IMG/VR virus record: IMGVR_UViG_3300037882_003354
Location: 124,001-188,000 of that record
Direction: 5' to 3' (one strand)
DNA length: 64,000 nucleotides
Shown: positions 1 to 64,000 of the stretch, in pieces
Numbering within the stretch: position 1 is the first letter of the stretch
Layout: the number at the start of each line of letters is the position of its first letter
Made by a program: the position numbers and the translations under genes
The notes under the pieces: generated by a model
What the model was told of the DNA's origin: nothing
The model's input: only the letters and a program-made list of their open reading frames with translations
The model's database searches: none

Positions 1-17
1 TTGAACCTGGAATCCTG

Positions 18-242
18 ATGAATCACAGTCCCATTCTGCAGTGGACAGCCACTGCCGTGACACTGCTGGGCGCCATGCTCACAGCGGCAGCTCTGGATCC
101 CTGGAATGTCTACTGTCTGAATGCCGGCAGTGGCCTGTGGCTCATCTGGGCCTGGCGGGTGCGCAGCCGCAGCTTGATCGTGGTCAACGCTGGCCTGGTG
201 CTCATATACATGGCAGGCCTGGTCCGAGCCTTCTTTGCTTGA
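18..242 (+). CDS. small membrane protein
   Basis: 74 aa, three hydrophobic segments; TGA stop lies inside the next TTGACA. Confidence 0.7.
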   Translation: MNHSPILQWTATAVTLLGAMLTAAALDPWNVYCLNAGSGLWLIWAWRVRSRSLIVVNAGLVLIYMAGLVRAFFA

Positions 243-266
243 CAATCTGGATCATTGTGCTATAGT
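239..266 (+). promoter_or_regulatory. early sigma70-type promoter P1
   Basis: TTGACA-16-TATAGT with TGn extended -10. Confidence 0.8.
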
Positions 267-296
267 ACTGACATCGCAACACAACAAGGAAGACAC

Positions 297-554
297 ATGA
301 AGAAAGACCTTATGACCCGTGACCTGAAACGGCATGCCCTGGTACAAGACACCGTGACTGGCTTTGTGCAGGCTCAGTACGAATTGCATGACAGCCATGC
401 CTACGCCACCGGCTACATGGAGAGCCTGCTGGTGCAGATCTTGACCTATCACGTGACTGAGGCCAACCGTGCCCGATTCCTGGATGAGCTGGCTCGCAGC
501 GCCGACAAGGCTCGGGTGGAGAGCACCTACAGGGCATTGACCCTGGCTGCGTGA
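297..554 (+). CDS. hypothetical early protein
   Basis: AAGGA SD before ATG 297; open ORF. Confidence 0.75.
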   Translation: MKKDLMTRDLKRHALVQDTVTGFVQAQYELHDSHAYATGYMESLLVQILTYHVTEANRARFLDELARSADKARVESTYRALTLAA

Positions 555-733
555 TGACTGACTACCAGTTCTGCATGATCCTCCGCGATGGCGGCCATCG
601 GATCATCACCGTGGGGGCGGAGAATCAGGATCACGCCCATGACATGTTCCATCGCATCTACGGCACGGACCTGCCGGCCTTCCTGTACCAGCACCCGCCG
701 GCCTTTGTTCAAGAACTGGTTGACAACTCCTGA
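551..733 (+). CDS. hypothetical early protein
   Basis: 60 aa ORF coupled to the upstream stop (GTGATG). Confidence 0.65.
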   Translation: MMTDYQFCMILRDGGHRIITVGAENQDHAHDMFHRIYGTDLPAFLYQHPPAFVQELVDNS

Positions 734-747
734 ACTCCTGCTATAAT
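720..747 (+). promoter_or_regulatory. early promoter P2
   Basis: TTGACA-16-TATAAT. Confidence 0.85.
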
Positions 748-780
748 ACATTCATCACAACGCAACAGGGGAAGCAGAGC

Positions 781-1053
781 ATGGCCTACGTATTGATCAA
801 TCGCAACCAGAAGGGACGGCAAGAAGCCATCCGCACCTATGCCACCTACAAGGGTGCCCTGATTGGCATGCGCGTGAGCAACCGCAACGCCGGCTGGACT
901 CGTAGCAGCCGCTGCTACCTGGGCTACTGCGCCATGGAATGGGGTCATGATGCCGCTGGCGACTACGAGTACGCACCCTACGCCATCATGCACGAGTTTG
1001 ATTACAAGATGCGGCATCAGCCTCTTGACACGGTGCGTGGGGCCGCTGTATAA
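781..1053 (+). CDS. hypothetical early protein
   Basis: AGGGG SD, 90 aa ORF. Confidence 0.75.
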   Translation: MAYVLINRNQKGRQEAIRTYATYKGALIGMRVSNRNAGWTRSSRCYLGYCAMEWGHDAAGDYEYAPYAIMHEFDYKMRHQPLDTVRGAAV

Positions 1054-1054
1054 T
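1025..1054 (+). promoter_or_regulatory. early promoter P3
   Basis: TTGACA-18-TATAAT-acacac-ATG. Confidence 0.85.
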
Positions 1055-1060
1055 ACACAC

Positions 1061-1255
1061 ATGAAGACACAACAGGAGCAACAGATGAATGACTTTAGAC
1101 GGGCCATGCGAGTCATGTGCTCTGCATGTCAAGAATTTCACCAGGTGAAGGATGTGAAATTCATTGACATCCAGGAAGATTATGCCGGCAGGGATCTGAT
1201 GACCTTTGAGTGCTCGGTGACCAGCACCCAACAAAAGGCCTACGTGCTGGGCTGA
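1061..1255 (+). CDS. small zinc-ribbon-like protein (dual start 1061/1085)
   Basis: CSAC...FEC motif; ATG at predicted +1 and in-frame SD-led ATG. Confidence 0.7.
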   Translation: MKTQQEQQMNDFRRAMRVMCSACQEFHQVKDVKFIDIQEDYAGRDLMTFECSVTSTQQKAYVLG

Positions 1256-1259
1256 TCAC

Positions 1260-1287
1260 TTGACAATTGGTGCCATGATGTTATAAT
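1260..1287 (+). promoter_or_regulatory. early promoter P4
   Basis: TTGACA-16-TATAAT-acacac-ATG. Confidence 0.85.
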
Positions 1288-1293
1288 ACACAC

Positions 1294-1518
1294 ATGATGA
1301 CACAACTGGAGCAACACATGAATGAATTCGTAGCATCGGCAGTGGATCGGGTGGAGAGCAAGTTCCTGGTCCACTGCGACACTGATGTTCCAGCCGAGAT
1401 CCTGGCTGATGTCCTGCACTATTGCCGGGTCAAAGGCATTGACTTCGACAACGAGCTGCGCCTGGCTCGTGACTACGTGGAGGCAGAACTGGCTGAGTTT
1501 TTCGGTGTAGGTGCTTGA
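1294..1518 (+). CDS. hypothetical early protein (dual start 1294/1318)
   Basis: 74 aa; ILADVLHYC...GIDFD helical motif; stop inside next TTGACA. Confidence 0.75.
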   Translation: MMTQLEQHMNEFVASAVDRVESKFLVHCDTDVPAEILADVLHYCRVKGIDFDNELRLARDYVEAELAEFFGVGA

Positions 1519-1542
1519 CAACCGGAGCGATCCTGCTATAAT
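1515..1542 (+). promoter_or_regulatory. early promoter P5
   Basis: TTGACA-16-TATAAT-gctgac-ATG. Confidence 0.85.
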
Positions 1543-1548
1543 GCTGAC

Positions 1549-1875
1549 ATGGACAACGCAAAGGAGCAGCAAATGGAACTGAACACACGGCAGGTACGGG
1601 CAATTGCATTGAAGGCAACGGACAAGCCCTTCCACACTTGGACGGACAAGACCAGCGACTACGATGACGCACGACGCAGCGTGGTGTGGAGTTTTTATGG
1701 CACGGGTGGGGCACAGGCATTGTTTGACCTGTTGCAGGCAGAGTTTGCACGGCTGGGCGTGACGAATAAGTTGACGCTCACGGGCACTGCCTATGAATAC
1801 GTGCGCGTGATTGCACCCCTGGGCAATCTGCCTGCCCTGCGCTGGCAGGACTTGCCTGAAGTTTATCCCATCTGA
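1549..1875 (+). CDS. hypothetical early protein (dual start 1549/1573)
   Basis: 108 aa ORF, AAGGAG internal SD. Confidence 0.75.
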   Translation: MDNAKEQQMELNTRQVRAIALKATDKPFHTWTDKTSDYDDARRSVVWSFYGTGGAQALFDLLQAEFARLGVTNKLTLTGTAYEYVRVIAPLGNLPALRWQDLPEVYPI

Positions 1876-1889
1876 TGGTGGCAGGGTGC

Positions 1890-1918
1890 TTGACAACACC
1901 AGCACCCTGCGCTATAAT
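1890..1918 (+). promoter_or_regulatory. early promoter P6 with inverted repeat across -35
   Basis: TTGACA-17-TATAAT; GCAGGGTGCT 1881-1890 / AGCACCCTGC 1901-1910. Confidence 0.85.
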
Positions 1919-1924
1919 ACACAC

Positions 1925-2149
1925 ATGACGACGCAACAACAGGAGAGGCAAATGACGGTGACCCAATACCTGATGACCCAGGGCTGCGGCCAGGAAGAGA
2001 TCCGCACCATCCTGGAAGAGATGGAGTATCACAGGCAGCAGGAGCTCTGGGTGTCCCAGGACCCCCACGGCGATGAGGGCATGGACTGGGATGCGTTTGA
2101 TGACGCGCAGGCCGAAAGGCTCTGGCCAGAAGCAGAAGATTTTGCTTGA
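1925..2149 (+). CDS. small acidic protein (dual start 1925/1952)
   Basis: MTTQQQERQM start; D/E-rich; stop inside next TTGACA. Confidence 0.7.
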   Translation: MTTQQQERQMTVTQYLMTQGCGQEEIRTILEEMEYHRQQELWVSQDPHGDEGMDWDAFDDAQAERLWPEAEDFA

Positions 2150-2173
2150 CATTCCAAACGAATGCGTTATAAT
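2146..2173 (+). promoter_or_regulatory. early promoter P7
   Basis: TTGACA-16-TATAAT. Confidence 0.85.
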
Positions 2174-2206
2174 GCAGACTTACACACAACGAAAGGCGAC
2201 ACTAAC

Positions 2207-3085
2207 ATGGCAAAGGCAGCAATGAAGAACCCCAGCAAAGGCACCAGCACCGTGCTGGAATTTGACACCGACGCTATCAAAAGGCGTGAACAAGAAGTGG
2301 CACTGGAGAGCGATGAGGACATCATCAATCGCCTGCGCGAGCGCTTTGACATCCTGACTGACATGACCAAGGCGGTCAAAGAAGGCCATGTGCGGGCCAT
2401 GATTGTAAGCGGTCCACCGGGCGTGGGCAAGAGCTACGGCGTGGAGGCTGTGCTGGAGAAGGACGACTTGTTCAACAAGTTGGCAGAACGCAAGCCCAAG
2501 TACGAGATCGTCAAGGGCGCCATGAGCAGCATTGGACTCTACGCCAAGCTCTACGAGTTCAGCAAGGCTGGCAACGTGGTGGTGTTCGACGACTGCGACA
2601 GCATCCTGATGGAGGACCTGAGCCTGAACATCCTGAAGGGTGCACTGGACAGCAGCAGCCGCCGCTTCATCAGCTGGAACACCGACAGCCGCATCCTGCG
2701 CGCCGAGGGCATTCCCGACCGCTTTGAGTTCTGTGCAGGTGCCATCTTCATCACCAACATCAAGTTTGAGCACGTGCGCAGCAAGAAGCTCAAGGACCAC
2801 CTGGATGCACTGGAGTCGCGCTGCCACTACATTGACCTGCAGATGGACACCACACGCGAGAAGATCCTGCGCATCCGGCAGATCATCAACGATGGCATGC
2901 TGGAGAAGTACGAGTTCAGTCAGCCGGACCTGGTGCGTGACGAGCTGGTGGAGTTCGTGGTGGACAACCAGGACCGACTGCGTGAGCTGAGCCTGCGCAT
3001 GGTGCTCAAGTTGGCGGACCTGCGCAAGAGCTTCCCCACCAATTGGCAAGCCATGGCCAAGACCACTTGTATGCGTCGGTCATGA
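2207..3085 (+). CDS. AAA+ family P-loop ATPase
   Basis: Walker A GPPGVGKS, Walker B VVVFDDCD, sensor FITN, arginine-finger-like ALESRC. Confidence 0.85.
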   Translation: MAKAAMKNPSKGTSTVLEFDTDAIKRREQEVALESDEDIINRLRERFDILTDMTKAVKEGHVRAMIVSGPPGVGKSYGVEAVLEKDDLFNKLAERKPKYEIVKGAMSSIGLYAKLYEFSKAGNVVVFDDCDSILMEDLSLNILKGALDSSSRRFISWNTDSRILRAEGIPDRFEFCAGAIFITNIKFEHVRSKKLKDHLDALESRCHYIDLQMDTTREKILRIRQIINDGMLEKYEFSQPDLVRDELVEFVVDNQDRLRELSLRMVLKLADLRKSFPTNWQAMAKTTCMRRS

Positions 3086-3360
3086 TCAACCAACTGCTCT
3101 ACGCCACCTGGGTGGAGCGCCTGGTGGCGCTCACCGCCCAGGCCCTGGTGCTGTGGTGGGTGGGTGCCCAACTGGAGGGAGATCACTTCTGGGCCTTGTG
3201 CAGCATCCTGGCCATGACCCTGGTGTTGGAGTACTTGGCCTGGCAACAGGGCATTGCACAAGGCATGGCCATCTACGCGGGACTGACACCACAGCAACAG
3301 GCTGACGTCAGTGCCATCTTAAACTCAACCGACGACACAACTGAAGAAGAACAAAAATGA
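3082..3360 (+). CDS. membrane protein
   Basis: ATGA overlap with the ATPase stop; two hydrophobic helices. Confidence 0.7.
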   Translation: MINQLLYATWVERLVALTAQALVLWWVGAQLEGDHFWALCSILAMTLVLEYLAWQQGIAQGMAIYAGLTPQQQADVSAILNSTDDTTEEEQK

Positions 3361-3587
3361 ACAACCCATGCACCTGGATTGGCCCATACGGACTAAAGTG
3401 TACATGTGACCGACCGGCCATGCCCACCCGCAACTATTGTGAGGATCACATCTGGTTGATCTATCAGAAGGGCACCAACCTACGCCGACGACACAAGGAC
3501 ATTCGAGTGGCTAATGCCGTGTGGGACTGGGAGAGCGAGTTCAACTCAGCGGTGCAGGAACTGGTGGAAGAAGGCTTCGAAGTTTAA
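3357..3587 (+). CDS. small Cys/His-containing protein
   Basis: CTW..C.C..NYCEDH; ATGA overlap. Confidence 0.7.
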   Translation: MNNPCTWIGPYGLKCTCDRPAMPTRNYCEDHIWLIYQKGTNLRRRHKDIRVANAVWDWESEFNSAVQELVEEGFEV

Positions 3588-3595
3588 AAGATTGC

Positions 3596-3623
3596 TTGAC
3601 ATCTCTTGTGATTGTGCTATACT
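3596..3623 (+). promoter_or_regulatory. early promoter P8
   Basis: TTGACA-16-TATACT. Confidence 0.85.
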
Positions 3624-3653
3624 ACATTCATCAACAACGCAAAGGAAGACGAA

Positions 3654-4268
3654 ATGCCTAACTGGTGCAACAATCGAGTGACACTGACCCACACAGACCC
3701 TGTGATGATTGACCGTGCTGTCAAGGCCTACCAACAGGGTCGCTTGCTGAACGAGTTCATCCCTGTGCCACAGGAACTCATGGACACCCAGGCCAGCCCG
3801 GGCACCCAGGAGGAGGCCCTGGTGGCCCAGCGCACAGCCAATACAGAGAAGTTTGGTTTCGCCGACTGGTATACCTTCTGTCTGACCAACTGGGGCACCA
3901 AGTGGGATGTGGGTGGCGATGGTGAGTTCATCGAGCAAGACTCGCCCAATGAGGTCGAACTGGCTTTTGACAGCGCCTGGGCACCACCCATTGCGGCCTA
4001 CGAGCAACTGGAGGGCCTGGGTTTTGAGATTGAAGCCTATTACTTTGAACCCGGCATGGCCTTCTGCGGCGTCTGGACCAATGAGTTCGGTGACGACTAC
4101 TGTGAATACACAGACATGACACCGCAAGAGATCCGTGATCAGATGCCCGAGATTGACGAACGCTTCTGCATCAGCGACATGCTGGAGGAGTGGGCACGAG
4201 AAGAGGCTGAGAATGAAGAGAACCTGGAGATTGACCTGGACGGCGGCTTGAGCGCCACCAACGAATAA
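3654..4268 (+). CDS. DUF1281/YubB ferredoxin-like domain protein
   Basis: MPNWCNN, W..C..NWGTKWD and FDSAWAPP motifs characteristic of this family. Confidence 0.75.
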   Translation: MPNWCNNRVTLTHTDPVMIDRAVKAYQQGRLLNEFIPVPQELMDTQASPGTQEEALVAQRTANTEKFGFADWYTFCLTNWGTKWDVGGDGEFIEQDSPNEVELAFDSAWAPPIAAYEQLEGLGFEIEAYYFEPGMAFCGVWTNEFGDDYCEYTDMTPQEIRDQMPEIDERFCISDMLEEWAREEAENEENLEIDLDGGLSATNE

Positions 4269-4271
4269 AGA

Positions 4272-4300
4272 TTGACAGGGGCTCAGTCCCCTGTTATAAT
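4272..4300 (+). promoter_or_regulatory. early promoter P9 with hairpin in spacer
   Basis: TTGACA-17-TATAAT; ACAGGGG 4275-4281 / CCCCTGT 4288-4294. Confidence 0.85.
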
Positions 4301-4329
4301 ACGACATCAACACAACAAAAGGAAACAAG

Positions 4330-4719
4330 ATGGCAACTCGCGGCGTAATTGGGGTCATGTATGGTGAAGTCTGCAAGAGCATTTATGTGCACTGGGATTC
4401 GTATCTGGGCGGTGTGGGTGCCACGCTGCTGGAGAACTACGGACGAGTGGGTGCTAGCGAACTCATTGCCTGCGGCAACGTCAGCAGCCTGGGTGCCACC
4501 ATTCCGGACACCCGGTTCTTTGACCAAGAAACCGAGTGCCTGACTGCCAACAACTTTGAAGAGTTCCTGGATCAGTGGGGCGACTCCTGGATAGAGTACA
4601 TGTACATCATGGGCATGGATGAGCAGTGGTATGTGGTGCGTGACAACCGCAGCCTGCAACTGTTGAGCGAGGCCCTGGCGGCCGAACGGGCCTTGGACAA
4701 CATGAAGGAGCAAGCATAA
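4330..4719 (+). CDS. conserved phage hypothetical protein
   Basis: MATRxxIG...SIYVHWDSY motif typical of a widespread phage early family; AAAGGA SD. Confidence 0.75.
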   Translation: MATRGVIGVMYGEVCKSIYVHWDSYLGGVGATLLENYGRVGASELIACGNVSSLGATIPDTRFFDQETECLTANNFEEFLDQWGDSWIEYMYIMGMDEQWYVVRDNRSLQLLSEALAAERALDNMKEQA

Positions 4720-4931
4720 TGGGTCTGGAAAAGGTGGTGCTCAGGGACTTGGAAGATGAATCGGTCTATGACGTCTATTGGTCATCAGGCCGCTTGTACT
4801 ACATGAACGAATGGGACTTGCCCACCATTCGTCAGGTGCTCAGGGATCGTTACCCATTGGTGAACCAGGACATCCTGGTGGCTGATACAGATGCTGTCAT
4901 GTTCGATCCCTATGCAACTGTCAACAGCTAG
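4719..4931 (+). CDS. hypothetical protein
   Basis: TAATG coupling, AAGGAG SD. Confidence 0.7.
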   Translation: MGLEKVVLRDLEDESVYDVYWSSGRLYYMNEWDLPTIRQVLRDRYPLVNQDILVADTDAVMFDPYATVNS

Positions 4932-4969
4932 ACACCCTAAAACCCCGCTGCAAGGGTGGGCAGAATCGG

Positions 4970-4998
4970 TTGACAAGACTGAATTTACATGTTAAACT
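4970..4998 (+). promoter_or_regulatory. early promoter P10
   Basis: TTGACA-17-TAAACT. Confidence 0.65.
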
Positions 4999-5049
4999 AA
5001 TGACACTGGACCAATGATGGTTCGGTATTACACACACAAAGGAAATTTT

Positions 5050-5451
5050 ATGACTGACAAGACTTATACCCACGCTGGCGTGAGCACTTTTGAAGGCGTG
5101 ATCAAGCCGCGCTTCACCTGCAATCCCAATCGTGTGAAGACCATGATCAAGGAAGGGCACACTGCCATCGACTTCCTGGAGCTCTTGAAGCCCATGACCA
5201 CGCAGGAGGCCATCGCTTACTTGCTCAAGATCAATTACGGTGACGACGCCACTCGTGCGGCACTCACGGCAGCCCTGGACCGTCGCGTGCCGGCTGTCAA
5301 GGCACCCAAGACCGTCCGGGTCAAGGCTGAGAAGAAGGTCAAGCCCACCTTGTCGTCCATCGCTGCACGTGGCCCCCGCAATCCTGTGACCCAGGTCACC
5401 CGAGCTGAGGTTGAAGCCCAGCTGGCCGATCTGGACGACGCGCCCTTCTAA
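5050..5451 (+). CDS. basic hypothetical protein
   Basis: AAAGGA SD; K/A/P-rich C-half, ends DLDDAPF (SSB-like acidic tip). Confidence 0.75.
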   Translation: MTDKTYTHAGVSTFEGVIKPRFTCNPNRVKTMIKEGHTAIDFLELLKPMTTQEAIAYLLKINYGDDATRAALTAALDRRVPAVKAPKTVRVKAEKKVKPTLSSIAARGPRNPVTQVTRAEVEAQLADLDDAPF

Positions 5452-5456
5452 GCACC

Positions 5457-5669
5457 ATGAGCCAACTGCTGTTCGTTGGCCGTCCCTGGACGGTGTTTGA
5501 CGCCCACAACCGTCAGCACCGCCAGTGGTTCGCGGAGTTCCAGCGCCGCCGCTCCTGGGGCTCCTGTCCTGTCAGGTTCATCATCCCGGACGACGCTGGG
5601 GACTTATTGAGTATGATCCAGGGCCGGTTAATAGAATATTATACCAATAAAGAGTTTAAAATCAGTTGA
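5457..5669 (+). CDS. hypothetical protein
   Basis: 70 aa, FD..N..HR..F..F....SWG.CP motif; stop inside next TTGACA. Confidence 0.75.
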   Translation: MSQLLFVGRPWTVFDAHNRQHRQWFAEFQRRRSWGSCPVRFIIPDDAGDLLSMIQGRLIEYYTNKEFKIS

Positions 5670-5720
5670 CATCCTGACAGATACTGTATACCATAGTATC
5701 AACTGTTTGAATACAGTATC
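5666..5720 (+). promoter_or_regulatory. promoter P11 with candidate operator
   Basis: TTGACA-17-TACCAT; perfect IR GATACTGTAT 5680-5689 / ATACAGTATC 5711-5720. Confidence 0.65.
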
Positions 5721-5736
5721 ACATAAGGATATCAAA

Positions 5737-5982
5737 ATGAGTTTAATCAAATTAACCAAGCCGCAAAACCAATTTCTAGAAGAGCACCTTCGTGGAACTG
5801 GACGCACCCTGAGCGCACGTCAGGCACGGGCCGCCTACGGCATCCAGAACCTCCGCGCTCGCATGACGGAACTTCGTCACGCTGGGTTGCGAGTCACCAC
5901 TGACATCAACAGTCAGGGCCGCACAGTGTATGCCATCAGCAGCCGTGACGTCACCGGCAGTCGTGCTGCCCGCTTTGCCTGA
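5737..5982 (+). CDS. winged helix-turn-helix DNA-binding protein
   Basis: LSARQARAAYGIQNLRARMTELRHAGLRV pattern of HTH_39-like wHTH; TAAGGA SD. Confidence 0.7.
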   Translation: MSLIKLTKPQNQFLEEHLRGTGRTLSARQARAAYGIQNLRARMTELRHAGLRVTTDINSQGRTVYAISSRDVTGSRAARFA

Positions 5983-6200
5983 TGCATGACATCACAGTCG
6001 CCGTGCAGTTGACTGGGCAGGATCTGGAGTTCCTGGACTCGGTGTTGAAGTGTGTGATTGACACCAACACTGAGCAGGAGGCTGAGACACTGACCCTGCT
6101 GCGTGCCAGACTGGCCCATGCCCAGGCAGAGTTGATGAGTGCCAGGGCCATGGCCCTGGCATTAAATACTCAGTCTTATATTAAAGGAGATAGATTATGA
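5982..6200 (+). CDS. hypothetical protein
   Basis: TGATG coupling; 72 aa. Confidence 0.6.
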   Translation: MHDITVAVQLTGQDLEFLDSVLKCVIDTNTEQEAETLTLLRARLAHAQAELMSARAMALALNTQSYIKGDRL

Positions 6201-6430
6201 GCAATTTAGATACTAAAGTATCAGAAGTCACCGCGGAAGTGGTAGTCAGTCAGTTGACTGGCAAGAAGTGGTACCTGTCCAAGACACTCTGGGCCAACGT
6301 GGGCATGATTGCAGCCATCTGGTTCCAGGGCCACTTTGGAGTTGCCATGAGCGTGGAACTGCAGGCCCTAATCATGGCTGGTGTCAACATGGCACTGCGC
6401 ACCATCACCAAGGAACCTGTGGTCTGGTGA
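6197..6430 (+). CDS. small membrane protein, possibly holin-like
   Basis: GKKWYLSKTLWAN followed by two TM helices; AAGGAG SD; late-type TAAATA at 6163-6168. Confidence 0.55.
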   Translation: MSNLDTKVSEVTAEVVVSQLTGKKWYLSKTLWANVGMIAAIWFQGHFGVAMSVELQALIMAGVNMALRTITKEPVVW

Positions 6431-6431
6431 G

Positions 6432-6460
6432 TTGACAAGAACCGCATCACCTGCTATACT
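6432..6460 (+). promoter_or_regulatory. early promoter P12
   Basis: TTGACA-17-TATACT. Confidence 0.8.
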
Positions 6461-6488
6461 GACTCCACATTAACACATGGAGTTGGAA

Positions 6489-6575
6489 ATGCAGCAGGTG
6501 AAATTGGTTCTGGGTTGGATCGCCGTCATTGTCCTGTCAGCCTTCATGGGTGTTTTACTCGCCTGGAGGGGTTGA
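6489..6575 (+). CDS. 28 aa single-TM micro-protein (not in ORF track)
   Basis: MQQVKLVLGWIAVIVLSAFMGVLLAWRG; GGAG SD; own promoter; stop inside next TTGACA. Confidence 0.65.
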   Translation: MQQVKLVLGWIAVIVLSAFMGVLLAWRG

Positions 6576-6600
6576 CAGGACTCTTCTCTGACTGTAGAAT
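6572..6600 (+). promoter_or_regulatory. early promoter P13
   Basis: TTGACA-17-TAGAAT-acacac-ATG. Confidence 0.8.
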
Positions 6601-6606
6601 ACACAC

Positions 6607-6807
6607 ATGAAATACAACATCCAGCAAGAGACCACCCAGTGGGCCAGCCCCACCACTCCCAATCATGTGTACATTTTTGAAGGCACGGTGAGCGGCCGTG
6701 GGGCCAAGGCCATTGGCTACGTCAAGGCTGGCACCACTCACGTGCAGCGATTCCGTGTGCCCATGATGATGGACACTCGCGGCAGGACCTTTGTTGCCTT
6801 GAAATGA
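6607..6807 (+). CDS. hypothetical protein, leaderless
   Basis: ATG 6 nt after -10, no SD, no nearby alternative start. Confidence 0.75.
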   Translation: MKYNIQQETTQWASPTTPNHVYIFEGTVSGRGAKAIGYVKAGTTHVQRFRVPMMMDTRGRTFVALK

Positions 6808-6992
6808 GAAACAGCAGATACGGTTTTGACACCCTGCCAGCCATCCCATTCACCAGTGCGCCCTGGGTGCCTGTGGGTGAAGCCACTGAGATCACCTGGG
6901 CTCAGGCCTACTCACAGTGGAGTCAGGCGCAACGGGTGCCCGTGACACCACAGGACTTCTTGAAGGCCTTCAGGCTTGACTCCGACAGATGA
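6804..6992 (+). CDS. hypothetical protein
   Basis: ATGA overlap; 62 aa. Confidence 0.6.
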   Translation: MRNSRYGFDTLPAIPFTSAPWVPVGEATEITWAQAYSQWSQAQRVPVTPQDFLKAFRLDSDR

Positions 6993-7004
6993 TGCTGCTA
7001 GAAT
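6976..7004 (+). promoter_or_regulatory. early promoter P14
   Basis: TTGACT-17-TAGAAT. Confidence 0.75.
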
Positions 7005-7030
7005 AGATGCAAGACAACAGGAGTAGACGA

Positions 7031-7177
7031 ATGCCATACACATTGATCACTCCACTGGGACAGATTTACACTTTCTATCTCCAGGTGACGGCCCAGACAT
7101 TCCAGCAGGCCTACGGTGGTCACATCCTGACTGCCGATATGCTGCAGACTGAAGCCCAGCCCATACTCATCAACTAA
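7031..7177 (+). CDS. 48 aa hypothetical protein (not in ORF track)
   Basis: CAGGAG SD; MPYTLITPLGQIYTFY...FQQAYGGHI. Confidence 0.65.
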   Translation: MPYTLITPLGQIYTFYLQVTAQTFQQAYGGHILTADMLQTEAQPILIN

Positions 7178-7188
7178 AAGGAAACCCT

Positions 7189-7434
7189 ATGAAAAACTCC
7201 ACTCTTGCCGCCTGGCGCACCGCCGGCTGGGTCTTGGCCATGGTGGCCTTGTGCCTGATTGCTCACCTGACATTCACCCTGGTGCCCGCCCAGGTGCTGC
7301 TCAACAGCCTGTATGCCCTGATGGGCATTGGCGCCGTGGTGGGCCTGTATCATATAGCACTGGCTCAGATTGAGTACCAGCAGGTGGCACGTGACATCGC
7401 CCAGCGTGAAAAGTTCCCCAACATCCAGGAATAA
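7189..7434 (+). CDS. membrane protein
   Basis: AAAGGA SD; two TM helices. Confidence 0.7.
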   Translation: MKNSTLAAWRTAGWVLAMVALCLIAHLTFTLVPAQVLLNSLYALMGIGAVVGLYHIALAQIEYQQVARDIAQREKFPNIQE

Positions 7435-7437
7435 GTC

Positions 7438-7465
7438 TTGACAAATCGTCAGAAGTCGCTATAAT
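7438..7465 (+). promoter_or_regulatory. early promoter P15
   Basis: TTGACA-16-TATAAT. Confidence 0.85.
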
Positions 7466-7472
7466 GGATCAC

Positions 7473-7718
7473 ATGACGACGCAACAACAGGAGCAGAACA
7501 TGGGCTACACCGTAATCGCAGACAAGTATCAAATGGACCAGATGCGCGACAATTACGGTCCACGCCGGGGCTTGGAAGGGCCTTTCAACTTCAGCGGCCG
7601 GGTTCTGTATTACGACGTCCAGGAGGGCAAGTACTATGACCCTCGCAGCGATTTTTATGTGGAGCAGGATGAAATGAACCTGATCAACGCCCGGCTCATG
7701 AACACGCTCAGGGGCTGA
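7473..7718 (+). CDS. conserved phage hypothetical protein (dual start 7473/7500)
   Basis: GLEGPF...GRVLYYD..EGKYYDP..DFY motif. Confidence 0.75.
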   Translation: MTTQQQEQNMGYTVIADKYQMDQMRDNYGPRRGLEGPFNFSGRVLYYDVQEGKYYDPRSDFYVEQDEMNLINARLMNTLRG

Positions 7719-7719
7719 C

Positions 7720-8070
7720 ATGAGCCGGAACACTCGCATCCATGCACACCGCATGATCCAGGTGATCAAGACTGGTGCCCTGGACACACAGAGCACTGAG
7801 TTTGACGCATGGCAGACGCCCACCACAGCCACCTGGCACATCCTGATCCCTGTGGACACGGCCGCCCGACTGCAGGCCTATCGTGACTGGGTCATGAGCG
7901 CCTGCCAGGATGAGACCGAGAACGTCTACGCTGAGGACGACTTGTTCCAGGCGGGCGAGCCCGTGAGCACGGTCATCGTCAATCACGGGCGTGATCACAT
8001 CGCCCAATTGGATGAGTGGCTGGCGCTCTTGGAGCAGACAGGCTGGGAAGTGTCAGTGGATGCCTGGTAA
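7720..8070 (+). CDS. hypothetical protein
   Basis: 116 aa ORF immediately after the previous stop. Confidence 0.7.
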   Translation: MSRNTRIHAHRMIQVIKTGALDTQSTEFDAWQTPTTATWHILIPVDTAARLQAYRDWVMSACQDETENVYAEDDLFQAGEPVSTVIVNHGRDHIAQLDEWLALLEQTGWEVSVDAW

Positions 8071-8073
8071 GGC

Positions 8074-8101
8074 TTGACACGGCCTGAGAAGTCGCTATAA
8101 T
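8074..8101 (+). promoter_or_regulatory. early promoter P16
   Basis: TTGACA-16-TATAAT-gaacac-ATG. Confidence 0.85.
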
Positions 8102-8107
8102 GAACAC

Positions 8108-8212
8108 ATGAAGACAAAAGACCTACTGTTTGAAATTGAAGTCATCCTCATGCTCATCGTGGGCTTTGGATTGTTTTTCGCACTCCTTTACATGGCAGGA
8201 ATGACACTATGA
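8108..8212 (+). CDS. 34 aa leaderless single-TM micro-protein (not in ORF track)
   Basis: MKTKDLLFEIEVILMLIVGFGLFFALLYMAGMTL; ATG at predicted +1; ATGA overlap with next gene. Confidence 0.65.
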   Translation: MKTKDLLFEIEVILMLIVGFGLFFALLYMAGMTL

Positions 8213-8445
8213 GCAAGATGAGTGAACTATTTTACGACCTCCTGGAGATGCTGGAACTGGGCCGCACTGATTCAGAAATCAGCCTGGCCACCGGCTTCCC
8301 GCTGGAAGCCATTGCCATCTGGCGGGCAGATGCTGAACTGCGCCCTGAGAGCGCCAGTGAAGAGAGCGACTGGCAAACCGACACCGGGCCTGGTGATGAA
8401 GAGGATGGCTGGGACGATGACGAATGGTTCATCCAGGCCGAGTGA
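8209..8445 (+). CDS. highly acidic small protein
   Basis: short HTH-like N-half, D/E/W-rich tail. Confidence 0.7.
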   Translation: MSKMSELFYDLLEMLELGRTDSEISLATGFPLEAIAIWRADAELRPESASEESDWQTDTGPGDEEDGWDDDEWFIQAE

Positions 8446-8450
8446 CAGAC

Positions 8451-8768
8451 ATGCGGCCACCACCCCAGAACGTGCCCACCCTGACTGACGTGGTGCATGA
8501 GCCACCACCCAGGTGGGTGGTGCATCAGACTCTGAGCGACCACCAGCTGCCCAAACTCAGCTGCATCATGCTGCACCTGCGACTGCATGAACAGTATTAT
8601 CAGGTGCAGCTGAGCACCTCACGTGGCATCTGGGCCATGATTCGCCTGGCCCTGGTGCCCCTGTCGGAGATTCAACAGGCCAACGACCTGTTGCGCATGA
8701 AGATCCAGAAGTACGGTGACATCCGAGGATATCGCCTGCTGGTGGCGGGTTGCAGGAAAAACACTTGA
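8451..8768 (+). CDS. hypothetical protein
   Basis: fills the gap to the next promoter; stop inside TTGACA. Confidence 0.6.
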   Translation: MRPPPQNVPTLTDVVHEPPPRWVVHQTLSDHQLPKLSCIMLHLRLHEQYYQVQLSTSRGIWAMIRLALVPLSEIQQANDLLRMKIQKYGDIRGYRLLVAGCRKNT

Positions 8769-8792
8769 CATCCTGACGGAAGTCGCTATAAT
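8765..8792 (+). promoter_or_regulatory. early promoter P17
   Basis: TTGACA-16-TATAAT-gatcac-ATG. Confidence 0.85.
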
Positions 8793-8798
8793 GATCAC

Positions 8799-9239
8799 AT
8801 GACGACGCAACAGGAGCACCAGATGGCTAAATTGAACAAAGAACAGCGCGAAGCCCTGGCCGTGGCCGATGCCCAGGCTGAACAGGCCCGGCTGCAGTCC
8901 CTGGTGGACTCCTATCCCCAGCGCCTGATGGACGCTCTGAGCCGGGCCCTGGCCCAGGGTGCTCATGCGGATGTGGATGCCCCGGGCATGTTCTTCAGTG
9001 TGGTGTTCCGTGACTCAGGGCGTGTGATCAATGTGTCCTATGCATGCGGCGGGCCCATGGATGAGGAGTATCTGCAGGACCTGCTGTTCGAGGTGGCCCA
9101 CCTGGAGTTCCTGCGTGAGGAAGAACGCCGCCTGGAACAGGTGCGAGTCACGGCCCTGGCCAAACTGTCGGATGAAGAAATCAAGGTCTTGGGGCTCCAG
9201 TGCGCCGCCCGGGGCACCTGGAACCGCGACTGCTATTGA
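8799..9239 (+). CDS. hypothetical protein (dual start 8799/8823)
   Basis: coiled coil ending ALAKLSDEEIKVLGL. Confidence 0.75.
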   Translation: MTTQQEHQMAKLNKEQREALAVADAQAEQARLQSLVDSYPQRLMDALSRALAQGAHADVDAPGMFFSVVFRDSGRVINVSYACGGPMDEEYLQDLLFEVAHLEFLREEERRLEQVRVTALAKLSDEEIKVLGLQCAARGTWNRDCY

Positions 9240-9253
9240 GCCGGGAGCACCTG

Positions 9254-9469
9254 ATGTACGCACTATTCGCTGGAGATGTATTCTACCCACAGGGCGGCTG
9301 GCGGGACCTGCAGGGAGTGTACCAGACCCTGACACAGGCACAGGAGGCCCTGGCTCGCATACAATCTGAGCCTGATGAGCACGGTGACGTGCCCGATGCC
9401 TTCGAATGGGCTCACGTGGTGGACCTGCGCCGTGCCCATCTGGTGTGGGACTGGCACCGTCAGGATTGA
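9254..9469 (+). CDS. conserved phage hypothetical protein
   Basis: GGGAG SD; LFAG..FYP.GGW.D...WAHVVD motif. Confidence 0.7.
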   Translation: MYALFAGDVFYPQGGWRDLQGVYQTLTQAQEALARIQSEPDEHGDVPDAFEWAHVVDLRRAHLVWDWHRQD

Positions 9470-9493
9470 CATTCAGCACAGGGTGTGTATAAT
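9466..9493 (+). promoter_or_regulatory. early promoter P18
   Basis: TTGACA-16-TATAAT-gcactc-ATG. Confidence 0.85.
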
Positions 9494-9499
9494 GCACTC

Positions 9500-9578
9500 A
9501 TGCGTTCGAACAGTCTGACTGGGGGTGGACGGCGAGGCTGGGCCACATGATGGCCCTCCCTTTCCCTGAAAGAAACAG
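9500..9578 (+). ncRNA. candidate small RNA or 16-aa leaderless peptide
   Basis: strong promoter followed by only 79 nt before the next promoter; hairpin GGGCCA-catga-TGGCCC. Confidence 0.35.
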
Positions 9579-9606
9579 TTGACAAGACGGCACAAGGCGC
9601 TAGAAT
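9579..9606 (+). promoter_or_regulatory. early promoter P19
   Basis: TTGACA-16-TAGAAT. Confidence 0.8.
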
Positions 9607-9613
9607 ACATGAC

Positions 9614-9820
9614 ATGACGACGCAACTTCAACTGGAGCAGAACATGGACATGAACCAACGCCGCCAACTGGCCCTCCGCGCAGCCGCAGCCTTCCGTGAA
9701 GCCTGGGCGCTCATGGACCAGGCCATTGGCTGGGACGCCAGCGGCGCCCTGGCTGAGGATGGCCTGGTCACCATCATCCACGAACTGGAGCGGCAGGAGT
9801 TCGTGGGAGTGGCGGAATAA
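9614..9820 (+). CDS. hypothetical protein (dual start 9614/9644)
   Basis: 68 aa ORF, GGAG internal SD. Confidence 0.7.
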   Translation: MTTQLQLEQNMDMNQRRQLALRAAAAFREAWALMDQAIGWDASGALAEDGLVTIIHELERQEFVGVAE

Positions 9821-9827
9821 GGAGCAC

Positions 9828-10058
9828 ATGATGAAGCGTCAATACAATAAATGGAGTGAGATCCTGAAGGGTGATCTATCCGCCCAGGATCGTCGAAAGA
9901 TTCGGAACTCTGTCACACTATACGTTCAGACCCCCAAGGGCTGGAACAGCGTTGCCGTATGCTATACCCGACAAGAAGCTGAAGAGTTCAAAGAACGAAT
10001 TGTTCGGGGCAGGTTCACACTCAAATACGAGCACGAAAAAGTCTTTAAAATTGGTTGA
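9828..10058 (+). CDS. basic hypothetical protein
   Basis: TAAGGAG SD; visibly more AT-rich than neighbours; stop inside TTGACA. Confidence 0.7.
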   Translation: MMKRQYNKWSEILKGDLSAQDRRKIRNSVTLYVQTPKGWNSVAVCYTRQEAEEFKERIVRGRFTLKYEHEKVFKIG

Positions 10059-10082
10059 CATTCCGGCAGAAGGCGGTATAAT
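10055..10082 (+). promoter_or_regulatory. early promoter P20
   Basis: TTGACA-16-TATAAT-acacac-ATG. Confidence 0.85.
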
Positions 10083-10088
10083 ACACAC

Positions 10089-10532
10089 ATGACGACGCAA
10101 CAGGAGCCAACAATGACTGAAGCCACTTTCCCCAGCTGGGACGACATGACGGACCTGCAGCAGGCCCAGTGCATGTTCTGGGACATGTACAAGGACGCCC
10201 ACGGCTTCCGTCCCCGTGGCGTGGACACCAGCGCCTGGACCCTGGAGGACTTCAGCCGGGAGTTTGACTTCCTGGGGCGGGTGATTGAGCAGCAGGAACA
10301 GGAGCGCATCCTGAAGGAGCAGCAGGCCATCACCCACTTTGAGCGCCGCCTGCAGGAGTTGATGAAACTGGGCGCCCAGGACCGTGAGGACGCCATCCGC
10401 TGGTGCCTGGATGCGGACGATGCCCGGGACCTGGAGGACTTGGCCTGGCGCAACGAACTGCCCTGGAACTACCTCCGGGTTCAGCCCCTGCGTGGTGACG
10501 GCCGCTACGACGCTGAAGTCAGCGACGAATAA
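10089..10532 (+). CDS. conserved phage hypothetical protein (dual start 10089/10113)
   Basis: WDMYKDAHGFRPR motif. Confidence 0.8.
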   Translation: MTTQQEPTMTEATFPSWDDMTDLQQAQCMFWDMYKDAHGFRPRGVDTSAWTLEDFSREFDFLGRVIEQQEQERILKEQQAITHFERRLQELMKLGAQDREDAIRWCLDADDARDLEDLAWRNELPWNYLRVQPLRGDGRYDAEVSDE

Positions 10533-10536
10533 AGGC

Positions 10537-10564
10537 TTGACATTCCGGCTGCGGCCGCTATAAT
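10537..10564 (+). promoter_or_regulatory. early promoter P21
   Basis: TTGACA-16-TATAAT-acacac-ATG. Confidence 0.85.
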
Positions 10565-10570
10565 ACACAC

Positions 10571-11488
10571 ATGACGACAACTACACAGGAACGCAACATG
10601 AAGACAGGCATCATCGTATTCTCCGAAGGCAAGTGGCAGGGTCGTGACGAACAAGGCCGCATCTTGCTCACCAGCGTGGACCAGGACCGTGTGCGCCGTG
10701 TGCTCATGAAAAAGCACGAGTGCACCAACGTCCAGATCCTGGATCAAGCCCAGTCAGAGGCTGCCGAGACCCAGAGCCAGTGGCCCATCAATCAGCGTTT
10801 CGACTTCCTGAGCCAGCTGGTGCGCATGGTGGGACAAGGCAACGCGGTGAGCTTGATTGTCACGGGTCCCGGCGGCCTGGGCAAGACCCACACGGTGCGT
10901 GAGGGACTCCTGGCATGTGGCCTCAAAGAAGCCACCGTGGACGGCGTGAATGGCGAAGGCACCTTCAAGATCATCAAGGGCTACAGCACCGCCAAGGGCT
11001 TGTACCGCGAGCTGTATCAGAACCAGGACAGCGTGTTGGTGTTTGACGACTGCGATGATGTGCTCAAGGATCCCACTGCACTCAACCTGCTGAAAGGCGC
11101 ACTGGATTCGTACGACAAGCGCATCATCAGCTGGAATGCAGACATGCGTGACGACGACCTGGAGCGCAGTTTCCAGTTCAACGGCCGCGTGATCTTCATC
11201 AGCAATCTCAACCGCGATCGCATGGACACGGCACTCAAGACCCGAGCCTACTGCGTGGACCTGGCCATGAGCTTGAGCCAGAAGATCGAGCGCATGCAGG
11301 TGCTGGCTGCGTCGGATGACTTCATGCCACGTGCCCGCCGTGAGCACAAGGCCGACGCCCTGGCTCTGATCCAAGAGCTGGGCCCACGCTGCCGTGAAGT
11401 CAGCCTGCGCACCCTGCAGGCCGTCACCCGCATCCGTGCTGCGGGCGGCGCCTGGCGTGAACTGGCAGAGTACACCCTGACCAATTGA
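10571..11488 (+). CDS. AAA+ family P-loop ATPase, paralog of 2207..3085 (dual start 10571/10598)
   Basis: GPGGLGKT, VLVFDDCD, LNLLKGALDS, RIISWN, FISN, REVSLR. Confidence 0.85.
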   Translation: MTTTTQERNMKTGIIVFSEGKWQGRDEQGRILLTSVDQDRVRRVLMKKHECTNVQILDQAQSEAAETQSQWPINQRFDFLSQLVRMVGQGNAVSLIVTGPGGLGKTHTVREGLLACGLKEATVDGVNGEGTFKIIKGYSTAKGLYRELYQNQDSVLVFDDCDDVLKDPTALNLLKGALDSYDKRIISWNADMRDDDLERSFQFNGRVIFISNLNRDRMDTALKTRAYCVDLAMSLSQKIERMQVLAASDDFMPRARREHKADALALIQELGPRCREVSLRTLQAVTRIRAAGGAWRELAEYTLTN

Positions 11489-11514
11489 CACACCAGGGCT
11501 CCTGCCCTTATAAT
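11485..11514 (+). promoter_or_regulatory. early promoter P22
   Basis: TTGACA-18-TATAAT-gcattc-ATG; IR CAGGGCTCCTG 11494-11504 / CAGGAGCCCTG 11530-11540. Confidence 0.8.
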
Positions 11515-11520
11515 GCATTC

Positions 11521-12255
11521 ATGATGACCCAGGAGCCCTGCATGCTGCAAGAACGAATCCAACTGGTCCAAGCAAAGATCCAGACCCTGATCACCCAGTG
11601 GTCTGCCCAGACTGGGCAGACCCTGCCTGACATCCAGGTGAAGTTTGATCTGCGCGGCCGGGTGGCTGGCTGGGCCGGGTCACGTGGTGGCCGGTACTTC
11701 ATGCGCTTCAACACCGACATGATGCAGAACGCCGCATGGACGCATGTGATCAACAACACCGTGCCACACGAGCTGGCCCACGTCATCTGCTTTGTTCAGG
11801 GCACGGACTCAGGACATGGCCGTGTATGGGTCAGAACCTGCCGCAGCCTGGGCGGTAATGGAGAGCGTTGCCACTCAGAGGCTGTCACATACGCCAAAGG
11901 CAAGACCTATGTGTACACCACCCACACGGGCCGCACCATCCACCTGAGCAGCATCAAGCATAAGAAGATCCAGCAGGGCGCATCCTATACGGGACGCAAC
12001 GGCCTGGGCCGCATAGACAGCCGGTGTGCATATCATGTGCTGGGGCAGACTGTACAGCCCGTGACCCGTGTGACGCCACCCGTGGCAGCACCGCGTGTGG
12101 TCTCGGGCAGCCGTGCGGCGCAGGTGCGCGCCTGGATAGTGCAGGGTCTGACCCAGGCTCAGGTTTATGAGCTGTGCCGGAGCCAGCTGGCTCAGACTGA
12201 CGCTCAGGCCCGACAGTATTGGAGGACCGAGAGTGCCAAGGTGGGCCGTGTGTGA
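11521..12255 (+). CDS. SprT-like zinc metalloprotease
   Basis: LRGRVAG, VPHELAH (HExxH), HG..W....R.LG, RCH motifs of the SprT family. Confidence 0.85.
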   Translation: MMTQEPCMLQERIQLVQAKIQTLITQWSAQTGQTLPDIQVKFDLRGRVAGWAGSRGGRYFMRFNTDMMQNAAWTHVINNTVPHELAHVICFVQGTDSGHGRVWVRTCRSLGGNGERCHSEAVTYAKGKTYVYTTHTGRTIHLSSIKHKKIQQGASYTGRNGLGRIDSRCAYHVLGQTVQPVTRVTPPVAAPRVVSGSRAAQVRAWIVQGLTQAQVYELCRSQLAQTDAQARQYWRTESAKVGRV

Positions 12256-12340
12256 GGGTGGCTCAGGTGGGCAGGGTAGGGTGCCCAGGGCTCAGTCGAC
12301 AAATGCCATCACTTGCTGGACTTTTGCAAGCTGCATGCTT

Positions 12341-12382
12341 TCTTCAAATGATCTTCAAATGATCTTCAAATGATCTTCAAAA
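12341..12382. repeat. 11-bp tandem repeat TCTTCAAATGA x3.8
   Basis: copies at 12341, 12352, 12363 and partial at 12374. Confidence 0.95.
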
Positions 12383-12459
12383 TAAACCATCAAACCTTCA
12401 AAATACCACAGGGGTGTTAGAGTGAATACCTGTTTCTAGACTTCTTAAAAACACAGAAT

Positions 12460-13427
12460 ATTTCTCCGTCGAAATTTCACAGTACCCGGAAAAATGGGGC
12501 CCAGGGTGTTGGCATGACTAGCCCACCCTGCCCTCATGGTGACATCCACCGTGTGTAAAACTTTCACTCACCACAGCATCAGCCCTGGCTGAATTTTTTT
12601 TACCGAATTTTCGGGCTGCCCGGAAAACATGGGGCCCTGTGGTATTCCCACCTGGGAACAACATCCATGATCAGGCCCACCACCATGCACATGCCAGCAC
12701 CAGCACGACCATCACCCCCACCGCATCCCAGATGCCGTTCAGGGGATTGTCAGGACTTCTGCCACCACATCCATCCAGTGGACTGGTACAGTGGGCACAG
12801 CGCGTGGCCACCCATTCAACTTGTTGTAGACATGCATGACATGTGGCCATCCTGCTCTCTCCGTATTAAAAGTGTTAAAAGTTCGGTTGTCATTCTAGTC
12901 TACGCTGGGACGCTGTGATTGTCAACTCAAGAACACCATCGCCCCTGCCAGAATTTTTTTACCCGATTTCTGCCTCACCCGGTAAATATTCCCCAGCATC
13001 ATGCCACCTGATGCCGCCAGGACATGGTCCCAGCCCGTGGATACCCTGAATTCCGTCAGCAGGGTCATCTGGCCTGGCCACGCACGGTTGCTCAGGGTCA
13101 TGCGGTCTCCTGGTCTGATCTACACCTTGTGGGCAATGTGGAGACCGATCTCAGCGTACTAGCACCTGACAAAGTCACCCGGGCACAACGTCAGGTCACC
13201 CAGGGTCGTGTGGAGATGCCCATGGTGGGCATCTGGCCCGACCATTCACTGGATTTAATCGGTGGCAACACTCGTACGGCCGCCCTGCTGGCTGCCGGAC
13301 ATGATCCACAAGTGTGGTTGGTCACTGTGCCCGCCCGGCTGAGTCACCGGTCTTCACGCTGATTAAGTCAGTAGTTTAATTTAAAAAAATCTTTTCCACG
13401 CTTCGCGCTTCGCGCAGTGTGGGGCCC
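12460..13427. repeat. dispersed repeats in non-coding region (T-tract / CCCGG(A/T)AAA / TGGGGCCC)
   Basis: CCCGGAAAAATGGGGCCC 12485-12502, CCCGGAAAACATGGGGCCC 12619-12637, GAATTTTTTT at 12591 and 12951, TGGGGCCC 13420-13427. Confidence 0.7.
13024..13362 (+). CDS. ParB/Srx-like domain protein
   Basis: EMPMV...LDLIGGNTRTAAL resembles the ParB N-terminal GxxR motif; start uncertain. Confidence 0.5.
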   Translation: MVPARGYPEFRQQGHLAWPRTVAQGHAVSWSDLHLVGNVETDLSVLAPDKVTRAQRQVTQGRVEMPMVGIWPDHSLDLIGGNTRTAALLAAGHDPQVWLVTVPARLSHRSSR

Positions 13428-13468
13428 AGACCCGCGCCGGACTCACCGCCATTCTTTTCATCCGGACA

Positions 13469-13474
13469 TAAATA
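13469..13474 (+). promoter_or_regulatory. late-type promoter TAAATA
   Basis: cATAAATA 6 nt before ATG 13481; resembles T4 late TATAAATA. Confidence 0.6.
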
Positions 13475-13480
13475 TTCACT

Positions 13481-14728
13481 ATGAGAGCACGCGAATTCCT
13501 TAGATTACTTGAAGAAGATGCATCATCTTCTGACCCTTTGTACGGGCTAAAAGTCATGATTGCCGGCAAGATCAAAGATCTTCCACCCACCAAAGAAACA
13601 CAAGACGCCCTGACTGAGATTGAAGATCTACTCAGCAATGTGGGCGCTGGTGGACGACTGGGCTTGATCAATCAGACATTGAGCTCCATTCATGATCCCA
13701 GTGTGACCAAGGCACAAAAACTCCTGGCCAAATACATATTGAGTGTTCCCATGACACGGGAACAACGAGATGATCTGTTCAGTCGGTGGCGTAATGATCA
13801 ACTGGTCAACAAGGATCTGTTGTTGCAGACTGGGCAGCATGAGATCAAGGACATCATACTGGGCTATGATGAGAATCCTGCCATCAAGGAACTCACCATT
13901 GATCTGGCACAGGTACAGGCCATTGGACAGGGCAAGGGAGAATTTCTCCTCAGCGTGTTCAGCAAGAGCATTTCCAAATTGCAGAAGGGTGACCTCATGA
14001 TCGATGGTCACCAGATTGAAGTCAAAACCTATGACGTAGGTGGCGGTCGATTCTATGACCAGGAGGTTCGAACAGCACAGGGGTACAGCGCCTCCGTGGA
14101 GAATTTCAGGAACACCTGGGCTGATGAAATCGCCTATGCATTTCCCAGTCTGGCCAAGTCGGGATTGAAGCTGGATGATCTCATACTGCTGTCTGACCAC
14201 ATTGAAGTAAAAAAGAAAAAGAAGTACTGGGAGTCTGTCCGACAGGTTTTCCAGAATCTGTTTCCCGGCCAGGACACGTCGGGCATCATCGATGCCATGC
14301 AGGTGGGCAGCAGTGGCGCTGCCAAGCAACTGTATGCATTGACCAGTGTCAAGTATTACCAGAGTGTCAAGAAGGACGATTACGGCATTATTTTCATCAA
14401 CCTGTCAGCTGCCATACCCACATTCGTATTCTTTAAAGATCCTGATGAGTTGTCCGACAGTGGACTGCGGTTGCATGCATCCACGGCCTATCCCGTGGCC
14501 GCCATGGATCCCAAGGATGCATATCCACAGATACGTATTGTACCCGGCGGTGGTGGCGTCACCACAGCACCCAGTTCACCCACTGCGTCACGCAGCCCAG
14601 CTGCGGCGGCTGCACCAGCAGCACGTAAACCCAAACCTGCACCTGTTGCAGCACCCGTCGCTGCACAACCCGCACCTGCTGCCACCACACCACCATCGGT
14701 GCCGGCGGACACGCAACAGCAGCCTTGA
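13481..14728 (+). CDS. hypothetical protein with PD-(D/E)xK-like motif and Pro/Ala-rich tail
   Basis: GKGE...KGDLMIDGHQIEVKT; low-complexity C-terminus. Confidence 0.7.
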   Translation: MRAREFLRLLEEDASSSDPLYGLKVMIAGKIKDLPPTKETQDALTEIEDLLSNVGAGGRLGLINQTLSSIHDPSVTKAQKLLAKYILSVPMTREQRDDLFSRWRNDQLVNKDLLLQTGQHEIKDIILGYDENPAIKELTIDLAQVQAIGQGKGEFLLSVFSKSISKLQKGDLMIDGHQIEVKTYDVGGGRFYDQEVRTAQGYSASVENFRNTWADEIAYAFPSLAKSGLKLDDLILLSDHIEVKKKKKYWESVRQVFQNLFPGQDTSGIIDAMQVGSSGAAKQLYALTSVKYYQSVKKDDYGIIFINLSAAIPTFVFFKDPDELSDSGLRLHASTAYPVAAMDPKDAYPQIRIVPGGGGVTTAPSSPTASRSPAAAAAPAARKPKPAPVAAPVAAQPAPAATTPPSVPADTQQQP

Positions 14729-14780
14729 TCGATCAGGACATTTAATACACCGGTGGCGATCTTTCCGGTAAATATTTTAC

Positions 14781-15335
14781 ATGAACAAACGAATATCCTG
14801 CCAGGGACAACTGCTGGCCGCCAATCCGGTAAACCCTGCCGATGAACTCTGCAAGGCCGTCATCCTGGTGCTCAGCCACAACCCCGACCGGGCTATTGGC
14901 ATACAGATCAACAGCCCCCTGGAAAATCTCACACTACAAGCAGTGGCCGGTAAATTGGGCATAGAGTATGAAGGTGCAGACCCCATCTGGTCTGGTGGCC
15001 CAGCCGGACCAACTAAAATTCATGTCATACATAGTCTGGACTGGGCCAGCCTGAGCACTGTGCAAATCAACGAAGGAATTGGAGTCACCAGTGATGTGTC
15101 AGTGATTGCTGCACTCAGTCGTGGTGATGGCCCTGAACATTTCCGAGCATGTTCGGGATTCTGGATCTGGGAGGATGGACGTCTGGATCGGCAACTGGAT
15201 GTCCGGTCACAAGAGCCCTATACCTGGGAACTCAGCGCCGCCACCGTGACGTCTGTGTTCCAGGGCGAGGGCACCATGCAGTGGCTGGCCGTTCTGGAAG
15301 ACAGTGCCCAGCTGCAGATAGACAACTGGTTCTAA
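14781..15335 (+). CDS. YqgE/AlgH (DUF179) family protein
   Basis: LLAANP, AVILVLSH, AIGIQINSP, GGP, HVIHS, FRACSGFWIW..GRLD; TAAATA at 14769-14774. Confidence 0.8.
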   Translation: MNKRISCQGQLLAANPVNPADELCKAVILVLSHNPDRAIGIQINSPLENLTLQAVAGKLGIEYEGADPIWSGGPAGPTKIHVIHSLDWASLSTVQINEGIGVTSDVSVIAALSRGDGPEHFRACSGFWIWEDGRLDRQLDVRSQEPYTWELSAATVTSVFQGEGTMQWLAVLEDSAQLQIDNWF

Positions 15336-16822
15336 TCCCGCTCGGGGTTCACATCAGGCATGGTCAACATGCCGCGTATGCTGGCCGGCCGGCTGGATGC
15401 ATTGTTCTTGAACTTGTTGGCACTCATGCCCACAGTGGGATCAATGATCTCCCCAGTGGCATCGTCCACTGATGTGGTGCTGACCACGCTGGTACGCTTG
15501 AGTCCCTGATACGCACTATTACCACCGCCAGTGCTCTGCTGTGCTCGTTGTTGGCTGAAACTACTGGTGTCTTCATCCTCGTTCAAGTCTGTGATGCGCA
15601 GAGTGTCCAGGTTAAACTCCAGATCCACCTTCTGTCCCACACCACTACTGCTGCGTGTCTTCATGAACTGAATCTGATAACGACCACGTTCCTTCATGGC
15701 CCTGCTGGTAAAGATGCCAATGACATTGTCTGCTGTCATGATCTTGCTCAAGCCACCTGAAATGTGACTGTGGTCAAACTCAATCTCCTCCACTGCACTG
15801 CGATTCAACTGACTGGCAGTGACTGTGACACATTGCGTCTCCATGGCCAAGTTTCTGATCTCCTCACTCACGTATTTGTCCTTGACGAACAGATCACTGG
15901 GCGATACCTTTACTGACAGTGGCATCATCAAATCCAGGTAATCTATGAGCAAAACATCAGGTTTTACGCCTTTTTTCACCTGATATTCTTTAAGATATGC
16001 TCTGATATCGTTACAATTCTTGCCACTTGGCATGTACTTGATCTGTATGCTGCCCGCCTTCTTGCCCAGCATCTTGACCTTGAGTTCCACGTCATCAATG
16101 TTCTTGAAGATCTCGCGTGTGCTGATGCCTGTGGTCATGCTGTCCAGTCGCATGGCCACCAGACCCTCGCTCAACTCGAATGTCAGGTACAACACATTTA
16201 GACCCAGTTGCGCCCAGTTGACTCCCATGTTGGCCAGGAACAGACTCTTGCCGCCACCTGATCCTGCACAGAAGATGTTGAGCTCGCCGCGGTTAAATCC
16301 GCCATACAACTTGCGATCAATGCTGGGCCAGCCTGTGCTGATCTGCCCGTTGCCGTCTTTCAACTTGCTCAATCGACTGCGCGGATCTTCAAAGTAGTCA
16401 GTGCCCATGTCCTTGTTCAGACTGATCTGAATGGCATCCTTGATCAACTTCTCCACAGGTCCATAGTCTCCAGCCTCCAGCAGATCACTGCTCTTGATGA
16501 TGGCCCGCTCCAGGCCCTTGTGCCGGCTGAAGTTCTCAAACTCATCCATGAGCCATTCGTAGTTCTCACGGGGCAGGGTAATGGCATCGAAAGTGCTGCG
16601 TGTGGCTGCATTAACAATGCTGGCCTCGGGCATGACCTTGTATTCATCCACATACCGGTTGATAAACTCTGCGGCCGCCTGCAGACGTTGATCAAAGTTC
16701 TCATGATCAAAAATATTCTGACACCTGACAAATGTTTCAGCATCTGACAGGAACATCTCCAAATATAACTTCTGCATGGCAAAGTCATAGTTGGGTTTGA
16801 CCGCGGCTTTATTCTTCTGCAT
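15332..16822 (-). CDS. DnaB-like replicative helicase (T4 gp41-like)
   Basis: STGWPSID..LYGG, AGSGGGKS, LTFELSE, IDYLDLM, TASQLNR. Confidence 0.92.
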   Translation of the reverse strand: MQKNKAAVKPNYDFAMQKLYLEMFLSDAETFVRCQNIFDHENFDQRLQAAAEFINRYVDEYKVMPEASIVNAATRSTFDAITLPRENYEWLMDEFENFSRHKGLERAIIKSSDLLEAGDYGPVEKLIKDAIQISLNKDMGTDYFEDPRSRLSKLKDGNGQISTGWPSIDRKLYGGFNRGELNIFCAGSGGGKSLFLANMGVNWAQLGLNVLYLTFELSEGLVAMRLDSMTTGISTREIFKNIDDVELKVKMLGKKAGSIQIKYMPSGKNCNDIRAYLKEYQVKKGVKPDVLLIDYLDLMMPLSVKVSPSDLFVKDKYVSEEIRNLAMETQCVTVTASQLNRSAVEEIEFDHSHISGGLSKIMTADNVIGIFTSRAMKERGRYQIQFMKTRSSSGVGQKVDLEFNLDTLRITDLNEDEDTSSFSQQRAQQSTGGGNSAYQGLKRTSVVSTTSVDDATGEIIDPTVGMSANKFKNNASSRPASIRGMLTMPDVNPERD

Positions 16823-17807
16823 TTTCCAGTTTCCTCTTCAGTAGATGTAGATTTATCTCTCCACTGACCTTGTAGTGTAATATTGTGGACAACGTGTATA
16901 ACCTGCCGTATCGTTTCACAGCATCAGCCGCATCTTTGACATCTGACTCCCAGGGCGGCAAGCTCACGCTCCAGCCCTGATCGACAGCCACCTTGATCAT
17001 CTTGGCGCCCGCTCGATCACGATCAGGTACCACTATGACCTCCCGACCCAGGGAATTTATTCTAGCGCATTGTGTTTCATTGGGTTCATTGTGCATGATG
17101 GCCACTCCATCCACAGCAATGGCATCAAACTGTCCTTCAACTACTATAACAAATTTACGCTCGTTTGTCTGTCTATCCAGGTTAAAAACATAACCAGGTT
17201 GCGCATCTGTCAGGTACTTGGGTTTGCCGGGTGTAATCTTGCGACCAGTGTAGCCCACAATCTTGCCCTGATGATAGAAGGGAATGATGACTCTATCCCG
17301 GTAACCCTTGGCTGCACTCCAGTGCCAGTTGTACCAATCCCAGCCCATCTTGCGTTCATCCACCAGGTACGTGATTATATCAAGCAGTTCAGCTTCTTGC
17401 ATGCCCTGAGCTATCCATGTGTCCATGGGCAAACAGTCTGCAGGCAGAGGACGTTCCTCCAAGGCCAGTTGCAATGCTTTTTTGGATACAGGTTGATCGT
17501 CTTTGATCTTGAGTGCCAGCAGGTTCAACTTGCCTATGTCCATGTCACTAGCGCCCAACCATTTGAACAAATTTTTGGTATTCTTGCTCAGCAGCTTGCC
17601 CGGGGACCAGCCGGCTTTAAAATTACAGTTGAAACAACTGTATGCCCAGCCACCATCTGGGCTGGTCTTGATACCGCCTCGCTTCCTGTCATCCCTCTTT
17701 TCGCCGTTGTACGAACAACAGACCGAATTGAAACTATCCCACCCGCTGGGTGTGGATTTTCGATTGGGCGGCAGCAGTGAGAACAGGGCGGCCTGTATGT
17801 CGTTCAT
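16809..17807 (-). CDS. DNA primase (T4 gp61-like)
   Basis: Zn finger CC...CFNC, RVIIPF, GYTGR, TOPRIM VEGQFDA, PDRD, KDAADA. Confidence 0.9.
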   Translation of the reverse strand: MNDIQAALFSLLPPNRKSTPSGWDSFNSVCCSYNGEKRDDRKRGGIKTSPDGGWAYSCFNCNFKAGWSPGKLLSKNTKNLFKWLGASDMDIGKLNLLALKIKDDQPVSKKALQLALEERPLPADCLPMDTWIAQGMQEAELLDIITYLVDERKMGWDWYNWHWSAAKGYRDRVIIPFYHQGKIVGYTGRKITPGKPKYLTDAQPGYVFNLDRQTNERKFVIVVEGQFDAIAVDGVAIMHNEPNETQCARINSLGREVIVVPDRDRAGAKMIKVAVDQGWSVSLPPWESDVKDAADAVKRYGRLYTLSTILHYKVSGEINLHLLKRKLENAEE

Positions 17808-17812
17808 GCACT

Positions 17813-17841
17813 ATTTTAACACCTGTAGAGCACTTTGTCAA
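17813..17841 (-). promoter_or_regulatory. sigma70 promoter giving a leaderless primase mRNA
   Basis: TTGACA-17-TAAAAT-agtgc-ATG on the minus strand. Confidence 0.75.
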
Positions 17842-18652
17842 ATGAACCGTAATATGCAGGATTGTCGTTGTCAAATTCAGCAGGTGCAGTGGCTGGCACA
17901 TACATGATTCGAACATAGGAAAAGATGCCGTTGAAGTTTACATAATCAACACCGGTGAAGTCGTCGTAAGACAGTGTTTGTACAGTTACGTATCGATCAA
18001 AACTTTGCGGGCTGTTGTACAAGGTGCCCTGTACATACACGGTGCCACGGAAACCGGTCATGTACATGGCCATGGTGTGCAAGGCAGTGTTACTATTATA
18101 CTCTGGGCATGCATAAACATTACCGCTCTTGTGCTCGTACTGATTGGTAAATGAATTAAATGATTTGTTAAAACTCACGATCTCTTGGCTGGACTGTAGC
18201 ACAGGATTAATGTCTTCGGCCAAGTGAACAGTGCCAGCAACTCCGTAATAGGTGTTGGCGTAAGTGGGCAAATACGTGCCGTCATCAGGATCTCGATACT
18301 TGACGCTGAATTGATAACTGGACTTGGTGAGATCCATGGTGTCGCTTTCCGTCAGGGTCAGCAGGGCCAGTCCCCGTGTGCTGGTGTTGGTCTCAATGAC
18401 CTCCAGTTGCTTCTCCAGCACCAGCCGTTGGCTGATGGTGTCGAACATGGAGAATACAAATGTCTGCGTGTTGCTGATGGACACTCGCTTTTGATCGCTA
18501 TTCTTAAACTGAATGCGTACCTTGTTCTTGATTCCCTTTTGAATCTTGAGATCGTGCTGATACATAACTTGATTGACTCCTCGTACAGTGGGGTACAAAT
18601 CTAATATTACATCCAGATTGTTGTCATATAAATAGATTGGTAAATTTTGCAT
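17816..18652 (-). CDS. hypothetical, likely virion structural protein
   Basis: beta-rich; start MQNLPIY 5 nt after TAAATA (18658-18663). Confidence 0.7.
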   Translation of the reverse strand: MQNLPIYLYDNNLDVILDLYPTVRGVNQVMYQHDLKIQKGIKNKVRIQFKNSDQKRVSISNTQTFVFSMFDTISQRLVLEKQLEVIETNTSTRGLALLTLTESDTMDLTKSSYQFSVKYRDPDDGTYLPTYANTYYGVAGTVHLAEDINPVLQSSQEIVSFNKSFNSFTNQYEHKSGNVYACPEYNSNTALHTMAMYMTGFRGTVYVQGTLYNSPQSFDRYVTVQTLSYDDFTGVDYVNFNGIFSYVRIMYVPATAPAEFDNDNPAYYGSFDKVLYRC

Positions 18653-18672
18653 ACTAGTATTTATTGATAACA

Positions 18673-19056
18673 ATGTCAACAACCACCATCTTCCAAGAAA
18701 ACTATCCCTTTATCACCTGCATCAAGTCAAACGACATTGAATACGTGGGGTTGATCATCAATAACGATACCTATATCACCAGCATCTACGATATTGCAAC
18801 ATTACGTTCCGGTGATGAACGTCGCATTTTTTTGGAAATGGGAGAAGTATGGTGGTGGGAGAGCAACCGTAAAATACCCATCAACATATTTCTTAAAAAA
18901 GAAATGCAATTGTTCAAGTATACCATCAAAACTTTCAACAGCAAGGACACCGTTATAGTCTTCGGACCCACGGTAAATCTCAGTGAGATTGCCGAGAAAC
19001 GCGTCAAGCGCAAATCCATTCAATTGGTCAGGGTTCCCAAGCAGAATCTCGACTGA
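18673..19056 (+). CDS. conserved phage hypothetical protein
   Basis: WWWESNRKIPINIFL motif; TATAAATA at 18627-18634 upstream. Confidence 0.75.
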   Translation: MSTTTIFQENYPFITCIKSNDIEYVGLIINNDTYITSIYDIATLRSGDERRIFLEMGEVWWWESNRKIPINIFLKKEMQLFKYTIKTFNSKDTVIVFGPTVNLSEIAEKRVKRKSIQLVRVPKQNLD

Positions 19057-19618
19057 GGTTTTCACATATCAAATTCATCTGCATGACCACGGCATGTGCA
19101 TAGCCATAGGCATGGGATTTTTTCCATGAGTATTCCACAGTCTTGGTCCAGATGTCTGAGGCAATGGCCGCCCAACCCTGATGCGCACACACTGATATCA
19201 GATGCCGTTTTCCCGGTCTCAGCAGTGCCAGAAACATGGCCAATTGATCGATATTACGTGGCCTCAGTTCAGCCACCAGGTCATGATGACCATTGACATG
19301 AAATATCATGTCGGAAAACTCACGTTGCTCCAATAGTTCCCACATGGGTTCCACGGCCAGCAGCCGGTTGATATGAGTTTCGTCCTTGACATCCTGGTAC
19401 ACACCCACATTCAAAAAGTCTATCTTGAAATAACCCCGAGCCTGAGCCGCACGGTAGTCCATGCTGGCTGTGCCGGTCAAAGGGTTCACGGGAATTTCCT
19501 GGCAGTAGACACCAGTGTTATGACGCTTGACCGTTTTGCCATCATCAATGGTGGCTGGCACATGCTTGATCAACTCAAGTATGCTGTTGCGATCTCCAAA
19601 ATCAATGTCAATGTCCAT
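19028..19618 (-). CDS. miniature DNA polymerase III alpha (DnaE)-like protein
   Basis: MDIDIDF, RHNTGVY, FKIDFL, LAMFLALLRPG, YSWKKSHAYGY match DnaE motifs PDxDxD, HAxG, KxDFLG, AL.RPG, FNKSHA.AY. Confidence 0.75.
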   Translation of the reverse strand: MDIDIDFGDRNSILELIKHVPATIDDGKTVKRHNTGVYCQEIPVNPLTGTASMDYRAAQARGYFKIDFLNVGVYQDVKDETHINRLLAVEPMWELLEQREFSDMIFHVNGHHDLVAELRPRNIDQLAMFLALLRPGKRHLISVCAHQGWAAIASDIWTKTVEYSWKKSHAYGYAHAVVMQMNLICENLSRDSAWEP

Positions 19619-20384
19619 TGAGTGTCTGTGTTAGCTTGGTTAGATCAGCACAGGTGTACTGCTGATATTGTTTCTTTATATTGTCTGGCATGGGTATATA
19701 TTCTATTTTAGCACCATAATGCACGGCAATCGAGCGAGCCACTGCTTCAAATGATCTGGGCTTGCCAGTGCCCACATTCCAGATGCCAGATTCCTTGATG
19801 TCAAAAAACTTCTTATGCACATCAATTACATCATCCACGTGTACAAAATCCCTGAGGTATTGATCCGAGTTTTCAAATAATTTTATCACACCAGTCTCAC
19901 GAGCCTGCTTTTCAAATTTATAATAAGGGCTGGCTTGATCACCTTTGTGTTCTTCATGAGGACCGTGTACGTTAAAATACCGGAACCCCTGCACTCGGAT
20001 TCCGTTAAACTTGTTGGACAGCACATGGCGATCAAACAAATACTTGCTCCAGGCATAGGGGCTCTGTGGGCTGTGCGGTGCCTGCTCACTAAAATTTTTA
20101 CCCAACCCGTACACACTGGCCGAACTGGCATACTGCAAATTCACATTGTTGGTCTGGCAGGCCACCAATAATATGCAACTGAAGTCATGATTCTGTCGCA
20201 TGACTTTCTCAACATCAGTCTCAGTGGTGCTGCTGATGGCGCCCAGGTGTATGACCCAATCCAAACCTTCAAATTCGGGAATGGCATCACCCCACTCGTA
20301 ATAAGTCAGCTGGTGGTCGTCACGTAGTGCTTTGACCATGTTCTGGCCGATAAATCCTTTGTATCCCGTGATTAAAATTTTCAT
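19608..20384 (-). CDS. hldD: ADP-L-glycero-D-manno-heptose 6-epimerase
   Basis: TGYKGFIG, HLGAISSTTE, YASSASVYG, YAWSK, GFRYFNVHGP.E.HKG.QAS, RDFVHV. Confidence 0.85.
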   Translation of the reverse strand: MKILITGYKGFIGQNMVKALRDDHQLTYYEWGDAIPEFEGLDWVIHLGAISSTTETDVEKVMRQNHDFSCILLVACQTNNVNLQYASSASVYGLGKNFSEQAPHSPQSPYAWSKYLFDRHVLSNKFNGIRVQGFRYFNVHGPHEEHKGDQASPYYKFEKQARETGVIKLFENSDQYLRDFVHVDDVIDVHKKFFDIKESGIWNVGTGKPRSFEAVARSIAVHYGAKIEYIPMPDNIKKQYQQYTCADLTKLTQTLNGH

Positions 20385-20797
20385 TTGGTAGCCAATACTG
20401 CGTTGTAAATGTCTTGAACTTTCTTGGTTGTCGAATACAGGTCCAATCGATCATAGAATATGACTTCTTTGCAATGCTCTGCACCGATGATGTGCCGGCC
20501 TCGATAGTCACTGCCCTTGATCATGAGATCCGGTTCAAAGTTTTTTATCAGAGTGTCTAATTCTGTATCTGAGTCAAATATATCCACACGATCCACCGCC
20601 TTGAGCGCAAACAAGAAACTTGATCTTTCAAATTCGTTGTTGACTGGCCTGTGTTTGCCCTTGAGTTGGGCAATCCTTCGATCACTGTCAATAAGAACAT
20701 AAACGTAGGAGTCAGGGTGGCAACGGGCGTATTCCAATAATCGCAAATGGCCCACGTGTAATATATCAAATGATCCATTAACAATTATTTTTTTCAT
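20381..20797 (-). CDS. heptose-1-phosphate adenylyltransferase-like cytidylyltransferase (RfaE domain II / HldC-like)
   Basis: NGSFDILHVGH, SD..I..LKG..RP.N, KGSDY, STT. Confidence 0.8.
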   Translation of the reverse strand: MKKIIVNGSFDILHVGHLRLLEYARCHPDSYVYVLIDSDRRIAQLKGKHRPVNNEFERSSFLFALKAVDRVDIFDSDTELDTLIKNFEPDLMIKGSDYRGRHIIGAEHCKEVIFYDRLDLYSTTKKVQDIYNAVLATK

Positions 20798-21150
20798 TTT
20801 TGACTGTCCCCCGGCATCACTCGATAATTATCCTCCACAGAATCAGGTGTGCTGACTTCTATGATGGTGCCTGCCTGCAAGCAGGTGATACGATGCGGTA
20901 CCAGTGGATCATTATGATGAACACCACCTTCCCCGACAATTTTCTTATTCACTTTGGCAGTTAGGGTGTCAATGACTTCAATTTCAAACAGGCCACTCAG
21001 CACATACCAAGTTTCTTCTTTTTCAGAATGAAAGTGCATGCTAAACTTGCTGCCTGTATTGAAGTTAAGGAACTTGCTGCAATATTTGTCGTTGGTGACC
21101 CAGATGAGTTCTGAACCCCAGCCCTTTTCAACTTTTCCGTCTAATCTCAT
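20794..21150 (-). CDS. cupin (mannose-6-phosphate isomerase-like)
   Basis: KGWG.E, SMHFH..KEETWYV, PHR, EVST. Confidence 0.8.
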   Translation of the reverse strand: MRLDGKVEKGWGSELIWVTNDKYCSKFLNFNTGSKFSMHFHSEKEETWYVLSGLFEIEVIDTLTAKVNKKIVGEGGVHHNDPLVPHRITCLQAGTIIEVSTPDSVEDNYRVMPGDSQK

Positions 21151-21530
21151 AATTCTCCGCTTTCAGCCAATTTTAACATCAGGCTATATTGTTCGTAAGC
21201 CCGTCGTACAGACGGGTATTTTTCTTTCAAATGTTTTTCTTGTTCTTTTTGTTTCATGAGTATCTCAAACATTTGATGATGACCACGCTGTTGCATGTTG
21301 TTAAACACTTGTGATTCAAAATTTGCAATTCGTTCTAGTTCACTTTCTGCGATCTCTATAGTATACAATGGCTCGCTATCAACTACAATGTCTTCGTAAA
21401 CTCGATTAAAATCCGTGGGATCCTTGAAATAATTTACATTAACTTTGTGATATCGACTGGCTCGTTTGTTGGTGTCGATCACTTTAATGCCGTGTTGTTC
21501 ACAAAATGTTCTTAAATTTTCATTTGTCAT
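21147..21530 (-). CDS. hypothetical protein
   Basis: coupled ORF in the operon. Confidence 0.7.
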   Translation of the reverse strand: MTNENLRTFCEQHGIKVIDTNKRASRYHKVNVNYFKDPTDFNRVYEDIVVDSEPLYTIEIAESELERIANFESQVFNNMQQRGHHQMFEILMKQKEQEKHLKEKYPSVRRAYEQYSLMLKLAESGEL

Positions 21531-22228
21531 TTTATACCCACCTCATGACATATTTCTTTGACCAGGGCCACATCAGCCGGGGTCTCTCGGAATTTCTTCA
21601 TCCAGAAGGGAACATCAAATGCCGGTGCAATCATGTTCAACTGATCGTCGCTCATTTTCCTGACCATGGATTGGCCCACTGCGCTGTTCAAAACCATCCA
21701 GGGACTTATGCGACCATGCAGAATGTCGTGCACTGCCTTGTTCAGACTGACGTAGTTAAAGTAGTGAGCGAACTCTGCCTTGTGTTCATCGCCCCACTCC
21801 ATCATGGTCTGCAGGGTACGCTGTACCGCTGACTCAACCGGTTCAATCTTGATCATTTCAAACAAATATTTTTCGTACAGTTCATCTCTGCACCAGTGGT
21901 CCAATTTGACGCCACTCTTGATCACATAGTCAACAAACCTGTCAGGATAGATGGGATTGACGTTGTTGACAAAACTACCGAATTTTACAAACGCATTGTA
22001 ATAAGGGCTGTCGCAGAAGTCCTTGTACAGGATTTTTTTCTTGGAATTGTTGGTCAGTTGCCAGAATCTAATGAAGGCCGAGAACCCAGCCTGCACTCGC
22101 TTTTCTTTTTCCTGAAACGCACGACGCTTCTTTTCACACAGGTGGCTCACAAGTGTCTTGGGCTGACTGAATTTTTTGCCACAATAATCACACTGATGTG
22201 GTTGTGGCATGAGCAGGCTGTTACTCAT
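21527..22228 (-). CDS. hypothetical protein with N-terminal zinc finger
   Basis: CDYCGKKF......HLC. Confidence 0.75.
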   Translation of the reverse strand: MSNSLLMPQPHQCDYCGKKFSQPKTLVSHLCEKKRRAFQEKEKRVQAGFSAFIRFWQLTNNSKKKILYKDFCDSPYYNAFVKFGSFVNNVNPIYPDRFVDYVIKSGVKLDHWCRDELYEKYLFEMIKIEPVESAVQRTLQTMMEWGDEHKAEFAHYFNYVSLNKAVHDILHGRISPWMVLNSAVGQSMVRKMSDDQLNMIAPAFDVPFWMKKFRETPADVALVKEICHEVGIK

Positions 22229-22706
22229 ATTCCTTGCGCTGTTTTTTATCGAACCCCATGCTGTCGAACAACTCCTTGATGTCTTCCTTGGTCATCATTT
22301 TGGCCAGTATTTTAACTTCAGTCATCTTCATGGTAGGGTTCAATTCAGCCACCAGTCGTTCAATCTTGACTGCCTTTTCCTTCTTGGTGGCCGCCAAGTA
22401 GGGATGGTATGCTGGTACACCAGCACCCGTGGCTGCGTATAATTTCCATAGCAATGCCTTGTGATCCTTACTCAGCACCCAATGATTCTTGTTGACATAT
22501 TCGTTGGTGGTTTCCAAAAACCATTCCTGTATGTCACGATCACCCTGCACATTGGCAGTATACCGCATGAGTACATATGGGCTAAATGCCTTGCGTTCTT
22601 CATCGGTCAGGTTGCTGTAAAAATCGTAGTCTTTGTTGTCAACTGCGGCCAGTTCCCGCTTGATGTCCAACACTGGCGGCTTCTTGGGTTTAGGTGTTGT
22701 TGCCAT
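22221..22706 (-). CDS. putative clamp-loader small subunit (gp62-like)
   Basis: KAFSPYVLMRY helical motif; replication context. Confidence 0.45.
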   Translation of the reverse strand: MATTPKPKKPPVLDIKRELAAVDNKDYDFYSNLTDEERKAFSPYVLMRYTANVQGDRDIQEWFLETTNEYVNKNHWVLSKDHKALLWKLYAATGAGVPAYHPYLAATKKEKAVKIERLVAELNPTMKMTEVKILAKMMTKEDIKELFDSMGFDKKQRKEYE

Positions 22707-22938
22707 TTTCCATGCTCAAGTAATACAATATTTTAACACGTTCCAGTGCTGCGTGTAAAGCAGGATCTGTTCGTGCAGCCCGCCTGATGTTACCCCAAAG
22801 TTGATTCTCCATCATGTGTTCATGCAATGGACGGCCATCGGACGTTCGGGCATCCCTGATCAACTCACGTTCACTAGAACCCGATTCACGCTGATAGACG
22901 ATGTTACCGCCATCCGGGCTTTCGTATATCAGGGCCAT
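22690..22938 (-). CDS. small hypothetical protein
   Basis: IYESPDGG..VY.R motif; start reassigned to 22938. Confidence 0.7.
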   Translation of the reverse strand: MALIYESPDGGNIVYQRESGSSERELIRDARTSDGRPLHEHMMENQLWGNIRRAARTDPALHAALERVKILYYLSMENGNNT

Positions 22939-22939
22939 G

Positions 22940-23443
22940 TCACCAGCATTTGGTATAATCCACCAGTTCACTCTGGCGGCTGACTTCTTTGACAAAGTAT
23001 GCACACAGAGGTTTTTTACCTGCATGTAATGGAGTGCACAGCAATTGCCCGGGTCGCATTTTGGGAAAGTACCATTTGACATCTTGGTAGACATCGATGA
23101 TGTCTATCTCCAGTAATTCTGGTCTAAAACTGCTAAGTGGATTGAAACAGAAAGTTTTAAATCCGCGATCGTTAAGACTGGTGAGTGGCAGGATTTCCAT
23201 GTCCGGGCCCTCAGCATCACCCACAATGGTGCACCAATCCAGGGGCATGGTGATCTCGTGTGGTCCTATTTTTAGCACAACTGCTGGGCCTGTAAAACTT
23301 TCCAGGAAGATCAGGGGAATGAAAAAGTGGTCGGGGTTTTGATTGTCACTATTGTCCAGCACAGCAAATCGCAAGTCGTCATCAACTTCATCTGGCAGTT
23401 TATTGAGAAAGAATGTTTCGTTATCGAGCGTGAGTATTTGCAT
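22940..23443 (-). CDS. conserved hypothetical protein
   Basis: 167 aa, TAATG-coupled to uvsW. Confidence 0.75.
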   Translation of the reverse strand: MQILTLDNETFFLNKLPDEVDDDLRFAVLDNSDNQNPDHFFIPLIFLESFTGPAVVLKIGPHEITMPLDWCTIVGDAEGPDMEILPLTSLNDRGFKTFCFNPLSSFRPELLEIDIIDVYQDVKWYFPKMRPGQLLCTPLHAGKKPLCAYFVKEVSRQSELVDYTKCW

Positions 23444-24906
23444 TATTGGTATTTTACTTTCTCTATTGTGAATGGGTATTTGGCATCTTTGTAAAATCGT
23501 TTGCGTTCGGTCAGATGCCGCTTGGCGTATTTTGTGCTGGCAGTGATATCCCAGATGCTGACAAAGTCTTTGTCGTCGGCCTTTCTTATGCCCCGTCCAA
23601 TACTCTGTATAACACGGACAAAACTTTTCCCGGGTTCCAACAGAACCAGATTAAAAATCCGAGGGATATTAATACCCACAGCGGCAACACCATAGGTAGC
23701 CACAATAATCTTGTTATCAGCAGTCTTAATTTCGTCATATTCTTCTTTTCTGTCCTTGGTTTTAACTTCCCCAGAGACAAAAACACTACCTGGTATTTTT
23801 TCCGCTATGGCTCTTCCTGAATCAATTCGATTGACCAGCACCAGAGTGTTGCCACTTGCTGAGATGGTATTTACTAGTTCGCTGACATAATCCATGCGCG
23901 TGTTGTCTGTGACCAAATATTTAAGTTCTTCTGCATAACTGCCAAACTCTTTCCACTCCGCAGTCTGTATGATGTTCACATGACAGTTGCTCAGTACACC
24001 TTTCTCCTGCAACTCATGTGCGCTCACCCGATTGATCACCTCACCCAGGCTGGCACGGATGCTTTGGAATTCGTGATCGGCCTTGGGCACGGTGCCAGTC
24101 AGCCCCCATCTGATGGGAGCATGGGACAGATTGCGTGTCAACAAATTCCTCAACACGTCTGCTTTGGCCATGTGCACCTCGTCCACCATGACTGTGCTGA
24201 CACCTTCCAGCAACTCTGCCAGTGTCAGCAGTTCGGCATCTCTGCTGAAATCCTTGGACTTTTTATCCAGGATGTTCAGACTTTGCCAGGTGCAGATGGT
24301 GTGTGTTTTATCCAGATTTTTTCTATCACCATAGTACACACCCACATCCAGACCGCAGTTGAGGAAGTCTTCTTCAGTTTGTTCCACCAGACTCTTGTTG
24401 GGCACAATGGTGACCGTACGTCCATACTTTTCGCAGATCTTGGCCAGGGTGGCCGTGGTGATGGTTTTGCCAAATCCCGTGGCGATCTCTTGGATGCATT
24501 GTGGGTTCTTTAGGAACATGTTGACCACTTCCACTTGGTCATCACGCAGACGAATTGGTTGACCTGCAAATCGATGACCCACTGGCCATGTTTGCTCGCC
24601 CCAAAAATCTTCAAAAATCTCTTCAAACTCCAGTGCTGGGCTGGTGCGCAAGTCTTCCACTTCCACGTAATAGTTTTTACTTTCCAAGTATTCCAGCACT
24701 GGTTCTAACATGCTCAAGTAGGTGGTACCACCCAGTCCAAAGAAAGAAATGCTGCCATCCCAGCGACCCAATTTGTAACTGGGTCGGAATCTGGCCGATG
24801 GATCCTCGTACTTGAATTTTTTAACCAGAGCCTTGCGTGTATCGAGATCTAGATTCGATATCTTGACATTGACTTCGTCTAGGATTGTTACCCGTGCTGT
24901 GGCCAA
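23443..24906 (-). CDS. uvsW: UvsW-like SF2 helicase
   Basis: LRDDQ, ATGFGKT, DEVH, GLTGT, GINIPRI, IQSIGRG.R. Confidence 0.9.
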   Translation of the reverse strand: MATARVTILDEVNVKISNLDLDTRKALVKKFKYEDPSARFRPSYKLGRWDGSISFFGLGGTTYLSMLEPVLEYLESKNYYVEVEDLRTSPALEFEEIFEDFWGEQTWPVGHRFAGQPIRLRDDQVEVVNMFLKNPQCIQEIATGFGKTITTATLAKICEKYGRTVTIVPNKSLVEQTEEDFLNCGLDVGVYYGDRKNLDKTHTICTWQSLNILDKKSKDFSRDAELLTLAELLEGVSTVMVDEVHMAKADVLRNLLTRNLSHAPIRWGLTGTVPKADHEFQSIRASLGEVINRVSAHELQEKGVLSNCHVNIIQTAEWKEFGSYAEELKYLVTDNTRMDYVSELVNTISASGNTLVLVNRIDSGRAIAEKIPGSVFVSGEVKTKDRKEEYDEIKTADNKIIVATYGVAAVGINIPRIFNLVLLEPGKSFVRVIQSIGRGIRKADDKDFVSIWDITASTKYAKRHLTERKRFYKDAKYPFTIEKVKYQ

Positions 24907-26072
24907 TTGATCTCCATTTGCGCCGGCTGCTTGGAAAAGTTCACCAGATTTTCATGATTGCGAATAAACGCCTTGGTGGTATAATGAGCACTCTCAAAAC
25001 CCAGGTTTATGATACAATTAAATTTCATATTAGATTTTACAACAGTCTTGGGCAGCTTGCAACTGATAAAAACAATTTTGGTGGCATCCGTGATGGGTGA
25101 ATTAAGGTTTTGTGTTCGTACAAACTGGTTAAATTGCTGATGCCGGTCTGATGGCAATCTGAACATCACCGACATTTCTTCATCAGCAAAGCCTGCCTGT
25201 TTTAAGAAGTCATAGGCACACTGCGTGGTTTCAAGTTCATTACTGCCCGGAATAACAAACAGGCAGGGGCTCAGGTGTTTTACAATGTCTGTCAAACTGG
25301 ACATGTCCACTGTTTCGCTGTTGACATGGAATGATTCACCAGGGTCAAGATTTAAAAACTCCCTGGTGATGGGACAGATGGACTGGTTGTCCAACTGGTG
25401 ATTGATTGTTTCGTCCCAGGCGTAAATTCCTGCCCGCCTGCTTTCAAATACTGCTTCCAACACCGTGGTTGCCTGCAATCTGGGTAGGGCAGGACTCACA
25501 TTCTTATATTGTGGCATGCCCTGATCAAACACCAGTGTGGGCACATGTTGTTCAAAATCTTGCAGAATGGTGGAAATTTGAGACATGTAGGATTGTACTT
25601 CCTGGTCGCAAACAAATGCCTCCTGCTCCACCAATCGATTGAGGAAAGTCAGATTGTCTTCACTGACTGAAAATATCCAGGCCTTGTGTTCACCATCCCA
25701 ATGTGCAAAGTCCAGTGACTCCCTGGATTTTCGAATCAAGGCCAAGGTGTCTTCCCGGTAGGGAAATTCCACTTTGATGGCTCGTCCATACATGGGATAG
25801 TCAATCATGCTCAGGGACTTGATGGTGTTAACCGAGCGATGAGGGAATTTATATTGTGGGCAATCCAGGTATTGCTGAATGTCCTGACCCAACAGAGTGG
25901 TCAGTTGACCGGAGTATCGGTTGACCAGTTTTAAAGCCAGAGCAGCCTGCTTCTCTGTGAAGCCCGATTTACGATGGATTTGATCGTAGAAACTGGTGAC
26001 CACGTTGGTGTCCCAACGGTTGCATTTTACACCCAGAGTGGTCATGTACAATACCAAGTCTTCGATGGTCAT
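24888..26072 (-). CDS. hypothetical protein
   Basis: 394 aa ORF in the operon. Confidence 0.75.
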   Translation of the reverse strand: MTIEDLVLYMTTLGVKCNRWDTNVVTSFYDQIHRKSGFTEKQAALALKLVNRYSGQLTTLLGQDIQQYLDCPQYKFPHRSVNTIKSLSMIDYPMYGRAIKVEFPYREDTLALIRKSRESLDFAHWDGEHKAWIFSVSEDNLTFLNRLVEQEAFVCDQEVQSYMSQISTILQDFEQHVPTLVFDQGMPQYKNVSPALPRLQATTVLEAVFESRRAGIYAWDETINHQLDNQSICPITREFLNLDPGESFHVNSETVDMSSLTDIVKHLSPCLFVIPGSNELETTQCAYDFLKQAGFADEEMSVMFRLPSDRHQQFNQFVRTQNLNSPITDATKIVFISCKLPKTVVKSNMKFNCIINLGFESAHYTTKAFIRNHENLVNFSKQPAQMEINWPQHG

Positions 26073-26524
26073 AGTGTGATGTCTTCAAGCCCTGCGGCTC
26101 TGAGTTTGATGATGTTGCTCAATTGCCACTGTTTGATATCCAGGGCTTTAATGATGCCCAGCCACTGATTGCGTAGCATGGCAAATTCGTTGATGATCTT
26201 TTCCATGTCAACGACATCTGCCTCGCCTTCCACGTATTTTTCACAATCACGACTGCTAAGAGCACGTTGATAATTTTCCAGATACTTTTTAAAAGCCTTG
26301 GACCTGATGCGTCTAAGCTCGATGTTCAAATATTCTAGAATGGCTTCAATCTCTTGAAGTTGATTAAAACGCTGTTCAACGATGCCAGGCAAGGCGGCAC
26401 TGGCTCGTTCTACGTTTCCGTAGATCTTTACCTCTTGCCTGGCTACGTCTAACTCTCGATAGAAGTGATCTAAACTACTGGGAAGGTGTGCTATGTCTTT
26501 GCTGACCTTAGCATACCATGACAT
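26069..26524 (-). CDS. uvsY: recombination mediator UvsY-like
   Basis: helical, KYVEGEADV and GIIKALDIKQWQLSNIIKLR; between uvsX and uvsW. Confidence 0.75.
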   Translation of the reverse strand: MSWYAKVSKDIAHLPSSLDHFYRELDVARQEVKIYGNVERASAALPGIVEQRFNQLQEIEAILEYLNIELRRIRSKAFKKYLENYQRALSSRDCEKYVEGEADVVDMEKIINEFAMLRNQWLGIIKALDIKQWQLSNIIKLRAAGLEDITL

Positions 26525-26781
26525 CAGTCGTCCTCGTCTGCTTCGTACGAATCCCAATCATCCTCATCTACAAAATCCGAGGCGTCAGTATTTTCGTCTA
26601 TTACCAATTGGATGGCATGGTCCAGATGGGAATCATATCCCATGATGGCCTCAAGTGCGGAGATTTCAATCGATTGTCCCAGCAGGTAACCAACATAATG
26701 ATTGGCTGCCGTTTCTTTGTTTTTGTCTGTGATGTAGTCTTTAAACAAATCCCACATTTCGATGATCTGATCTTCTTCCAT
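26524..26781 (-). CDS. small acidic protein
   Basis: GAGG SD, TAATG/TGATG coupling; D/E-rich tail. Confidence 0.7.
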   Translation of the reverse strand: MEEDQIIEMWDLFKDYITDKNKETAANHYVGYLLGQSIEISALEAIMGYDSHLDHAIQLVIDENTDASDFVDEDDWDSYEADEDD

Positions 26782-27839
26782 TATGCCTCCTCTGGTTCTT
26801 CTGTAGTTGTTGACATGGGCACCACTGCCGAGTGATCCCACTCCAGCATGATGGTCATCAATTTGTCTTCGGTCCAACCTTTGCGGAATTCAGACATGAT
26901 CTCGCCAGTCTTCTTACTTATATATTGTAGCTTGTTTCCGCTCTTTGTCAACACATTCATCTTCTCAAACATGTCCAGCAGCCCTGATGTGGGGGCCATG
27001 CCTGTTGAGTAGGGAATCTTGACTTGCACAGTCTCAAACGGTTTGGCGTATCGTGTTTTCATGATCTTGCAAGCCGACCGAATGCCCAGTACGTCAGTGC
27101 TCTTGTTACCGTCTTCGTCTTCCTTGAGCTTGAGCTTCTTCATGGCCACTACAATGGAACTTGCATAAACAAATCCCTGCCCGCCTGAAATCTTGTCGTC
27201 AGGATCAAACATGTCCTGTGACGCATAGGTATGATTGGTGGCAATCAAGCCCACGTTGTAACTACCAAACATGTTGACGCAGTTACGTACCAGGGATGTC
27301 AGTGCCTTGGGCTTACGACCCATGTCACCCTTCATCTCACCTGCTTCAAACTGATTGACGTCAGTGGGAGTCAACAACATGCCCAGACTGTCAATGACAA
27401 ACAACACCTTGGGACGTTCATCCGCAGGCATGACTTTGTACTCTTTCATGAATTCTGAAATAGTTTTTGCCACATCGTCAATCATGGCCATGTTAAGTTT
27501 GAGTAGTTTGTCGTCACCAGTGTTCACACCCAGATCCACCAACCACTTTTCGTCCAAGGCATTTTCAGTATCAACCAGGATGACAAAAATGCCCTGCTCC
27601 TGTGCATGACGAATGATGTTTCCGGAACAGATGTAACTCTTTCCAGCACCACTTTCGCCTGCAAACACAGTCACCTTGCCAAGGGGCACTCCCTTGAAGA
27701 AGTCCCCGCTGATAAGATAATTCAGGGCATAGTTTCCAGTTGAAATCCAATCTGTGGGATCGTTAAATCCAATCCCCAGTCCATCAATACTCTTGGTGAT
27801 GGATTTACGGAACTTTGAAATATCAAATGATTTTGACAT
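26781..27839 (-). CDS. uvsX: RecA-like recombinase UvsX
   Basis: STGNYALN, AGESGAGKS, VDTENA, IDSLG, NHTY, SGGQG. Confidence 0.92.
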   Translation of the reverse strand: MSKSFDISKFRKSITKSIDGLGIGFNDPTDWISTGNYALNYLISGDFFKGVPLGKVTVFAGESGAGKSYICSGNIIRHAQEQGIFVILVDTENALDEKWLVDLGVNTGDDKLLKLNMAMIDDVAKTISEFMKEYKVMPADERPKVLFVIDSLGMLLTPTDVNQFEAGEMKGDMGRKPKALTSLVRNCVNMFGSYNVGLIATNHTYASQDMFDPDDKISGGQGFVYASSIVVAMKKLKLKEDEDGNKSTDVLGIRSACKIMKTRYAKPFETVQVKIPYSTGMAPTSGLLDMFEKMNVLTKSGNKLQYISKKTGEIMSEFRKGWTEDKLMTIMLEWDHSAVVPMSTTTEEPEEA

Positions 27840-27848
27840 CGGTTAACC

Positions 27849-28862
27849 TCAAGTGGACTGGCGCTTGCGAATCATGGCAATAATGTCTGCAGCACGGCTG
27901 CCTGCATCACCACTTGCTGCTGGCGCAGCCTCCGTCTTGGGTTCCTCCCAAGGAGCATCTTCAGCATCTTCTTCCACTGGTGCAGGTGCAGCGGCACGAA
28001 CAGGGGCCGCTGGTGCCGGAGTTGCAGCAGGTGCCGCAGCCCGTGGTGCTGAGCCAGTGGCCTGACCACTGCCACCCATGCCGGCTGGCTTGTAGTATGC
28101 ACCCCAACGTTCCATGTCAAATGCATCACCGTCCACAGACGCTTCAAACATTTCCTTGATTACCTTGAGTTCCACATCAGTGGGCTTCTTGGGCAAGAAA
28201 CTCTTGAGGTCAAACAGACCGTGTTGTGCAATGGCTGCATTTTCTACTTCGCTCAGAGCACGTTCACGACGAGCCCAGGTGGAGGTGGAGTAGTCAGCAT
28301 AACCGCCCTTGCTGGTCTTGGCGATCTTGAAATCCAGTCCACGTACCAGGTCAGTGGGCAATTCTTCAATCTCGCTGTCCATGAGCGCGTTCTTGACGAT
28401 GTTAAAAATCTGGCTGCCGATGATGAATCGGCGGATGGGATTCTCAGGAACTTTGCCGTCCTCTTGCAACTTGCTGTCTACAACAAATCCCTGGAACAGA
28501 TAACTTTTCTTCTTCCAATACTTGCGACCCATGTCTTCCAGGCTCTTGTCCTTGAACCAAGGGCGCACCTCTGTCAGAACAGGGCAGGTTTCGCCCCACA
28601 TTTCCATACACGGAACTTGCACAGTCACTGGCTTGGAATTGGTCTCACCCTTGATTCCGGCAAAAGGCAACTTGATCATTGCTCGTTCGATCCAGAAAAA
28701 AGTGTTATTGGGATCTGCATCTGGCAGGAAACGCACTGTGGTAGTGGTTCCTTCTGCTGCATTCCAGTGTGGGAAGATTGCGTTGTCTCCACCTGCTGCG
28801 CCGCCGGTGTTTTGTTGAGATGACGATTGAAGTTTCGCGCGAATTTCTGCTAACGTGGCCAT
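27849..28862 (-). CDS. single-stranded DNA-binding protein (gp32-like)
   Basis: VRFLP, CMEMWGETCPV, GLDFKIAK, YADYSTS, acidic tail. Confidence 0.88.
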   Translation of the reverse strand: MATLAEIRAKLQSSSQQNTGGAAGGDNAIFPHWNAAEGTTTTVRFLPDADPNNTFFWIERAMIKLPFAGIKGETNSKPVTVQVPCMEMWGETCPVLTEVRPWFKDKSLEDMGRKYWKKKSYLFQGFVVDSKLQEDGKVPENPIRRFIIGSQIFNIVKNALMDSEIEELPTDLVRGLDFKIAKTSKGGYADYSTSTWARRERALSEVENAAIAQHGLFDLKSFLPKKPTDVELKVIKEMFEASVDGDAFDMERWGAYYKPAGMGGSGQATGSAPRAAAPAATPAPAAPVRAAAPAPVEEDAEDAPWEEPKTEAAPAASGDAGSRAADIIAMIRKRQST

Positions 28863-28920
28863 AATGTTCTCCTTGATAATGTGCCTATTTTATGCCATTT
28901 TCCTAGAGCCAACTGACTAA

Positions 28921-28959
28921 AGGAAAAAACTGTGCATACATTGAGTATAGCACAGTTTT
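28921..28959 (-). terminator. hairpin terminator overlapping the ssb promoter
   Basis: AAAACTGTGC / GCACAGTTTT stem followed by a U-run; TATACT in the loop, TAAATA 28959-28964. Confidence 0.6.
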
Positions 28960-28996
28960 ATTTATCCCTGCAAGAATTATCTTGCTATATATCGAT

Positions 28997-31900
28997 TTAT
29001 TTCTTCAATCCGGCCAACTTTAAAATATCGGTCAACCCTTCGCTCATACCCAATTTTGCCTTTAGTGCCGCCAACCCTTCTGGGCTGGTGGGACTCTTTG
29101 TTCTTTCTTTTTCCAAATCTTTACCAGTTACTTTCCAGTCGCCACCCTGCGCTTTACGCTGCGCAGCAGGAATGTCGCTTTTGTTGGGGCTTTCGCTTTT
29201 TAATTTACCAGTACGCTCCAAATCATGCAGCATATCTATACGATCGCGGTAGCCGGCAACACCTGGTTTGATGTCATGTGCGGCCATGCGCTGTTGCACT
29301 GTGGGATTGTCTGCGTGTCGCATGGTGGTGTCATACTGATGACTGTGATCTGGATTATGTTCTTCAGAGGACATGATGTTCGTGTTGAAGTCTTCACCGC
29401 CATGGCCTTGATCACCAATGCCTTCCACTTTACCCTTGATTCGATTTAAGATTTCTTTCAATCCATCAATGGTCAATCCATCACCGCCCACTGGCTTGCC
29501 ATGACGCTCTTGGTATTCTTGTGTGAGTTTTTCCATGAACATGCCAGCCATCTGCTCAGCTTGCTCACCTGCTTGCTCGCCAAACATTTCTGAAATCTTC
29601 TTCTTGACGTCGATGACAATGCCTTCTTCGCCACGGAATGGTCCAACGTCTGGATTGTCCCTGTTGTAAAAACTTTTGACAATCTTGGCCACTTCTTTGA
29701 TCATGCCTTCTTTGCTCATCATTTTGGGAATTCCGCTGCCGTCCATATTTTCAGCAGCCGGTGTCGCAGGAGCCACTGGTTCGGCGGGCGCTGGTTCAGC
29801 AGGGGCGGGCTCTTGTGCAGGAGCCTGTGTGCCACTCATGCCCAGGGCCACAGTGAGTTCTGGGTAATTGTCTGTTGCCCATAATTTAAACACTTCTAGA
29901 GCGTTGGTTTCTGCATCAACATTGGCCATGTCTTTGAACTTGTCTTCTAGATCCGAATCCTCAATGCCCAGTTCGTTAAAAAATTGCCAGGCAGTCTGTC
30001 CATCTGGTCCCAGTTTTAATTCTGGACCCGACTGATCTTGTGGCAATTCTTCCAGTGCTTGCTTCATCAGGGCTATTTGATCGTCTGTCAACTTGCCCTG
30101 TTCGGTAGCATCTGCCCAGTCTTCAAAAGCATCGATGCTTTCGGCTGGTGACTTTTCTTTGGACATCTTCTCTGTTTCACGACGTGCTTTGTCACTGAGG
30201 TTAGTCACACGGCCACGACCGTCTTTCTTGGATGATGCTTTCCATTCGCCCTCATCTTTCCAACTGACTACCCGGCCAGTCTCATCTTTGGTCTCTGACC
30301 TTTCTTCCTGAACATAGTCTGCCAGGTCCACCTGGTTGACTTCGCTCATGATGCGGTGCAGCAATGGGAAATAGCCAGCCAGTTCTTCCTGGAAGGAACT
30401 CTGTGTAAATGTCTGCTTGTATTGTTCCATGGTGACCTCATCCATGGTCAGCCCGTCGTCCATCATGTCTTCTTCATTAAATCCCGCCATCCAGGATTCG
30501 TAGTGACTGCGCCGACCCAGGGCGGCCATCTGTGATTTAAGTTCATGCAGGCGGCCAATGGCACGCTCTGTGATGCCAGTGGCATCGTCATGTAAACTTG
30601 CATGCTGTACTTTGCGCTGGAATTCAGCCAGTTGAGCGATCTGCTCGCTCATGCCTATGATGGCCTTGCCTGCTGGATCATGCGGTGTGCCACCATGATC
30701 CACGTGTTGTGCCATGGCAAATGCACCGGCAGTGTGGATGAATGGATACTTGAATCGCTCGCCCTCTTTATTCTGTATGAAGATGGCCTTGATATTTTTG
30801 CGTTGGCTACGGCTGCCTGCATATTCTTCGTCCACTGCATGGGCGTGCCGCACGATGACTTCTGTTTTACCTTGCACGGCGCGGCTGGTTTTCCGGCTGC
30901 TTTTATTATTCCAACGACCTTCTTGTAAGCCTTCTGCCATGTCTTGCTGCCCAGCATCCAATCCTTTGCCGTACAAGGACACAGCGCGAGCGCCTGCTCC
31001 ATAGGGCGGATTTAGGTTGATACCCTGCCGGCCGTGTTCAACACCTATGGTATACCAATCAATTTTATCGGAACCACCAGCCTTTTGTGCTTGCTGTTTC
31101 CAGAAAGTCAAACTGTCCATGCCTTCTGACACGCCTTGTTCAGGATTCTCATCATGCCAAATGTGTTCATTTTCTTCACCATACACCTCGACAAAATCAT
31201 CAAGCGTCATGGTGTCTGCAGAAATCTTCATATCTTCTATTGATACGTTTTCCGACATGCCTTGCTCTGGAAGTTGTCCCGTAGGCCCCGCCATCTTGCT
31301 TCTTGGACTGCGGGTGATTTTGTATTTGGTTAGTCGATTGGTCTTCTTCATATTCGCAACGATGCGCTGGGCCTGGTCCACACTGTGGTATGTTCCTGCT
31401 TTTTCACCGTCCCTATAAATGTGATAGACATACTCCTTGTCAACTGGATGATCCAATGTGTAATTGACGGAACCGTCTGCTGCCGAGCCTTCCGACATGC
31501 CTTGCTGATCCAACATACTCGGCAAGCCCTGTGCCTTACGAGCCATATGACGGGCATAATCTACTTTATCGTCATTAACAACATCAACTAACTCGGCCAT
31601 TTTCTTTGCTATTAAGGCGTGTGCTGTTGATGGCTTATATTTTTTCATATTCAACTTTTTAGCAACATCAATGTAAAGTTGTAAATCATTGCCATCATCG
31701 CCACCGTTAAATCCATCCGGGGCAAATTCATTTAGAGAGCCTTCCGCCACATGGTGTCTAGTTTTTTTATTTTCGTTCATGGTGTTTGTATCCTGTTCTT
31801 TGGGGCCTTGTGTTGCGGCCAAATGTTTGAAATCATTTTTGTCCAGGTTGGTCTTGGCAATGTCCCTGGTGTCAAAACGCAATAGTCTGCGCTTGGCAAA

Positions 31901-32182
31901 ATATCGCATCTCTCTTAAAAAACCATACCACATGCGCCGCACGGGATCATCACGATTTTCAGTGATACCCTGGCTGTAGTAAACTTTTAGACTGCCCAGA
32001 TCCCCCAGGCTGATGCTCACGCGGCCCAGGTTGTTGCCTTCTATGACAAAGTCAAAGTCGAAAAATCTCGCTTGCGCGGGATCAATGGTGACTGCGCCTG
32101 TTTTGTCGCCCATTTCTAAATTACTGAAACGGCTGCGAACTTTATCAAACAGGTCTTGGCTGATTATTTGAATGGCTTCCAT
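28997..32182 (-). CDS. large acidic putative internal virion protein / polyprotein
   Basis: 1061 aa; late TAAATA 5 nt upstream; repeated QG(M/V)(S/A)EG; ends ILKLAGL. Confidence 0.75.
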   Translation of the reverse strand: MEAIQIISQDLFDKVRSRFSNLEMGDKTGAVTIDPAQARFFDFDFVIEGNNLGRVSISLGDLGSLKVYYSQGITENRDDPVRRMWYGFLREMRYFAKRRLLRFDTRDIAKTNLDKNDFKHLAATQGPKEQDTNTMNENKKTRHHVAEGSLNEFAPDGFNGGDDGNDLQLYIDVAKKLNMKKYKPSTAHALIAKKMAELVDVVNDDKVDYARHMARKAQGLPSMLDQQGMSEGSAADGSVNYTLDHPVDKEYVYHIYRDGEKAGTYHSVDQAQRIVANMKKTNRLTKYKITRSPRSKMAGPTGQLPEQGMSENVSIEDMKISADTMTLDDFVEVYGEENEHIWHDENPEQGVSEGMDSLTFWKQQAQKAGGSDKIDWYTIGVEHGRQGINLNPPYGAGARAVSLYGKGLDAGQQDMAEGLQEGRWNNKSSRKTSRAVQGKTEVIVRHAHAVDEEYAGSRSQRKNIKAIFIQNKEGERFKYPFIHTAGAFAMAQHVDHGGTPHDPAGKAIIGMSEQIAQLAEFQRKVQHASLHDDATGITERAIGRLHELKSQMAALGRRSHYESWMAGFNEEDMMDDGLTMDEVTMEQYKQTFTQSSFQEELAGYFPLLHRIMSEVNQVDLADYVQEERSETKDETGRVVSWKDEGEWKASSKKDGRGRVTNLSDKARRETEKMSKEKSPAESIDAFEDWADATEQGKLTDDQIALMKQALEELPQDQSGPELKLGPDGQTAWQFFNELGIEDSDLEDKFKDMANVDAETNALEVFKLWATDNYPELTVALGMSGTQAPAQEPAPAEPAPAEPVAPATPAAENMDGSGIPKMMSKEGMIKEVAKIVKSFYNRDNPDVGPFRGEEGIVIDVKKKISEMFGEQAGEQAEQMAGMFMEKLTQEYQERHGKPVGGDGLTIDGLKEILNRIKGKVEGIGDQGHGGEDFNTNIMSSEEHNPDHSHQYDTTMRHADNPTVQQRMAAHDIKPGVAGYRDRIDMLHDLERTGKLKSESPNKSDIPAAQRKAQGGDWKVTGKDLEKERTKSPTSPEGLAALKAKLGMSEGLTDILKLAGLKK
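30930..31756 (-). repeat. five 17-nt dispersed in-frame repeats, consensus CAAGGCATGTCGGAAGG
   Basis: copies at 30930-30946, 31122-31138, 31248-31264, 31488-31504, 31740-31756. Confidence 0.85.
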
Positions 32183-32193
32183 AGTATTATTTA

Positions 32194-33783
32194 TTAATAA
32201 CTGCTGATATAGATGGGCATGGGCAGGTCGTGTTCTTCCATGCCCTCCTGGTCTCGCATCTTTTCATAGATACTTGGGTCCCAATCCTGCAGGATCATGA
32301 TCATGCGTACAGCCAACAGCAGGCTGGACACCAGGTCATCGTGTTGTCCGGGTTTGGCCTTGAAACTCAAGGCTGCAGACACATATGTTTTGAGTTCACT
32401 GATCAGGCTCTTGCTGTGCAATTTAAGTTTTTTATTCTCAATCAGTTGTTTTAACTTGGCACAGGCATTGATCTTGGCCACATGTGTGGTATTAAATCCC
32501 TTGCGGAACCTGCGCACATGACCCTTTTTAACCGGCTCGCTTAAAAACATGCCAGGGAATGTTTCTTCTCCCAGCTCACTAATGGCCACCAGGGCCGCTT
32601 CACCTATGCTGTTGTTTTCCACACTGTAGTATATGCTGGGCACCAGGCCCTGCTTGGCACATTCATCCTCGATAAATTTCAGCAGATCTCTAAGCACACG
32701 TGCCTGCCCCTGCACCGGCGTGGTATTGTGGTTCCATTCACACACCTGTTCCAGACTGGGCACTTCTATGACTTCAATGGCTGCATAATCTCCACCAGTG
32801 CCCAGACTGGGATCCAGAGATACGATGTAGGTCATGGCAGGGTTCACTCGTTTGTACCATCGGGCCTGCCCCATTTTCATCAAGGGTTCTTTGCCTTCCA
32901 AATTGGACAGGGTGATGCTGTTAACCAAGGTTTCATCGAACACCAGGAATATGCACTCGTGTTCTCTTTGAAATCTTTCAGCCCCCACACGACTGCGTTC
33001 GGCCTCAGCCCAGATTTCGTCACGATCTGGATGTTCACTCCAGATGGCAATACAGGGGTAGAAACCATTCCTGCCCAGTTCGGTCCGATTGCCGTATTCG
33101 TCGAATCTCTTGTTGGCCTCGTTCCAGATCTGTGCAAACTGATCCTCGTCGCTGTTGGGGGTGGATGTGATGATGGCTTTACCGCCAGTGGCCAGGGTAG
33201 GGCTGATACTGGTCCAAAACTCAGTGGCAATGCCAGGTTCCACATAGGCAAACTCATCCAGATAGATCAAGCTCAAGCTCATGCCTCGTCCAGTGGTTTC
33301 AGTGGTAGTCTGTGCCACAATGCGGCTGCCATTTTCAAATTCAATACTCTGCTTGTTGTAACTGGTGACACCCGCACGTATCCAATCAGGGCATGTCTCG
33401 TATGCATAACGCAGACGTTGCATGATTTCCTGCGCACCTGTATATTTGTGCGCAGCAATCAGTATGGTGCTGTCGGGCACAAACATGGCATACCATAACA
33501 GGTAGCCCACCGCAGTGGTGGTTTTCCCCAGCTGACGCCCCAGCATGTTCACACTGAATCTGTGTTTGTGATAACTGTCCAGCAGCCGTTGTTGGTAGGG
33601 AAAGGGGGCGTATTGTATTTTGCCCTTGGTGGGGTGTTGTATAAAAAAGTAATTGGCTAAAAAATATTCAGGGCCAGTGTCAGCATGCTGGCATTTCATT
33701 AGATCCGCAATGTCCTGCTCAGAAAATTTCTGTGTGACATTGGCCTTTTTAACCAAGTTGCCGTCTAAGTTTTTTGATCCCAT
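32194..33783 (-). CDS. terL: terminase large subunit (gp17-like)
   Basis: GRQLGKTT, YLDEFA, ITSTPN, F.REHEC, DPSLGTGGDY, HDDLV. Confidence 0.93.
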   Translation of the reverse strand: MGSKNLDGNLVKKANVTQKFSEQDIADLMKCQHADTGPEYFLANYFFIQHPTKGKIQYAPFPYQQRLLDSYHKHRFSVNMLGRQLGKTTTAVGYLLWYAMFVPDSTILIAAHKYTGAQEIMQRLRYAYETCPDWIRAGVTSYNKQSIEFENGSRIVAQTTTETTGRGMSLSLIYLDEFAYVEPGIATEFWTSISPTLATGGKAIITSTPNSDEDQFAQIWNEANKRFDEYGNRTELGRNGFYPCIAIWSEHPDRDEIWAEAERSRVGAERFQREHECIFLVFDETLVNSITLSNLEGKEPLMKMGQARWYKRVNPAMTYIVSLDPSLGTGGDYAAIEVIEVPSLEQVCEWNHNTTPVQGQARVLRDLLKFIEDECAKQGLVPSIYYSVENNSIGEAALVAISELGEETFPGMFLSEPVKKGHVRRFRKGFNTTHVAKINACAKLKQLIENKKLKLHSKSLISELKTYVSAALSFKAKPGQHDDLVSSLLLAVRMIMILQDWDPSIYEKMRDQEGMEEHDLPMPIYISSY

Positions 33784-33796
33784 GTGAGTATTTACT

Positions 33797-33820
33797 GAAA
33801 AGAATAGCCTCCGAAGAGGC
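33797..33820 (-). terminator. rho-independent terminator, cUUCGg loop
   Basis: GCCTC-TTCG-GAGGC-TATTCTTTTC. Confidence 0.75.
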
Positions 33821-33844
33821 CATCTGGTTCAGGTGTCTAATGTA

Positions 33845-34837
33845 TTAAGCAGAATGTACTGTAGCTTTCTTGCCCTTGGCTTGCAGGCTTCTGGCAATAT
33901 TTTCTGCTTGACGGCGGTCGTCGAATGTTTTCCAAGTACGACCGTCAATTGCCACTGCAAACTTGGCGGGTTCAACTTCGTGACCAAGTTCGTGTTGCAA
34001 TTCTTGTTTCTTAAAAGACCGATGTGAAAGGTCGCCCATGTCGCCTTCAGCGACAAAACGCTTGTACTCGTCCATGAGTGACTCTTCCATGGTGGCAAAA
34101 GCCTTGGGACGGTCACCATCCATACGATCGCCAACACCAGGGTGGCCAGCTGGATCTTGGTTCATACGTCCAGGATCAATCATGGCATCTGCATCCATGT
34201 CTGGTATGTCATCAACGCCAGTGGGCGTATTATCATACTGCCCTTCCTTGGCTTCTTCGTCGTCTTCATCACCAGCGTCATCACCGTTGATCCGGTCAAT
34301 CACAGCTCGCATCTCGTCACCAGCACTGGCGGCAGGACCCATGACTGTCATGGGCTCGGCAGTTAATGTCACAGGTGCTGGTTCTACACCCAGATCATGT
34401 GGCTCAACCTTGTGTACACCAGCCAGGGACATAATGTCCTTGAGCATGTTGCTCAACTCTTCACCACTGCCGGCAGTGATGTTAACACTAGCGGGAGTAT
34501 GAGGGTGTGCCATGTCGGGCATGGGAGACATGCCGCATGCTGACGACCCTTCTGCAACACCTTGGTCTTCAAGCATGTTTGCGTCTTCCAGTTCAGACAT
34601 CACCAGGGTCGACAGGTATTTTAAATCAGTGGGGTTCTTGCCCACCATTTTTAAATATTTCGATACATGATCATCGATATTACCACGATTTATGTTTGGC
34701 ATTCCCATCAATTTTTGTGCTATTTTTTTTGCAGCATCCTCATCCCGCATGCCAATATTGGACGAAACATCTTCTGCCATGTTGGTATTTTTGGCATCCA
34801 ACTCGGCCAGGCGCTTGATAACGTCAATCATGTTCAT
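33845..34837 (-). CDS. acidic putative head/internal protein
   Basis: 330 aa; NMAED, QGVAEG, FVAEG repeats; AAGGA SD. Confidence 0.7.
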   Translation of the reverse strand: MNMIDVIKRLAELDAKNTNMAEDVSSNIGMRDEDAAKKIAQKLMGMPNINRGNIDDHVSKYLKMVGKNPTDLKYLSTLVMSELEDANMLEDQGVAEGSSACGMSPMPDMAHPHTPASVNITAGSGEELSNMLKDIMSLAGVHKVEPHDLGVEPAPVTLTAEPMTVMGPAASAGDEMRAVIDRINGDDAGDEDDEEAKEGQYDNTPTGVDDIPDMDADAMIDPGRMNQDPAGHPGVGDRMDGDRPKAFATMEESLMDEYKRFVAEGDMGDLSHRSFKKQELQHELGHEVEPAKFAVAIDGRTWKTFDDRRQAENIARSLQAKGKKATVHSA

Positions 34838-34839
34838 AA

Positions 34840-35430
34840 TTATTTCCTTGTTTGGGCTGATGCCAACACAGTTCCTGCGTCTGCAGGGGTATCAGTATTA
34901 TACTTGGCTGGGCCGTCTGTGGGGATTTCTTCCCCACGAGCCTTGCGTTGCAACTTTAGCAGAGCGTTGAGTTCTTTGACAAACTCACCGTTGTATTTGT
35001 CACCATAGTAATCTTCAAACTTGGGACTGCCTGCTTCTTTATAATCAGGATCATCAAGCAGTGCACCGGTGCGTGGCTCCACCAGAGTTTGATATTCTTC
35101 ACTGGGCTCGCCAGGACGACGAACTACTAAATTTTGTTTGCTCACTTCTAGGCCAGCGGCCAAATATTCTGTAAGTTCCTGCTGAGTGGTGGGATACTGC
35201 AAGCTGACTTCGTAGATGCTGACTTCGCAATTCTTGACCTGCGGGAAGTCCAAGGGCAGTGCCTGAATGGGAGTCTTGCTCACCTTCTTGAACACATTGA
35301 CTTCAAATCGTTCCAGCATGGATTTCAATTTTTCTTCTTGTTCAGAGGTAAAGTCGCCTGCTACCTTGACTCGAAAGTCATATGTTTTACCAGAGGTAGA
35401 TTCTGAGAGATAGTCGAGGAATGTTTTCAT
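34840..35430 (-). CDS. hypothetical virion-associated protein
   Basis: MKTFLDYLSE start typical of T4-like head proteins; late box upstream. Confidence 0.7.
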   Translation of the reverse strand: MKTFLDYLSESTSGKTYDFRVKVAGDFTSEQEEKLKSMLERFEVNVFKKVSKTPIQALPLDFPQVKNCEVSIYEVSLQYPTTQQELTEYLAAGLEVSKQNLVVRRPGEPSEEYQTLVEPRTGALLDDPDYKEAGSPKFEDYYGDKYNGEFVKELNALLKLQRKARGEEIPTDGPAKYNTDTPADAGTVLASAQTRK

Positions 35431-35437
35431 AGTGCTT

Positions 35438-35920
35438 TTATTTATTCAAATTCTTTAATTTTTCCAGAATACTATTACGGTCAGTGAGAATATAACCCTG
35501 ACCTTCCACAGTTTCTCCGGTTTCTGTGCCATGTTTTTTGTCTATGGCCAGCTTCTTCAGCTGTAGGTCAACCATTTTTAACTTCTTGTCTATCTTGGCA
35601 CTCTTGGCCTGTATGGCAGCGTTCATCATGTTGGCTGCCACTTCAAACATTCTGGCACCATACCGGGCCTCCACATTCATGCCCAGGTCCATGAGATCGT
35701 CGTATGCTTGCTCGGCCTTGGATGCCAGATCGTCAAATTCTTGATCGCTGAGATCGCCCAGACCAGTTACCCTGGGCAATGCTGCAGAAATTTTGTCAAA
35801 TTCTTCCAGTTGATCTTGTAGATTGATTGCAGGTACCACCTCTGTGGCCTTGGCATTGTTTTTAATCAAGGGCTCATTATTGGGCGGTAAATCCAAAAGT
35901 TCTTCTAATTTTCGAGTCAT
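35438..35920 (-). CDS. putative terminase small subunit (gp16-like)
   Basis: helical; ARMFEVA...KLKMVDLQLKK resembles gp16 PRxYEV...KL.DLQ; near terL. Confidence 0.5.
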   Translation of the reverse strand: MTRKLEELLDLPPNNEPLIKNNAKATEVVPAINLQDQLEEFDKISAALPRVTGLGDLSDQEFDDLASKAEQAYDDLMDLGMNVEARYGARMFEVAANMMNAAIQAKSAKIDKKLKMVDLQLKKLAIDKKHGTETGETVEGQGYILTDRNSILEKLKNLNK

Positions 35921-35928
35921 GTGTGTAC

Positions 35929-36372
35929 TTATCGTGTCTTAGCGCCGCCGTGAAAAATATCGCCCTCACTGATAATTCTAAATTTAATTCCCTGCTGCTT
36001 GCACCAGTTGTTGGCCGCCGCCCACTTGGCTTGATTTTTAACAAACTGCGCCTGGTTGTAGGGATTCTTGCCCACTTTTTCTTTCAGAGTCTGGTTGAGT
36101 GGTTTGATTTCTATGAGTTCCACATGCTTGACCTGGTTTCGATCGATGTAGGTGATTAAAAAATCAGGCACATACACAGTCTGCTTGCCAGTCAGCGGAT
36201 CCCTGTAGGGAATACGCACGCACTCACTGGCCCACTGCTGTATGCTGGGGTTATTGTCACAAAACGTCATGAAAGACAATTCCCAACCGCTGCGGAATGT
36301 GGGCTGTCGTGTGCCCATGTATTTGTCTGGATTTTTAACCTTGTATATACCCTGATTAAACTTGAGACTCAT
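35929..36372 (-). CDS. head completion nuclease-like protein (gp4-like)
   Basis: FRSGWE..FM.FCD.NP, WASE..IPY, YVPDF, IEIKP, KW.AA..WC. Confidence 0.85.
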   Translation of the reverse strand: MSLKFNQGIYKVKNPDKYMGTRQPTFRSGWELSFMTFCDNNPSIQQWASECVRIPYRDPLTGKQTVYVPDFLITYIDRNQVKHVELIEIKPLNQTLKEKVGKNPYNQAQFVKNQAKWAAANNWCKQQGIKFRIISEGDIFHGGAKTR

Positions 36373-36749
36373 GCTATGACGTTTCTGACCACTTCCTGAT
36401 ATGGTGTAAATTCCAGCGCGTATCCTAGAAAACTTGTCTTAAACCTATTGAAGTTGACAATCTCTGAAACCAGCGCACTGATTTCCACACTGTCTAGTCC
36501 TTTGAGTGTGTCCAGGATGGTCATGGGATTGTAACCGTCAATTTTTGCCTGCTTCATGATGATCACCGTGATGGATTCTGAAGATGATTCATCAAAACCC
36601 CTGCTGGTAAAAAAGCCCTTGATGGCATCGAAGTTAACTGCACTCAGCTCAAATGGGGTGTCAAAGTAAGCATCAAAGGCACGGAGTGTGACGCGGCTGC
36701 TGTTGGGCACGCTGCTGTTGGGTATGTTGTTGAATTGATTGGTTGCCAT
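36369..36749 (-). CDS. hypothetical protein
   Basis: GGAGG SD before MATNQF at 36749. Confidence 0.7.
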   Translation of the reverse strand: MATNQFNNIPNSSVPNSSRVTLRAFDAYFDTPFELSAVNFDAIKGFFTSRGFDESSSESITVIIMKQAKIDGYNPMTILDTLKGLDSVEISALVSEIVNFNRFKTSFLGYALEFTPYQEVVRNVIA

Positions 36750-36753
36750 GGAT

Positions 36754-38001
36754 TTATCCTCCAGTAATCTTGGATTCTGTGGCAGGTGTTGTGCCGTTGG
36801 TGCTGCTGTTTTTGTCAGCAAAAATATTGATGCCAACTCTGCCAAGTTGTCCTATGCCAGACTGACTCAATCCTTGTTCAGCCGCTCCACGAGTACCACC
36901 TGGTTGATTGCCGGTGGCCTGTATGTTGCCCAGCACCCCGGATACAATACTGTATCCTTCTGTTTTAAGATTTAAATTTTTTGCATTTTTAACTACATTG
37001 ACGCCCTGTACAACTGCTGCCAGGTAATTGGGATCATCACTGCTCAGGTTGCCAAATACTGAAGCCGCGCCCGCCAAGACTCCGCCGGCCCCAAACAGAG
37101 TGTTGGTTCCGTTTCCACCCACACTCAGTGGGCTGGGGCTGGTGTCGTAGTACACTGCTGTAAACTTTGATGACTCATCACCGCTGGTGATTGCCCCAGA
37201 TTTATACAATACATCTTCGTATGCCACAGTCATTTTATTTTGTAATATTTTAGCGCCATCGTTTTGATCCAAATTATCATGAGCCCAGTCTGTGACCAGG
37301 GGATTTATCAATGTTATTTGAGTGAACTTCTGCTGGTGCAACACGTATATGTCTATGCTTTTAAAAAATGGAATGGATTGCGAATTACTCAGACCGTAGG
37401 CATAATCGGTGGTGCCATACTTGGTGTCTCCAAATGCAGTGGGCACACCTGTGGCACCTGAAGTTGCACCTGGCGATCTACCGCGACCACCGCGCAATGT
37501 GTTCAGTACATTGCTGGCTACGCCTTCTAAAAAGCCCGCGGGCTTGTCGCCACCATTGTTTGCCGGGGCCGTGGTCAGCTGGCCGTAATTACTGTCGGAA
37601 AAATAATATCTGTAGTAGTTGATCCATAAATTGTTGGTTATGTCGCTGTTGTCGTCATGGAAATCCATGCTGACTGGTTGATATGTTAGTTTGGATTGCA
37701 CCACGGTTTTTCTGTTATATTGATTCAGCGTCTCTGTGGTAATGTTAAACTTGGGCAAATCAATTTTTTTAACCAGCAACCCAATGTCCTGAACACCGCC
37801 CTTCTGCAACCACTGTGCATTTCCCACTGCCTCGGTGTTGACATTAAAACTGACAAAATATAGGAATCCGTGCTTGGGCGACCGGGCATAGGTGTTCCTG
37901 ACATACAGGCGATCAGCATGTTGATAGTCTTTGAGGTCGCCGGTGGTTCCAAAAAACCCACTGGAAACACCGCTTAAAAAATTTGTGAAGGCATTACTCA
38001 T
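36754..38001 (-). CDS. tail-tube-fold baseplate protein (gp48/gp54-like)
   Basis: LVKKIDLP, NQYNRK, Y.PV.MDFHDD, TLINP tube-like motifs; adjacent to the tube gene. Confidence 0.65.
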   Translation of the reverse strand: MSNAFTNFLSGVSSGFFGTTGDLKDYQHADRLYVRNTYARSPKHGFLYFVSFNVNTEAVGNAQWLQKGGVQDIGLLVKKIDLPKFNITTETLNQYNRKTVVQSKLTYQPVSMDFHDDNSDITNNLWINYYRYYFSDSNYGQLTTAPANNGGDKPAGFLEGVASNVLNTLRGGRGRSPGATSGATGVPTAFGDTKYGTTDYAYGLSNSQSIPFFKSIDIYVLHQQKFTQITLINPLVTDWAHDNLDQNDGAKILQNKMTVAYEDVLYKSGAITSGDESSKFTAVYYDTSPSPLSVGGNGTNTLFGAGGVLAGAASVFGNLSSDDPNYLAAVVQGVNVVKNAKNLNLKTEGYSIVSGVLGNIQATGNQPGGTRGAAEQGLSQSGIGQLGRVGINIFADKNSSTNGTTPATESKITGG

Positions 38002-38015
38002 GATAATATTTAGTC

Positions 38016-38044
38016 AAAGAAAAAGGCCTGGTTGCCCAGGCCTT
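38016..38044 (-). terminator. rho-independent terminator, GCAA loop
   Basis: AAGGCCTGG-GCAA-CCAGGCCTT-TTTCTTT after the tail tube gene. Confidence 0.85.
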
Positions 38045-38061
38045 GGTGTGGGGCGTGAGCT

Positions 38062-38697
38062 TTAACCGCCCACTGCCAGTGTACGTACAGTACGACCAAC
38101 TGATGCACCCAGTCCGGTTGGGTTGCCTGAACCGTCGACTTGGATGGCATTGTCATAGCAAACAGTCAATGCAATGTCCATGATGTCTGTTGACGAATTG
38201 TAGTCGCCACCTTGATAGGTGGCACCTTGTAACCAGCACCCGTGGAACTCAAATGTTTCCAAGGTGTTGGGTGTGTAGGCACCATTACCACCGTCCAGTA
38301 TTTCCACTCTCATCATGAACTTGTAGTCAATACCTGATGCTGCACCACTTTGTTCAAAGAAGTCGAATTGCTTTTGCAGTTGCTCGCCCACTTTCTTGGT
38401 AACTGCGTTGGTAACGTCGTCACGCAGAGTTAATTTGGCATTGGCAAAAGAGTGTTTTCCAGCTATCTTGACAGTGCTGTTATAAACACCCAGTTTGATT
38501 TCGTCAAAAGAAATCTCAGGGCGTGTGACATTCATCACCTGTTTGGTTAATTCCGTAGTAGGAGTACCTGCCACACCGAATCCATCCATGGTCACGCGAA
38601 AGCGATACTTGAGTTTGGGCATGAGCAGACCCTGAGAGGTTGAACTCTGATTGGTGGCTAATGGTACTGAAAATTTGCTTAGACTTGAGATTGGCAT
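38062..38697 (-). CDS. tail tube protein (gp19-like)
   Basis: PKLKYRFRV, VTRPEISF, IAGKH, LRDD, GCW, YDNA; follows the sheath gene. Confidence 0.85.
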   Translation of the reverse strand: MPISSLSKFSVPLATNQSSTSQGLLMPKLKYRFRVTMDGFGVAGTPTTELTKQVMNVTRPEISFDEIKLGVYNSTVKIAGKHSFANAKLTLRDDVTNAVTKKVGEQLQKQFDFFEQSGAASGIDYKFMMRVEILDGGNGAYTPNTLETFEFHGCWLQGATYQGGDYNSSTDIMDIALTVCYDNAIQVDGSGNPTGLGASVGRTVRTLAVGG

Positions 38698-38727
38698 AAA
38701 TGCTCCTTATTCTTTATATTGTTCTGA

Positions 38728-41700
38728 TTAACCTAAATTTCCAGATGCTATTTCACCAGTGTTGAGCAATCTCAATGGAATGTAAATAAATTCCACTGCT
38801 TTGACTGGTTCAATGGCAACGTCCACCCAGAGTTCTGATCGGTCAATTCTAGCAGGCGTATTGTTGGAAGTGTCGCAGACCACAATGAAGTCGTACAATG
38901 CGCGTTGTCCCACCAATTCCACCAGTAGACTTTCCACGGCTGCTTTAATTTCATTGCGCGTTTGTGCATCGTTGGGTTCAAACAAGTAAGGCTTGGCCAG
39001 TATGCCCAGTTGCTGACGTAGGTAGCAGACCAGTCTGGCCACATTGATACGATCCAGGGACGATGCATTCTTGGCGCGTGTATACTGACCAAAGTTAACA
39101 AGTCCCACACCTGGCAATGTTGCGATGGGGTTGATCTTGACATCGTGCATGACATTGCGCAGGCCTTCATACAAGGATGCAGTCTTGAACTCACCTTCGC
39201 TGGTGATGTATCCCACAGATGTGGCATTGTCAACACCGCCGCGGCGAGTACCAGCCGGTGCAAACCATGGATAACTGACATTGTCGCTGTTAAGGATGGT
39301 GCGCAATATCATGTGACTTGGCGGAACAACAATGTTGTTGCCTGCGTTATCTGTGGTGAATCCGCTGGGGTAGAACATGCCCATGTAACTGTCATAGCTC
39401 ACAGCACCATCGTCGCCGTTGTCAAAAGCCAGGGCTGCATTGTTACCCCAGTTGCTTAGTTCAGTGGCAGTGGGTTCCAATCTAAATGGGGTGTCGCCCA
39501 CAACAAATGCAGTCTGTCCACGGTCTGTGTTGAATGCCACCATGTTCTGTATGACTTCTGGATAACCAGGACAGGCAATCAAGTTAAACATCAGCGCGTC
39601 GGTGTCTCGAACTGCTTCGTTTGTATCAATGGTGGCCTTGAGTTTGGACACCACATATCCGCGTTGGGCAAGACGTCCAAACTTACCGCTGCCGTCTTCA
39701 TTGTTGGCACTCACTGTGACCCAACGATCTGGGGAATAGCCGGCCATGGGATCGTTTGCAAATCGAAGGTTTGATCCGTTGTTGGCGTTAACGTTGATGT
39801 GGCCAGCCATGAACTGTTTGACATTAAATCCGCTGCGACGCAGATTCCACAGTCGTGTGCCCCTGGGGTACAGACGTGGGTCCACGCAATCTGGATCCAC
39901 ATAGTTGCTGGACAGCAGGTCAGTAATGGCCGTCACCGTCTCTGGACCGGTCGCACCAGCATCGCTCCAACGTGCATCTGCAAACACCCAGCCGGTGGGG
40001 CTGGTCTGATCTGCAACATCCTGCAGCACCCATTCGAGCAAATCTCTGTCCCAGACATAGATATGACGTCCATACATGTCAGGATCTGATGTGTCAATCC
40101 AGATGTCACCAGTCACTAGATCGGTTCCATCGCTTTGTACAGTGGGCTTGGTGGCGCTAATGATGGGGCCGTTGGGATCAGAAGTGGCAAATGCATTCCG
40201 ATACCCAATCCAACGGGTGCCTTCATTGTACATGATGTCCACAGATTCCATATTGCTGTCATACCACAACTTGCCGTCAACTGGTTTGGTCGTGGGAGTA
40301 GTACCCGTCGCCTGGTAAACCAATGGCTTCCAGTTGCTGGCTGAGAAATCATACCCATCACCCTGAGGTGCCTGATACAAATTAACTGTTCCTGATTTGT
40401 TCACAGGATCGTATGCAGCAAATCCCGCAATGTCCAAGGGCGTTCCCACGCCGTCCAGCAGTTGGAAATCGCCGCCCAGCTTGTGCGTCAGGGTCAATCT
40501 GTTGGTCACAAGATCATAGTTAGCGGTGATATTTTGCAGTGCAGAGTTGCTAATGCCCACTGTAATTTGCGAGGCTACACTGGCAATACTTGATCCGGGA
40601 ACAGTAATAACAATATCATTGCTCCAGTCGGTGTCACTGGCCAGTGTTTCCCTGATGGTAAACTCTGATGAAACTCCATTTGTGGCTGTGGAAGCATCGC
40701 TGACTATCACAGTGGCGCCTGAATTACTTCTTCTCCAGAGTTTAAATCCTGCGGCTGGACCAACATCCAGACCATAGTGCTCAGGATCAGATTCAACAAA
40801 CAGTGTGCCCACTGCAATATTTTTGCCGCCGCCTGCATAGTCGATCTTTTCCAGTGCTTGACGAGCGCTGTCGTAGACTGGTGCATTGATACTGGTCCAT
40901 GCTTGTGTGCTGCCATTGTAATATTTCACCATCCAGTTGGCACCAAGGCCCGGCGTGGTTGTCTTGATCCACACGCTGCCAGTTACAGCTGAGTTGCCCG
41001 TGCTGGTGGTGAAGTCAGGATAATCATAATGCGGCGCAACAGTCAACTTCTTGGTGGCCGATTCGTCCCATAAATTTCCAGTATTCGATGAAACTTCCAC
41101 CCAGTTGGTGGCAGTCCTGTAGTAAAGTGCATTGGTGTTGTTGGATGTGACCACCATGGCGTAATCGCCGCGGTTGCCAAAACCTGACTTGGGACTATAC
41201 ACATCGGAAACTAGGTCAGCAACCACATCCTTGTTACTGTCATCGATGATCAAGGGCGTCTTGGTGGTAAATTTTTGTGTGACTGCGTCCCATTCGTTGA
41301 TACCAAACAGGCTGTTTTTAGTGTCCACCCAATAAGTGCCGCTGACTGGATCCCCAGCCGGCACGCTGGTGGTGGGCGACAATTCGGCTAGGTCAACATC
41401 GGCACGAACTACATATGCTCTGGAACTAACACCCAGCAAACTGTAGGCAGTCTGCAATCCGTATTCATTCAATTCACCGCCGTGAATTGGGTTGCCGTTA
41501 TTGGTGTAAAACAGCGGAGTACCAAATGTATCGGAAAGATCACGCTGACTGGTGATGGCCCAAACTTTACCCAAATTAGCAGCAGTGGTGCCTTGGGCAG
41601 TGCCACTGGCTGATGCATTGCTCTTGTCTTGCGCAGTTGCAACAAAGATGAGTGGCACTGTGCCGGGGGCTGCGGGGGTGTAAAAACTCTCGTCAACGAC

Positions 41701-41736
41701 TGTTACTTGTACGCCGGGTGAACCTAATGTGGCCAT
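38728..41736 (-). CDS. tail sheath protein (gp18-like)
   Basis: SPGVQVTVVDES, PWFAPAGTRRG, INPI, LDRINVARL, FEPND..TR, PVKAVEFIYI. Confidence 0.93.
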   Translation of the reverse strand: MATLGSPGVQVTVVDESFYTPAAPGTVPLIFVATAQDKSNASASGTAQGTTAANLGKVWAITSQRDLSDTFGTPLFYTNNGNPIHGGELNEYGLQTAYSLLGVSSRAYVVRADVDLAELSPTTSVPAGDPVSGTYWVDTKNSLFGINEWDAVTQKFTTKTPLIIDDSNKDVVADLVSDVYSPKSGFGNRGDYAMVVTSNNTNALYYRTATNWVEVSSNTGNLWDESATKKLTVAPHYDYPDFTTSTGNSAVTGSVWIKTTTPGLGANWMVKYYNGSTQAWTSINAPVYDSARQALEKIDYAGGGKNIAVGTLFVESDPEHYGLDVGPAAGFKLWRRSNSGATVIVSDASTATNGVSSEFTIRETLASDTDWSNDIVITVPGSSIASVASQITVGISNSALQNITANYDLVTNRLTLTHKLGGDFQLLDGVGTPLDIAGFAAYDPVNKSGTVNLYQAPQGDGYDFSASNWKPLVYQATGTTPTTKPVDGKLWYDSNMESVDIMYNEGTRWIGYRNAFATSDPNGPIISATKPTVQSDGTDLVTGDIWIDTSDPDMYGRHIYVWDRDLLEWVLQDVADQTSPTGWVFADARWSDAGATGPETVTAITDLLSSNYVDPDCVDPRLYPRGTRLWNLRRSGFNVKQFMAGHINVNANNGSNLRFANDPMAGYSPDRWVTVSANNEDGSGKFGRLAQRGYVVSKLKATIDTNEAVRDTDALMFNLIACPGYPEVIQNMVAFNTDRGQTAFVVGDTPFRLEPTATELSNWGNNAALAFDNGDDGAVSYDSYMGMFYPSGFTTDNAGNNIVVPPSHMILRTILNSDNVSYPWFAPAGTRRGGVDNATSVGYITSEGEFKTASLYEGLRNVMHDVKINPIATLPGVGLVNFGQYTRAKNASSLDRINVARLVCYLRQQLGILAKPYLFEPNDAQTRNEIKAAVESLLVELVGQRALYDFIVVCDTSNNTPARIDRSELWVDVAIEPVKAVEFIYIPLRLLNTGEIASGNLG

Positions 41737-41837
41737 GTTTTAAATCTCCTTAATTGGATTACTTTGTTTTATTTAGCAACTATGTTCAAAAATCTCTGGA
41801 TTAAATACCCAAAAAGGTATACAAAAAGGGCGCATGT

Positions 41838-42176
41838 ATGAGAAAATTATGTAAACTGTGCAACGAACGTCCACAAGCCATCAACTACCACAAGCATGGG
41901 GTGGTGCACTACAGATCAAAGTGTGATCATTGCAACAGCGGACGAAAGAAAGGGCGGTCGCCCTGGGAGTTGTCGGGATATAAGAAAAAGTCAATATGCG
42001 AGAGGTGTGGCTATCTGTCCAAATATTCCGAACAGTTTAATGTATTCCATATTGACGGACACTTGAACAATTGTAGGTACACCAACCTAAAAACAGTATG
42101 TGCCAATTGTCAGCGTATCTTGCATCGTGACGGTGCAAAATGGCGGCAGGGCGATCTAGTCCCTGATAAGATTTAA
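41838..42176 (+). CDS. HNH-like zinc-binding protein
   Basis: CKLC, CDHC, CERCG, VFHIDGHLNN...NLKTVCANC. Confidence 0.75.
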   Translation: MRKLCKLCNERPQAINYHKHGVVHYRSKCDHCNSGRKKGRSPWELSGYKKKSICERCGYLSKYSEQFNVFHIDGHLNNCRYTNLKTVCANCQRILHRDGAKWRQGDLVPDKI

Positions 42177-42914
42177 CCGCAGTTTTTCTACGAAACAATA
42201 ATTCACGTAGTGATTAGTTTTAGTGTCCACGATATAATTCAGGATGGCTTGATTGGATGTTATCCATCGTTCAAACGCATACCTGTAAGTGGGCCCCACA
42301 GGCTCGTAATATGCTTCGGTATCCAGTGGATCTGACAGTGTCCGAATGTGACTTGATTTTGACCACCAGTAGTTGCCACTCATCACAAGATCACTAGAGA
42401 TGGCATCGCGAACACCTGATACATCATGGTCCTGCAACTTTCTCACATGATGTGTCCATTCTTTGATGACAAAATGGTCCAGTACTTCTTTCCAATTGGT
42501 GGTGGTGGCCACTGGAGAATAGTTGGTAATACCCTTGCTGTGCAGGTAAAGAAAATATGCATCCACTTGGCAAGCGCGTTGTTGTAGCAATTTTAAAGTT
42601 TTACCTTCATACGTATTGGGCTCTGTGACGTCGCAGATGTCCACAATATTAACAAAGGGATACCTCAGGTTCACATATTCACGGATCTTGTCTTCAAAAG
42701 TCAATATCACGGATGCGTCGTCGTTTTTGGTCAGTGAAAATCCTGCAATCTCTGTCCAGTGCTTGGGCATGGTGATGGACAGGTTGACATTGGATATTTC
42801 TAATAATCTGGATTCAGCAAGTTGTGCAATAAATCCGTCTAAAAAATGCGACCATAAACAGCACTTCCAGTCACTGGGTATGTATAAATGATAAAAAATT
42901 TCTATGGGATGCAT
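42156..42914 (-). CDS. glycosyltransferase-like hypothetical protein
   Basis: YE..TL, LYLHSKG, SGNYWW...HI, R...ERWI motifs seen in phage GT-like proteins. Confidence 0.55.
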   Translation of the reverse strand: MHPIEIFYHLYIPSDWKCCLWSHFLDGFIAQLAESRLLEISNVNLSITMPKHWTEIAGFSLTKNDDASVILTFEDKIREYVNLRYPFVNIVDICDVTEPNTYEGKTLKLLQQRACQVDAYFLYLHSKGITNYSPVATTTNWKEVLDHFVIKEWTHHVRKLQDHDVSGVRDAISSDLVMSGNYWWSKSSHIRTLSDPLDTEAYYEPVGPTYRYAFERWITSNQAILNYIVDTKTNHYVNYCFVEKLRLNLIRD

Positions 42915-43540
42915 CAGGGCGCAGACATGATCAGGGATTTGAGTTGTAAAAATAACTCGTCAATGGTGCCATCGTTGGACACCGCATGATCGATGGCACC
43001 GCCCACCCAGGAGGTCTCGCTGGCATGAATGCCCAATTGTGACAATTGCCGACTGCAATCAAGATCACCGGAATTGGCTGCAACCGCCAGGTCAAACCAT
43101 GCAGGATCAGGACCCCTCTTGGTGCGAATCACCACACCCCCTGCATTATGAATTGCCTTGATTTCGTTGGGGAAACGAACATCACTGATGACAATACTGT
43201 CGTTGGTCTTGCGCATCTTGTTTTCCAGGCTGGCGATCCAGATGTCGTCGTGAAATCCTTGACGGCAAACTTCAGTGCCCCAATGTTGTAAAATCCAGCG
43301 TGGAGTTAAGTTGGGCAGGTTCAATCGCGCAGACCACCAAGGGTCCACCTGCTCTCGCCAGGCACGTGACTCTGATGTTCGCCCCTCTAATAGAGTTCGA
43401 TCCCAACCAAATATCACGCTAACCGCGTCTTTGAGAGTGTTGGCAAAACTATCACGACGAAAGCCGTGTACATTGCAGAGGTAATCTGCTGCTGTGTCTT
43501 TTCCACTGCCGATAAAACCAACTAGACCTACAATCATCAT
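42914..43540 (-). CDS. deoxynucleoside monophosphate kinase (gp1-like)
   Basis: GFIGSGKDT, SFA..LKD, PRWILQ.WGTE..R, ISDVRFPNE, HASE. Confidence 0.9.
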   Translation of the reverse strand: MMIVGLVGFIGSGKDTAADYLCNVHGFRRDSFANTLKDAVSVIFGWDRTLLEGRTSESRAWREQVDPWWSARLNLPNLTPRWILQHWGTEVCRQGFHDDIWIASLENKMRKTNDSIVISDVRFPNEIKAIHNAGGVVIRTKRGPDPAWFDLAVAANSGDLDCSRQLSQLGIHASETSWVGGAIDHAVSNDGTIDELFLQLKSLIMSAP

Positions 43541-43557
43541 ATCCCCCGTATGGGTAT

Positions 43558-43586
43558 ACTATATTGCATTCGTATTACATAGTCAA
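43558..43586 (-). promoter_or_regulatory. sigma70 promoter for the dNMP kinase
   Basis: TTGACT-17-TATAGT. Confidence 0.7.
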
Positions 43587-43603
43587 TGAGTTTTTAAAAT
43601 ATT

Positions 43604-44362
43604 TTATCCAGTGACCCAGGTGAGTGGAGTCGAACCTTCTTTGTAATTGATCAAATCTTGTTCCAGGGCTTCCATTTCAGCCTTGCCCTCTCCCTTGAGT
43701 GCAGCACCGTTGAGTTGGGTACCGCCCTGTGGGCTGGCGATGGTGGCAAATTTTTCACGAGCCTCGCCCAAGATCACCTTGCAGTTGGCCAATGCGTAAT
43801 CTTTCAACCACTGACCCGCATAGTTGTCCTGCAACAGATTGAAGTCTGGGCGATAGTTGTACATCCAGACCAGCAGTTCTTCGTCGGACCTGGGACGCTG
43901 CATGATGGTCAGCATGCGGCTGGTCTTGTTGAAGGTAAAATTAATTTCTGATCCAAACATTTTACCCACTTGCTTCTGATAACTGGCAAATGCATAATAT
44001 GTGGCCAGACCGCCCATGTTGGTGGAAGTCAACAGATAGGTGTTGGAATATGCCAGGTTAAACGGCTCGAACAGGCTGCCACCATCGCCGCCACCTGATC
44101 TGGAGCCAATACTACGACGGAACAACTGCCGGATTTCCATGACTTCCTTGGGCATGATGTAGTCATTCTGGTCCACCTGTATGGTCAGGAATCCAAAACT
44201 TTCTTCCACGGCATTGCTACTGCGCTGGCGGTACTTGGCCAGGGCACGATTTAATGCAGTTTCATAATGAATTGGGTCAAGTTCTACATCCACCATGCCG
44301 GAACCCAGCATGGCTTGCACGTACTCAACTACTTGTCGGCGAGAGTTTAGTGTTTCATCCAT
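43604..44362 (-). CDS. neck protein (gp13-like)
   Basis: LG.GMVDVEL, WLKDYALA..K..LG..R.KF, P.GG..LNG; start reassigned to 44362. Confidence 0.8.
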   Translation of the reverse strand: MDETLNSRRQVVEYVQAMLGSGMVDVELDPIHYETALNRALAKYRQRSSNAVEESFGFLTIQVDQNDYIMPKEVMEIRQLFRRSIGSRSGGGDGGSLFEPFNLAYSNTYLLTSTNMGGLATYYAFASYQKQVGKMFGSEINFTFNKTSRMLTIMQRPRSDEELLVWMYNYRPDFNLLQDNYAGQWLKDYALANCKVILGEAREKFATIASPQGGTQLNGAALKGEGKAEMEALEQDLINYKEGSTPLTWVTG

Positions 44363-44425
44363 GTCAATATTTAGTCTCAGATGTGGTCTTTCCATCTGTT
44401 ATCACTCGATTCAATAAATATAACT

Positions 44426-45625
44426 ATGCCAAGACTCAGCCTGTACAGATCAGAAAAAGGTGCGGATTTCCGATTCATTGACCGCGTGATCAATGAAGAA
44501 TTTCAAGTGGGAGGTGTGGACATTTTTGTACACAAATACCTGGGCCCAGTGGATCCACTGGCTGGCGAAAGCACACCCAGCACACCTGTCAATTCCAATG
44601 CCATACCGGAACTGGGCATCCAAGATATAATCTTCATGGAAAACCGAGATCGGCATTATGATCCAGATGTGTATGTCATGCGTGGCATATACCAGATGCA
44701 GGATTTGGATTTCAACCTGAGTCAGTTTGGTCTGTTTTTACAGAATGACACTGTGATGTTGCACTTCCATCTGAGGAATACCGTGGACACCCTGACGCGC
44801 AAAATCATGCCAGGTGACGTGGTGGAAATGCCTCACTTGAAAGATGAGTATGCCCTGGACGACCACATGGTTGCGCTCAAGAGATTTTATGTGGTGCAAG
44901 ACGTCACACGACCTGCCAATGGATTCAGCCAGACCTGGTATCCGCACCTGTTGCGTGCCAAGTGTGTGCCCCTGGTGGACAGTCAGGAATTTAAAGAAAT
45001 TCTGGACGGCGATGCCGGTGACGGCACACCGCTGCGCGATTTGCTCAGCACTTACCAGAAAAGCATTGAGGTCAATGATCAAATCATTGCCCAGGCTGAG
45101 GCAGATGTTCCGAAAAGTGGATATGATACCCAGAGTTATTTTGTCATACCCACAAGAGAATCAGGATTGGTTGATAATGCTGATGCATCCTCCGTGGACG
45201 AGGATGCCAGCATAGACCAAGCCATCTACGACGCCAGTGTGGTGTTGAGAAGTCCCAACAGAGACCTGTATGTGGGGTACATGACCGGAGACGGAGTACC
45301 GCCCAACGGTGCTCCATATGGTTTCGGAATCACTTTTCCCAATAATCCAGTAAATGGATCATTTTATCTCAGAACCGATTATTTGCCCAATCGGCTGTTT
45401 AGATTTAATGGCAACAACTGGATCAAGTTTGAAGACAATGTTCGCATGACAGTGAACAACTTTGGTGCAGGCGATGTTGCTGGCGGTGCCAATGCAGGCA
45501 AGGACATCCGACAAACTCAGAAACTTGGATTCATTAACAACACAAACACCTCCACCATCGCGGGCGAGGTTGTACAAGAGCGTCAGGCGCTGAGCAAGGC
45601 ATTGAAACCCAAGGCGGACAATTGA
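44426..45625 (+). CDS. neck/head-closure protein (gp14-like)
   Basis: LSQFGLF, PGDVVEMPH; start MPRLSLY 5 nt after TAAATA. Confidence 0.65.
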   Translation: MPRLSLYRSEKGADFRFIDRVINEEFQVGGVDIFVHKYLGPVDPLAGESTPSTPVNSNAIPELGIQDIIFMENRDRHYDPDVYVMRGIYQMQDLDFNLSQFGLFLQNDTVMLHFHLRNTVDTLTRKIMPGDVVEMPHLKDEYALDDHMVALKRFYVVQDVTRPANGFSQTWYPHLLRAKCVPLVDSQEFKEILDGDAGDGTPLRDLLSTYQKSIEVNDQIIAQAEADVPKSGYDTQSYFVIPTRESGLVDNADASSVDEDASIDQAIYDASVVLRSPNRDLYVGYMTGDGVPPNGAPYGFGITFPNNPVNGSFYLRTDYLPNRLFRFNGNNWIKFEDNVRMTVNNFGAGDVAGGANAGKDIRQTQKLGFINNTNTSTIAGEVVQERQALSKALKPKADN

Positions 45626-45626
45626 C

Positions 45627-47015
45627 ATGAGTGACTTTTTCTATGACGCGCAGGTAAAACGTTACCTGACTCAATTCATGAGAATCATGAGCAGCTTCTC
45701 CTATAAAGATGCCAAGGGCCAATTGGTACGCATACCAGTCAGATACGGAGACATGAACCGGCAAGTGGCCAGCATACTGAAAAAGAACAGTGAGAACACC
45801 ATTCCCAGTGCGCCATTCATTGCATGCTATATCAAAGAACTAAAGTTTGATCGTTCACGATTGCAAGATCCCACTTTCGTCAGCAAAGTGAACATCAGGG
45901 AACGGGCATTCGACGCCGCTGGTAATGAATATTTGAATTTACAGGGTGCAAATTACACAGTGGAGCGCATCATGCCAACTCCATACTTGATTACCTTTGC
46001 GGCAGATGTCTGGACCACCAACACTGATCAGAAGTTGCAAATATTTGAGCAATTGGCGGTGTTATTCACACCCAGTTTTGAACTACAGACCACTGACAAT
46101 TACATTGACTGGACCAGCCTGAGTGTACTTGAGCTGAGTGATCAAGGTTCGTTCAGCAGCAGGCAGATACCACAGGGTGCAGAACAGGATATAGACATCA
46201 TGAACATGATCTTTACATCTCCCATCTGGATCACACCGCCGGCCAAGGTCAAACAACTGGGCATCATTACAAAAATTATTTCCAACATTTTCGCAGTGCC
46301 CAGTGGCACAGTGGCGTCCTTGGAAGGTGGCTACGGAGATGCAATCTTTGGGGATACCCCTGAAACAGTGGTGGTGACCCCAGGCAACTTTGACCTCTTG
46401 GTTCTGGATAATGTGGCCAAATTAGTGGGCCCAGCAGTGCCCGACGGAATTGTCAATATTGGTGATGTGGAAAATAATACATCCTGGCTAAGGGTGCTGG
46501 ATCTTTATCCCGGCAGGTTCAGAGCAGGACTGAGTCAGTTGCGTCTGGCCAAGGAGGGCGGCACTGAGATTGTGGCCTACATCAGCCTGGATCCCATGGA
46601 TGAATCCAAGATGATGTTGAATTTTGACAACGACACCCGACCAAGCGACACAGAAATCGCCGGCAGGAGCACCATCGATGCCATCATCAATCCAGAAACA
46701 TTCAACCCCACTGGGGTGGTGACCGGCACACGATACTTGGTACTGGAGAACATCAATGAGTTTTACAACCAACCCGGATATGATGGCCCAGTTGCCTGGA
46801 AGAATGCCAATGCCAGTGATTTTGTGGCTAATGCCAACGACATCATAGAATGGAATGGCACCGCATGGACTGTTGTGTTCAATTCACTGGCAACCACCAG
46901 CATTGTTTATATAACCAATTCATATACAAACGTACAATACAAATGGGATCAGGGATCATGGTCCAAGAGCTTTGAGGGTATATACTCCAAAGAACTTTGG
47001 CGACTGATACTTTGA
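45627..47015 (+). CDS. tail terminator / sheath stabiliser (gp15-like)
   Basis: FFYD.Q..RY, IPVRYG, PTPY, QKLQIFEQL..LF.P. Confidence 0.75.
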   Translation: MSDFFYDAQVKRYLTQFMRIMSSFSYKDAKGQLVRIPVRYGDMNRQVASILKKNSENTIPSAPFIACYIKELKFDRSRLQDPTFVSKVNIRERAFDAAGNEYLNLQGANYTVERIMPTPYLITFAADVWTTNTDQKLQIFEQLAVLFTPSFELQTTDNYIDWTSLSVLELSDQGSFSSRQIPQGAEQDIDIMNMIFTSPIWITPPAKVKQLGIITKIISNIFAVPSGTVASLEGGYGDAIFGDTPETVVVTPGNFDLLVLDNVAKLVGPAVPDGIVNIGDVENNTSWLRVLDLYPGRFRAGLSQLRLAKEGGTEIVAYISLDPMDESKMMLNFDNDTRPSDTEIAGRSTIDAIINPETFNPTGVVTGTRYLVLENINEFYNQPGYDGPVAWKNANASDFVANANDIIEWNGTAWTVVFNSLATTSIVYITNSYTNVQYKWDQGSWSKSFEGIYSKELWRLIL

Positions 47016-47437
47016 ATCAAATTGTTTGCAGCGGCGGATTATTCTTAGCCAGAGACACTCGACGTTTTTTGTTCCTGTTGAGAACACAGGGAAAAACAGC
47101 TGGCACCTGGGGCATAGTGGGGGGCAAAAAAGAGCCTGCAGACACCACTGCATATGATATCCTTACTAGAGAGATAGCGGAAGAAGTGGGTCGCACACCC
47201 ACTATTAAGAAGGTGATTCCCTTGGAATTATTCACCAGCAACGATCAACAATTTCAGTACAACACCTATGTACTAATTGTGGAAAAAGAGTTTATTCCCA
47301 CTCTAAATGCAGAGCATGCTGGGTATGCTTGGTGTGATTTTTTGCGCTGGCCCAAGCCCTTGCACCAAGGTGTGAAAACCAGCTTGAGCAGTAAATCCAA
47401 TCAAGTTAAATTGGAAATGCTACTCGAGCTGGTTTGA
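46997..47437 (+). CDS. NUDIX hydrolase
   Basis: W.IVGGKKE.......LTREIAEEVG Nudix box. Confidence 0.85.
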   Translation: MATDTLNQIVCSGGLFLARDTRRFLFLLRTQGKTAGTWGIVGGKKEPADTTAYDILTREIAEEVGRTPTIKKVIPLELFTSNDQQFQYNTYVLIVEKEFIPTLNAEHAGYAWCDFLRWPKPLHQGVKTSLSSKSNQVKLEMLLELV

Positions 47438-47455
47438 CGTCCTGACGGGTTAAAC

Positions 47456-47758
47456 TTATGGTGTCAGTAGAGCCTTGATGCGATCATAAAGTATCTCGTC
47501 AGTCCAAGTGCCGCGAACTGCCAGGTATTCTGCACCTTCCCAGACTGTCATTCTGCGCTCGACATAGGGAACATCGCTCAACACCACCACAGCCATCACG
47601 CTGTTGGGGCGGCCAGGGGCGCGGCGGCCAGGTCCGTCTGTGTTGTCTTCTTCCCATCCGTAGTTTTCCTCAATGTAGGTCACTCGGAATGAACTAGTGG
47701 TCAAGGCATCGGTGGCTGCTGCAATGGTGTAGGGTTGCGTAAGTGAAATTGTTGTCAT
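47456..47758 (-). CDS. hypothetical late protein
   Basis: AGGAG SD; TAAATA upstream near 47791-47800. Confidence 0.7.
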   Translation of the reverse strand: MTTISLTQPYTIAAATDALTTSSFRVTYIEENYGWEEDNTDGPGRRAPGRPNSVMAVVVLSDVPYVERRMTVWEGAEYLAVRGTWTDEILYDRIKALLTP

Positions 47759-47807
47759 GTTTTATCTCCTAAGGGGTTACAATGATAATGTATTTATTTA
47801 TCTACAA

Positions 47808-48260
47808 TTAAATGCTCATTAAATGCGACATTTTTGGGTTATTTGCAATATAGGCACCAATTATTTTTGCCCAACTCTCAGCATCTTTCTCTTTGACACG
47901 AAAGTCGTAGTTTGTTGGCGGCACAAAAACACGATTGGTATCCTCAAATCTACCTTCCTTGATGGTGTCCATCCAGATGGTCCAGTGAGCGTCAAGGTTT
48001 GTCCTCATCTCAATCAAGGGCGCTACGAAATCGCAAACCACAAAATCTTTTTTTGACGCATCAGCCAATTCCCGCATGCGCAGACTCTGACGTATGCGTC
48101 CTTGGTGGCTGAAATCCCAATCGTTGTATTGTTCACGAACAACATCAGCATTTAACCATAATACATTAGGAACAAGCCCGGCTACGAGCAGCGCGGCCAG
48201 TGTGGTCTTGCCTGAGCCTGGTAGACCCAGTATTAGTATTCGTGTTGGCGTTTTAATCAT
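47808..48260 (-). CDS. adenylylsulfate (APS) kinase-like
   Basis: GLPGSGKTTLA, NAD.VR, DFS..GR..Q..RM, FVAP, F.PP. Confidence 0.75.
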   Translation of the reverse strand: MIKTPTRILILGLPGSGKTTLAALLVAGLVPNVLWLNADVVREQYNDWDFSHQGRIRQSLRMRELADASKKDFVVCDFVAPLIEMRTNLDAHWTIWMDTIKEGRFEDTNRVFVPPTNYDFRVKEKDAESWAKIIGAYIANNPKMSHLMSI

Positions 48261-48283
48261 GATGACAGTTCCATGTGTGGTGG

Positions 48284-49147
48284 TCAAAGCCGACGATTGC
48301 TCAAGACAACTTTGATGGCCTTGGCAAAAGAGAATGAGTTCAACAAATCTTGTAGTTGATATTTTGCAATCACTGGAGAACCAACACCACCCACCAGACA
48401 AAGATTGGCTAGATCGTCTCCCCATTTTTCCGCAAATACATCGAAGTACTTTTGATTGCGTTGATTAATTTGTTGTTGATGTTCAGGACCTGCCCAGGTG
48501 CTCTTGCCGGCAAAGTGCAATATATAACTGTGACTGTAGTATTTTACCGGAAAATTATGGGAGATGGCGCGTATGCGATAGTCCACATCTTCGCCCCCGC
48601 CCACACCAAACCTCTCATCAAACAATCCCACTTGGTTGTACACCGTGGCAGGCAATACAAATGCATAAAAACCCATCAACAGGCGTTCGAAAAATCCCGA
48701 CCGCAGCCGGTCCCGGTGTGCCTGAGCAATCTTGCACAGATCAGCATATTGATTGTTATACTCATCCAGGTTCATGGTCTGCTGCAAGGTCAGTTGACCG
48801 CTGGCGTACAAATGAGTTTGGTTGCAACTGGGCATCACAATGGCATCTGGATGTTGCGTCAGTTCATGGGACCAGCCGGGGGTGAATACGATGTCGTTGT
48901 TGAGCACAATCAGAGTTCTGCCACGCGCAATGCCAATCATGTTGTTGACATTCTTGGCAAAACTCTGGGGTGTTGTATTGGATATCACGCTGGCTTGAGT
49001 GTCGTATGTGCCCTCGTTATCATTGTCAATCAGGTACACCTCATCCCCTGTGCCCAGCCGTGTGCTGCTAAAAAAAGAATCCAGGGCAAGTTTTGTGTAA
49101 AAATTAGAACCCCGGGTGGTGATCATGACGTATACATTGCCCATCAT
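48284..49147 (-). CDS. GT2 family glycosyltransferase
   Basis: LIDN, SFA.NVN, LNNDI, VGLFDERF..GGGEDVDY..R. Confidence 0.85.
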   Translation of the reverse strand: MMGNVYVMITTRGSNFYTKLALDSFFSSTRLGTGDEVYLIDNDNEGTYDTQASVISNTTPQSFAKNVNNMIGIARGRTLIVLNNDIVFTPGWSHELTQHPDAIVMPSCNQTHLYASGQLTLQQTMNLDEYNNQYADLCKIAQAHRDRLRSGFFERLLMGFYAFVLPATVYNQVGLFDERFGVGGGEDVDYRIRAISHNFPVKYYSHSYILHFAGKSTWAGPEHQQQINQRNQKYFDVFAEKWGDDLANLCLVGGVGSPVIAKYQLQDLLNSFSFAKAIKVVLSNRRL

Positions 49148-49944
49148 TTTTTATTCCAAAAATCCAAACTCAACGATCGATAGTATTCGGTCAATTCTGT
49201 TCCAATCACTTGTTCAGCAGGTGGACTGGCTCGTTTTAATTCCGGCCTAATGTCATGCAAGCCCATCAATCCATATGCTCGATCATTTTCTGGTTTGGGA
49301 GTCAGGTGCGCATGATTGAGATTGATAGAATTTGGTATTTCTAAAAAATCAAATATTCTACCCACGGTTGTCACAGAGTTTTCCACAATGTCACCATAGT
49401 CTAAAAACAACATGCTGGTGGGAGCATACTCCCAACCCAATTTTAAACTGGTCCATGGGATGTTGATATACTTTTCCCATAATAGTCTGCATCTATTTTG
49501 ATTGTTCACCGGCTTGTTTGTGTCAATTAACTCTTGATCAATATATGTGATCGTGTGGTTGTTTCTTTCTATTAACAGAATAAAACTGCTGAGAATTTCT
49601 GGAATGTCTCTGACTGTGCAGATGATCTTGGGCGGCTGGCCGTGTAGCTCGGTTAGAAACTTTATATGCCGCGGCCACTCTCTGTGTTTATCTATGATGT
49701 TGGTCTGGGCAACATGCCGGTAACTGGATTCAAATACTCCGTGGACAATGTTGTTCAACTGTCTGGGATCTTGATCCACCAGATGGCCAGTGATACCTGG
49801 CCACCTGTTTTTGATGACATTAATAAGATCCAACACTGGGCTGGTGGTGGTAGTGTAAACATCGGGATGCTGACTCAGCATGCTGGCCAACACCGTGCTA
49901 CCGCTTCTGGGCAGACCCGATATCATGAACACACGTTTATCCAT
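49144..49944 (-). CDS. sulfotransferase
   Basis: 5'-PSB motif SGLPRSGST, DK.R.W, VRD..EILSS. Confidence 0.85.
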   Translation of the reverse strand: MDKRVFMISGLPRSGSTVLASMLSQHPDVYTTTTSPVLDLINVIKNRWPGITGHLVDQDPRQLNNIVHGVFESSYRHVAQTNIIDKHREWPRHIKFLTELHGQPPKIICTVRDIPEILSSFILLIERNNHTITYIDQELIDTNKPVNNQNRCRLLWEKYINIPWTSLKLGWEYAPTSMLFLDYGDIVENSVTTVGRIFDFLEIPNSINLNHAHLTPKPENDRAYGLMGLHDIRPELKRASPPAEQVIGTELTEYYRSLSLDFWNKK

Positions 49945-50857
49945 ATGCCCGTATGGTGTTAAAAAATTGTTGCCATTCCAATTTACGCTGTTCCCAGGAC
50001 CAATAGTGATTGTAATGTGTGGACTGGCGATGTATGTGGTATTGAGTGCTGACCTTCCAATACTCTGCAATGGCCAAATCTAGTTCCCGCGCAAATCTAG
50101 ATGCCAATACCTGGCGATGGTTTAGACCCACCGGAACCATGCGTGCCCAATCGCTGCATGTTTCAGGCAATGCACCATGGCTGGTGGTCACCTGCAGGCA
50201 GCCGGCGGCGGCAGCTTCTATGGCTGCCAGGCAACTGGTTTCTTCAAAAATACTGGGATATGCAAATACATGCGCTTGTTGCAATGCTGCCCTGACCACA
50301 TCGTTGGGTTGATATTCGTGGAAATTTACACCAGGTGTGTTTTTTGTACGTTTAAATATTTCGTCAAACCTGCCCTGGGTTATTTTTACAAAATGATCCC
50401 CGTATATTTTGGCACTGCTGTACACATCGAGTTCAATGTCTGTTCGATCCAGTAACTCAACTGCATCTAACAATATGTCCAGACCACGCCAGGGGGTGCT
50501 GGTGTAGATCAACTTGGTCTTGCCTTCACATCTGGGCATGAACTGTATGGGCTCAATGGCATTTTTTATGACAATACTCTTGTATGCCGGTACATTGAAC
50601 ACTTGACAAAATTTATTGTACTGCCAGTGACTGACAAATACAAAATAATCCACACGTTCTATAAACACTGGATTGGACATCAGTGCCACTTGTTCTTCGT
50701 TGGTGTTCAAGTGTTGCCATACCACATTGATCTTGTTGGGGTCAATTTTTGCATGATCGCACGAACTCAAGATCAGGTTCACTCGGTCCTGCCAGTCGGT
50801 GCCCACATGTTTTAACATGTTGAAATACAGTATCTCACTGCCGCCCATGGGATTCAT
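49937..50857 (-). CDS. GT4 family glycosyltransferase
   Basis: GGSE, VFVS.WQ, I.NAI, YTSTPWRGL, YPS.FEETSC...IEA.AAG. Confidence 0.85.
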   Translation of the reverse strand: MNPMGGSEILYFNMLKHVGTDWQDRVNLILSSCDHAKIDPNKINVVWQHLNTNEEQVALMSNPVFIERVDYFVFVSHWQYNKFCQVFNVPAYKSIVIKNAIEPIQFMPRCEGKTKLIYTSTPWRGLDILLDAVELLDRTDIELDVYSSAKIYGDHFVKITQGRFDEIFKRTKNTPGVNFHEYQPNDVVRAALQQAHVFAYPSIFEETSCLAAIEAAAAGCLQVTTSHGALPETCSDWARMVPVGLNHRQVLASRFARELDLAIAEYWKVSTQYHIHRQSTHYNHYWSWEQRKLEWQQFFNTIRAYG

Positions 50858-51504
50858 AGACTCTCCGCAAATTTCATCAGGGTATCGTATATCTTGACCT
50901 TGGGTTTGAGCATACGATAAATGGGATTTTCCAGACGCTCACGGGCCTTTTGCCCCTTGCCAGTCAACACCAGCACAGGCGTGGCGCCTGCTCGCTCGGC
51001 CATGGTTAGGTCTTCTATGGTGTCGCCAACATAGGCGCCGCCGGCTATTTTGACGCCAGGACTGTTATTTTCCGCATGTTTAAACAGTCCCAGATTGGGC
51101 TTGGCATAAACATCATCCTTGCGTGAACTGGTGTTGTACCAGATGCCATCTATGCTGGTGCATCCTGCCTGCCCCAGCAAATTCAACATGTGCCGGTTGC
51201 AATCTTCCACTTGCTCCACAGTGACCTTTCGGTGACTTACACTGGGCTGATCATATAAGAAAAGCACCCGGTGTCCCTTGCTGCGTATGATGGCAACAGC
51301 ACGAAATGCATCTGCTATGGGAATAAATTTGTCAGGACCAGTTATTGCATCATGACATTCGCACACCACACCGTCCCTGTCCAGAGCAATGGTGAATTTA
51401 TCAAAAGTCGCCGGCATGACCAGGGCAGTAGATGTTGCAATACCGGAGTTCTCGCTCACCGCGGCATTGGGCAACATGTTTTTGTCAACACTAAATCTGC
51501 CCAT
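50854..51504 (-). CDS. D,D-heptose 1,7-bisphosphate phosphatase-like HAD (GmhB-like)
   Basis: LDRDGV, KP..G.F, VGD...D, LVLTGKG. Confidence 0.75.
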   Translation of the reverse strand: MGRFSVDKNMLPNAAVSENSGIATSTALVMPATFDKFTIALDRDGVVCECHDAITGPDKFIPIADAFRAVAIIRSKGHRVLFLYDQPSVSHRKVTVEQVEDCNRHMLNLLGQAGCTSIDGIWYNTSSRKDDVYAKPNLGLFKHAENNSPGVKIAGGAYVGDTIEDLTMAERAGATPVLVLTGKGQKARERLENPIYRMLKPKVKIYDTLMKFAESL

Positions 51505-51507
51505 GAT

Positions 51508-52233
51508 TTACTCGTATAGTGATTTAATATCTTGCGGCGTGGAGACACGTTGTTTTATACCATCCAGCCATCCTGGGAAATCAGCAGTGAACAAATTGTT
51601 GGTGTTTTGTGAACAGGTGGTGGTGGGCCATGCCCAGATGTCTATGCCCAGGTCCTTGAGTTTGTTGCACAGCACCTGACTCTCATTAAAGAATCTGCCG
51701 TATTGTGTCTGATGCTCAAATACCACCTTGACATCATTGTTGTTTTCATCTGTGATGGAGACGTTGCTGTTCATCAAGGCTTGAATCACAGGCCGGTCCA
51801 GCTTCATGCAGGCTGTGCTGGCATAGGAAACTTTAAGGAATCCCTGCTGATCAAACTGCAGATTGGATTTGTCAAAATCAATGTCATATATCACACTGTT
51901 GGTCTTCTTGCTGATCACTGGCAGCACCACCACCGGCAGGTCAGACATCATGATTCGAACCATTTCATTGGCATCCCAGGCCAGATCATGATCAACAAAC
52001 ACCAGGCTGTCCACTTCCTGCTCAAATGCTATCTTGAGCAAATCGTTTTTTGCCATGGGAACAGACCGATCGTTGCCGATGAAAACCGGTATCACTGTGA
52101 TGCCCACGCTCATGGCAGACTTGATGGTGTCTGACAGACTGTGTACATAGAATACATCAAGTTTACTTTCCCGGGCCACAGTGGCCAGGATTACAAGTTT
52201 GGATTTTAGTGCTGTGTTATTTGGTGTCATCAT
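51508..52233 (-). CDS. GT-A fold glycosyltransferase-like, divergent paralog of 52230..53009
   Basis: AKN.L, FVDHD, degenerate ED motif. Confidence 0.6.
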   Translation of the reverse strand: MMTPNNTALKSKLVILATVARESKLDVFYVHSLSDTIKSAMSVGITVIPVFIGNDRSVPMAKNDLLKIAFEQEVDSLVFVDHDLAWDANEMVRIMMSDLPVVVLPVISKKTNSVIYDIDFDKSNLQFDQQGFLKVSYASTACMKLDRPVIQALMNSNVSITDENNNDVKVVFEHQTQYGRFFNESQVLCNKLKDLGIDIWAWPTTTCSQNTNNLFTADFPGWLDGIKQRVSTPQDIKSLYE

Positions 52234-53009
52234 ATGCCTTTGTTGTTGATATATCTATTGAGGTAGTTGTTGCCGTAACTGGTGCGGGCGGCTGGTGGTG
52301 TTTGTGTTGTAGCAGGTGTGGCGGTGGGTCTGGTCTTGGCCAGCCAGGCATCAAAGTTTCCAGTGTACTTTTTAAATCCAATATGGTTGCAGGTGATGCT
52401 GGTGTCCAACCAGGTTTTAAATCCCAGTTGTTTGAGTTTTCTGCACAGGTGGATGTCTTCGCTGATCAAGCCGCCATTTTCCACAACCACCTCGAACACC
52501 CAGCGTCGGTCTTTGTTTTGGTCCAATTCCACATACACTGGACTGGCATCCCATATGGCATCCACTGCACGACGACTGAACCTGAGAAAACCAGTGCCTA
52601 GCCCATCAACCTCCAATAAATTGGTCACAGGGTCCTTGGCAGCGTATGGATCATCCATCTTGGCCACATATAGTTCAGTCTCACCCTTCTTGGGGTAAGT
52701 GCCGCCCACAATGTCCACGGGATAATTTAACAGTCGGTAGAACCATTCAGGTTCCCACTCAATGTCATTGTCGATGAATATGATGTCGTCGCAATCCAGT
52801 TCCCTGACCAGAGCAATAGTGTCGTTTCTGGCTCTTTGTACCAGGGCATCATAACTGACCCAGATGGGGATGATTTCCACATTCATCTCTGCGGCTAGTT
52901 TGACGGTGTTGACCAGACTGTTCACATACCATACATCAATGCTGCCATCATAGCAGGGTGTTCCCACCATGACTCGTCTTTTCTTTTTTATTTCCATCAT
53001 GCCATCCAT
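52230..53009 (-). CDS. GT-A fold glycosyltransferase
   Basis: TPCYDG, VQRARN, FIDND, GG.YPKK, GTGFL, SED..LC, CNHIG. Confidence 0.75.
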   Translation of the reverse strand: MDGMMEIKKKRRVMVGTPCYDGSIDVWYVNSLVNTVKLAAEMNVEIIPIWVSYDALVQRARNDTIALVRELDCDDIIFIDNDIEWEPEWFYRLLNYPVDIVGGTYPKKGETELYVAKMDDPYAAKDPVTNLLEVDGLGTGFLRFSRRAVDAIWDASPVYVELDQNKDRRWVFEVVVENGGLISEDIHLCRKLKQLGFKTWLDTSITCNHIGFKKYTGNFDAWLAKTRPTATPATTQTPPAARTSYGNNYLNRYINNKGI

Positions 53010-53821
53010 AACATTTGTCGCTTGATATGGTCAAAATCATATTTCCAAAAACTGCTGGTCACATATGTTTGCCATAGGTCTGCAGGAATAATGGGCTTCC
53101 TGGCCTTATATTCTACACGACGACGAACAGTATGTAAACCAGAAATATTGGCCTGCTGATCAAATTCGTCGTAACTGTCTTCCACATTTTCAAAGTCGTG
53201 TTCAAACCAGGGTTCATTGATAAACTTATAAATTTGTTGCATGGTTTCCCTGGGACGTTTGGTCAACACATCATAATCCACCACACACAACATGTCTTTT
53301 TCGTTGCCATACATGGCTTGCTTGGTACAAGCAATGGGGCCGCTGACGTAACCACCGCCACCATCCTGGCTCATCAGCATGTTCACTCGATTGAACACCG
53401 TGGGCAGGTCCTGATGCTGAAACAATGCCTTGATGGTGTAGGGATTCCTGGCGTTCAACTGCTCGAAACTGTCCAGAATCCAGGGCACATCCCTAATGCA
53501 CACTATGATCTTGCTGGCGGGAAACAAGTCGCGCACCATGGGCGTTTGTGCACACCAGGCTCGATTGGTGTTAAAGCAAACCTCAGGTCCACCTTGGTAA
53601 AATGTGGAAAATAATCCGCGTATCAATGCTGCCCGTTTTTCCACAGGAACTGCCGACTCCATGCCCACTGCGGTGTGCGTCACTTGCAGTATGTTCCTGG
53701 AATAATCCTGCAATGGGTCAGAAATACTTGCATGAAACCTGGGGTTTTGTTTCAATATGGCACTGAGCAAGGTGGACCCACTGCGTGGAAGTCCGGATAT
53801 GAAGTGATATTTTTGCATCAT
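52997..53821 (-). CDS. sulfotransferase
   Basis: FISGLPRSGSTLL..IL.QNP, IRD..WILDS, GLH.VR. Confidence 0.85.
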   Translation of the reverse strand: MMQKYHFISGLPRSGSTLLSAILKQNPRFHASISDPLQDYSRNILQVTHTAVGMESAVPVEKRAALIRGLFSTFYQGGPEVCFNTNRAWCAQTPMVRDLFPASKIIVCIRDVPWILDSFEQLNARNPYTIKALFQHQDLPTVFNRVNMLMSQDGGGGYVSGPIACTKQAMYGNEKDMLCVVDYDVLTKRPRETMQQIYKFINEPWFEHDFENVEDSYDEFDQQANISGLHTVRRRVEYKARKPIIPADLWQTYVTSSFWKYDFDHIKRQMLWMA

Positions 53822-55521
53822 TCTTTCACCAACAATTTACCCAGATCAGGCAGGTACAGATACTTTATATCCGACTTGAGCAGAGTGTTGATGGCGTCAA
53901 CCAGGGTTTCCACCAAGGGTTCCCCTGCCAGGTTGAAACTAGTGTTGAACACCATGGGAACCGATGTCCGGGTATAAAATGCCTGGATCACAGCATGGTA
54001 ATGAGAGTTGTCCTGTGCGTTGACCGTCTGCACTCGACAGGTGCCATCCACATGAGTCACTGCCGGAATCTCACCCAGTTTGTCAGTGGCCACATCAATG
54101 GCGTACATCATGAATGGGCTGGATTTTAGACCTCGCATGTCAAACCAGGTGGCAGCCTGTTCTTCCAGTATGCTGGCAGCAAATGGTCTAAACCATTCCC
54201 GACCTTTAACACGGTTCACACGGTCCTTGCCATCTTGAACACGCGGATCAAACAACATGGATCGGTTGCCCAGTGCCCGGGGGCCGCCTTCTGCACGACC
54301 ACTAAACATGGCCACGATGTTTTGGGTGGCCAATAATTCTGCAACGTCGTCAGCCAGGGCATGTTGCATTTTAAGTTGCGGCACTTGTGCCAGCAACTGA
54401 TCCAACATCTGATAGTTGGGTTGTGCGCCCAGGTACACATGCTTGAGTGGTCTGACCACTGAGTCCTCACTGTGCAAATGCCAGGCCAGTCGTGCCAGCC
54501 CCAGTGCAGTTCCGCCGTCGTGGCTGATGGGATCCACATAGAGATTGATGTCTTTACATCTGTCCAGGAGGTAATAGTTGGCCACACAGTTGAGTGCATA
54601 CCCACCAGCCAAGACAACATTTTTAATGCCAGTGGCAGCCACTGCTCGTTCGATCAGGATGCCCAGGAGTTCCTGTGTTTCCTGTTGCACATGGAAGGCC
54701 AGGTCGCGGTCCATGTCGGTGACTTTACTGAAGTCCCAGTGCCATTCCTTGGGGTCTTGTTTGCGTCGTAGATCAGGGAATCTATCCTCATCAATAAATG
54801 CACCAGCAGGATACATGGGCAACAGCAGGTTTTTATTGCCGCGGCCTTCTACGAAAAATGCAGGGATGGCTGCGTTGCGTTTGCCATAAGGCGCCAGCCC
54901 CATGGTTTTGCCGGCTTCGATAAATCCAAAACCCAGATACTGACTGACTGCTTCGTATGCCTTGGTGATGGTGACGGAATTGTCAAATTCCTGCAGGCCA
55001 TTGTTGAAGTAGGGAGTGCGTCCGTCAGAATATCTCTTGTACAAGGGCTCAAATGCAGCTGGGTAACTGCACTTGTAGACACTTTCTGTCTCGTATCCGC
55101 CCACCGGTGTACCAGTACCGTCTGGACCTGTGGTGGTGGACACCATGCTGCCGGCACCGTCCACCACAATGGCCAGGGCTTCAGTAAATCCGCTGTTGTA
55201 GAACGCACCAGCGGCATGGCCCAGGTGATGTTGGTGTCCTAGATTGGTGACCTTGACACCAGGATTGAATTTACGCACCAGGGCCGAGTAACTGTCCTCA
55301 CCGGTCCAGGGCAAGATGGCCAGTTCTGGATTGGTGCCACCAATCACCAGTTCGTCAATACGGTGACTCTGCAGGCATTCCAGCATGGCACGGAAGGGAT
55401 TGCCGTCATATTTCATGCGACTCAGTCGTTCTTCTTCTGAATAATAAACCACTTCACCGTCCACCACCAGGCATGCGCTGCCATTGTGGCCGGGATTTAT
55501 AGCAAGTATTGAATACGTCAT
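53818..55521 (-). CDS. O-carbamoyltransferase (NodU/CmcH/TobZ family)
   Basis: GHN.S, EEERLSR.K, HHLGHA, VDGAG, GKTMGLAPYG, GG.ALN, EGGPRALGNRS, RE.FRPFA, NTSFN. Confidence 0.92.
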   Translation of the reverse strand: MTYSILAINPGHNGSACLVVDGEVVYYSEEERLSRMKYDGNPFRAMLECLQSHRIDELVIGGTNPELAILPWTGEDSYSALVRKFNPGVKVTNLGHQHHLGHAAGAFYNSGFTEALAIVVDGAGSMVSTTTGPDGTGTPVGGYETESVYKCSYPAAFEPLYKRYSDGRTPYFNNGLQEFDNSVTITKAYEAVSQYLGFGFIEAGKTMGLAPYGKRNAAIPAFFVEGRGNKNLLLPMYPAGAFIDEDRFPDLRRKQDPKEWHWDFSKVTDMDRDLAFHVQQETQELLGILIERAVAATGIKNVVLAGGYALNCVANYYLLDRCKDINLYVDPISHDGGTALGLARLAWHLHSEDSVVRPLKHVYLGAQPNYQMLDQLLAQVPQLKMQHALADDVAELLATQNIVAMFSGRAEGGPRALGNRSMLFDPRVQDGKDRVNRVKGREWFRPFAASILEEQAATWFDMRGLKSSPFMMYAIDVATDKLGEIPAVTHVDGTCRVQTVNAQDNSHYHAVIQAFYTRTSVPMVFNTSFNLAGEPLVETLVDAINTLLKSDIKYLYLPDLGKLLVKE

Positions 55522-56459
55522 TATTTCACCTGTTTTTCTATGTCTGCGACAATCCGGTTGTAGATGTCCACAATCTCAGCCTCGTCAAAATCCATCATGC
55601 GATCATTATGGCGGTCTGCCAGTGTGCTGTCCAGACCAGTGATGCGTATGGGGCTGTATTTCTTCTCACCGGCTTTTTCTATGATCTGGAAAAAGTCAGG
55701 ATAACTGGTGTTCACAGGAAAGGTGGATCCAAAAATCACAGTGCCTGGCGTGTCAGTGGCCCGGGCCATGTGCTGTCCCACGGAATCCACACCCACAAAA
55801 TAATCAGCACAATCAATCAGGGCTGCCCACATGCGCAGGTCAGTGTTGGGTTGTAACTTGGCTGTGTATGTGTCTGTGACAATCTGGAATTGTTGTTCGC
55901 CAAAGAACACCATGTTGTATTTGGCTGCCAGTTTTTTCACCAGACTGATGTAAGCATCTGCTGACAGACTGCGACTGGCCGGATCCACCACGTCTGACCG
56001 ATCCAGAGTGGCACCGCGACCGAACGGCTGTATGACTATGGTCTTGTTCTTCTGCTGTGCCTGCTTGACGTCGGCAATGGTGTTGGCGGCCCATTTTTCT
56101 TCAGCCTTGTTGAATATCAACTTGGGTATGGTTAGATCACTGTGATCAGTGGTCATGTTGATCTCGCGATCAAAACCTTCCACCAGGCTGATTTCCTGTC
56201 GGAAATAGGCAGGCAGTCGGTAGGGCTCGGGTGTTAGAATACGATCTGCCTGTGACACCACGTTGTCCCAGAGCCCCTTGGTGTCGGCTCCGTAGGTCCG
56301 GTCCTGTAGTTCGGGTATGCTCCACAACAGGTAATCCCAGGCTGGAATGATGATGTTCCAGTCGGCACCAGGGTTCAGTCGGTGAAATTTCAGCAGGGCG
56401 GGAATGGCTGCAATCACTCGGCCAGCCCCGCCGTCTATGTAAATTATGGTCTTTGACAC
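55521..56459 (-). CDS. GT9-like (ADP-heptose heptosyltransferase-type) glycosyltransferase
   Basis: GG.G..IAAIPAL, IVIQPFG, ALI..ADYFVGVDS..QHMA.A...P..VIFG. Confidence 0.7.
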   Translation of the reverse strand: MSKTIIYIDGGAGRVIAAIPALLKFHRLNPGADWNIIIPAWDYLLWSIPELQDRTYGADTKGLWDNVVSQADRILTPEPYRLPAYFRQEISLVEGFDREINMTTDHSDLTIPKLIFNKAEEKWAANTIADVKQAQQKNKTIVIQPFGRGATLDRSDVVDPASRSLSADAYISLVKKLAAKYNMVFFGEQQFQIVTDTYTAKLQPNTDLRMWAALIDCADYFVGVDSVGQHMARATDTPGTVIFGSTFPVNTSYPDFFQIIEKAGEKKYSPIRITGLDSTLADRHNDRMMDFDEAEIVDIYNRIVADIEKQVK

Positions 56460-56474
56460 GTTGGATCCTCTTGA

Positions 56475-56513
56475 GTATATACTTAATGTATATACTTAAT
56501 TATCCTGTGTCAA
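56475..56513 (-). promoter_or_regulatory. promoter region of the modification operon with a 13-bp tandem repeat
   Basis: TTGACA-17-TACATT; ATTAAGTATATAC x2, each containing late-like TAAGTA. Confidence 0.55.
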
Positions 56514-56527
56514 TGGCGATGCATGAT

Positions 56528-59119
56528 TTATTTGGTGGTCATCAATGTTTCAAGTTGTTGTTCAAGATTGTGTATTTTGATGTCTAGATCCTGAATGGCC
56601 TTGACCATGATGGGCATGAGTTTGCCAGGATCAGCATATAACTGTTCTGGATTAGCATCATGCGCCAGTCGTATGTGGTCTTGAACTCCATATTTCTTGA
56701 TCAATTCCAACAGGTCTTGAGCCAGGAATCCTGAATCTGGTATACCCGTTCTGTTGCCATCGCGAGTGGCCCAGGTGAATTGTACTGGTTTGACTTCCTT
56801 GATGAAATCCAGACCCACTGGTATGCCACTGATGCCAGTTTTATCTCGACAATCTGACAGGGATGTCCAGGTGGCACTGGGTGCATATTGGCTGGTGTAT
56901 GCGGTGGTTCCCAGCACTATACTATTGCATGATGTGGTGGTTGGCGCTGCTGCCAGATGGCCTATGATGATGTTGCTGCACCCCACAGTCAATGTGACGC
57001 CTGCACCTGCACCCAGTGCAATATTACCGCCCGATCCGTTTGAATTATACAACGCACAGCAACCAATGGCTATGTTGTTACATCCAGTGCGGTTGTTGGA
57101 CAGTGCGCAAATACCAATGGCCACGTTGTTGTTGCCAGTGGTGTTGCCATACATGGCACGTTCGCCCACCATGAAGTTATTGCAGGTAAGGATCGGCGAC
57201 GCCGTGCCGCCAACGGCGCGGCCAATGCCCACGTTGTTACATCCTCGAACGCATCGCATGGCGAACCGTCCAATGCCCACATTGGCATCACCATAAACGT
57301 ACGCGAGTGCACTCCAGCCAATGGCCACGTTGTCACTTCCTGTTGCCTGGAGCATGGCATATGGACCAATGGCCACATTACAACATCCATTAATCAGGTT
57401 TCCCATGGTAGACTGGCCGATGCCTACATTTAAAGCCGCAGCCACCGCACTTGATAGAGCACTATCACCTATGGCCACGTTACCATAACCACCCACCTGA
57501 CTGCATAATGCATTGGATCCAATGGCTATACCTCCACCGCCGTAAGTACTGGCCGCTAATGCACCTGCTCCCAGTGCCACATTGTTGCTGCCATTTATCA
57601 ATCCGGCCAGTGACTTGCACCCAATGCCTATGTTGCCAGTGCCGTAATTATAGCCATATTCTGCATCGCCTGTTCTTCTTAAATTATATAATGAACATAT
57701 GCCTGCAGAAAAATTGCTGTTGTTTCCATAATCATTACAGTATTGTGATTTGTATCCCTGAGCAAAATTCTCACTGCTTGATATGTTATTATACATGGCC
57801 TGTTTACCCAGGGCCATGTTATTATTGCCAAAAGCGTTGTTGTATAACGAACAGTAACCCACTGCCAAATTATTAGAACCCGAACAGGCACTGTATAATG
57901 AATATGTTCCAATGGCTATATTGCAATTGCCAAACACGCTCTTGCACAAGGAATAGGCTCCCATGGCTATGTTATCGCAACCCAAATTGTTTCGTAATGC
58001 AAATGTGCCAAATGCAGTATTATTACATCCAGTAGAATTACCTCTGCCTGCAAGACATCCCATACTAGTGTTGTTGCATCCGGTAATGTCAGTATTGCCA
58101 GCAAGACATCCTATGTGGGTGTTGCCATTACCAGTGGTATAACCAAACACTGATCCCAATGACGTGGGTGTGGCTGGTGTACTGGCGCCTCCGCCTGCAC
58201 TGCCAGTATAGCCCACGCTTCCATTATATCCTGATCCAATTGAACCAGTGTATCCCACACCGCCAGTGAGCAGGGTGTTGTTGACATACAAGCCAGTGGC
58301 ATCAACTTTTATTCGTTCAGTGGTACCAGCACCTATCAACACGGTGTCTGACAGTCCTGCAGTGGCCGGCAACTGACCAATGATGGTGTTGTTGGCACCT
58401 GTGGTTAGAAGGCATCCTGCGCATGTACCAATGCCAATGTTATTGCTTGCATCTGAACATTTGAGTGACAGGTAACCAATGGCGATTGAACACTGGGGAG
58501 TCTGTCCATAAAAGAGAGAATTCACACCAAGGGCCACGTTGTTGTTTCCGCCATGATTGGAGTACAAGGCTCCGTACCCCATGGCCATGTTACAACTTCC
58601 GGTGTCGTTACAGTAGAGAGCGATAGCGCCAATGGCCGTGTTGACTGCGCCGCTGGTGTTAGCGCGTAGTGCATACGATCCCACCGCAGTATTTGCACTT
58701 CCCGATGAATTACCGATTAACGCACCGTAGCCCACGGCTGTGTTTTCTGTTCCCTGTTGGTTGCTATTCAGTGACAGTGAACCCACGGCTGTGTTGAAGG
58801 CGCCAATGGTGTTTTGTTCCAGTGACAGGTAGCCAATGGCAGTATTTTGGCGGCCGGTGGTATTGCCGTAGAGTGACTCGTAGCCAAGGGCCACATTACT
58901 ATAGCCACAGGTGTTATATGCAAGTGCGCGATTTCCAATGGCAACGTTACTATAACCATTGATATTACGTTGCAATGCACAGACACCTATGGCCACATTG
59001 TTCTGGGCGCTGACCGTCACGCTGGACAAGGCACATTGCCCCACGGCCACGTTGCCATTGAGTACGCTAGCACCCGTGATATCGGGGATAACGGTGTTAC
59101 CAGAGAGTTTTATTGCCAT
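56528..59119 (-). CDS. tail fibre / adhesin with 14-aa NxAxG repeats and C-terminal S74 intramolecular chaperone
   Basis: (AL..N..G..N.A.G)n, GYTGS repeats, SDCRDK...G+.AQ++ chaperone motif and coiled coil. Confidence 0.85.
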   Translation of the reverse strand: MAIKLSGNTVIPDITGASVLNGNVAVGQCALSSVTVSAQNNVAIGVCALQRNINGYSNVAIGNRALAYNTCGYSNVALGYESLYGNTTGRQNTAIGYLSLEQNTIGAFNTAVGSLSLNSNQQGTENTAVGYGALIGNSSGSANTAVGSYALRANTSGAVNTAIGAIALYCNDTGSCNMAMGYGALYSNHGGNNNVALGVNSLFYGQTPQCSIAIGYLSLKCSDASNNIGIGTCAGCLLTTGANNTIIGQLPATAGLSDTVLIGAGTTERIKVDATGLYVNNTLLTGGVGYTGSIGSGYNGSVGYTGSAGGGASTPATPTSLGSVFGYTTGNGNTHIGCLAGNTDITGCNNTSMGCLAGRGNSTGCNNTAFGTFALRNNLGCDNIAMGAYSLCKSVFGNCNIAIGTYSLYSACSGSNNLAVGYCSLYNNAFGNNNMALGKQAMYNNISSSENFAQGYKSQYCNDYGNNSNFSAGICSLYNLRRTGDAEYGYNYGTGNIGIGCKSLAGLINGSNNVALGAGALAASTYGGGGIAIGSNALCSQVGGYGNVAIGDSALSSAVAAALNVGIGQSTMGNLINGCCNVAIGPYAMLQATGSDNVAIGWSALAYVYGDANVGIGRFAMRCVRGCNNVGIGRAVGGTASPILTCNNFMVGERAMYGNTTGNNNVAIGICALSNNRTGCNNIAIGCCALYNSNGSGGNIALGAGAGVTLTVGCSNIIIGHLAAAPTTTSCNSIVLGTTAYTSQYAPSATWTSLSDCRDKTGISGIPVGLDFIKEVKPVQFTWATRDGNRTGIPDSGFLAQDLLELIKKYGVQDHIRLAHDANPEQLYADPGKLMPIMVKAIQDLDIKIHNLEQQLETLMTTK

Positions 59120-59164
59120 CTTTGCTCCATTTATACTTAATTAAAGTTCCGTCATGCTGCTCAT

Positions 59165-62100
59165 TTAGGAAAGTTTCTCGACCAGCGCATCTATCTGTGC
59201 CTGTTGCTGTTTGGCTGCTTCTATCAGGAAGGCTATTAAGGGCAAATAGTTGACCGTTTTGAAGTTTTCAGGGTTGGTATGCACCAATTCTGGCAAGGTC
59301 TGCTCAATTTCTTGAGCAATCACACCATAACTCTTGCGAGCCGTGTCACGCCAGTTGAAGCCCACCCCGCGCAGGCTGTTGATTACCATCATGGGATGCT
59401 GAATGGTCTCAATGTTGTCCTTGAGATTGCCGTCTGATGTGGAATTCAAGTCCACCACGGTCAGTTGACCAGTGCTGGGGTTGAAGGACAACTTGGAGGT
59501 GCTGATGTACGCAGTGGTCAGCGTGCCAGTGGTGGCTGACGACATGGTGGGGTAATAACTGGCGTTGGTGGCGGTGTCGTTGGTGACCGTGCTGGATCCG
59601 GAGCCGGTGAACAAACTACCGTTGACATACAAGCCTGAGCCATCAACTTTTATTCGTTCGGTGATACCTGCTCCGATCAACACGGTGTTTGACAGTCCGG
59701 GGTCACCTGATAGTGAACCAATCACAGTGTTGTTTGTGCCAGTGGTTATGCCTTGCCCGGCCTGGTAGCCGATGGCCACGTTGTTATAACCTGTGGTGTT
59801 ACCGTAGAGTGCAGCATAGCCCTGTGCCGTGTTGTTGCAGCCAATGGTGTTGTTATATAGTGCTGCATAGCCTTGCGCGGTGTTGCGCTTGCCAGTGGTG
59901 TTGACTATTAGTGTACTGTGACCCTGGGCAGTGTTGCCGTAACCGGTGGTGTTTTCGTAGAGTGAATCAGCGCCCACAGCAGTGTTGCTGTAACCGGTGG
60001 TATTATTTTGCAGTGAAGATACGCCAACTGCTGTGTTATAATTACCACAATTCAGATGTAATGAGCCATAACCCATGGCTGTGTTCGAGCTGCCGCCGAG
60101 GTTGTTACGCAGCGCGCAGGTGCCCACTGCCGTGTTGAAACTACCGGAGATGTTGGACTCAAGTGCACCCATGCCCACAGCGGTATTACAGCAACCAGTG
60201 GTGTTTTTACTCAGTGCGCAACTGCCTATGGCCACATTGGCGCATCCTATGGTGTTGCTATAGAGAGCACATGTACCCACGGCGGTGTTGAAACAACCGC
60301 GGGTGTTGTTATAAAGTGCACTGTGACCTTGGGCCGTGTTGTTGCAGCCAGTGGTATTGTTATTAAGTGCACTGTTACCCTGGGCAGTATTATTACTACC
60401 GCCGGTGTTGAGATTGAGCGCTCGGTGTCCCACCGCAGTATTAGTGTTGCCAGTAATGTTGCAGCATAGTGCACCCACTCCTTGTGCTGTGTTGTAGCTG
60501 CCAGTGGTGTTGTGGTACAGACTGTTGAAGCCCTGTGACGTGTTGTTGGTGCCGTCGGTATTGCTCAGTAGTGCGCTGGCACCGAATGCTGTGTTTGAAT
60601 CACCTCCACGGTTGGCATTGAGTGCCAGGGCGCCCACGGCTGTGTTGTAGCAGCCAGTGGTGTTGGATTGGAGTGCCAGAGTGCCAATGGCTGTGTTCCT
60701 GAAGCCCATGAGGTTGTTGCGCAGCGCCAGATATCCAATGGCTGTATTTTGATAACCTGTGGTGTTACAGCTCAGTGTTTCCAGTCCCACAGCCACATTG
60801 CCATCGCCAGTGGTGTTGTTGAACAGTGCACAAGTGCCCAGGGCCACATTGTGGATGCCCTGAGTGTTACCATATAGTGTTTTGAAACCCAGTGCAATGT
60901 TGCCGCATCCGGCATTGGCGCCGGCCGCCATGGCGAGAATGCCTATGGCTGTATTACAGCAGCCAGTGGTGTTGTTGGCCAGCGCACTGAGACCGATGGC
61001 TATATTGTAGCTGCCAGAGTTGTTTGACAGGGCTGTGGGTCCCATGCCAATATTATAACAACCGCCGTAGGAATTTATCATGGCATCAGCGCCAATGGCC
61101 ACATTATCGCTGCCGTAGGTGTTGTGGCCCAATGCTCTTGACCCCACCGCCACGTTGCTTCTACCAGTGTTGTTGGCACCTAGACGACCATAGAGTGCAC
61201 ACCACCCCATGGTGACATTATAGTCTCCTCCATGAAAATGCGATGTTTGAATACCCACGGCCACGTTGTAGCTGCCCGACTGATTGCAGAATAATGAACC
61301 AGCGCCCAGGGCAATGTTGTTACCTCCAGACACAGTGTTCAAGAGTGCATATGTTCCCACAGCTATGTTCTGACAATTGCTGGTACCTTGATGGCCGGCG
61401 CAGTAACCCAGGGACACATTGGGTGCGGGCTGGCCCGAAGCATGTGGAGGTCCTATGGGGGTACAAGCATATACGGTGCCCAATAACATGGTCTGGGCTT
61501 GTGGTGTGAGACCGGACAGCAGCCCACCGTTGATGTACAATCCGGCATCGTCCACACGCAGTCGCTCACAAGTGCCAGCACCAATCAGCAAGGTGCAGGT
61601 GAGACCAGGCGTGGCTGGCAATGATCCAATCACAGTGTTTTTAAAGCCAGTGGTCAGGTTGCAAGCTGCATTAAATCCAATGCCTATATTGCTCAGAGCA
61701 TTTGAACATTTCAGAGCACCCACTCCCACTGCCACTGCACAACGATTGCATGCGCCATAGAATAAAGAACATGTGCCAATGGCCACATTCACACAACCGG
61801 TGGTGTTGCCGTAGAGTGCAGTATAGCCCTGTGCCGTGTTGCCGCTACCGGTGGTGTTGTTCTGTAGTGCAGCATAGCCATGTGCCGTGTTGAGATCGCC
61901 AGCGGTGTTGCGGCCGAGTGCTTGGGCGCCTACTGCTGTGTTGGTGCCGCCGGTGGTGTTGCTGCTGAGTGCGCCGTAACCAATTGCCACGTTTCGCTCG
62001 CCGGCGGTGTTGTTGAGCAGTGCTTGGTAACCCAGAGCACTGTTCAGACTGCCAAGGGTGTTTGAGTATAGTGCAGAGTTGCCAATGGCCACGTTGTTGT

Positions 62101-64000
62101 CGCCGGTGGTGTTACTGCGCAGTGAATCGGAACCCAGGGCAATATTACCGAATCCCGCAGTGTTTAAGGTCATGGCCAGACTTCCAATGGCTATATTTTT
62201 ACAGCCAGCGGTGTTGCTACACAATGCACGTTTGCCTATGGCCGTGTTTTCATTGCCATGTGTATTTCTGAACAGTGCTCGCTCACCAATGGCTATATTG
62301 TCGCAGCCGGTGACATTGCCGTAGAGTGCTCGGTATCCCTGGGCCACATTGTTGTTGCCGAGAGTGTTCAGTGCCAGAGACTGGTGCCCCTGGGCAATGT
62401 TATTGACACCTGTGGTATTGCTGCATAATGTGCATGCACCGATGGCCACATTGCGGTTGCCCTGGGTATTGGCAGTTAAAGCCTGATGACCCAGTGCTGT
62501 GTTAAACGAACCTTGGACGTTGGATTTTAACGAGTTGCATCCAATGGCTATGTTGTGTGATCCTGTTGTGTTGGCTGTTAGACCATAGGCTCCCAGTGCC
62601 ACGTTGCCACCGCCGTCGGTGTTGCTGACCAATGCGCATCTGCCCAGCACCAGGTTGTCCTGGCCGGTCTGCGTCATGTTACCCGAGCAAAAGCCCACAC
62701 TGATGTTGCCTAGGTTTGATGTGGTATATGCATACACCGCGCCCAGTACCACTGGTGTGGCTGCTGTGGATGTGCTACCAGCACCCCCTCCAGTAAATGG
62801 GCTACCGTTGATGTATAATCCGGTGTCATCAACCTTGATACGCTCGGTGGTCCCTGCACCAATCAACACCGTGCCCACGCAATCAGCAGCGGCTGGCAGA
62901 CTGCCAATCACAGTGTTGTTCACACCAGTGGTTATGGAACAGCCTGCCAGGGCGCCCACGGCTAGGTTGCCGCCGGTGGCATTGGCATTAAAGAGTGCGC
63001 GGCATCCCACGGCTGTGCTGTTGCAGCCAGTGGTGTTGCTTTTGAGTGCCCAGGTGCCCAGGGCTGTATTATTGTCACCAACAGTGTTGCTGCACATGGC
63101 TCGATAACCCTGTGCAACGTTGAAATTACCATCCCTATTTTTGTGTAGCGCATCGTAACCGATGGCCACGTTCAAGTTGCCAGTGGAGTTGCACCTCAGT
63201 GCATTTGCACCCAGGGCCACGTTGGCTTGGCCCGTGGTGTTGTCCAAGAGGGCATTCCAGCCCACAGCCACGTTAGATTGACCCGTGGTGTTGTTGTAGA
63301 GTGCACCGTAGCCCAGCGCAGTGTTCTGACTGCCAATGGTGTTTTCGCGCAGTGTACCGGCACCCACGGCTGTATTTTCCACTCCCACAGTGTTAGCGTA
63401 GAGTGCCCTGCTGCCCACAGCCACGTTGTCGTAGCCATTGGTGTTGCTGTAGAGTGCTGTGTAACCCTGGGCCGTGTTGCCCACGCCGGTGGTGTTGCCG
63501 TAGAGTGCTTGATAACCCTGGGCAGTATTGTTAATACCGCTGGTGTTGTTGGCCAGCGCGGCATTGCCCACGGCTATGTTGTTGTAGCCGGTGGTGTTGC
63601 CGTAGAGTGCATTCATACCTAGAGCAGTGTTGCCGGTGCCCATGGTGTTGTTGGTAAGTGCCGCCCGTCCAATGGCTGTATTGCCGTATCCTGCTGTGTT
63701 GCAGGTGAGTGCGCGATCGCCCACAGCAGTGTTCTGGCAACCGGTGGTGTTACGGTAGAGTGCACCGTAGCCCTGAGCTGTGTTATTACAGCCGGTGGTG
63801 TTGCAGAACAGTGCCAGTGTACCCTGAGCGGTGTTATTACAGCCGGTGGTATTTTTACACAGCGCCATGGCTCCCAGGGCCGTGTTGCATTGGCCAAAGG
63901 TATTACCATAGAGTGCTTGATGGCCCACGGCTACATTATAACAACCAGTGGTGTTGCATTTGAGTGCCAGTGATCCAATGGCCAGATTGCAACTGCCCAG
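59165..64000 (-). CDS. giant tail fibre / adhesin with NTTGxxNTAxG repeats and S74 chaperone (5' end beyond window)
   Basis: frame stays open to 64000; SDGNLKDNI, GVIAQE+E..LPELV, V.Y..LI..LIEA.K. Confidence 0.85.
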   Translation of the reverse strand: MGSCNLAIGSLALKCNTTGCYNVAVGHQALYGNTFGQCNTALGAMALCKNTTGCNNTAQGTLALFCNTTGCNNTAQGYGALYRNTTGCQNTAVGDRALTCNTAGYGNTAIGRAALTNNTMGTGNTALGMNALYGNTTGYNNIAVGNAALANNTSGINNTAQGYQALYGNTTGVGNTAQGYTALYSNTNGYDNVAVGSRALYANTVGVENTAVGAGTLRENTIGSQNTALGYGALYNNTTGQSNVAVGWNALLDNTTGQANVALGANALRCNSTGNLNVAIGYDALHKNRDGNFNVAQGYRAMCSNTVGDNNTALGTWALKSNTTGCNSTAVGCRALFNANATGGNLAVGALAGCSITTGVNNTVIGSLPAAADCVGTVLIGAGTTERIKVDDTGLYINGSPFTGGGAGSTSTAATPVVLGAVYAYTTSNLGNISVGFCSGNMTQTGQDNLVLGRCALVSNTDGGGNVALGAYGLTANTTGSHNIAIGCNSLKSNVQGSFNTALGHQALTANTQGNRNVAIGACTLCSNTTGVNNIAQGHQSLALNTLGNNNVAQGYRALYGNVTGCDNIAIGERALFRNTHGNENTAIGKRALCSNTAGCKNIAIGSLAMTLNTAGFGNIALGSDSLRSNTTGDNNVAIGNSALYSNTLGSLNSALGYQALLNNTAGERNVAIGYGALSSNTTGGTNTAVGAQALGRNTAGDLNTAHGYAALQNNTTGSGNTAQGYTALYGNTTGCVNVAIGTCSLFYGACNRCAVAVGVGALKCSNALSNIGIGFNAACNLTTGFKNTVIGSLPATPGLTCTLLIGAGTCERLRVDDAGLYINGGLLSGLTPQAQTMLLGTVYACTPIGPPHASGQPAPNVSLGYCAGHQGTSNCQNIAVGTYALLNTVSGGNNIALGAGSLFCNQSGSYNVAVGIQTSHFHGGDYNVTMGWCALYGRLGANNTGRSNVAVGSRALGHNTYGSDNVAIGADAMINSYGGCYNIGMGPTALSNNSGSYNIAIGLSALANNTTGCCNTAIGILAMAAGANAGCGNIALGFKTLYGNTQGIHNVALGTCALFNNTTGDGNVAVGLETLSCNTTGYQNTAIGYLALRNNLMGFRNTAIGTLALQSNTTGCYNTAVGALALNANRGGDSNTAFGASALLSNTDGTNNTSQGFNSLYHNTTGSYNTAQGVGALCCNITGNTNTAVGHRALNLNTGGSNNTAQGNSALNNNTTGCNNTAQGHSALYNNTRGCFNTAVGTCALYSNTIGCANVAIGSCALSKNTTGCCNTAVGMGALESNISGSFNTAVGTCALRNNLGGSSNTAMGYGSLHLNCGNYNTAVGVSSLQNNTTGYSNTAVGADSLYENTTGYGNTAQGHSTLIVNTTGKRNTAQGYAALYNNTIGCNNTAQGYAALYGNTTGYNNVAIGYQAGQGITTGTNNTVIGSLSGDPGLSNTVLIGAGITERIKVDGSGLYVNGSLFTGSGSSTVTNDTATNASYYPTMSSATTGTLTTAYISTSKLSFNPSTGQLTVVDLNSTSDGNLKDNIETIQHPMMVINSLRGVGFNWRDTARKSYGVIAQEIEQTLPELVHTNPENFKTVNYLPLIAFLIEAAKQQQAQIDALVEKLS

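What the first reader, a model, noticed from the sequence alone, without database searches (positions are those of the whole stretch)
13469..44428. Late and replication genes also look leaderless: genome-wide strategy
Seen: TAAATA (or TAAGTA) lies 5-8 nt before the ATG with no SD for 13481(+), 14781(+), 18652(-), 32182(-), terL 33783(-), 35430(-), 35920(-), 38001(-), 44362(-) and 44426(+). Primase has TTGACA-17-TAAAAT-5nt-ATG. In contrast, the high-copy sheath, tube and gp32 genes carry AGGAG SDs. Established: T4 late promoters are a lone TATAAATA -10 box read by a gp55-type sigma. Inference: leaderless versus SD-led initiation is used systematically, perhaps to set stoichiometry or escape translational shut-off.
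Basis: partly seen in the sequence, partly recalled or inferred. Interest (0 to 1): 0.75.

Follow-up and report, generated by a model that had tools for sequence, protein, structure and literature searches.

The report
Late promoters fused to start codons
In this 322-kb freshwater jumbo phage and hundreds of uncultured relatives, a T4-like late promoter box (TAAATA) sits exactly where transcription should begin on the A of the ATG. Many late genes are therefore probably made from leaderless mRNAs, while the most abundant proteins keep a short leader with a strong ribosome-binding site.

Summary
All ten ATGs have TAAATA (one TAAGTA) 5-8 nt upstream and no Shine-Dalgarno (SD) sequence. Exact TAAATA-N5-ATG occurs 6 times in the window against 0.24 expected.

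The genome encodes a gp55-type late sigma factor. By T4 numbering, TAAATA-N5 places +1 on the A of the ATG.

The decisive evidence is comparative, from about 240 IMG/VR loci with 30-94% amino-acid identity:
- The layout is kept gene by gene: terL, the 1061-aa, 415-aa and 278-aa proteins, and the divergent 44362/44426 pair.
- Spacer sequence varies but spacer length does not.
- A covarying terminator hairpin sits 3 nt before the terL box.
- Where the box has moved to 17-30 nt, an SD appears. This happened at least 23 times on the terL tree.
- Spacings of 9-15 nt are avoided.

Sheath, tube, capsid, scaffold and gp32-like SSB genes are SD-led throughout. The primase has a conserved TTGACA-17-TAAAAT-5-ATG, and an early block has perfect sigma-70 promoters fused to ATG.

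By a crude count, about 41 of 352 ORFs (12%) look leaderless. This is a systematic class, not the whole genome. No transcription start sites could be mapped because the metatranscriptome contigs were too sparse. The stoichiometry idea fits the data but is untested, and the shut-off-escape idea has no support.

The parts
13469..13483 (+). TAAATA-N6-ATG module of a 415-aa protein of unknown function
   Evidence: It is the first start in the ORF, with an in-frame stop 4 codons upstream.
14769..14783 (+). TAAATA-N6-ATG module of a 184-aa AlgH-like (DUF179) protein
17805..17841 (-). Sigma-70-type promoter fused to the primase start: TTGACA, 17 nt, TAAAAT, 5 nt, ATG
   Evidence: TTGACA-17-TAAA(A/C)T-5/6-ATG was kept in the relatives inspected (34 distinct upstream sequences, 28 printed), 63-94% aa identity.
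18650..18663 (-). TAAATA-N5-ATG module of a 278-aa virion structural protein
   Evidence: Leaderless-type in 55 of 55 distinct relatives.
32180..32193 (-). TAAATA-N5-ATG module of a 1061-aa virion protein. The box directly follows the terL stop codon.
   Evidence: Leaderless-type in 68 of 69 distinct relatives, spacing 4-7.
33781..33794 (-). TAAATA-N5-ATG module of the large terminase
   Evidence: Leaderless-type in 56 distinct relatives, an SD instead in 6, other in 3. One 151-nt metatranscriptome piece ends at 33781.
33803..33824 (-). Intrinsic terminator hairpin plus T-run, ending 3 nt before the terL TAAATA box
   Evidence: In 43 sequences 97.2% of cells are paired, 5 pairs show compensatory change, and 0 of 500 shuffles reach this.
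35428..35444 (-). TAAATA-N8-ATG module of a 196-aa structural protein
   Evidence: In relatives, 25 have the box at 4-8 nt without an SD and 21 have it at 17-27 nt with AGGA/GGAG inserted.
35918..35931 (-). TAAGTA-N5-ATG module of a 160-aa protein (weak small-terminase-like match)
   Evidence: In relatives 28 are leaderless-type (some also TAAGTA) and 20 are leadered with the box about 26 nt away.
37999..38012 (-). TAAATA-N5-ATG module of a 415-aa tube-like protein
   Evidence: Leaderless-type in 24 of 26 distinct relatives, spacing 5 in 22.
38023..38044 (-). Intrinsic terminator hairpin (9 pairs, 6 G-C) plus T-run just upstream of the 38001 promoter box
   Evidence: Hairpin plus T-run is also seen upstream of the box in most relatives.
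44360..44428 (.). Divergent pair of boxes: CAT-N5-TATTTA, then 41 nt, then TAAATA-N5-ATG. It serves the head-tail adaptor-like gene (-) and a 399-aa virion protein (+).
   Evidence: In relatives the two boxes lie back to back. The ATG-to-ATG distance is only 24-30 bp in 40 of 52. The left gene has N5 in 52 of 59. The right gene has N4-8 in 48 of 59, and the other 11 have AGGAG.
41734..41775 (-). Comparator, tail sheath start: TAAATA, 33 nt containing AAGGAG, ATG (same box type, with a leader)
38695..38720 (-). Comparator, tail tube start with AAGGAG
   Evidence: SD-led in 4 of 4 relatives.
28860..28910 (-). Comparator, gp32-like SSB start with AAGGAG and a repeated GGCA(T/C)A motif in the leader
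   Evidence: SD-led in 52 of 52 relatives.

Best explanation
TAAATA is the core of this phage's late promoter. It is read by host RNA polymerase carrying the phage's gp55-type sigma factor.

At about a third of these promoters the box lies 5 nt (range 4-8) before the ATG. The polymerase therefore starts on, or within 0-3 nt of, the A of the start codon. The mRNA begins with AUG and is translated without an SD, by the leaderless route in which a ribosome binds a 5'-terminal AUG.

Intrinsic terminators placed immediately upstream at terL and the 415-aa gene insulate these units. Back-to-back divergent boxes do the same at 44362/44426.

Genes that need very high output or leader-based control use the same box 17-35 nt upstream, with a strong SD in the leader. 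Sheath, tube and one gene upstream of the capsid module do this. SSB, scaffold and capsid are also SD-led but carry other A/T boxes. A second, sigma-70-type class (early genes and the primase) is fused to ATGs in the same way.

Shown from sequence: the motif, its spacing, its conservation, the terminators, the gp55 homologue, and the swap with SD.

Inferred: the TSS position, recognition by the gp55 homologue, leaderless translation, and any effect on protein amounts.
For: (1) Geometry. In the T4 gp55 open complex the flipped adenines are at -12, -9 and -8, so TATAAATA spans -13 to -6. TAAATA-N5 therefore puts +1 on the A of the ATG.

(2) A gp55 homologue is encoded at G000:215364-216152(-). 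It matches phrog_12791 at 3e-85 and phrog_234 at 2.9e-24. It is 32% identical to T4 gp55 residues 23-115 and keeps R57, F86, Y97 and T99.

(3) 76 of 149 TAAATA copies in the genome lie within 40 nt upstream of an ORF start on the same strand. The spacing is bimodal: 4-8 nt without an SD, or 16 nt and more with one, and a dip at 9-15 nt. In relatives the densities are 31 per nt, 0.9 per nt and 3.6 per nt.

(4) Gene-by-gene conservation in about 240 related loci, with variable spacer sequence and fixed spacer length.

(5) A covarying terminator ends 3 nt before the terL box. That leaves 14 nt for both the promoter and any 5' UTR.

(6) The divergent ATGs are only 24-30 bp apart in relatives, and that space is filled by two opposed boxes.

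(7) Where the box is not adjacent, an SD is usually present. There were at least 8+8+6+1 switches on the terL tree.

(8) A pyrimidine is at -1 in 39 of 41 leaderless-type starts against 99 of 168 SD starts (Fisher 2e-6). In relatives T or C is at -1 in 96%. This is the usual Y(-1)R(+1) signature of a start site.

(9) The start codon after TAAATA-N5 is ATG in all 98 cases with an NTG codon.

(10) The independent sigma-70 class, TTGACA-17-TATAAT-N6-ATG, has the same fused geometry.

(11) No metatranscriptome contig crosses any of the five ATGs tested, and one ends 2 nt from the terL ATG. This is weak evidence.
Against: There is no TSS mapping. The RNA runs exist only as sparse short contigs, which show presence and not absence.

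- Spacings of 6-8 nt (13481, 14781, 35430, and the right-hand gene of the divergent pair in most relatives) would give 1-3-nt leaders if +1 is fixed at N5+1.
- The 1061-aa gene has no terminator before it, so it could also be translated from the terL transcript.
- T4-type sliding clamp models find nothing in the genome. gp33 was not searched for.
- The first two bases of the T4 octamer are not conserved. Only 12 full TATAAATA copies exist in the genome.
- The related loci share ancestry, so counts of loci are not independent events.
- My gene set is crude, and 143 of 352 ORFs fell into no class.
- The cultured relative PA5oct has the box only with leaders and SDs, so no laboratory system shows the fused form.
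Confidence: 0.75

Rival explanations
1. TAAATA is a late promoter, but adjacency to the ATG is only genome compaction. The proteins would mainly be made from longer read-through or upstream transcripts by translational coupling or re-initiation, and the short transcripts would contribute little.
For: The 1061-aa gene follows the terL stop codon directly, with no terminator. Many neighbouring genes, such as the head-closure gene at 35929-36372 and the helicase, have neither an SD nor a box and look coupled. Spacing varies from 4 to 8 nt in some families.
Against: terL and the 415-aa gene sit directly behind conserved terminators. The divergent pair cannot be served by read-through in both directions. 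Compaction alone does not explain three things: the SD that appears whenever the box moves away, the avoided 9-15 nt spacing, and the pyrimidine at -1.
Confidence: 0.1
2. The A/U-rich TAAATA acts in the RNA as an SD-independent translational enhancer (for example a protein S1 binding site) inside longer mRNAs, not as a promoter.
For: The motif is A/U-rich and lies just upstream of start codons that lack an SD.
Against: The same hexamer sits 17-35 nt upstream of SD-led genes, sometimes in orthologues of the same gene. An enhancer would not need an invariant hexamer at a fixed 5-nt spacing, nor a gap at 9-15 nt. It matches the core of the gp55 promoter and a gp55 homologue is present. At terL the sequence upstream is a terminator, so the motif would rarely be transcribed from upstream.
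Confidence: 0.04
3. The box is read by the host's primary sigma factor, as a -10 element without a -35, rather than by the gp55 homologue. The genes would still be leaderless but would not form a gp55 regulon.
For: The phage clearly uses host sigma-70 promoters fused to ATGs for early genes and the primase. The T4-type clamp was not found.
Against: TAAATA has A where sigma-70 most needs T (-7), and it has no -35 or TG extension. The early class, by contrast, has near-perfect TTGACA-17-TATAAT. The spacing peak differs: N5 for TAAATA against N6 for TATAAT, as expected for T4-type against sigma-70 geometry. The genes served are virion genes.
Confidence: 0.08
4. The ATGs are mis-assigned, and the true starts lie downstream behind ordinary SDs.
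For: Three of the ten ORFs have other in-frame start codons upstream. Four have a downstream start with a weak SD-like match 27-29 codons in.
Against: Homologues align from residue 1-3 across 30-94% identity. In almost every terL relative only one ATG is available in the open frame. PHROG profiles align from position 2-6.
Confidence: 0.02

Closest known systems
Bacteriophage T4 late promoters (TATAAATA read by gp55, with gp33 and the gp45 clamp)
   Same: An A/T box at the -10 position with no -35 element, sharing the core TAAATA. A gp55-family sigma factor is encoded by the phage. The box serves virion genes.
   Different: T4 late mRNAs carry leaders with SDs (own knowledge). Here about a third of the boxes abut the ATG. 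The first two bases of the octamer are not conserved. The gp55 homologue is 303 aa against 185 in T4. T4-type clamp models find nothing.
Leaderless ('TA-led') genes of bacteria, as defined by Zheng et al. 2011 (PMC3160421)
   Same: A -10-like TA signal about 10-12 nt before the start codon, no SD, and an AUG start.
   Different: That class is read by the primary sigma factor and is common mainly in Actinobacteria and Deinococcus-Thermus. In beta-Proteobacteria it was detected in 9 of 71 genomes, averaging 6.8% of genes. Here the signal belongs to a phage-specific sigma factor, and the class is a phage regulon.
Pseudomonas phage PA5oct (closest cultured relative, terL 54.8% aa)
   Same: Same T4-like structural gene order. 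(G)ATAAATA boxes lie upstream of structural genes.
   Different: In the 13 PA5oct genes examined, wherever a box is present it lies about 20-30 nt from the start, and most of the starts, including terL, have an SD. Its published promoters are TATAATA/TTGAC types, and the paper does not mention leaderless mRNAs.
Single leaderless phage mRNAs (lambda cI from PRM, P2 gene V) and the leaderless middle/late genes reported for Thermus phage phiYS40 (own knowledge, not verified in the paper library)
   Same: The promoter is fused to an AUG, and translation proceeds without an SD.
   Different: Those use the host primary sigma factor. In phiYS40 the host is one where leaderless mRNAs are the norm. Here the host signal points to a beta-proteobacterium and the promoter is gp55-type.

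Membership tests
T4-type (gp55-dependent) late promoter | The phage encodes a gp55-family sigma factor | tested here: met
   G000:215364-216152(-). phrog_12791 at 3e-85, phrog_234 at 2.9e-24. BLASTP against T4 gp55 gives 32% over 94 aa, E 4e-9. Pocket residues R57, F86, Y97 and T99 are kept and H95 is F.
T4-type (gp55-dependent) late promoter | A/T box with the core TAAATA upstream of late genes, and no -35 element | tested here: met
   76 of 149 copies lie within 40 nt upstream of ORF starts on the same strand. The core is invariant in relatives. No spacing-consistent -35 was seen. Conservation upstream of the box reflects terminator hairpins.
T4-type (gp55-dependent) late promoter | Full 8-bp consensus TATAAATA | tested here: not met
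   Only 12 TATAAATA copies exist in the genome, and only 1 of them lies 5 nt before an ATG. The two positions before TAAATA are mixed in relatives: A 45%/G 38% at the first and A 39%/G 32% at the second.
T4-type (gp55-dependent) late promoter | Box at -13 to -6 relative to a mapped transcription start, with transcripts appearing late in infection | not testable with these tools
   There is no cultured host. The RNA runs are held only as sparse contigs.
T4-type (gp55-dependent) late promoter | Activation through a gp45-type sliding clamp and gp33 | tested here: inconclusive
   phrog_223 and PF02916 give no match in the genome. A divergent clamp could be missed. gp33 was not searched for.
Leaderless mRNA | A -10-type box about 10-12 nt before the start codon and no SD (the criterion of PMC3160421) | tested here: met
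Leaderless mRNA | The 5' end of the transcript lies at, or within a few nt of, the A of AUG | not testable with these tools
   Only indirect evidence is available: T4 geometry, a terminator 3 nt upstream of the box, 24-30 bp between divergent ATGs, pyrimidine at -1, and a contig end 2 nt from the terL ATG.
Leaderless mRNA | The start codon is AUG, not GUG or UUG | tested here: met
   After TAAATA-N5, all 98 NTG codons that open an ORF of at least 80 aa in relatives are ATG. After (A)GGAG the counts are 149 ATG, 3 GTG and 5 TTG. The test has low power.
Sigma-70-type promoter fused to ATG (primase and early genes) | TTGACA, 17 +/- 1 nt, TATAAT-like hexamer, then 5-7 nt to the ATG | tested here: met
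   About 16 near-consensus cases, mostly at genome 120-136 kb, plus the primase. The primase arrangement is conserved in relatives. TATAAT at offset 6 scores 23 against 4.9 expected, p 3e-9.

The most novel reading that the evidence does not exclude
One late promoter type drives two translational tiers, pppAUG mRNAs and SD-led mRNAs. The phage may set their balance by altering the ribosome with its own bS21 protein, which sits next to the anti-SD, possibly together with its tmRNA and ClpX. If so, leaderless versus SD-led would be a switchable regulon late in infection of a proteobacterial host, not a fixed expression level. My evidence neither tests nor excludes this. bS21 (41.2 bits against a 27-bit cut-off), a two-piece beta-type tmRNA (139.5 bits) and ClpX are present, but nothing links them to the promoter layout.
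Probability: 0.12. Interest if true: 0.85.

Novelty: new variant of a known kind. Interest (0 to 1): 0.6.

Why it matters
Leaderless mRNAs and gp55-type late promoters are each well known. A conserved regulon in which a phage-specific sigma factor's promoter is fused to start codons did not turn up in six full-text searches.

If true, it would have three consequences:
- Gene callers and promoter finders will mis-handle starts in this large group of uncultured freshwater jumbo phages unless they model a promoter box at the start codon.
- The clade offers dozens of natural swaps between pppAUG and SD-led versions of the same gene. That is a ready-made comparative system for asking what leaderless initiation costs or buys.
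- The host, probably a beta-proteobacterium, would have to translate 5'-terminal AUGs well enough to make terminase and virion parts.

The terminator-box-ATG module, about 45 nt in all, is also a very compact and portable expression unit.

Tried and rejected
- **RNA evidence.** Of the RNA runs that hold this stretch, the four laid exist only as 151-314-nt contigs covering part of 32150-38100. No TSS can be read from them.
- **Identity of the genome.** There is no near match among GenBank phages. It is an IMG/VR record with terminal repeats.
- **Host.**
  - A ClpX scan of GTDB genomes gave 48-55% identity across many phyla, with alpha-proteobacteria on top.
  - The bS21 Atlas search returned only viral clusters.
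  - The tmRNA family was the only usable hint.
- **The Bacteroidetes bS21 phages of PMC9723584.** I considered whether this genome is one of them and rejected it. Those have 31-34% GC and carry bS21 next to terL. Here GC is 47.9%, bS21 is 120 kb from terL, and strong SDs and TTGACA/TATAAT promoters are used.
- **T4-type clamp and IF3.** Not found.
- **SSB as capsid.** I first took the highly conserved SD-led 337-aa gene for the capsid protein. PHROGs show it is the gp32-like SSB. The Gp23-type capsid gene lies outside the window and is also SD-led.
- **Intermediate spacings.** Of four apparent cases in my crude gene set (11-13 nt), the one I checked (genome 204766) was a mis-called start. The real start at 204733 has AAGGAG.

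Full report
**What the window is.** The window is bases 124001-188000 of a single-contig genome of 322,512 bp and 47.9% GC. IMG/VR classes the record as complete, with direct terminal repeats. The sequence occurs in freshwater and lake metagenomes and in lake metatranscriptomes. GenBank phages hold no near match. The large terminase is 54.8% identical to that of Pseudomonas jumbo phage PA5oct, followed by Agrobacterium phage Atu_ph07 and a Sinorhizobium phage. The region of the finding holds replication genes (DnaB-like helicase, primase, UvsX-like recombinase, gp32-like SSB). It also holds a T4-like structural block with terminase, head closure, tube, sheath and adaptor genes.

**The observation.**
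TAAATA is followed by 6 nt at 13481 and 14781. It is followed by 5 nt at 18652, 32182, 33783, 38001, 44362 and 44426, and by 8 nt at 35430. TAAGTA is followed by 5 nt at 35920. None has an SD core in the 20 nt upstream.
- Exact TAAATA-N5-ATG occurs 6 times in the window against 0.24 expected.
- I scanned all hexamers at all offsets before all 13,795 ATGs of the genome, with no gene model. TAAATA at offset 5 gives 15 against 3.2, and TATAAT at offset 6 gives 23 against 4.9. Both rank with the SD hexamers (histogram).
- The ATGs are sound starts.

**Is TAAATA a promoter?**
- Of 149 copies in the genome, 76 lie within 40 nt upstream of an ORF start on the same strand. Such positions make up only about 2% of the sequence.
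- The genome encodes a gp55-family sigma factor. It aligns with the promoter-recognition part of T4 gp55 and keeps four of the pocket residues named in the cryo-EM study.
- T4 late promoters are an A/T box at the -10 position with no -35 element.
- In the T4 open complex the flipped adenines are at -12, -9 and -8. TATAAATA therefore spans -13 to -6, and a box followed by 5 nt puts +1 on the next base, which here is the A of the ATG.
- The sigma-70 class peaks one base further out (TATAAT-N6-ATG). That is what canonical sigma-70 geometry predicts. Two promoter types each place their own +1 on the A.

**Comparative evidence, which I consider decisive.**
- Three scans of IMG/VR gave 80 related loci each, around terL, the 399-aa virion gene and the primase.
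- In 687 kb around terL there are 537 distinct TAAATA sites. Of these, 125 lie exactly 5 nt before an ATG that opens an ORF of at least 80 aa. Background is 1-5 per offset.
- terL: 56 distinct upstream sequences are leaderless-type, 6 have an SD instead and 3 are other.
- Other families:
  - The 1061-aa gene is leaderless-type in 68 of 69.
  - The 415-aa tube-like gene is leaderless-type in 24 of 26, with spacing 5 in 22.
  - The 278-aa gene is leaderless-type in 55 of 55.
- In all of these the 5-nt spacer changes sequence freely but not length.
- SD-led genes stay SD-led. The SSB is SD-led in 52 of 52, the tube in 4 of 4 and the 330-aa gene in 7 of 8. Outside the window the Gp23-type capsid and the scaffold genes also have strong SDs.

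**Three features leave little room for a 5' UTR.**
1. At terL a hairpin plus T-run ends 3 nt before the box. Across 43 sequences 97.2% of cells pair, five pairs show compensatory change, and no shuffle or slid register comes close. Transcription arriving from upstream should stop there, so terL needs a promoter within the remaining 14 nt. The 415-aa gene has the same arrangement.
2. At the divergent pair 44362/44426 the relatives have the two boxes back to back. Only 24-30 bp separate the two ATGs in 40 of 52 cases.
3. Pyrimidine precedes the ATG in 39 of 41 leaderless-type starts against 99 of 168 SD-type starts. In relatives it is 96%. This is the usual context of a transcription start.

**A natural swap experiment.**
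- In the 196-aa family all but two of 47 distinct relatives keep TAAATA. In 25 the box is 4-8 nt from the ATG with no SD. In 21 it is 17-27 nt away with AGGA or GGAG inserted at the right place.
- The 160-aa family and terL behave the same way. So do the 11 exceptions at the 399-aa gene.
- Spacings of 9-15 nt are avoided. That is expected if a leader must be either absent or long enough to hold an SD.
- On a terL tree the state changed at least 8, 8, 6, 1 and 0 times in five families. Recombination could inflate these counts.
- An RNA-level enhancer would not show this pattern. This is my main reason for rejecting that rival.

**How general it is.** In a crude set of 352 ORFs, 23 have a late-type box at 4-8 nt and 18 have a sigma-70-type hexamer at 5-7 nt. 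Another 168 have an SD and 143 fall in no class. Decoy rates at internal ATGs are 0.18% and 0.37%. So about 12% of genes, and about a third of gene-proximal TAAATA boxes, are of the fused kind. PA5oct has the box, but in the 13 genes examined it lies about 20-30 nt from the start, usually with an SD between. The fused form is therefore a trait of the freshwater clade.

**What remains inferred.** I could not map a single 5' end. The four RNA runs gave about 30 short pieces on 32150-38100. None crosses any of the five ATGs, and one ends at 33781, 2 nt inside terL. Contigs cannot show absence. Spacings of 6-8 nt may mean 1-3-nt leaders. Recognition by the gp55 homologue, late timing and leaderless translation are all inferences from T4 and from the general rule that a -10 box about 10-12 nt before a start codon marks a leaderless gene.

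- Stoichiometry fits the data. The proteins needed in hundreds of copies, and the SSB, are SD-led. In T4, gene 32 uses its leader for autoregulation (own knowledge). Terminase, adaptor and minor virion proteins are leaderless-type. Against a strict rule, the portal also has a weak SD and three families flip state.
- Escape from shut-off has no support, since the phage's own bulk proteins need SDs.
- Searching for translation genes found bS21, with ClpX beside it, and a two-piece tmRNA of the beta-proteobacterial family. No IF3 was found.
- The tmRNA, the TTGACA/TATAAT early promoters and the strong SDs point to a proteobacterial host, probably a beta-proteobacterium. They argue against the Bacteroidetes hosts proposed for the lake bS21 phages of PMC9723584.

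**Novelty.** Six full-text searches found no description of leaderless genes driven by gp55-type promoters, nor of leaderless mRNAs in PA5oct-like or huge phages. The phiKZ dRNA-seq study reports no leaderless phage transcripts. The AR9 study reports 5' UTRs of 26-491 nt. I class the finding as a new variant of known kinds.

Noticed in passing
window 1-13000 (genome 120-136 kb), + strand: A block of small early-looking genes at 53-60% GC. Each sits behind a near-perfect sigma-70 promoter fused to its start: TTGACA, 17 nt, TATAAT, 6 nt (often ACACAC), ATG. Many open with the same first codons (ATG ACG ACG), which suggests a paralogous family with a duplicated promoter and N-terminus.
   Followed up: partly
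G000:C1:37319-38548 and 37096-37332 (outside the window; locus L088): A phage-encoded ClpX-like ATPase (409 aa) is followed directly by a ribosomal protein bS21 homologue (78 aa; PF01165 41.2 bits, cut-off 27). The nearest Atlas clusters for bS21 are viral.
   Followed up: partly
G000:C1:45244-45616 (outside the window; locus L249 572-943, - strand): A phage-encoded two-piece (permuted) tmRNA. Its best Rfam match is beta_tmRNA RF01850 (139.5 bits, cut-off 84), and the tag peptide reads AANDDAYLMAA. This hints at a beta-proteobacterial host. The genome also has 11 tRNA genes, 10 of them at 302-307 kb.
   Followed up: partly
window 28863-28915 (-), upstream of the gp32-like SSB gene: The SSB leader carries a repeated GGCA(T/C)A motif before AAGGAG. 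The motif and the SD are kept in all 52 relatives. It may be a distinct promoter class, or an autoregulatory leader like that of T4 gene 32.
   Followed up: no
window 18653-18672: An ORF on the + strand starts at 18673, only 20 nt from the ATG of the - strand gene at 18652. The CAT of that start is conserved about 20 nt upstream of the TAAATA-fused ATG in relatives. The promoter of the + gene must lie inside the opposite gene, or be of another type.
   Followed up: no
window 44376-44396: An inverted repeat (CAGATG, 9 nt, CATCTG) lies between the two divergent late boxes in this genome. Most relatives lack this 41-nt insert and have the boxes back to back.
   Followed up: no
locus L084 (PA5oct 122891-136429): PA5oct has (G)ATAAATA boxes about 20-30 nt upstream of several structural genes, with an SD in between. 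These look like its gp55-type late promoters. The published promoter set for this phage lists TATAATA/TTGAC types.
   Followed up: partly
window 16001-30000 against 1-16000: There is a sharp composition change. The + strand early block is 53-60% GC and the - strand replication and structural block is 43-49% GC. Related contigs average 38.9% GC.
   Followed up: no
genome 199705 (-), outside the window: Another terminator-box-ATG module. A G+C hairpin and T-run are followed by TAAATA-N4-ATG, serving a 175-aa ORF just downstream of the capsid gene region.
   Followed up: no

What the first reader, a model, noticed from the sequence alone, without database searches (positions are those of the whole stretch)
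19028..19618. 196-aa miniature C-family polymerase core, translationally coupled to heptose genes
Seen: the three catalytic-type aspartates (DIDID, KIDFL) and the RPG and KSHA motifs in correct order, but with the PHP domain, most intervening segments and the C-terminal domains absent. The ORF is intact and overlaps the hldD stop. Established: DnaE is over 1000 aa and its palm is a Pol-beta-like nucleotidyltransferase. Inference: not a simple fragment but a condensed nucleotidyltransferase or a decoy for host replisome/defence sensors.
Basis: partly seen in the sequence, partly recalled or inferred. Interest (0 to 1): 0.65.

Follow-up and report, generated by a model that had tools for sequence, protein, structure and literature searches.

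The report
Half of a split mini Pol III
The 196-residue gene is a real, well-conserved half of a two-piece miniature DNA polymerase III found in giant phages; its other half lies about 145 kb away in the same genome, and the family was described in 2021, so this is not a new find.

Summary
The ORF at 19028-19618 (minus strand, 196 aa) is intact.

It is not a complete polymerase core. It is the C-terminal subunit, with the catalytic aspartates and reduced fingers, of the split minimal Pol III alpha of group 2.2 jumbo phages (Iyer et al. 2021, PMC7824862; PHROG 11778).

The NTP-binding half of the palm is a separate 173-aa protein about 145 kb away in the same 322.5-kb phage genome. It ends six residues before the point in DnaE where this ORF begins.

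The two halves co-occur in 93 and 96 phage records and are never adjacent. A complex model scored 0.90 against a best control of 0.01.

PHP, the beta-binding HhH domain and a DnaQ-type exonuclease are absent from the whole genome. A family B polymerase is present.

The family is large (at least 7,930 clusters) and under purifying selection (median dN/dS 0.14), so it is neither decay nor a likely decoy.

The heptose-like genes fill a variable slot, present in 3 of 55 related loci, so the overlap with them is incidental.

DNA polymerase activity is inferred and has not been shown. Novelty: already known. Interest: modest.

The parts
19028..19618 (-). C-terminal subunit (196 aa) of the split minimal DNA polymerase III alpha: catalytic strand, remnant of the thumb region, third catalytic aspartate and shortened fingers. 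Its partner, the 173-aa N-terminal subunit, lies outside the window at G000:C1:289072-289593 (-) = L003:1498-2019 (-).
   Evidence: PHROG 11778 'DNA polymerase', E 5.3e-58, full length. Profile against PDB DnaE1, E 4.6e-4, collinear. VIA-align Z 9.8 to E. coli alpha. Partner: PF07733, E 6.6e-12, above the cut-off. Complex score 0.90 against a best control of 0.01.
19598..19615 (-). DIDIDF (residues 2-7). D2 and D4 align with the E. coli catalytic D401 and D403.
   Evidence: D2, D4 and D6 are invariant in 38 homologues. Catalytic roles as given in PMC8485763.
19412..19426 (-). KIDFL (residues 65-69). D67 aligns with the third catalytic aspartate of the KMDFL motif.
   Evidence: aligned to LLKMDFL of DnaE1. 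K65 and D67 are invariant.
19211..19219 (-). RPG (residues 134-136), a fingers motif, equal to E. coli 639-641.
19109..19123 (-). KKSHA (residues 166-170). S168-H169 align with E. coli S759-H760, and H760 is the proposed steric gate against ribonucleotides.
   Evidence: H169 is invariant.
19608..19618 (-). 11-nt overlap of the start codon with the stop of the upstream HldD-like ORF. Translational coupling is possible, but the arrangement is specific to this lineage.
   Evidence: The same abutment is seen in the closest relative L091. Most relatives have other genes or the zinc-finger ORF at this position.

Best explanation
The ORF encodes the C-terminal subunit of a two-protein minimal Pol III alpha. 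This is the family typical of Rak2-, 121Q-, PA5oct- and Atu_ph07-like jumbo phages.

Subunit N (173 aa, encoded about 145 kb away) supplies the first part of the Pol-beta-like palm, with the GRGS triphosphate-binding loop. Subunit C (this ORF) supplies the catalytic strand (D2, D4), the third aspartate (D67) and a shortened fingers domain, with RPG and the steric-gate histidine H169.

The two assemble non-covalently into one composite active site. No intein is involved: N ends at ...EFLK and C begins at M(P)DIDIDF, six DnaE residues later.

The heterodimer most likely acts as a small, distributive, dNTP-using DNA polymerase without proofreading. It would work beside the phage's family B replicase, in primer extension, lagging-strand synthesis or repair, within the primase-helicase-UvsW module where the C subunit gene sits.

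What is shown: homology, the split, co-occurrence, selection, and a predicted interface. What is inferred: catalysis, the substrate and the biological role.
For: Identity of subunit C.

Identity of subunit N: PF07733, E 6.6e-12, positions 15-94 of 260. NCBIfam DnaE models align N residues 41-172 to about 271-393. The N profile 102-172 equals DnaE1 336-406, while C starts at 413.

Split conserved and ancient:
- N is found in 93 phage records and C in 96, with the same taxa.
- The genes are far apart in Phosso, 121Q and four IMG/VR genomes.
- None of the 139 loci holds both halves.
- All 30 N homologues end at EFL(K/R).

Binding: ipSAE was 0.90, 0.91 and 0.90 in three runs, against a best control of 0.01. 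There were 174 contacts, runs agreed in at least 97% of contacts, and partner pLDDT was 90. In calibration the mark was reached by 58 of 80 solved complexes and 2 of 110 mismatched pairs; because my own alignments were used, those counts hold only roughly here. The N GRGS loop (138-139) touches the C catalytic strand (5-7). The pLDDT of C rises from 77 alone to 90 in the complex.

Selection:
- At least 7,930 clusters of 188-204 aa exist.
- Median dN/dS is 0.14 over 208 pairs.
- Nine of the ten listed population variants in the ORF fall on third codon positions, and there are no indels.

dNTP use: H169 is invariant and aligns with E. coli H760, the proposed steric gate.

Context: the gene lies between UvsW and the primase and DnaB helicase. 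A PolB ORF of 896 aa is present in the genome.

Literature: PMC7824862 describes exactly this arrangement.
Against: - No biochemical or genetic test of the family was found in the searched library.
- The thumb (about 100 residues), about 85 residues of the fingers, the beta-binding domain, the OB domain and PHP are all missing. Stable grip on primer-template DNA is therefore uncertain.
- No DnaQ-type exonuclease is found in the genome.
- The N-half model alone gave no significant Foldseek match.
- The one metatranscriptome laid did not cover the ORF.
- The complex score may partly reflect the model's memory of intact DnaE structures.
Confidence: 0.8

Rival explanations
1. The N+C heterodimer is an active Pol-beta-fold nucleotidyltransferase but not a templated DNA polymerase. 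It might add untemplated tails, modify nucleic-acid ends, or make a nucleotide signal or counter-defence product.
For: The thumb and the clamp- and DNA-binding domains are lost. The phage already has a full PolB replicase. Pol-beta-fold enzymes include many non-polymerase transferases (established knowledge).
Against: The fingers motifs that contact the incoming dNTP are retained, including the invariant steric-gate histidine equivalent. The gene is fixed in the primase-helicase-UvsW replication module across 55 loci. The closest structures are only C-family polymerases, with the next row at Z 2.9.
Confidence: 0.14
2. It is a catalytically dead decoy or scaffold that mimics DnaE, to titrate host replisome partners or defence sensors.
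For: Its small size and loss of most DnaE domains. No direct evidence.
Against: All catalytic and nucleotide-contacting residues are invariant in the 38 aligned homologues, out of a family of at least 7,930 clusters. The surfaces that bind host partners, namely PHP for epsilon and the beta- and tau-binding regions, are the very parts that are missing. It pairs with a dedicated phage-encoded partner.
Confidence: 0.03
3. It is a decaying remnant of a captured host dnaE gene, or an ordinary split gene rejoined by a split intein, as in cyanobacterial DnaE.
For: DnaE motifs in a short ORF. The other palm piece lies elsewhere in the genome.
Against: dN/dS is 0.14 and length is conserved at 188-204 aa. 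There are no intein-sized extensions: N ends at EFLK and C starts at M(P)DIDIDF. No further DnaE pieces are found in a complete genome.
Confidence: 0.02

Closest known systems
Split minimal DNA polymerase III alpha of group 2.2 jumbo phages (Iyer, Anantharaman, Krishnan, Burroughs & Aravind 2021, Viruses 13:63, PMC7824862; PHROG 11778 for the C half and 11127 for the N half)
   Same: Same two-protein architecture, same split point, distant genes, co-occurring family B polymerase, and a T4-like replication module. Identity to the C halves of Phosso, Atu_ph07, PA5oct, 121Q and RaK2 is 34-46%.
   Different: This copy comes from an uncultivated freshwater phage of 322.5 kb. In this lineage a heptose-like gene cassette sits directly upstream and overlaps the start codon.
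Bacterial Pol III alpha (DnaE; E. coli 2hnh/5fkw, T. aquaticus 2hpi/3e0d, M. tuberculosis DnaE1 5lew)
   Same: Pol-beta-like palm with three aspartates, a GRGS loop (in trans), the RPG and KSH fingers motifs, and a collinear order.
   Different: About 370 aa in two chains, against more than 1,100 aa in one. No PHP, no thumb of normal size, about 85 residues of the fingers deleted, and no beta-binding HhH, OB or tau-binding domain. No epsilon-like exonuclease in the genome.
Cyanobacterial split DnaE joined by the DnaE split intein
   Same: The catalytic subunit of a C-family polymerase is encoded as two distant genes.
   Different: No intein halves are present here and the split point is different, so the two proteins must associate non-covalently. 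The cyanobacterial case is recalled from established knowledge and was not tested here.
Full-length phage DnaE-type polymerases (group 3.2 jumbo phages such as Bacillus phage G; PHROG 405)
   Same: Distant homology. The N half hits phrog_405 at E 3e-11 and the C half at E 0.0058.
   Different: Those are host-like, single-chain enzymes with a PHP domain and act as the main replicase (PMC7824862). Here PolB is the presumed main replicase.

Membership tests
Split minimal Pol III alpha of group 2.2 jumbo phages | C subunit of about 190 aa that begins at the (P)DIDIDF catalytic strand and carries the KxDFL, RPG and KSH motifs | tested here: met
Split minimal Pol III alpha of group 2.2 jumbo phages | Separate N subunit of about 175 aa with the GRGS loop, encoded at a distance in the same genome | tested here: met
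   The 173-aa ORF at G000:C1:289072-289593. PF07733 E 6.6e-12; phrog_11127 E 4e-43.
Split minimal Pol III alpha of group 2.2 jumbo phages | Jumbo genome with a T4-like replication set and a family B polymerase, and no other Pol III domains | tested here: met
   A 322.5-kb genome with terminal repeats. PolB present. DnaB, primase, UvsW, UvsX, UvsY and gp32 present. No PHP or HHH_6.
Split minimal Pol III alpha of group 2.2 jumbo phages | The two subunits reconstitute one enzyme | tested here: inconclusive
   Prediction only: ipSAE 0.90 against a best control of 0.01, reached by 58 of 80 solved complexes and 2 of 110 mismatched pairs (counts hold only roughly, as my own alignments were used). No experiment.
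C-family DNA polymerase (DnaE/PolC) in the strict sense | Pol-beta-like palm with three catalytic acidic residues | tested here: met
   D2, D4 and D67 are invariant and aligned to D401, D403 and the KMDFL aspartate.
C-family DNA polymerase (DnaE/PolC) in the strict sense | N-terminal PHP domain | tested here: not met
   No PF02811 match in the complete genome, while the control search rang in 14 of 14 genomes.
C-family DNA polymerase (DnaE/PolC) in the strict sense | Full thumb and fingers, plus the beta-binding HhH domain, on one polypeptide | tested here: not met
   The 196 aa cover E. coli 401-784. The thumb region is cut from about 140 to about 38 residues, and RPG-to-KSH from about 115 to about 30. 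No HHH_6. The palm is split over two proteins.
C-family DNA polymerase (DnaE/PolC) in the strict sense | Template-directed DNA synthesis | not testable with these tools
   Needs a primer-extension assay.
Intein-split DnaE | Split-intein halves at the junction | tested here: not met
   N ends at EFL(K/R) and C starts at M(P)DIDIDF, with no extra residues, in 30 and 38 homologues respectively.

The most novel reading that the evidence does not exclude
The N+C pair, about 370 aa in total, is a self-sufficient template-directed DNA polymerase and the smallest C-family polymerase core known. It would work as a primase-coupled primer extender that hands over to the family B replicase, by analogy with DnaE beside PolC in Firmicutes or with Pol alpha in eukaryotes. 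It would also preserve something close to the ancestral form of Pol III, rather than being a reduction of a captured host gene.
Probability: 0.25. Interest if true: 0.7.

Novelty: already known. Interest (0 to 1): 0.3.

Why it matters
Bacterial replicative polymerases are large. A natural version of about 370 residues in two chains, keeping only the palm and part of the fingers, would define the minimal catalytic unit of the C family. It would also bear on how that family arose, and could be a compact enzyme for biotechnology.

The family is abundant: at least 7,930 sequence clusters, and this phage's locus is held by lake and other freshwater metagenomes from 13 studies. It is strongly conserved, yet no functional test of it turned up in the library searched here. 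The open question is therefore its biochemistry, not its existence.

For this scan, the finding is a correct motif reading of a family that is already described.

Tried and rejected
- Single-sequence search of the ORF against PDB sequences found nothing. A profile was needed.
- Pfam gave only a sub-threshold fingers hit for the ORF. NCBIfam gave none.
- Foldseek E-values for the C model were weak, 7e-3 to 7e-2, although the top eight rows were all Pol III alpha. VIA-align gave the clearer separation.
- The N-half model alone gave no significant Foldseek match. Its assignment therefore rests on sequence profiles.
- A fused or adjacent N-C version was sought among 139 fetched loci and none was found.
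- A DnaQ-type proofreader was sought as a third partner. None is in this genome. The ORF at the position of the 121Q 'exonuclease subunit' gene (24888-26072) has no family match.
- The conserved neighbours ORF233 and ORF130 were put to the ESM Atlas, with no functional lead.
- Expression: the single metatranscriptome laid covers neighbouring genes but not the ORF, which shows nothing either way.
- Later literature on the family was searched three times and nothing after 2021 was found. One malformed query each was corrected.

Full report
**Observation.** The window lies in a complete 322,512-bp virus record with direct terminal repeats, at G000:C1:124001-188000. The ORF at 19028..19618 on the minus strand is open and encodes 196 residues. 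DIDIDF sits at residues 2-7, KIDFL at 65-69, RPG at 134-136 and KKSHA at 166-170. The start codon overlaps the stop of the upstream 258-aa ORF by 11 nt. That upstream ORF is HldD-like: TIGR02197 gives E 1.3e-74 at 251 bits, just under the cut-off. The next ORF upstream resembles HldE domain II, with rfaE_dom_II at E 7.8e-29.

**Homology to DnaE.**
- The single sequence finds nothing in PDB sequences and only a weak Pfam fingers hit.
- A profile of 38 homologues (A1) hits M. tuberculosis DnaE1 at E 4.6e-4. There are four collinear patches: 1-13 = 413-425 (PDIDIDF), 51-136 = 566-664 (LLKMDFL to RPG) and 162-174 = 774-786 (FNKSHA), plus one weak patch.
- In E. coli alpha, the ORF's D2 and D4 align with D401 and D403, RPG with 639-641, and S168-H169 with S759-H760.
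- D401, D403 and D555 are the active-site residues, and H760 is the proposed steric gate against ribonucleotides (PMC8485763).
- An AlphaFold2 model has mean pLDDT 76.9. It is low for residues 1-70 and high for 75-190.
- Foldseek's top eight rows for that model are all Pol III alpha.
- In VIA-align the top nine rows are all C-family polymerases. E. coli 2hnh gives Z 9.8, rmsd 2.9 over 115 residues, model 71-191 = chain 559-784. For 5fkw, model 1-190 = chain 401-781. The next unrelated row has Z 2.9.
- The 196 residues thus span what takes about 384 residues in E. coli alpha. The thumb region and a block between RPG and KSH are cut out.

**The other half.** A search of the whole phage genome with PF07733 found one match outside the window, in a 173-aa ORF at G000:C1:289072-289593 (minus strand; L003:1498-2019).
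- It passes the Pfam cut-off: E 6.6e-12, profile positions 15-94 of 260.
- It hits several NCBIfam DnaE models over residues 41-172, roughly DnaE 271-393.
- It belongs to PHROG 11127, 'DNA polymerase', at E 4e-43.
- Its conserved core is the GRGS nucleotide-binding segment.
- A profile of 30 homologues (A2) aligns 102-172 to DnaE1 336-406.
- The C protein begins at DnaE1 413, so the break falls in a six-residue gap.
- All N homologues end at EFL(K/R), and C homologues start at M(P)DIDIDF. No intein-like extension exists.

**Nothing else of DnaE is encoded.** No PHP domain, no HHH_6 beta-binding domain, no second fingers match and no RNase_T/DnaQ exonuclease are found. Control genomes gave the expected matches in each of these searches. 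An 896-aa family B polymerase ORF is present.

**Distribution and selection.**
- The C protein matches 96 phage records and the N protein 93, with the same taxon tallies. All listed hosts are Gram-negative bacteria. The phages are the Rak2, 121Q, PA5oct, Atu_ph07, Phosso and XacN1 kinds.
- The two genes are far apart in Phosso (97 kb and 321 kb), in 121Q (44 kb and 13 kb) and in four large IMG/VR records. All three near-complete records that have N also have C.
- None of the 139 fetched loci holds both halves.
- The word-index search scored 7,930 clusters at E <= 1e-5. The 120 best listed are 188-204 aa long.
- Nei-Gojobori dN/dS over 208 pairs with dS 0.1-1.5 has a median of 0.14 and a range of 0.06-0.26. 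The window against its closest relative gives about 0.11.
- Public lake and freshwater metagenomes from 13 studies hold the locus. One lake contig spans 17800-21600 at about 98.7% identity with no indels. Nine of the ten listed variant sites inside the ORF are third codon positions.

**Do the halves bind?** The complex predictor gave ipSAE of 0.90, 0.91 and 0.90 in three runs, against a best control of 0.01. There were 174 contacts, at least 97% agreement between runs, and partner pLDDT of 90. In calibration that mark was reached by 58 of 80 solved complexes and 2 of 110 mismatched pairs; because my own alignments were used, those counts hold only roughly here. The N GRGS loop (138-139) touches the C catalytic strand (5-7), and N 73-78 pairs with C strands around 18-19 and 39-42. 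This is what a single palm domain divided between two chains would look like. The model supports binding but does not show it, and it may draw on memory of intact DnaE structures.

**Context.**
- The gene sits in a conserved replication module: DnaB-type helicase (15332-16822), primase (16809-17807), a virion structural protein (17816-18682) and a convergent 130-aa ORF (18664-19056).
- Then comes the C subunit, followed by a variable slot, a zinc-finger-like 233-aa ORF (21527-22228) and small ORFs.
- Beyond those lie UvsW (23443-24906), UvsY-like, RecA/UvsX-like and gp32-like genes. The order is the same in 121Q and Phosso.
- Across 55 related loci the 233-aa ORF is present in 52, the convergent ORF in 50 and the primase in 40. 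Heptose-like genes appear in only 3.
- The cassette also has a lower G+C content, 43.9% against 49.9%.
- The coupling to heptose genes is therefore a local insertion into a variable slot, not part of the polymerase system.

**Literature.** Iyer et al. [quoted passage not shown] It accompanies a family B polymerase, with no other Pol III domains, and they suggest a role in synthesis of one strand or in repair. Several GenBank records already label both halves as DnaE-like. Three searches found no later functional study. A 2026 survey of bacterial polymerases discarded fragments under 200 residues.

**Mechanism.**
- Shown: homology of both halves to the DnaE palm and fingers; the exact split point; co-occurrence; purifying selection; absence of the other domains.
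- Predicted: an extensive interface between the halves.
- Inferred: the heterodimer forms one active site, uses dNTPs (the steric-gate histidine equivalent is invariant), and synthesises DNA distributively and without proofreading beside PolB. Given its fixed place next to the primase and helicase, this may be in primer extension or repair.

**Rivals.**
- A non-templated transferase role is not excluded.
- A decoy is unlikely, because the catalytic residues are invariant and the host-partner surfaces are the missing parts.
- Decay and intein splicing are refuted.

**Verdict.** The family is already known. Interest is modest, and rests on the untested biochemistry of a minimal C-family polymerase.

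Noticed in passing
window 19608-21150 (-): A three-gene sugar-nucleotide cassette. It has an HldD-like epimerase of 258 aa (shorter than the 316-position model), an HldE-domain-II-like adenylyltransferase of 138 aa, and a 118-aa cupin with weak likeness to mannose-6-phosphate isomerase. It fills a variable slot: it is present in only 3 of 55 related loci and has lower G+C (43.9% against 49.9%). A freshwater metatranscriptome contig lies on 20393-20592. It may be an auxiliary gene set for ADP-heptose-type sugar activation.
   Followed up: partly
L003:378-851 (-) = about G000:C1:287952-288425: A second HldE-domain-II-like adenylyltransferase (157 aa, rfaE_dom_II E 1.2e-21). It lies about 650 bp from the N-half gene of the mini polymerase, so each half has such a gene nearby in this genome. 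This may well be coincidence.
   Followed up: no
window 18664-19056 (+): A convergent 130-aa ORF (phrog_11637, unknown function) overlaps the 3' end of the polymerase C-half gene by 29 nt. It is conserved in 50 of 55 related loci, and some GenBank records annotate it as a membrane protein. The ESM Atlas search gave no lead.
   Followed up: partly
window 21527-22228 (-): A 233-aa protein with a weak C2H2 zinc-finger match at its N-terminus (phrog_11058, unknown function). It is the near-constant upstream neighbour of the C-half gene, present in 52 of 55 loci and often directly abutting it. It is a candidate accessory factor, untested.
   Followed up: partly
window 14781-15335 (+): An AlgH-like DUF179 protein (PF02622, E 4e-21) is encoded next to the DnaB-type helicase, on the opposite strand. 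This is a bacterial-type gene in a phage replication region.
   Followed up: no
window 24888-26072 (-): A 394-aa ORF with no Pfam match and only a faint PHROG match. It occupies the position where phage 121Q has a gene annotated 'DNA polymerase exonuclease subunit'. The whole genome has no RNase_T/DnaQ match.
   Followed up: partly
window 28997-32182 (-): A 1,061-aa ORF without any Pfam match, lying between the gp32-like SSB gene and the large terminase gene (32194-33783).
   Followed up: no
window 17800-21600: The phage is widespread in lake and other freshwater metagenomes: 20 runs from 13 studies hold part of the stretch. One lake contig is about 98.7% identical over the whole 3.8 kb, with the same gene order.
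   Followed up: yes
phage record OQ508957.1 (Alishewanella phage Slickus01, 141,644 bp): A distant C-half homologue (27% identity over residues 33-184) in a phage well below the 200-kb jumbo size. The family may therefore not be confined to jumbo genomes. Whether this phage has the N half was not checked.
   Followed up: no

What the first reader, a model, noticed from the sequence alone, without database searches (positions are those of the whole stretch)
19608..21150. ADP-heptose biosynthesis genes inside the replication operon
Seen: HldD, an HldC/RfaE-II-like transferase and a cupin, with a GmhB-like gene (50854..51504) and a GT9-like transferase (55521..56459) about 30 kb away. GmhA and the kinase are not in this window. 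Established: the pathway is GmhA, HldE kinase, GmhB, adenylyltransferase, HldD. Inference: the phage boosts or re-routes nucleotide-heptose supply for its own transferase.
Basis: partly seen in the sequence, partly recalled or inferred. Interest (0 to 1): 0.6.

Follow-up and report, generated by a model that had tools for sequence, protein, structure and literature searches.

The report
Phage-encoded ADP-heptose pathway, GmhA-less
A 322-kb freshwater jumbo phage carries its own, scattered set of genes for making the activated seven-carbon sugar ADP-heptose and a transferase to use it; this gene kit is already known from marine cyanophages, and the one fresh point is that a small cupin protein probably replaces the missing first enzyme, GmhA.

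Summary
Window 19608-21150 (minus strand) has three ORFs with 4-nt ATGA overlaps: a PMI-like cupin, an HldC/RfaE-II-like nucleotidyltransferase and a short HldD-like epimerase. They lie inside a co-directional block of replication and recombination genes. The GmhB-like and GT9-like genes are at the stated coordinates.

The window is part of a complete 322,512-bp phage genome with terminal repeats, found in lake metagenomes. Genome-wide there is one HldA/RfaE-I-like kinase, outside the window at 259,669-260,406. No GmhA or other SIS protein was detected.

The cupin family looks virus-restricted. Among 51 related viral loci with enough flanking sequence, 46 have a kinase, nucleotidyltransferase or epimerase next to it. 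None of 50 cupin-bearing viral records has a SIS gene. In some phages GT9, carbamoyltransferase, GmhB, HldC, kinase, cupin and HldD form one operon.

My reading is a self-contained viral ADP-L,D-heptose route. The cupin is the likely sedoheptulose-7-phosphate isomerase (about 0.5). The product feeds the phage's GT9 transferase in a glycan-tailoring operon just downstream of the tail-fibre genes. The acceptor is unknown.

Such clusters are already described in cyanomyoviruses and jumbo phages, so this is a new member of a known kind. All five enzymes score below the NCBIfam equivalog cut-offs, and no activity has been shown.

The parts
20794..21150 (-). 118-aa cupin resembling the type II PMI C-terminal domain; proposed sedoheptulose-7-P isomerase standing in for GmhA
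   Evidence: Pfam Cupin_2 and PF01050 just below cut-off. phrog_7851 at 1.8e-39. H39, H41, E46 and H86 plus KGWG and DSVEDNYR motifs invariant in 31 homologues. AF2 pLDDT 82.8. Cupin fold matches. hhalign to the E. coli CpsB PMI domain, E=2.9e-4. Synteny with kinase and HldC.
20381..20797 (-). HldC/RfaE-domain-II-like heptose-1-phosphate adenylyltransferase (138 aa)
   Evidence: TIGR02199 E=7.8e-29, 100 bits, cut-off 181.5. phrog_7878 at 6.7e-34. HVGH and STT motifs. ATGA overlaps with both neighbours.
19608..20384 (-). Short-form HldD-like ADP-heptose 6-epimerase (258 aa)
   Evidence: TIGR02197 at 251 bits, cut-off 274.6. PDB 1EQ2 at 2.8e-50. 43% identical to E. coli HldD, catalytic residues invariant. 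Lacks the segment holding E. coli D31, N32 and K38; the short form is shared by 33 of 41 viral homologues.
21147..21530 (-). 127-aa ORF of unknown function, translationally coupled upstream of the cupin
   Evidence: No Pfam or PHROG hit. Conserved only in 7 closest relatives. Not similar to the cyanophage mini-HAD.
50854..51504 (-). GmhB-like HAD-IIIA phosphatase (216 aa)
   Evidence: NF006506 at 78.8 bits, cut-off 178; TIGR01662 at 58.6 bits, above its cut-off of 44.6. DRDGV, KP and GDxxxD motifs present; the GmhB Zn-site cysteines are absent.
55521..56459 (-). GT9-family heptosyltransferase-like glycosyltransferase (312 aa)
   Evidence: PF01075 at 34.2 bits, above its cut-off of 22. AF2 pLDDT 92.1. 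Foldseek top hits are WaaF 1PSW, TibC 4RB4/4RAP, 3TOV and WaaC. It is the only GT9 in the genome.
53818..55521 (-). NodU/CmcH-type carbamoyltransferase, adjacent to GT9
   Evidence: Carbam_trans_C at 1.1e-59 and Carbam_trans_N at 7.2e-20. GT9-carbamoyltransferase adjacency recurs in 12 viral loci.
47808..53821 (-). Rest of the glycan-tailoring operon: APS-kinase-like P-loop kinase, GT2, sulfotransferase, GT4, (GmhB-like), two phrog_1574 proteins, sulfotransferase
   Evidence: Pfam and PHROG hits. Genes overlap or are separated by no more than 3 nt.
56528..63928 (-). Two giant tail-fibre/tail-spike-like proteins directly upstream of the glycan operon (context and possible acceptor)
   Evidence: phrog_23837, phrog_4636, phrog_6002 and phrog_5668. 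Peptidase_S74 chaperone domains. 51-nt repeats.
15332..19618 (-). Downstream replication genes: phrog_11778, a 288-aa protein, primase-like protein, DnaB-like helicase (context)
21527..28862 (-). Upstream block: zinc-finger protein, small ORFs, UvsW-like helicase, RecA/UvsX-like and gp32-like proteins (context)

Best explanation
The trio is part of a virus-encoded route to ADP-L-glycero-beta-D-manno-heptose that is split over three places in one 322-kb phage genome.

Proposed steps:
1. The PMI-like metal cupin (20794-21150) isomerises sedoheptulose-7-P to D-glycero-D-manno-heptose-7-P, replacing the absent SIS enzyme GmhA. This is inferred, at about 0.5.
2. A shortened HldA/RfaE-I-like PfkB kinase, outside the window at genome 259,669-260,406, phosphorylates C1.
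3. The GmhB-like HAD-IIIA phosphatase (50854-51504) removes the 7-phosphate.
4. The HldC-like nucleotidyltransferase (20381-20797) makes ADP-D,D-heptose.
5. The short HldD-like SDR (19608-20384) epimerises C6''.

The donor is then used by the phage's single GT9 heptosyltransferase (55521-56459). That gene lies in an operon with a carbamoyltransferase, two sulfotransferases, an APS-kinase-like protein and further glycosyltransferases, directly downstream of the tail-fibre genes. The product would be a decorated, heptose-containing glycan. The acceptor is not shown. I lean towards the phage's own fibre or virion proteins (about 45%) over a host envelope glycan (about 35%).

Placement among replication genes implies co-expression with them, so the nucleotide-sugar pool would be built before the late genes are expressed.

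Shown: gene identities at family level, operon structure, genome-wide gene inventory, conserved neighbourhoods. Inferred: every substrate, the cupin's reaction, the acceptor and the timing.
For: HldD acts at C6'', a stereocentre that exists only in heptoses. The enzyme here is 43% identical to E. coli HldD with all catalytic residues invariant in 45 of 45 viral homologues. This fixes the pathway as heptose rather than hexose.

Genome-wide there is one kinase, one SDR epimerase, one GT9 and no SIS/GmhA.

Cupin linkage:
- Of 51 viral loci with at least 2.5 kb on both sides, 39 have kinase plus HldC and 46 have at least one pathway gene within 4 kb on the same strand.
- In cultured phages, 31 of the 35 records with a kinase match also carry the cupin. 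The other four are a bacterial record and three weak or partial hits. None of the cupin or kinase phage records is among the 13 records with a GmhA match.
- 0 of 50 cupin-bearing viral records have SIS_2.
- Cyanophage clusters hold kinase, nucleotidyltransferase, mini-HAD, cupin and epimerase, which is five enzymes for five steps only if the cupin is the isomerase. Cyanobacterial LPS lacks heptose (PMC4390846).

The cupin has a 3His-1Glu metal site and PMI type II-like motifs. Its fold matches stand-alone cupin sugar isomerases, including the 112-aa T. kodakarensis PMI 7ZVY (Z 12.4), cPGI and D-lyxose isomerase. PMI and GmhA catalyse the same C1-C2 aldose-ketose isomerisation to a manno configuration (established chemistry).

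Link to GT9: single-operon arrangements occur in other phages, and 14 of 14 GT9 loci have HldD against 28 of 66 others, Fisher p=4e-5, with loci not independent. The GT9 fold is confirmed.

The glycan operon abuts tail-fibre genes here and in S-CAM3.
Against: - All five enzymes score below NCBIfam equivalog cut-offs. The kinase and HldD are shortened forms, and HldD lacks the segment that holds D31, N32 and K38 in E. coli.
- The GmhB-like protein lacks the Zn-site cysteines and apparently the motif II Thr.
- The cupin fold is generic. Its best structural match is the CapF C3-epimerase cupin domain (Z 15.9), followed by KdgF, not a phosphosugar isomerase. Similarity to PMI is weak (PF01050 at 23.1 bits against a cut-off of 23.6).
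- The cupin is not strictly tied to the pathway. A complete 354,680-bp relative has the cupin and an HldC-like gene but no kinase. An 86%-complete record has the cupin alone. Five of 51 well-flanked loci have no pathway gene nearby and sit among nucleotide-metabolism genes.
- The host is unknown and may supply GmhA.
- The synteny census started from the cupin, so it is biased towards finding cupin-containing clusters.
Confidence: 0.6

Rival explanations
1. The phage supplies only the later steps and relies on the host's GmhA. The cupin does something else in sugar chemistry. One option is a metal-dependent epimerase or keto-enol isomerase acting on a nucleotide-sugar or uronate, like the cupin domain of CapF or KdgF. 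Another is an ordinary PMI feeding mannose metabolism.
For: The best structural matches are the CapF cupin domain (Z 15.9, rmsd 1.8, 111 residues aligned) and KdgF. An SDR is adjacent, as in CapF's SDR-plus-cupin architecture. The cupin occurs without the kinase in one complete genome and without any pathway gene in some loci. The host is unknown.
Against: - The cupin stays next to kinase plus nucleotidyltransferase in 12 of 51 well-flanked loci that have no HldD or SDR nearby, so it does not need an SDR partner.
- No 4,6-dehydratase or other enzyme that would make a keto-sugar is present; the genome has a single SDR.
- Cyanophage hosts have heptose-free LPS.
- The cupin keeps PMI type II-like motifs.
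Confidence: 0.27
2. The heptose donor is used on host envelope glycans (LPS core, O-antigen or capsule) to mask receptors and block superinfection. This is the reading given for the cyanophage clusters.
For: Iyer et al. 2021 interpret the same gene kit as capsular polysaccharide or O-antigen diversification against superinfection (PMC7824862). The GT9 model's top hit is the LPS heptosyltransferase WaaF, and WaaC is also among the hits. Expression alongside replication genes would suit a function needed before lysis.
Against: The GT9 model matches the protein O-heptosyltransferase TibC about as well. The operon lies directly behind tail-fibre genes here and in S-CAM3. Cyanobacterial LPS has no Kdo-heptose core to extend. 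A lytic jumbo phage has little time to remodel exported LPS (inference).
Confidence: 0.35
3. The sugar genes sit in the replication block because the activated heptose decorates phage DNA (a sugar hypermodification).
For: The trio is embedded among helicase, primase, RecA-like and gp32-like genes in this lineage, in at least 10 relatives. Cupin-only loci lie beside dCMP deaminase, GTP cyclohydrolase I, RNase H-like and nuclease genes. The kinase sits beside a QueE-like gene.
Against: In other lineages the same genes are fused with GT9, carbamoyltransferase and tail-fibre genes. The only candidate transferase has a GT9 fold typical of LPS or protein acceptors. No TGT/DpdA is present. The single ThyA-family gene looks canonical at 345 bits. 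Gene order in jumbo phages is weak evidence.
Confidence: 0.04

Closest known systems
Bacterial ADP-L-glycero-beta-D-manno-heptose pathway (GmhA, HldE or HldA+HldC, GmhB, HldD) feeding GT9 heptosyltransferases WaaC/WaaF
   Same: PfkB-type kinase with the SPEAPVPV and GAGD motifs, cytidylyltransferase-fold nucleotidyltransferase, HAD-IIIA phosphatase, HldD-type SDR with the S/Y/K plus K178 catalytic set, and a GT9 transferase.
   Different: No SIS-type GmhA; a PMI-like cupin sits in its place. The kinase (245 aa against about 315) and HldD (258 aa against 310) are shortened. All proteins score below equivalog cut-offs. The genes are scattered over three loci of a virus.
Cyanomyovirus and jumbo-phage 'LPS / capsular polysaccharide modification' gene clusters (P-SSM2, S-SSM7, S-CAM1/3, P-TIM68; Iyer et al. 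2021, PMC7824862; PMC7378029)
   Same: Same protein families at 32-47% identity: cupin, kinase, nucleotidyltransferase, epimerase, carbamoyltransferase, glycosyltransferases and a HAD phosphatase, often next to tail-fibre genes.
   Different: Here the kit is split. The trio lies inside the replication block, the kinase beside QueE, and the rest behind the tail fibres. The phosphatase is GmhB-like instead of the cyanophage mini-HAD. The phage comes from freshwater and is 322 kb. Sulfotransferases and an APS-kinase-like gene are added.
Stand-alone cupin aldose-ketose isomerases: type II PMI C-terminal domain, T. kodakarensis PMI (7ZVY), archaeal cupin PGI (1J3P), D-lyxose isomerase (7NZO)
   Same: Single small cupin barrel, a His/His/Glu/His metal motif and (K/R)xWG and EV...ED..R motifs like type II PMI. 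Fold Z 11.7-12.4.
   Different: Sequence similarity is marginal. PMI has Q-x-H where this protein has H-x-H. There is no biochemical evidence for any substrate. The highly conserved C-terminal DSVEDNYRVxPGDSQ tail is specific to the viral family.
TibC/AAH bacterial autotransporter heptosyltransferases (protein O-heptosylation)
   Same: GT9 fold; the model matches TibC (4RB4, 4RAP) at E about 3e-10. The neighbouring candidate acceptors are long repeat-rich fibre proteins.
   Different: 12% identity and about 90 residues shorter. The iron-finger and dodecamer features were not examined. No evidence of protein glycosylation.

Membership tests
ADP-heptose (beta) biosynthesis pathway | GmhA: SIS-fold sedoheptulose-7-P isomerase | tested here: not met
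   No PF13580, PF01380 or TIGR00441 match in the complete 322,512-bp genome at E up to 1-10. Also absent from 50 of 50 related cupin-bearing viral records.
ADP-heptose (beta) biosynthesis pathway | HldA/HldE-I: PfkB kinase specific for heptose-7-P | tested here: inconclusive
   One gene, outside the window. Best family TIGR02198 at 137.7 bits, far below the cut-off of 345. SPEAPVPV and GAGD motifs present. PDB 4E84 HldA matches at 3.4e-15. It is 70 aa shorter than bacterial forms.
ADP-heptose (beta) biosynthesis pathway | GmhB: HAD-IIIA heptose-1,7-bisphosphate 7-phosphatase | tested here: inconclusive
   Passes HAD-IIIA (TIGR01662, 58.6 bits against 44.6). Best equivalog is GmhB NF006506 at 78.8 bits against 178. 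Motifs I, III and IV present; Zn-site cysteines absent.
ADP-heptose (beta) biosynthesis pathway | HldC/HldE-II: cytidylyltransferase-fold heptose-1-P adenylyltransferase | tested here: inconclusive
   TIGR02199 is the best hit by a wide margin (100 bits against 43 for TagD) but is below the cut-off of 181.5. HxGH and STT motifs present.
ADP-heptose (beta) biosynthesis pathway | HldD: SDR with S116, Y140, K144 and the second base K178 | tested here: met
   All catalytic and substrate residues checked are conserved, and invariant in 45 of 45 viral homologues. 43% identical to E. coli HldD. The TIGR02197 score of 251 is below the cut-off of 274.6 because about 28 N-terminal-domain residues and about 25 C-terminal residues are missing.
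ADP-heptose (beta) biosynthesis pathway | Enzymes act on heptose phosphates and ADP-heptose | not testable with these tools
   Needs enzymology or complementation.
Glycosyltransferase family 9 | PF01075 match above gathering score and a GT-B fold closest to known heptosyltransferases | tested here: met
   34.2 bits against a cut-off of 22. AF2 pLDDT 92; the top 30 or so Foldseek hits are WaaF, TibC, 3TOV and WaaC, then a gap of about four orders of magnitude in E-value (with only two GT9-like NDH-subunit chains in between) before other GT-B enzymes.
Type II PMI-like / cupin sugar isomerases | Cupin barrel with metal-binding HxH...E...H (QxH in PMI) and Pfam PF01050 | tested here: inconclusive
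   Fold and metal motif are met. PF01050 scores 23.1 bits against a cut-off of 23.6 for this protein, though many homologues carry a precomputed PF01050 hit. hhalign to CpsB gives E=2.9e-4 over 56 columns.
Cyanophage/jumbo-phage sugar-modification clusters (Iyer et al. 2021) | SDR epimerase, cupin, PfkB kinase, HIGH nucleotidyltransferase, glycosyltransferases, carbamoyltransferase and HAD phosphatase encoded by one phage | tested here: met
   All components are present in this genome, with orthologous families in cyanophages. Here they are dispersed rather than clustered.

The most novel reading that the evidence does not exclude
The 118-aa cupin family, which looks virus-restricted, is a new, non-SIS class of sedoheptulose-7-phosphate isomerase (an analogue of GmhA). 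It would give phages, including cyanophages whose hosts make no heptose, a self-contained five-enzyme route from a central metabolite to ADP-heptose. That donor would be used to heptosylate, and then carbamoylate and sulfate, the phage's own tail fibres.
Probability: 0.3. Interest if true: 0.65.

Novelty: new member of a known kind. Interest (0 to 1): 0.4.

Why it matters
Phage-encoded nucleotide-heptose genes are usually listed as 'LPS auxiliary metabolic genes' without a worked-out pathway. Their database labels are also wrong in places. The cupin is called 'cysteine dioxygenase', and a mini-HAD phosphatase is called 'phosphoheptose isomerase'.

This analysis shows that the kit recurs in hundreds of aquatic viral contigs. 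It was never found with GmhA and almost always includes one conserved cupin. That gives a concrete, cheap experiment: complementation of E. coli delta-gmhA, or an S7P isomerase assay.

If the cupin is the isomerase, it would be a case of non-orthologous enzyme displacement in a pathway studied as an antibiotic target and as the source of the innate-immune agonist ADP-heptose. It would also explain how cyanophages can make heptose in hosts that lack it. The acceptor, whether virion fibres or host envelope, bears on host-range and superinfection biology. As it stands, the finding itself is an ordinary new instance of a described system.

Tried and rejected
- Nucleotide search of the 12-kb region against cultured phages found no match. 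Only protein-level relatives exist.
- I tested whether the coupled 127-aa ORF is the cyanophage 'phosphoheptose isomerase'. There is no similarity. That cyanophage protein is not an isomerase either. It is a mini-HAD phosphatase: PNKP-HAD Pfam hint, PDB 9IQW at 8e-8, and 1XPJ. It has no homologue in this genome.
- I looked for the cupin family in 185,579 cellular species. There were only 8 loci, all on MAG contigs and several of 150-357 kb, probably mis-binned phages. Cellular context therefore could not inform function.
- Profile search of the cupin against PDB sequences gave only the generic metal-cupin signal: oxalate decarboxylases and KdgF.
- The PHROG label 'cysteine dioxygenase' for the cupin is rejected. 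The metal site is 3His-1Glu, the context is sugar genes, and there is no supporting evidence.
- DNA hypermodification reading: no TGT/DpdA and ThyA looks canonical. It is kept only as a low-probability rival.
- An S7P-boosting transaldolase is absent.
- The promoter and terminator scan of the array gave terminator counts at chance level and nothing usable.
- There are no tRNAs in the window.
- RNA evidence is weak. One lake metatranscriptome holds short contigs on the 288-aa gene and on HldC; the HldC contig has 11 differences in 200 nt, so it comes from a relative. DNA carry-over cannot be excluded. This is not proof of transcription.
- The large representative-protein search was not used. 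The word search and family scans sufficed.
- A second structure job went to GT9 rather than HldD, so the fold integrity of the short HldD was not modelled.
Full report
**What is there.** The window is bases 124,001-188,000 of a single 322,512-bp viral contig with direct terminal repeats, judged 100% complete. The finding's coordinates match three minus-strand ORFs exactly.

- 20794-21150: a 118-aa cupin.
- 20381-20797: a 138-aa cytidylyltransferase-fold protein. Its best family by a wide margin is RfaE domain II / HldC (TIGR02199, E=7.8e-29).
- 19608-20384: a 258-aa SDR. Its best family is ADP-glyceromanno-heptose 6-epimerase (TIGR02197, E=1.3e-74).

Each gene overlaps the next by ATGA. The chain continues upstream into a 127-aa ORF and a zinc-finger protein, and downstream into phrog_11778. 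The array is flanked on one side by a UvsW-like helicase, a RecA/UvsX-like protein and a gp32-like protein. On the other side lie a primase-like protein and a DnaB-like helicase. 'Inside the replication operon' is therefore a fair description. A contig from an independent lake metagenome spans the whole 4.5 kb with about 1.2% differences, so the arrangement is real. The phage occurs in lake and freshwater metagenomes from 13 studies.

**How good are the enzyme assignments?** All are '-like', because every one scores below its NCBIfam equivalog cut-off.

HldD is the strongest. It matches PDB 1EQ2 at E=2.8e-50 and is 43% identical to E. coli HldD. S116, Y140, K144, N169, K178 and R209 are invariant in 45 of 45 viral homologues, and Y272 in 44 of 45. 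It is a short form. It lacks the stretch that holds D31, N32 and K38 in E. coli, and about 25 C-terminal residues. Of 41 homologues from related viral loci, 33 share this 253-266-aa form, as do the cyanophage versions, so the form is conserved rather than decayed. HldD acts at C6'', a stereocentre that only heptoses have (established chemistry). This gene fixes the pathway as heptose rather than hexose.

The HldC-like protein has the HxGH and STT motifs. The GmhB-like protein (50854-51504) passes the HAD-IIIA model and has motifs I, III and IV, but it lacks the GmhB zinc-site cysteines.

The GT9-like protein (55521-56459) passes Pfam PF01075. Its AF2 model (pLDDT 92) has WaaF, TibC, a Veillonella GT9 and WaaC as its roughly 30 best PDB matches. 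The next matches are two GT9-like chloroplast NDH-subunit chains at E around 1e-7 to 1e-6, and ordinary GT-B enzymes only appear from about E=1e-5.

**The rest of the genome.** There is exactly one PfkB kinase, at 259,669-260,406 on the minus strand. Its best family is RfaE domain I. It has the SPEAPVPV and GAGD motifs and matches HldA structure 4E84. It sits beside a QueE-like radical-SAM gene and a phosphoribosyltransferase. The genome has one SDR epimerase and one GT9. No SIS or GmhA protein was found with three different models at permissive thresholds.

**The cupin.** A word search found 3,843 homologues, nearly all from metagenomes and 68-98% identical among the best 120. Invariant residues include H39, H41, E46 and H86, which form a classic 3His-1Glu cupin metal site. 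A KGWGxE motif and a C-terminal DSVEDNYRVxPGDSQ tail are also invariant. These resemble the type II phosphomannose isomerase domain:
- Pfam PF01050 scores 23.1 bits against a cut-off of 23.6.
- Many homologues carry a precomputed PF01050 hit.
- hhalign to the E. coli CpsB PMI domain gives E=2.9e-4.
- ESM Atlas neighbours are viral clusters tagged PF01050 or Lyx_isomer.

The AF2 model (pLDDT 82.8) is a plain cupin barrel. Fold searches are generic. The CapF cupin domain (Z 15.9) and KdgF come first. Small cupin sugar isomerases follow: T. kodakarensis PMI 7ZVY at 112 aa, archaeal cPGI, and D-lyxose isomerase, at Z 11.7-12.4. Fold alone does not decide the function.

**Comparative genomics.** I fetched 80 IMG/VR loci encoding the cupin. 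Among the 51 with at least 2.5 kb on both sides:
- 27 have kinase, HldC and HldD within 4 kb on the same strand.
- 12 have kinase and HldC without HldD.
- 7 have some other subset of the three pathway genes.
- 5 have none.

None of 50 cupin-bearing records has a SIS_2 match, four near-complete genomes included. In the cultured-phage collection the cupin occurs in 35 records, all cyanophages or marine single-cell viruses. The kinase occurs in 31 of those same records. GmhA occurs in 13 unrelated records and never in a cupin carrier. In 185,579 cellular species the family appears only on 8 MAG contigs, which are probably phage.

Cyanophage clusters (P-TIM68, S-CAM3) contain kinase, nucleotidyltransferase, cupin, epimerase and a roughly 110-aa protein annotated 'phosphoheptose isomerase'. 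That protein is in fact a mini-HAD phosphatase. This makes five enzymes for five steps only if the cupin is the isomerase. Cyanobacterial LPS lacks heptose (PMC4390846), so those hosts are unlikely to supply the intermediate.

PMI and GmhA catalyse the same C1-C2 aldose-ketose isomerisation to a manno product. My best reading is therefore that the cupin replaces GmhA.

There are counter-examples. A complete 354,680-bp genome has the cupin and an HldC-like gene but no kinase. An 86%-complete record has the cupin alone. Some cupin-only loci lie among dCMP deaminase, GTP cyclohydrolase I, RNase H-like and nuclease genes. I put the isomerase claim at about 0.5.

**Link to the distal cluster.** The closest relatives have the order zf-p127-cupin-HldD-HldC-kinase-phrog11778-primase-helicase (L004, L005, L025, L056, L061, L062, L070). 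Some others lack HldD at this position. This phage has moved its kinase elsewhere, so the module is mosaic.

In other lineages GT9, carbamoyltransferase, GmhB, HldC, kinase, cupin and HldD form one operon (L027, L029, L036, L063, L082). All 14 GT9-bearing loci carry HldD, against 28 of 66 others (Fisher p=4e-5; the loci are related, so this overstates independence).

In the window the GT9 gene heads a tightly packed operon (47808-56459). It holds a carbamoyltransferase, two sulfotransferases, an APS-kinase-like protein, GT4, GT2, the GmhB-like gene and two phrog_1574 proteins. The operon lies directly downstream of two giant tail-fibre-like proteins with S74 chaperone domains and 17-residue repeats. 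S-CAM3 shows the same juxtaposition with fibre genes.

The acceptor is unknown. The GT9 model resembles the LPS enzymes WaaF and WaaC about as well as it resembles the protein O-heptosyltransferase TibC. I lean slightly towards virion or fibre glycosylation over host-envelope remodelling. A DNA-modification role is unlikely: there is no DpdA, ThyA looks canonical, and the transferase has a GT9 fold.

**What is known.** Cyanomyovirus genome papers list heptose 'LPS' genes (PMC7378029). Iyer et al. 2021 describe cyanophage and jumbo-phage clusters with SDR epimerases, cupin 'sugar isomerases', PfkB kinases, HIGH nucleotidyltransferases, glycosyltransferases, carbamoyltransferases and HAD phosphatases. 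They read these as capsular-polysaccharide or O-antigen diversification (PMC7824862). I found no paper proposing a cupin-type sedoheptulose-7-phosphate isomerase.

**Verdict.** This is a new, freshwater, dispersed member of a known kind of phage sugar-nucleotide system. The specific, testable addition is the cupin-for-GmhA substitution. No enzyme activity, acceptor or expression timing has been shown. One metatranscriptome holds short matching contigs, which is weak evidence.

Noticed in passing
G000:C1:258190-261414 (L001), outside the window: The pathway's kinase sits between a phosphoribosyltransferase-like gene (L001 2224-2724) and a QueE-like radical-SAM gene (L001 3-734), with a 197-aa ORF of unknown function (L001 724-1317) between the kinase and QueE. 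The genome has no TGT/DpdA match, so a 7-deazaguanine DNA modification system looks incomplete, or serves another purpose.
   Followed up: partly
L002 5323-6092 (P-TIM68 gp194, gp195); L003 7089-7746 (S-CAM3 gp150, gp149): RefSeq/PHROG labels in cyanophages look wrong. 'Cysteine dioxygenase' is the PMI-like cupin. 'Phosphoheptose isomerase' is a roughly 110-aa mini-HAD phosphatase with a DxDGT motif that matches PDB 9IQW 'capsule biosynthesis protein' and 1XPJ.
   Followed up: yes
window 56528-63928 (-): Two giant tail-fibre/tail-spike-like proteins (863 aa and at least 1,587 aa) with C-terminal Peptidase_S74 intramolecular chaperone domains and many 51-nt (17-residue) repeats lie directly upstream of the glycan operon.
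   Followed up: partly
window 47808-50070 and 52997-53821 (-): Two sulfotransferases plus an APS-kinase-like P-loop kinase sit in the same operon. This suggests the phage also provides or uses PAPS to sulfate its glycan, which is unusual for a phage.
   Followed up: no
window 1-14000 vs 16000-58000: There is a sharp composition change. GC is 53-60% over a block of many small, mostly plus-strand ORFs, against 43-49% in the minus-strand replication, structural and glycan blocks. The change coincides with the strand switch near 15.3 kb.
   Followed up: no
window 14781-15335 (+): An AlgH-like (DUF179) protein is encoded convergently with the DnaB-like helicase.
   Followed up: no
L023 / G012 (354,680-bp complete viral genome); L065 / G034: Relatives carry the cupin without the kinase (G012 has only an HldC-like gene about 50 kb away) or without any detectable pathway gene (G034, 86% complete). 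The cupin is therefore not strictly bound to the heptose kit.
   Followed up: partly
L009, L031, L055, L077, L079 (cupin-only or cupin-plus-HldC loci): In these loci the cupin's neighbours are nucleotide-metabolism genes: dCMP deaminase, GTP cyclohydrolase I, RNase H-like protein, PD-(D/E)XK nuclease, metallophosphoesterase and a dual-specificity phosphatase.
   Followed up: partly
GT9 model m18ec338ebd07 (window 55521-56459): After the bacterial GT9 enzymes, the next fold matches are subunits of plant chloroplast NDH-PSI supercomplexes (9GRX chain 1, 7WFF chain a). These are a GT9-like fold in a non-enzymatic context.
   Followed up: no
G000:C1:249476-250339 (-), outside the window: A strong ThyA-family gene is present (PF00303, 345 bits). 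No transaldolase was found, unlike many cyanophages.
   Followed up: no
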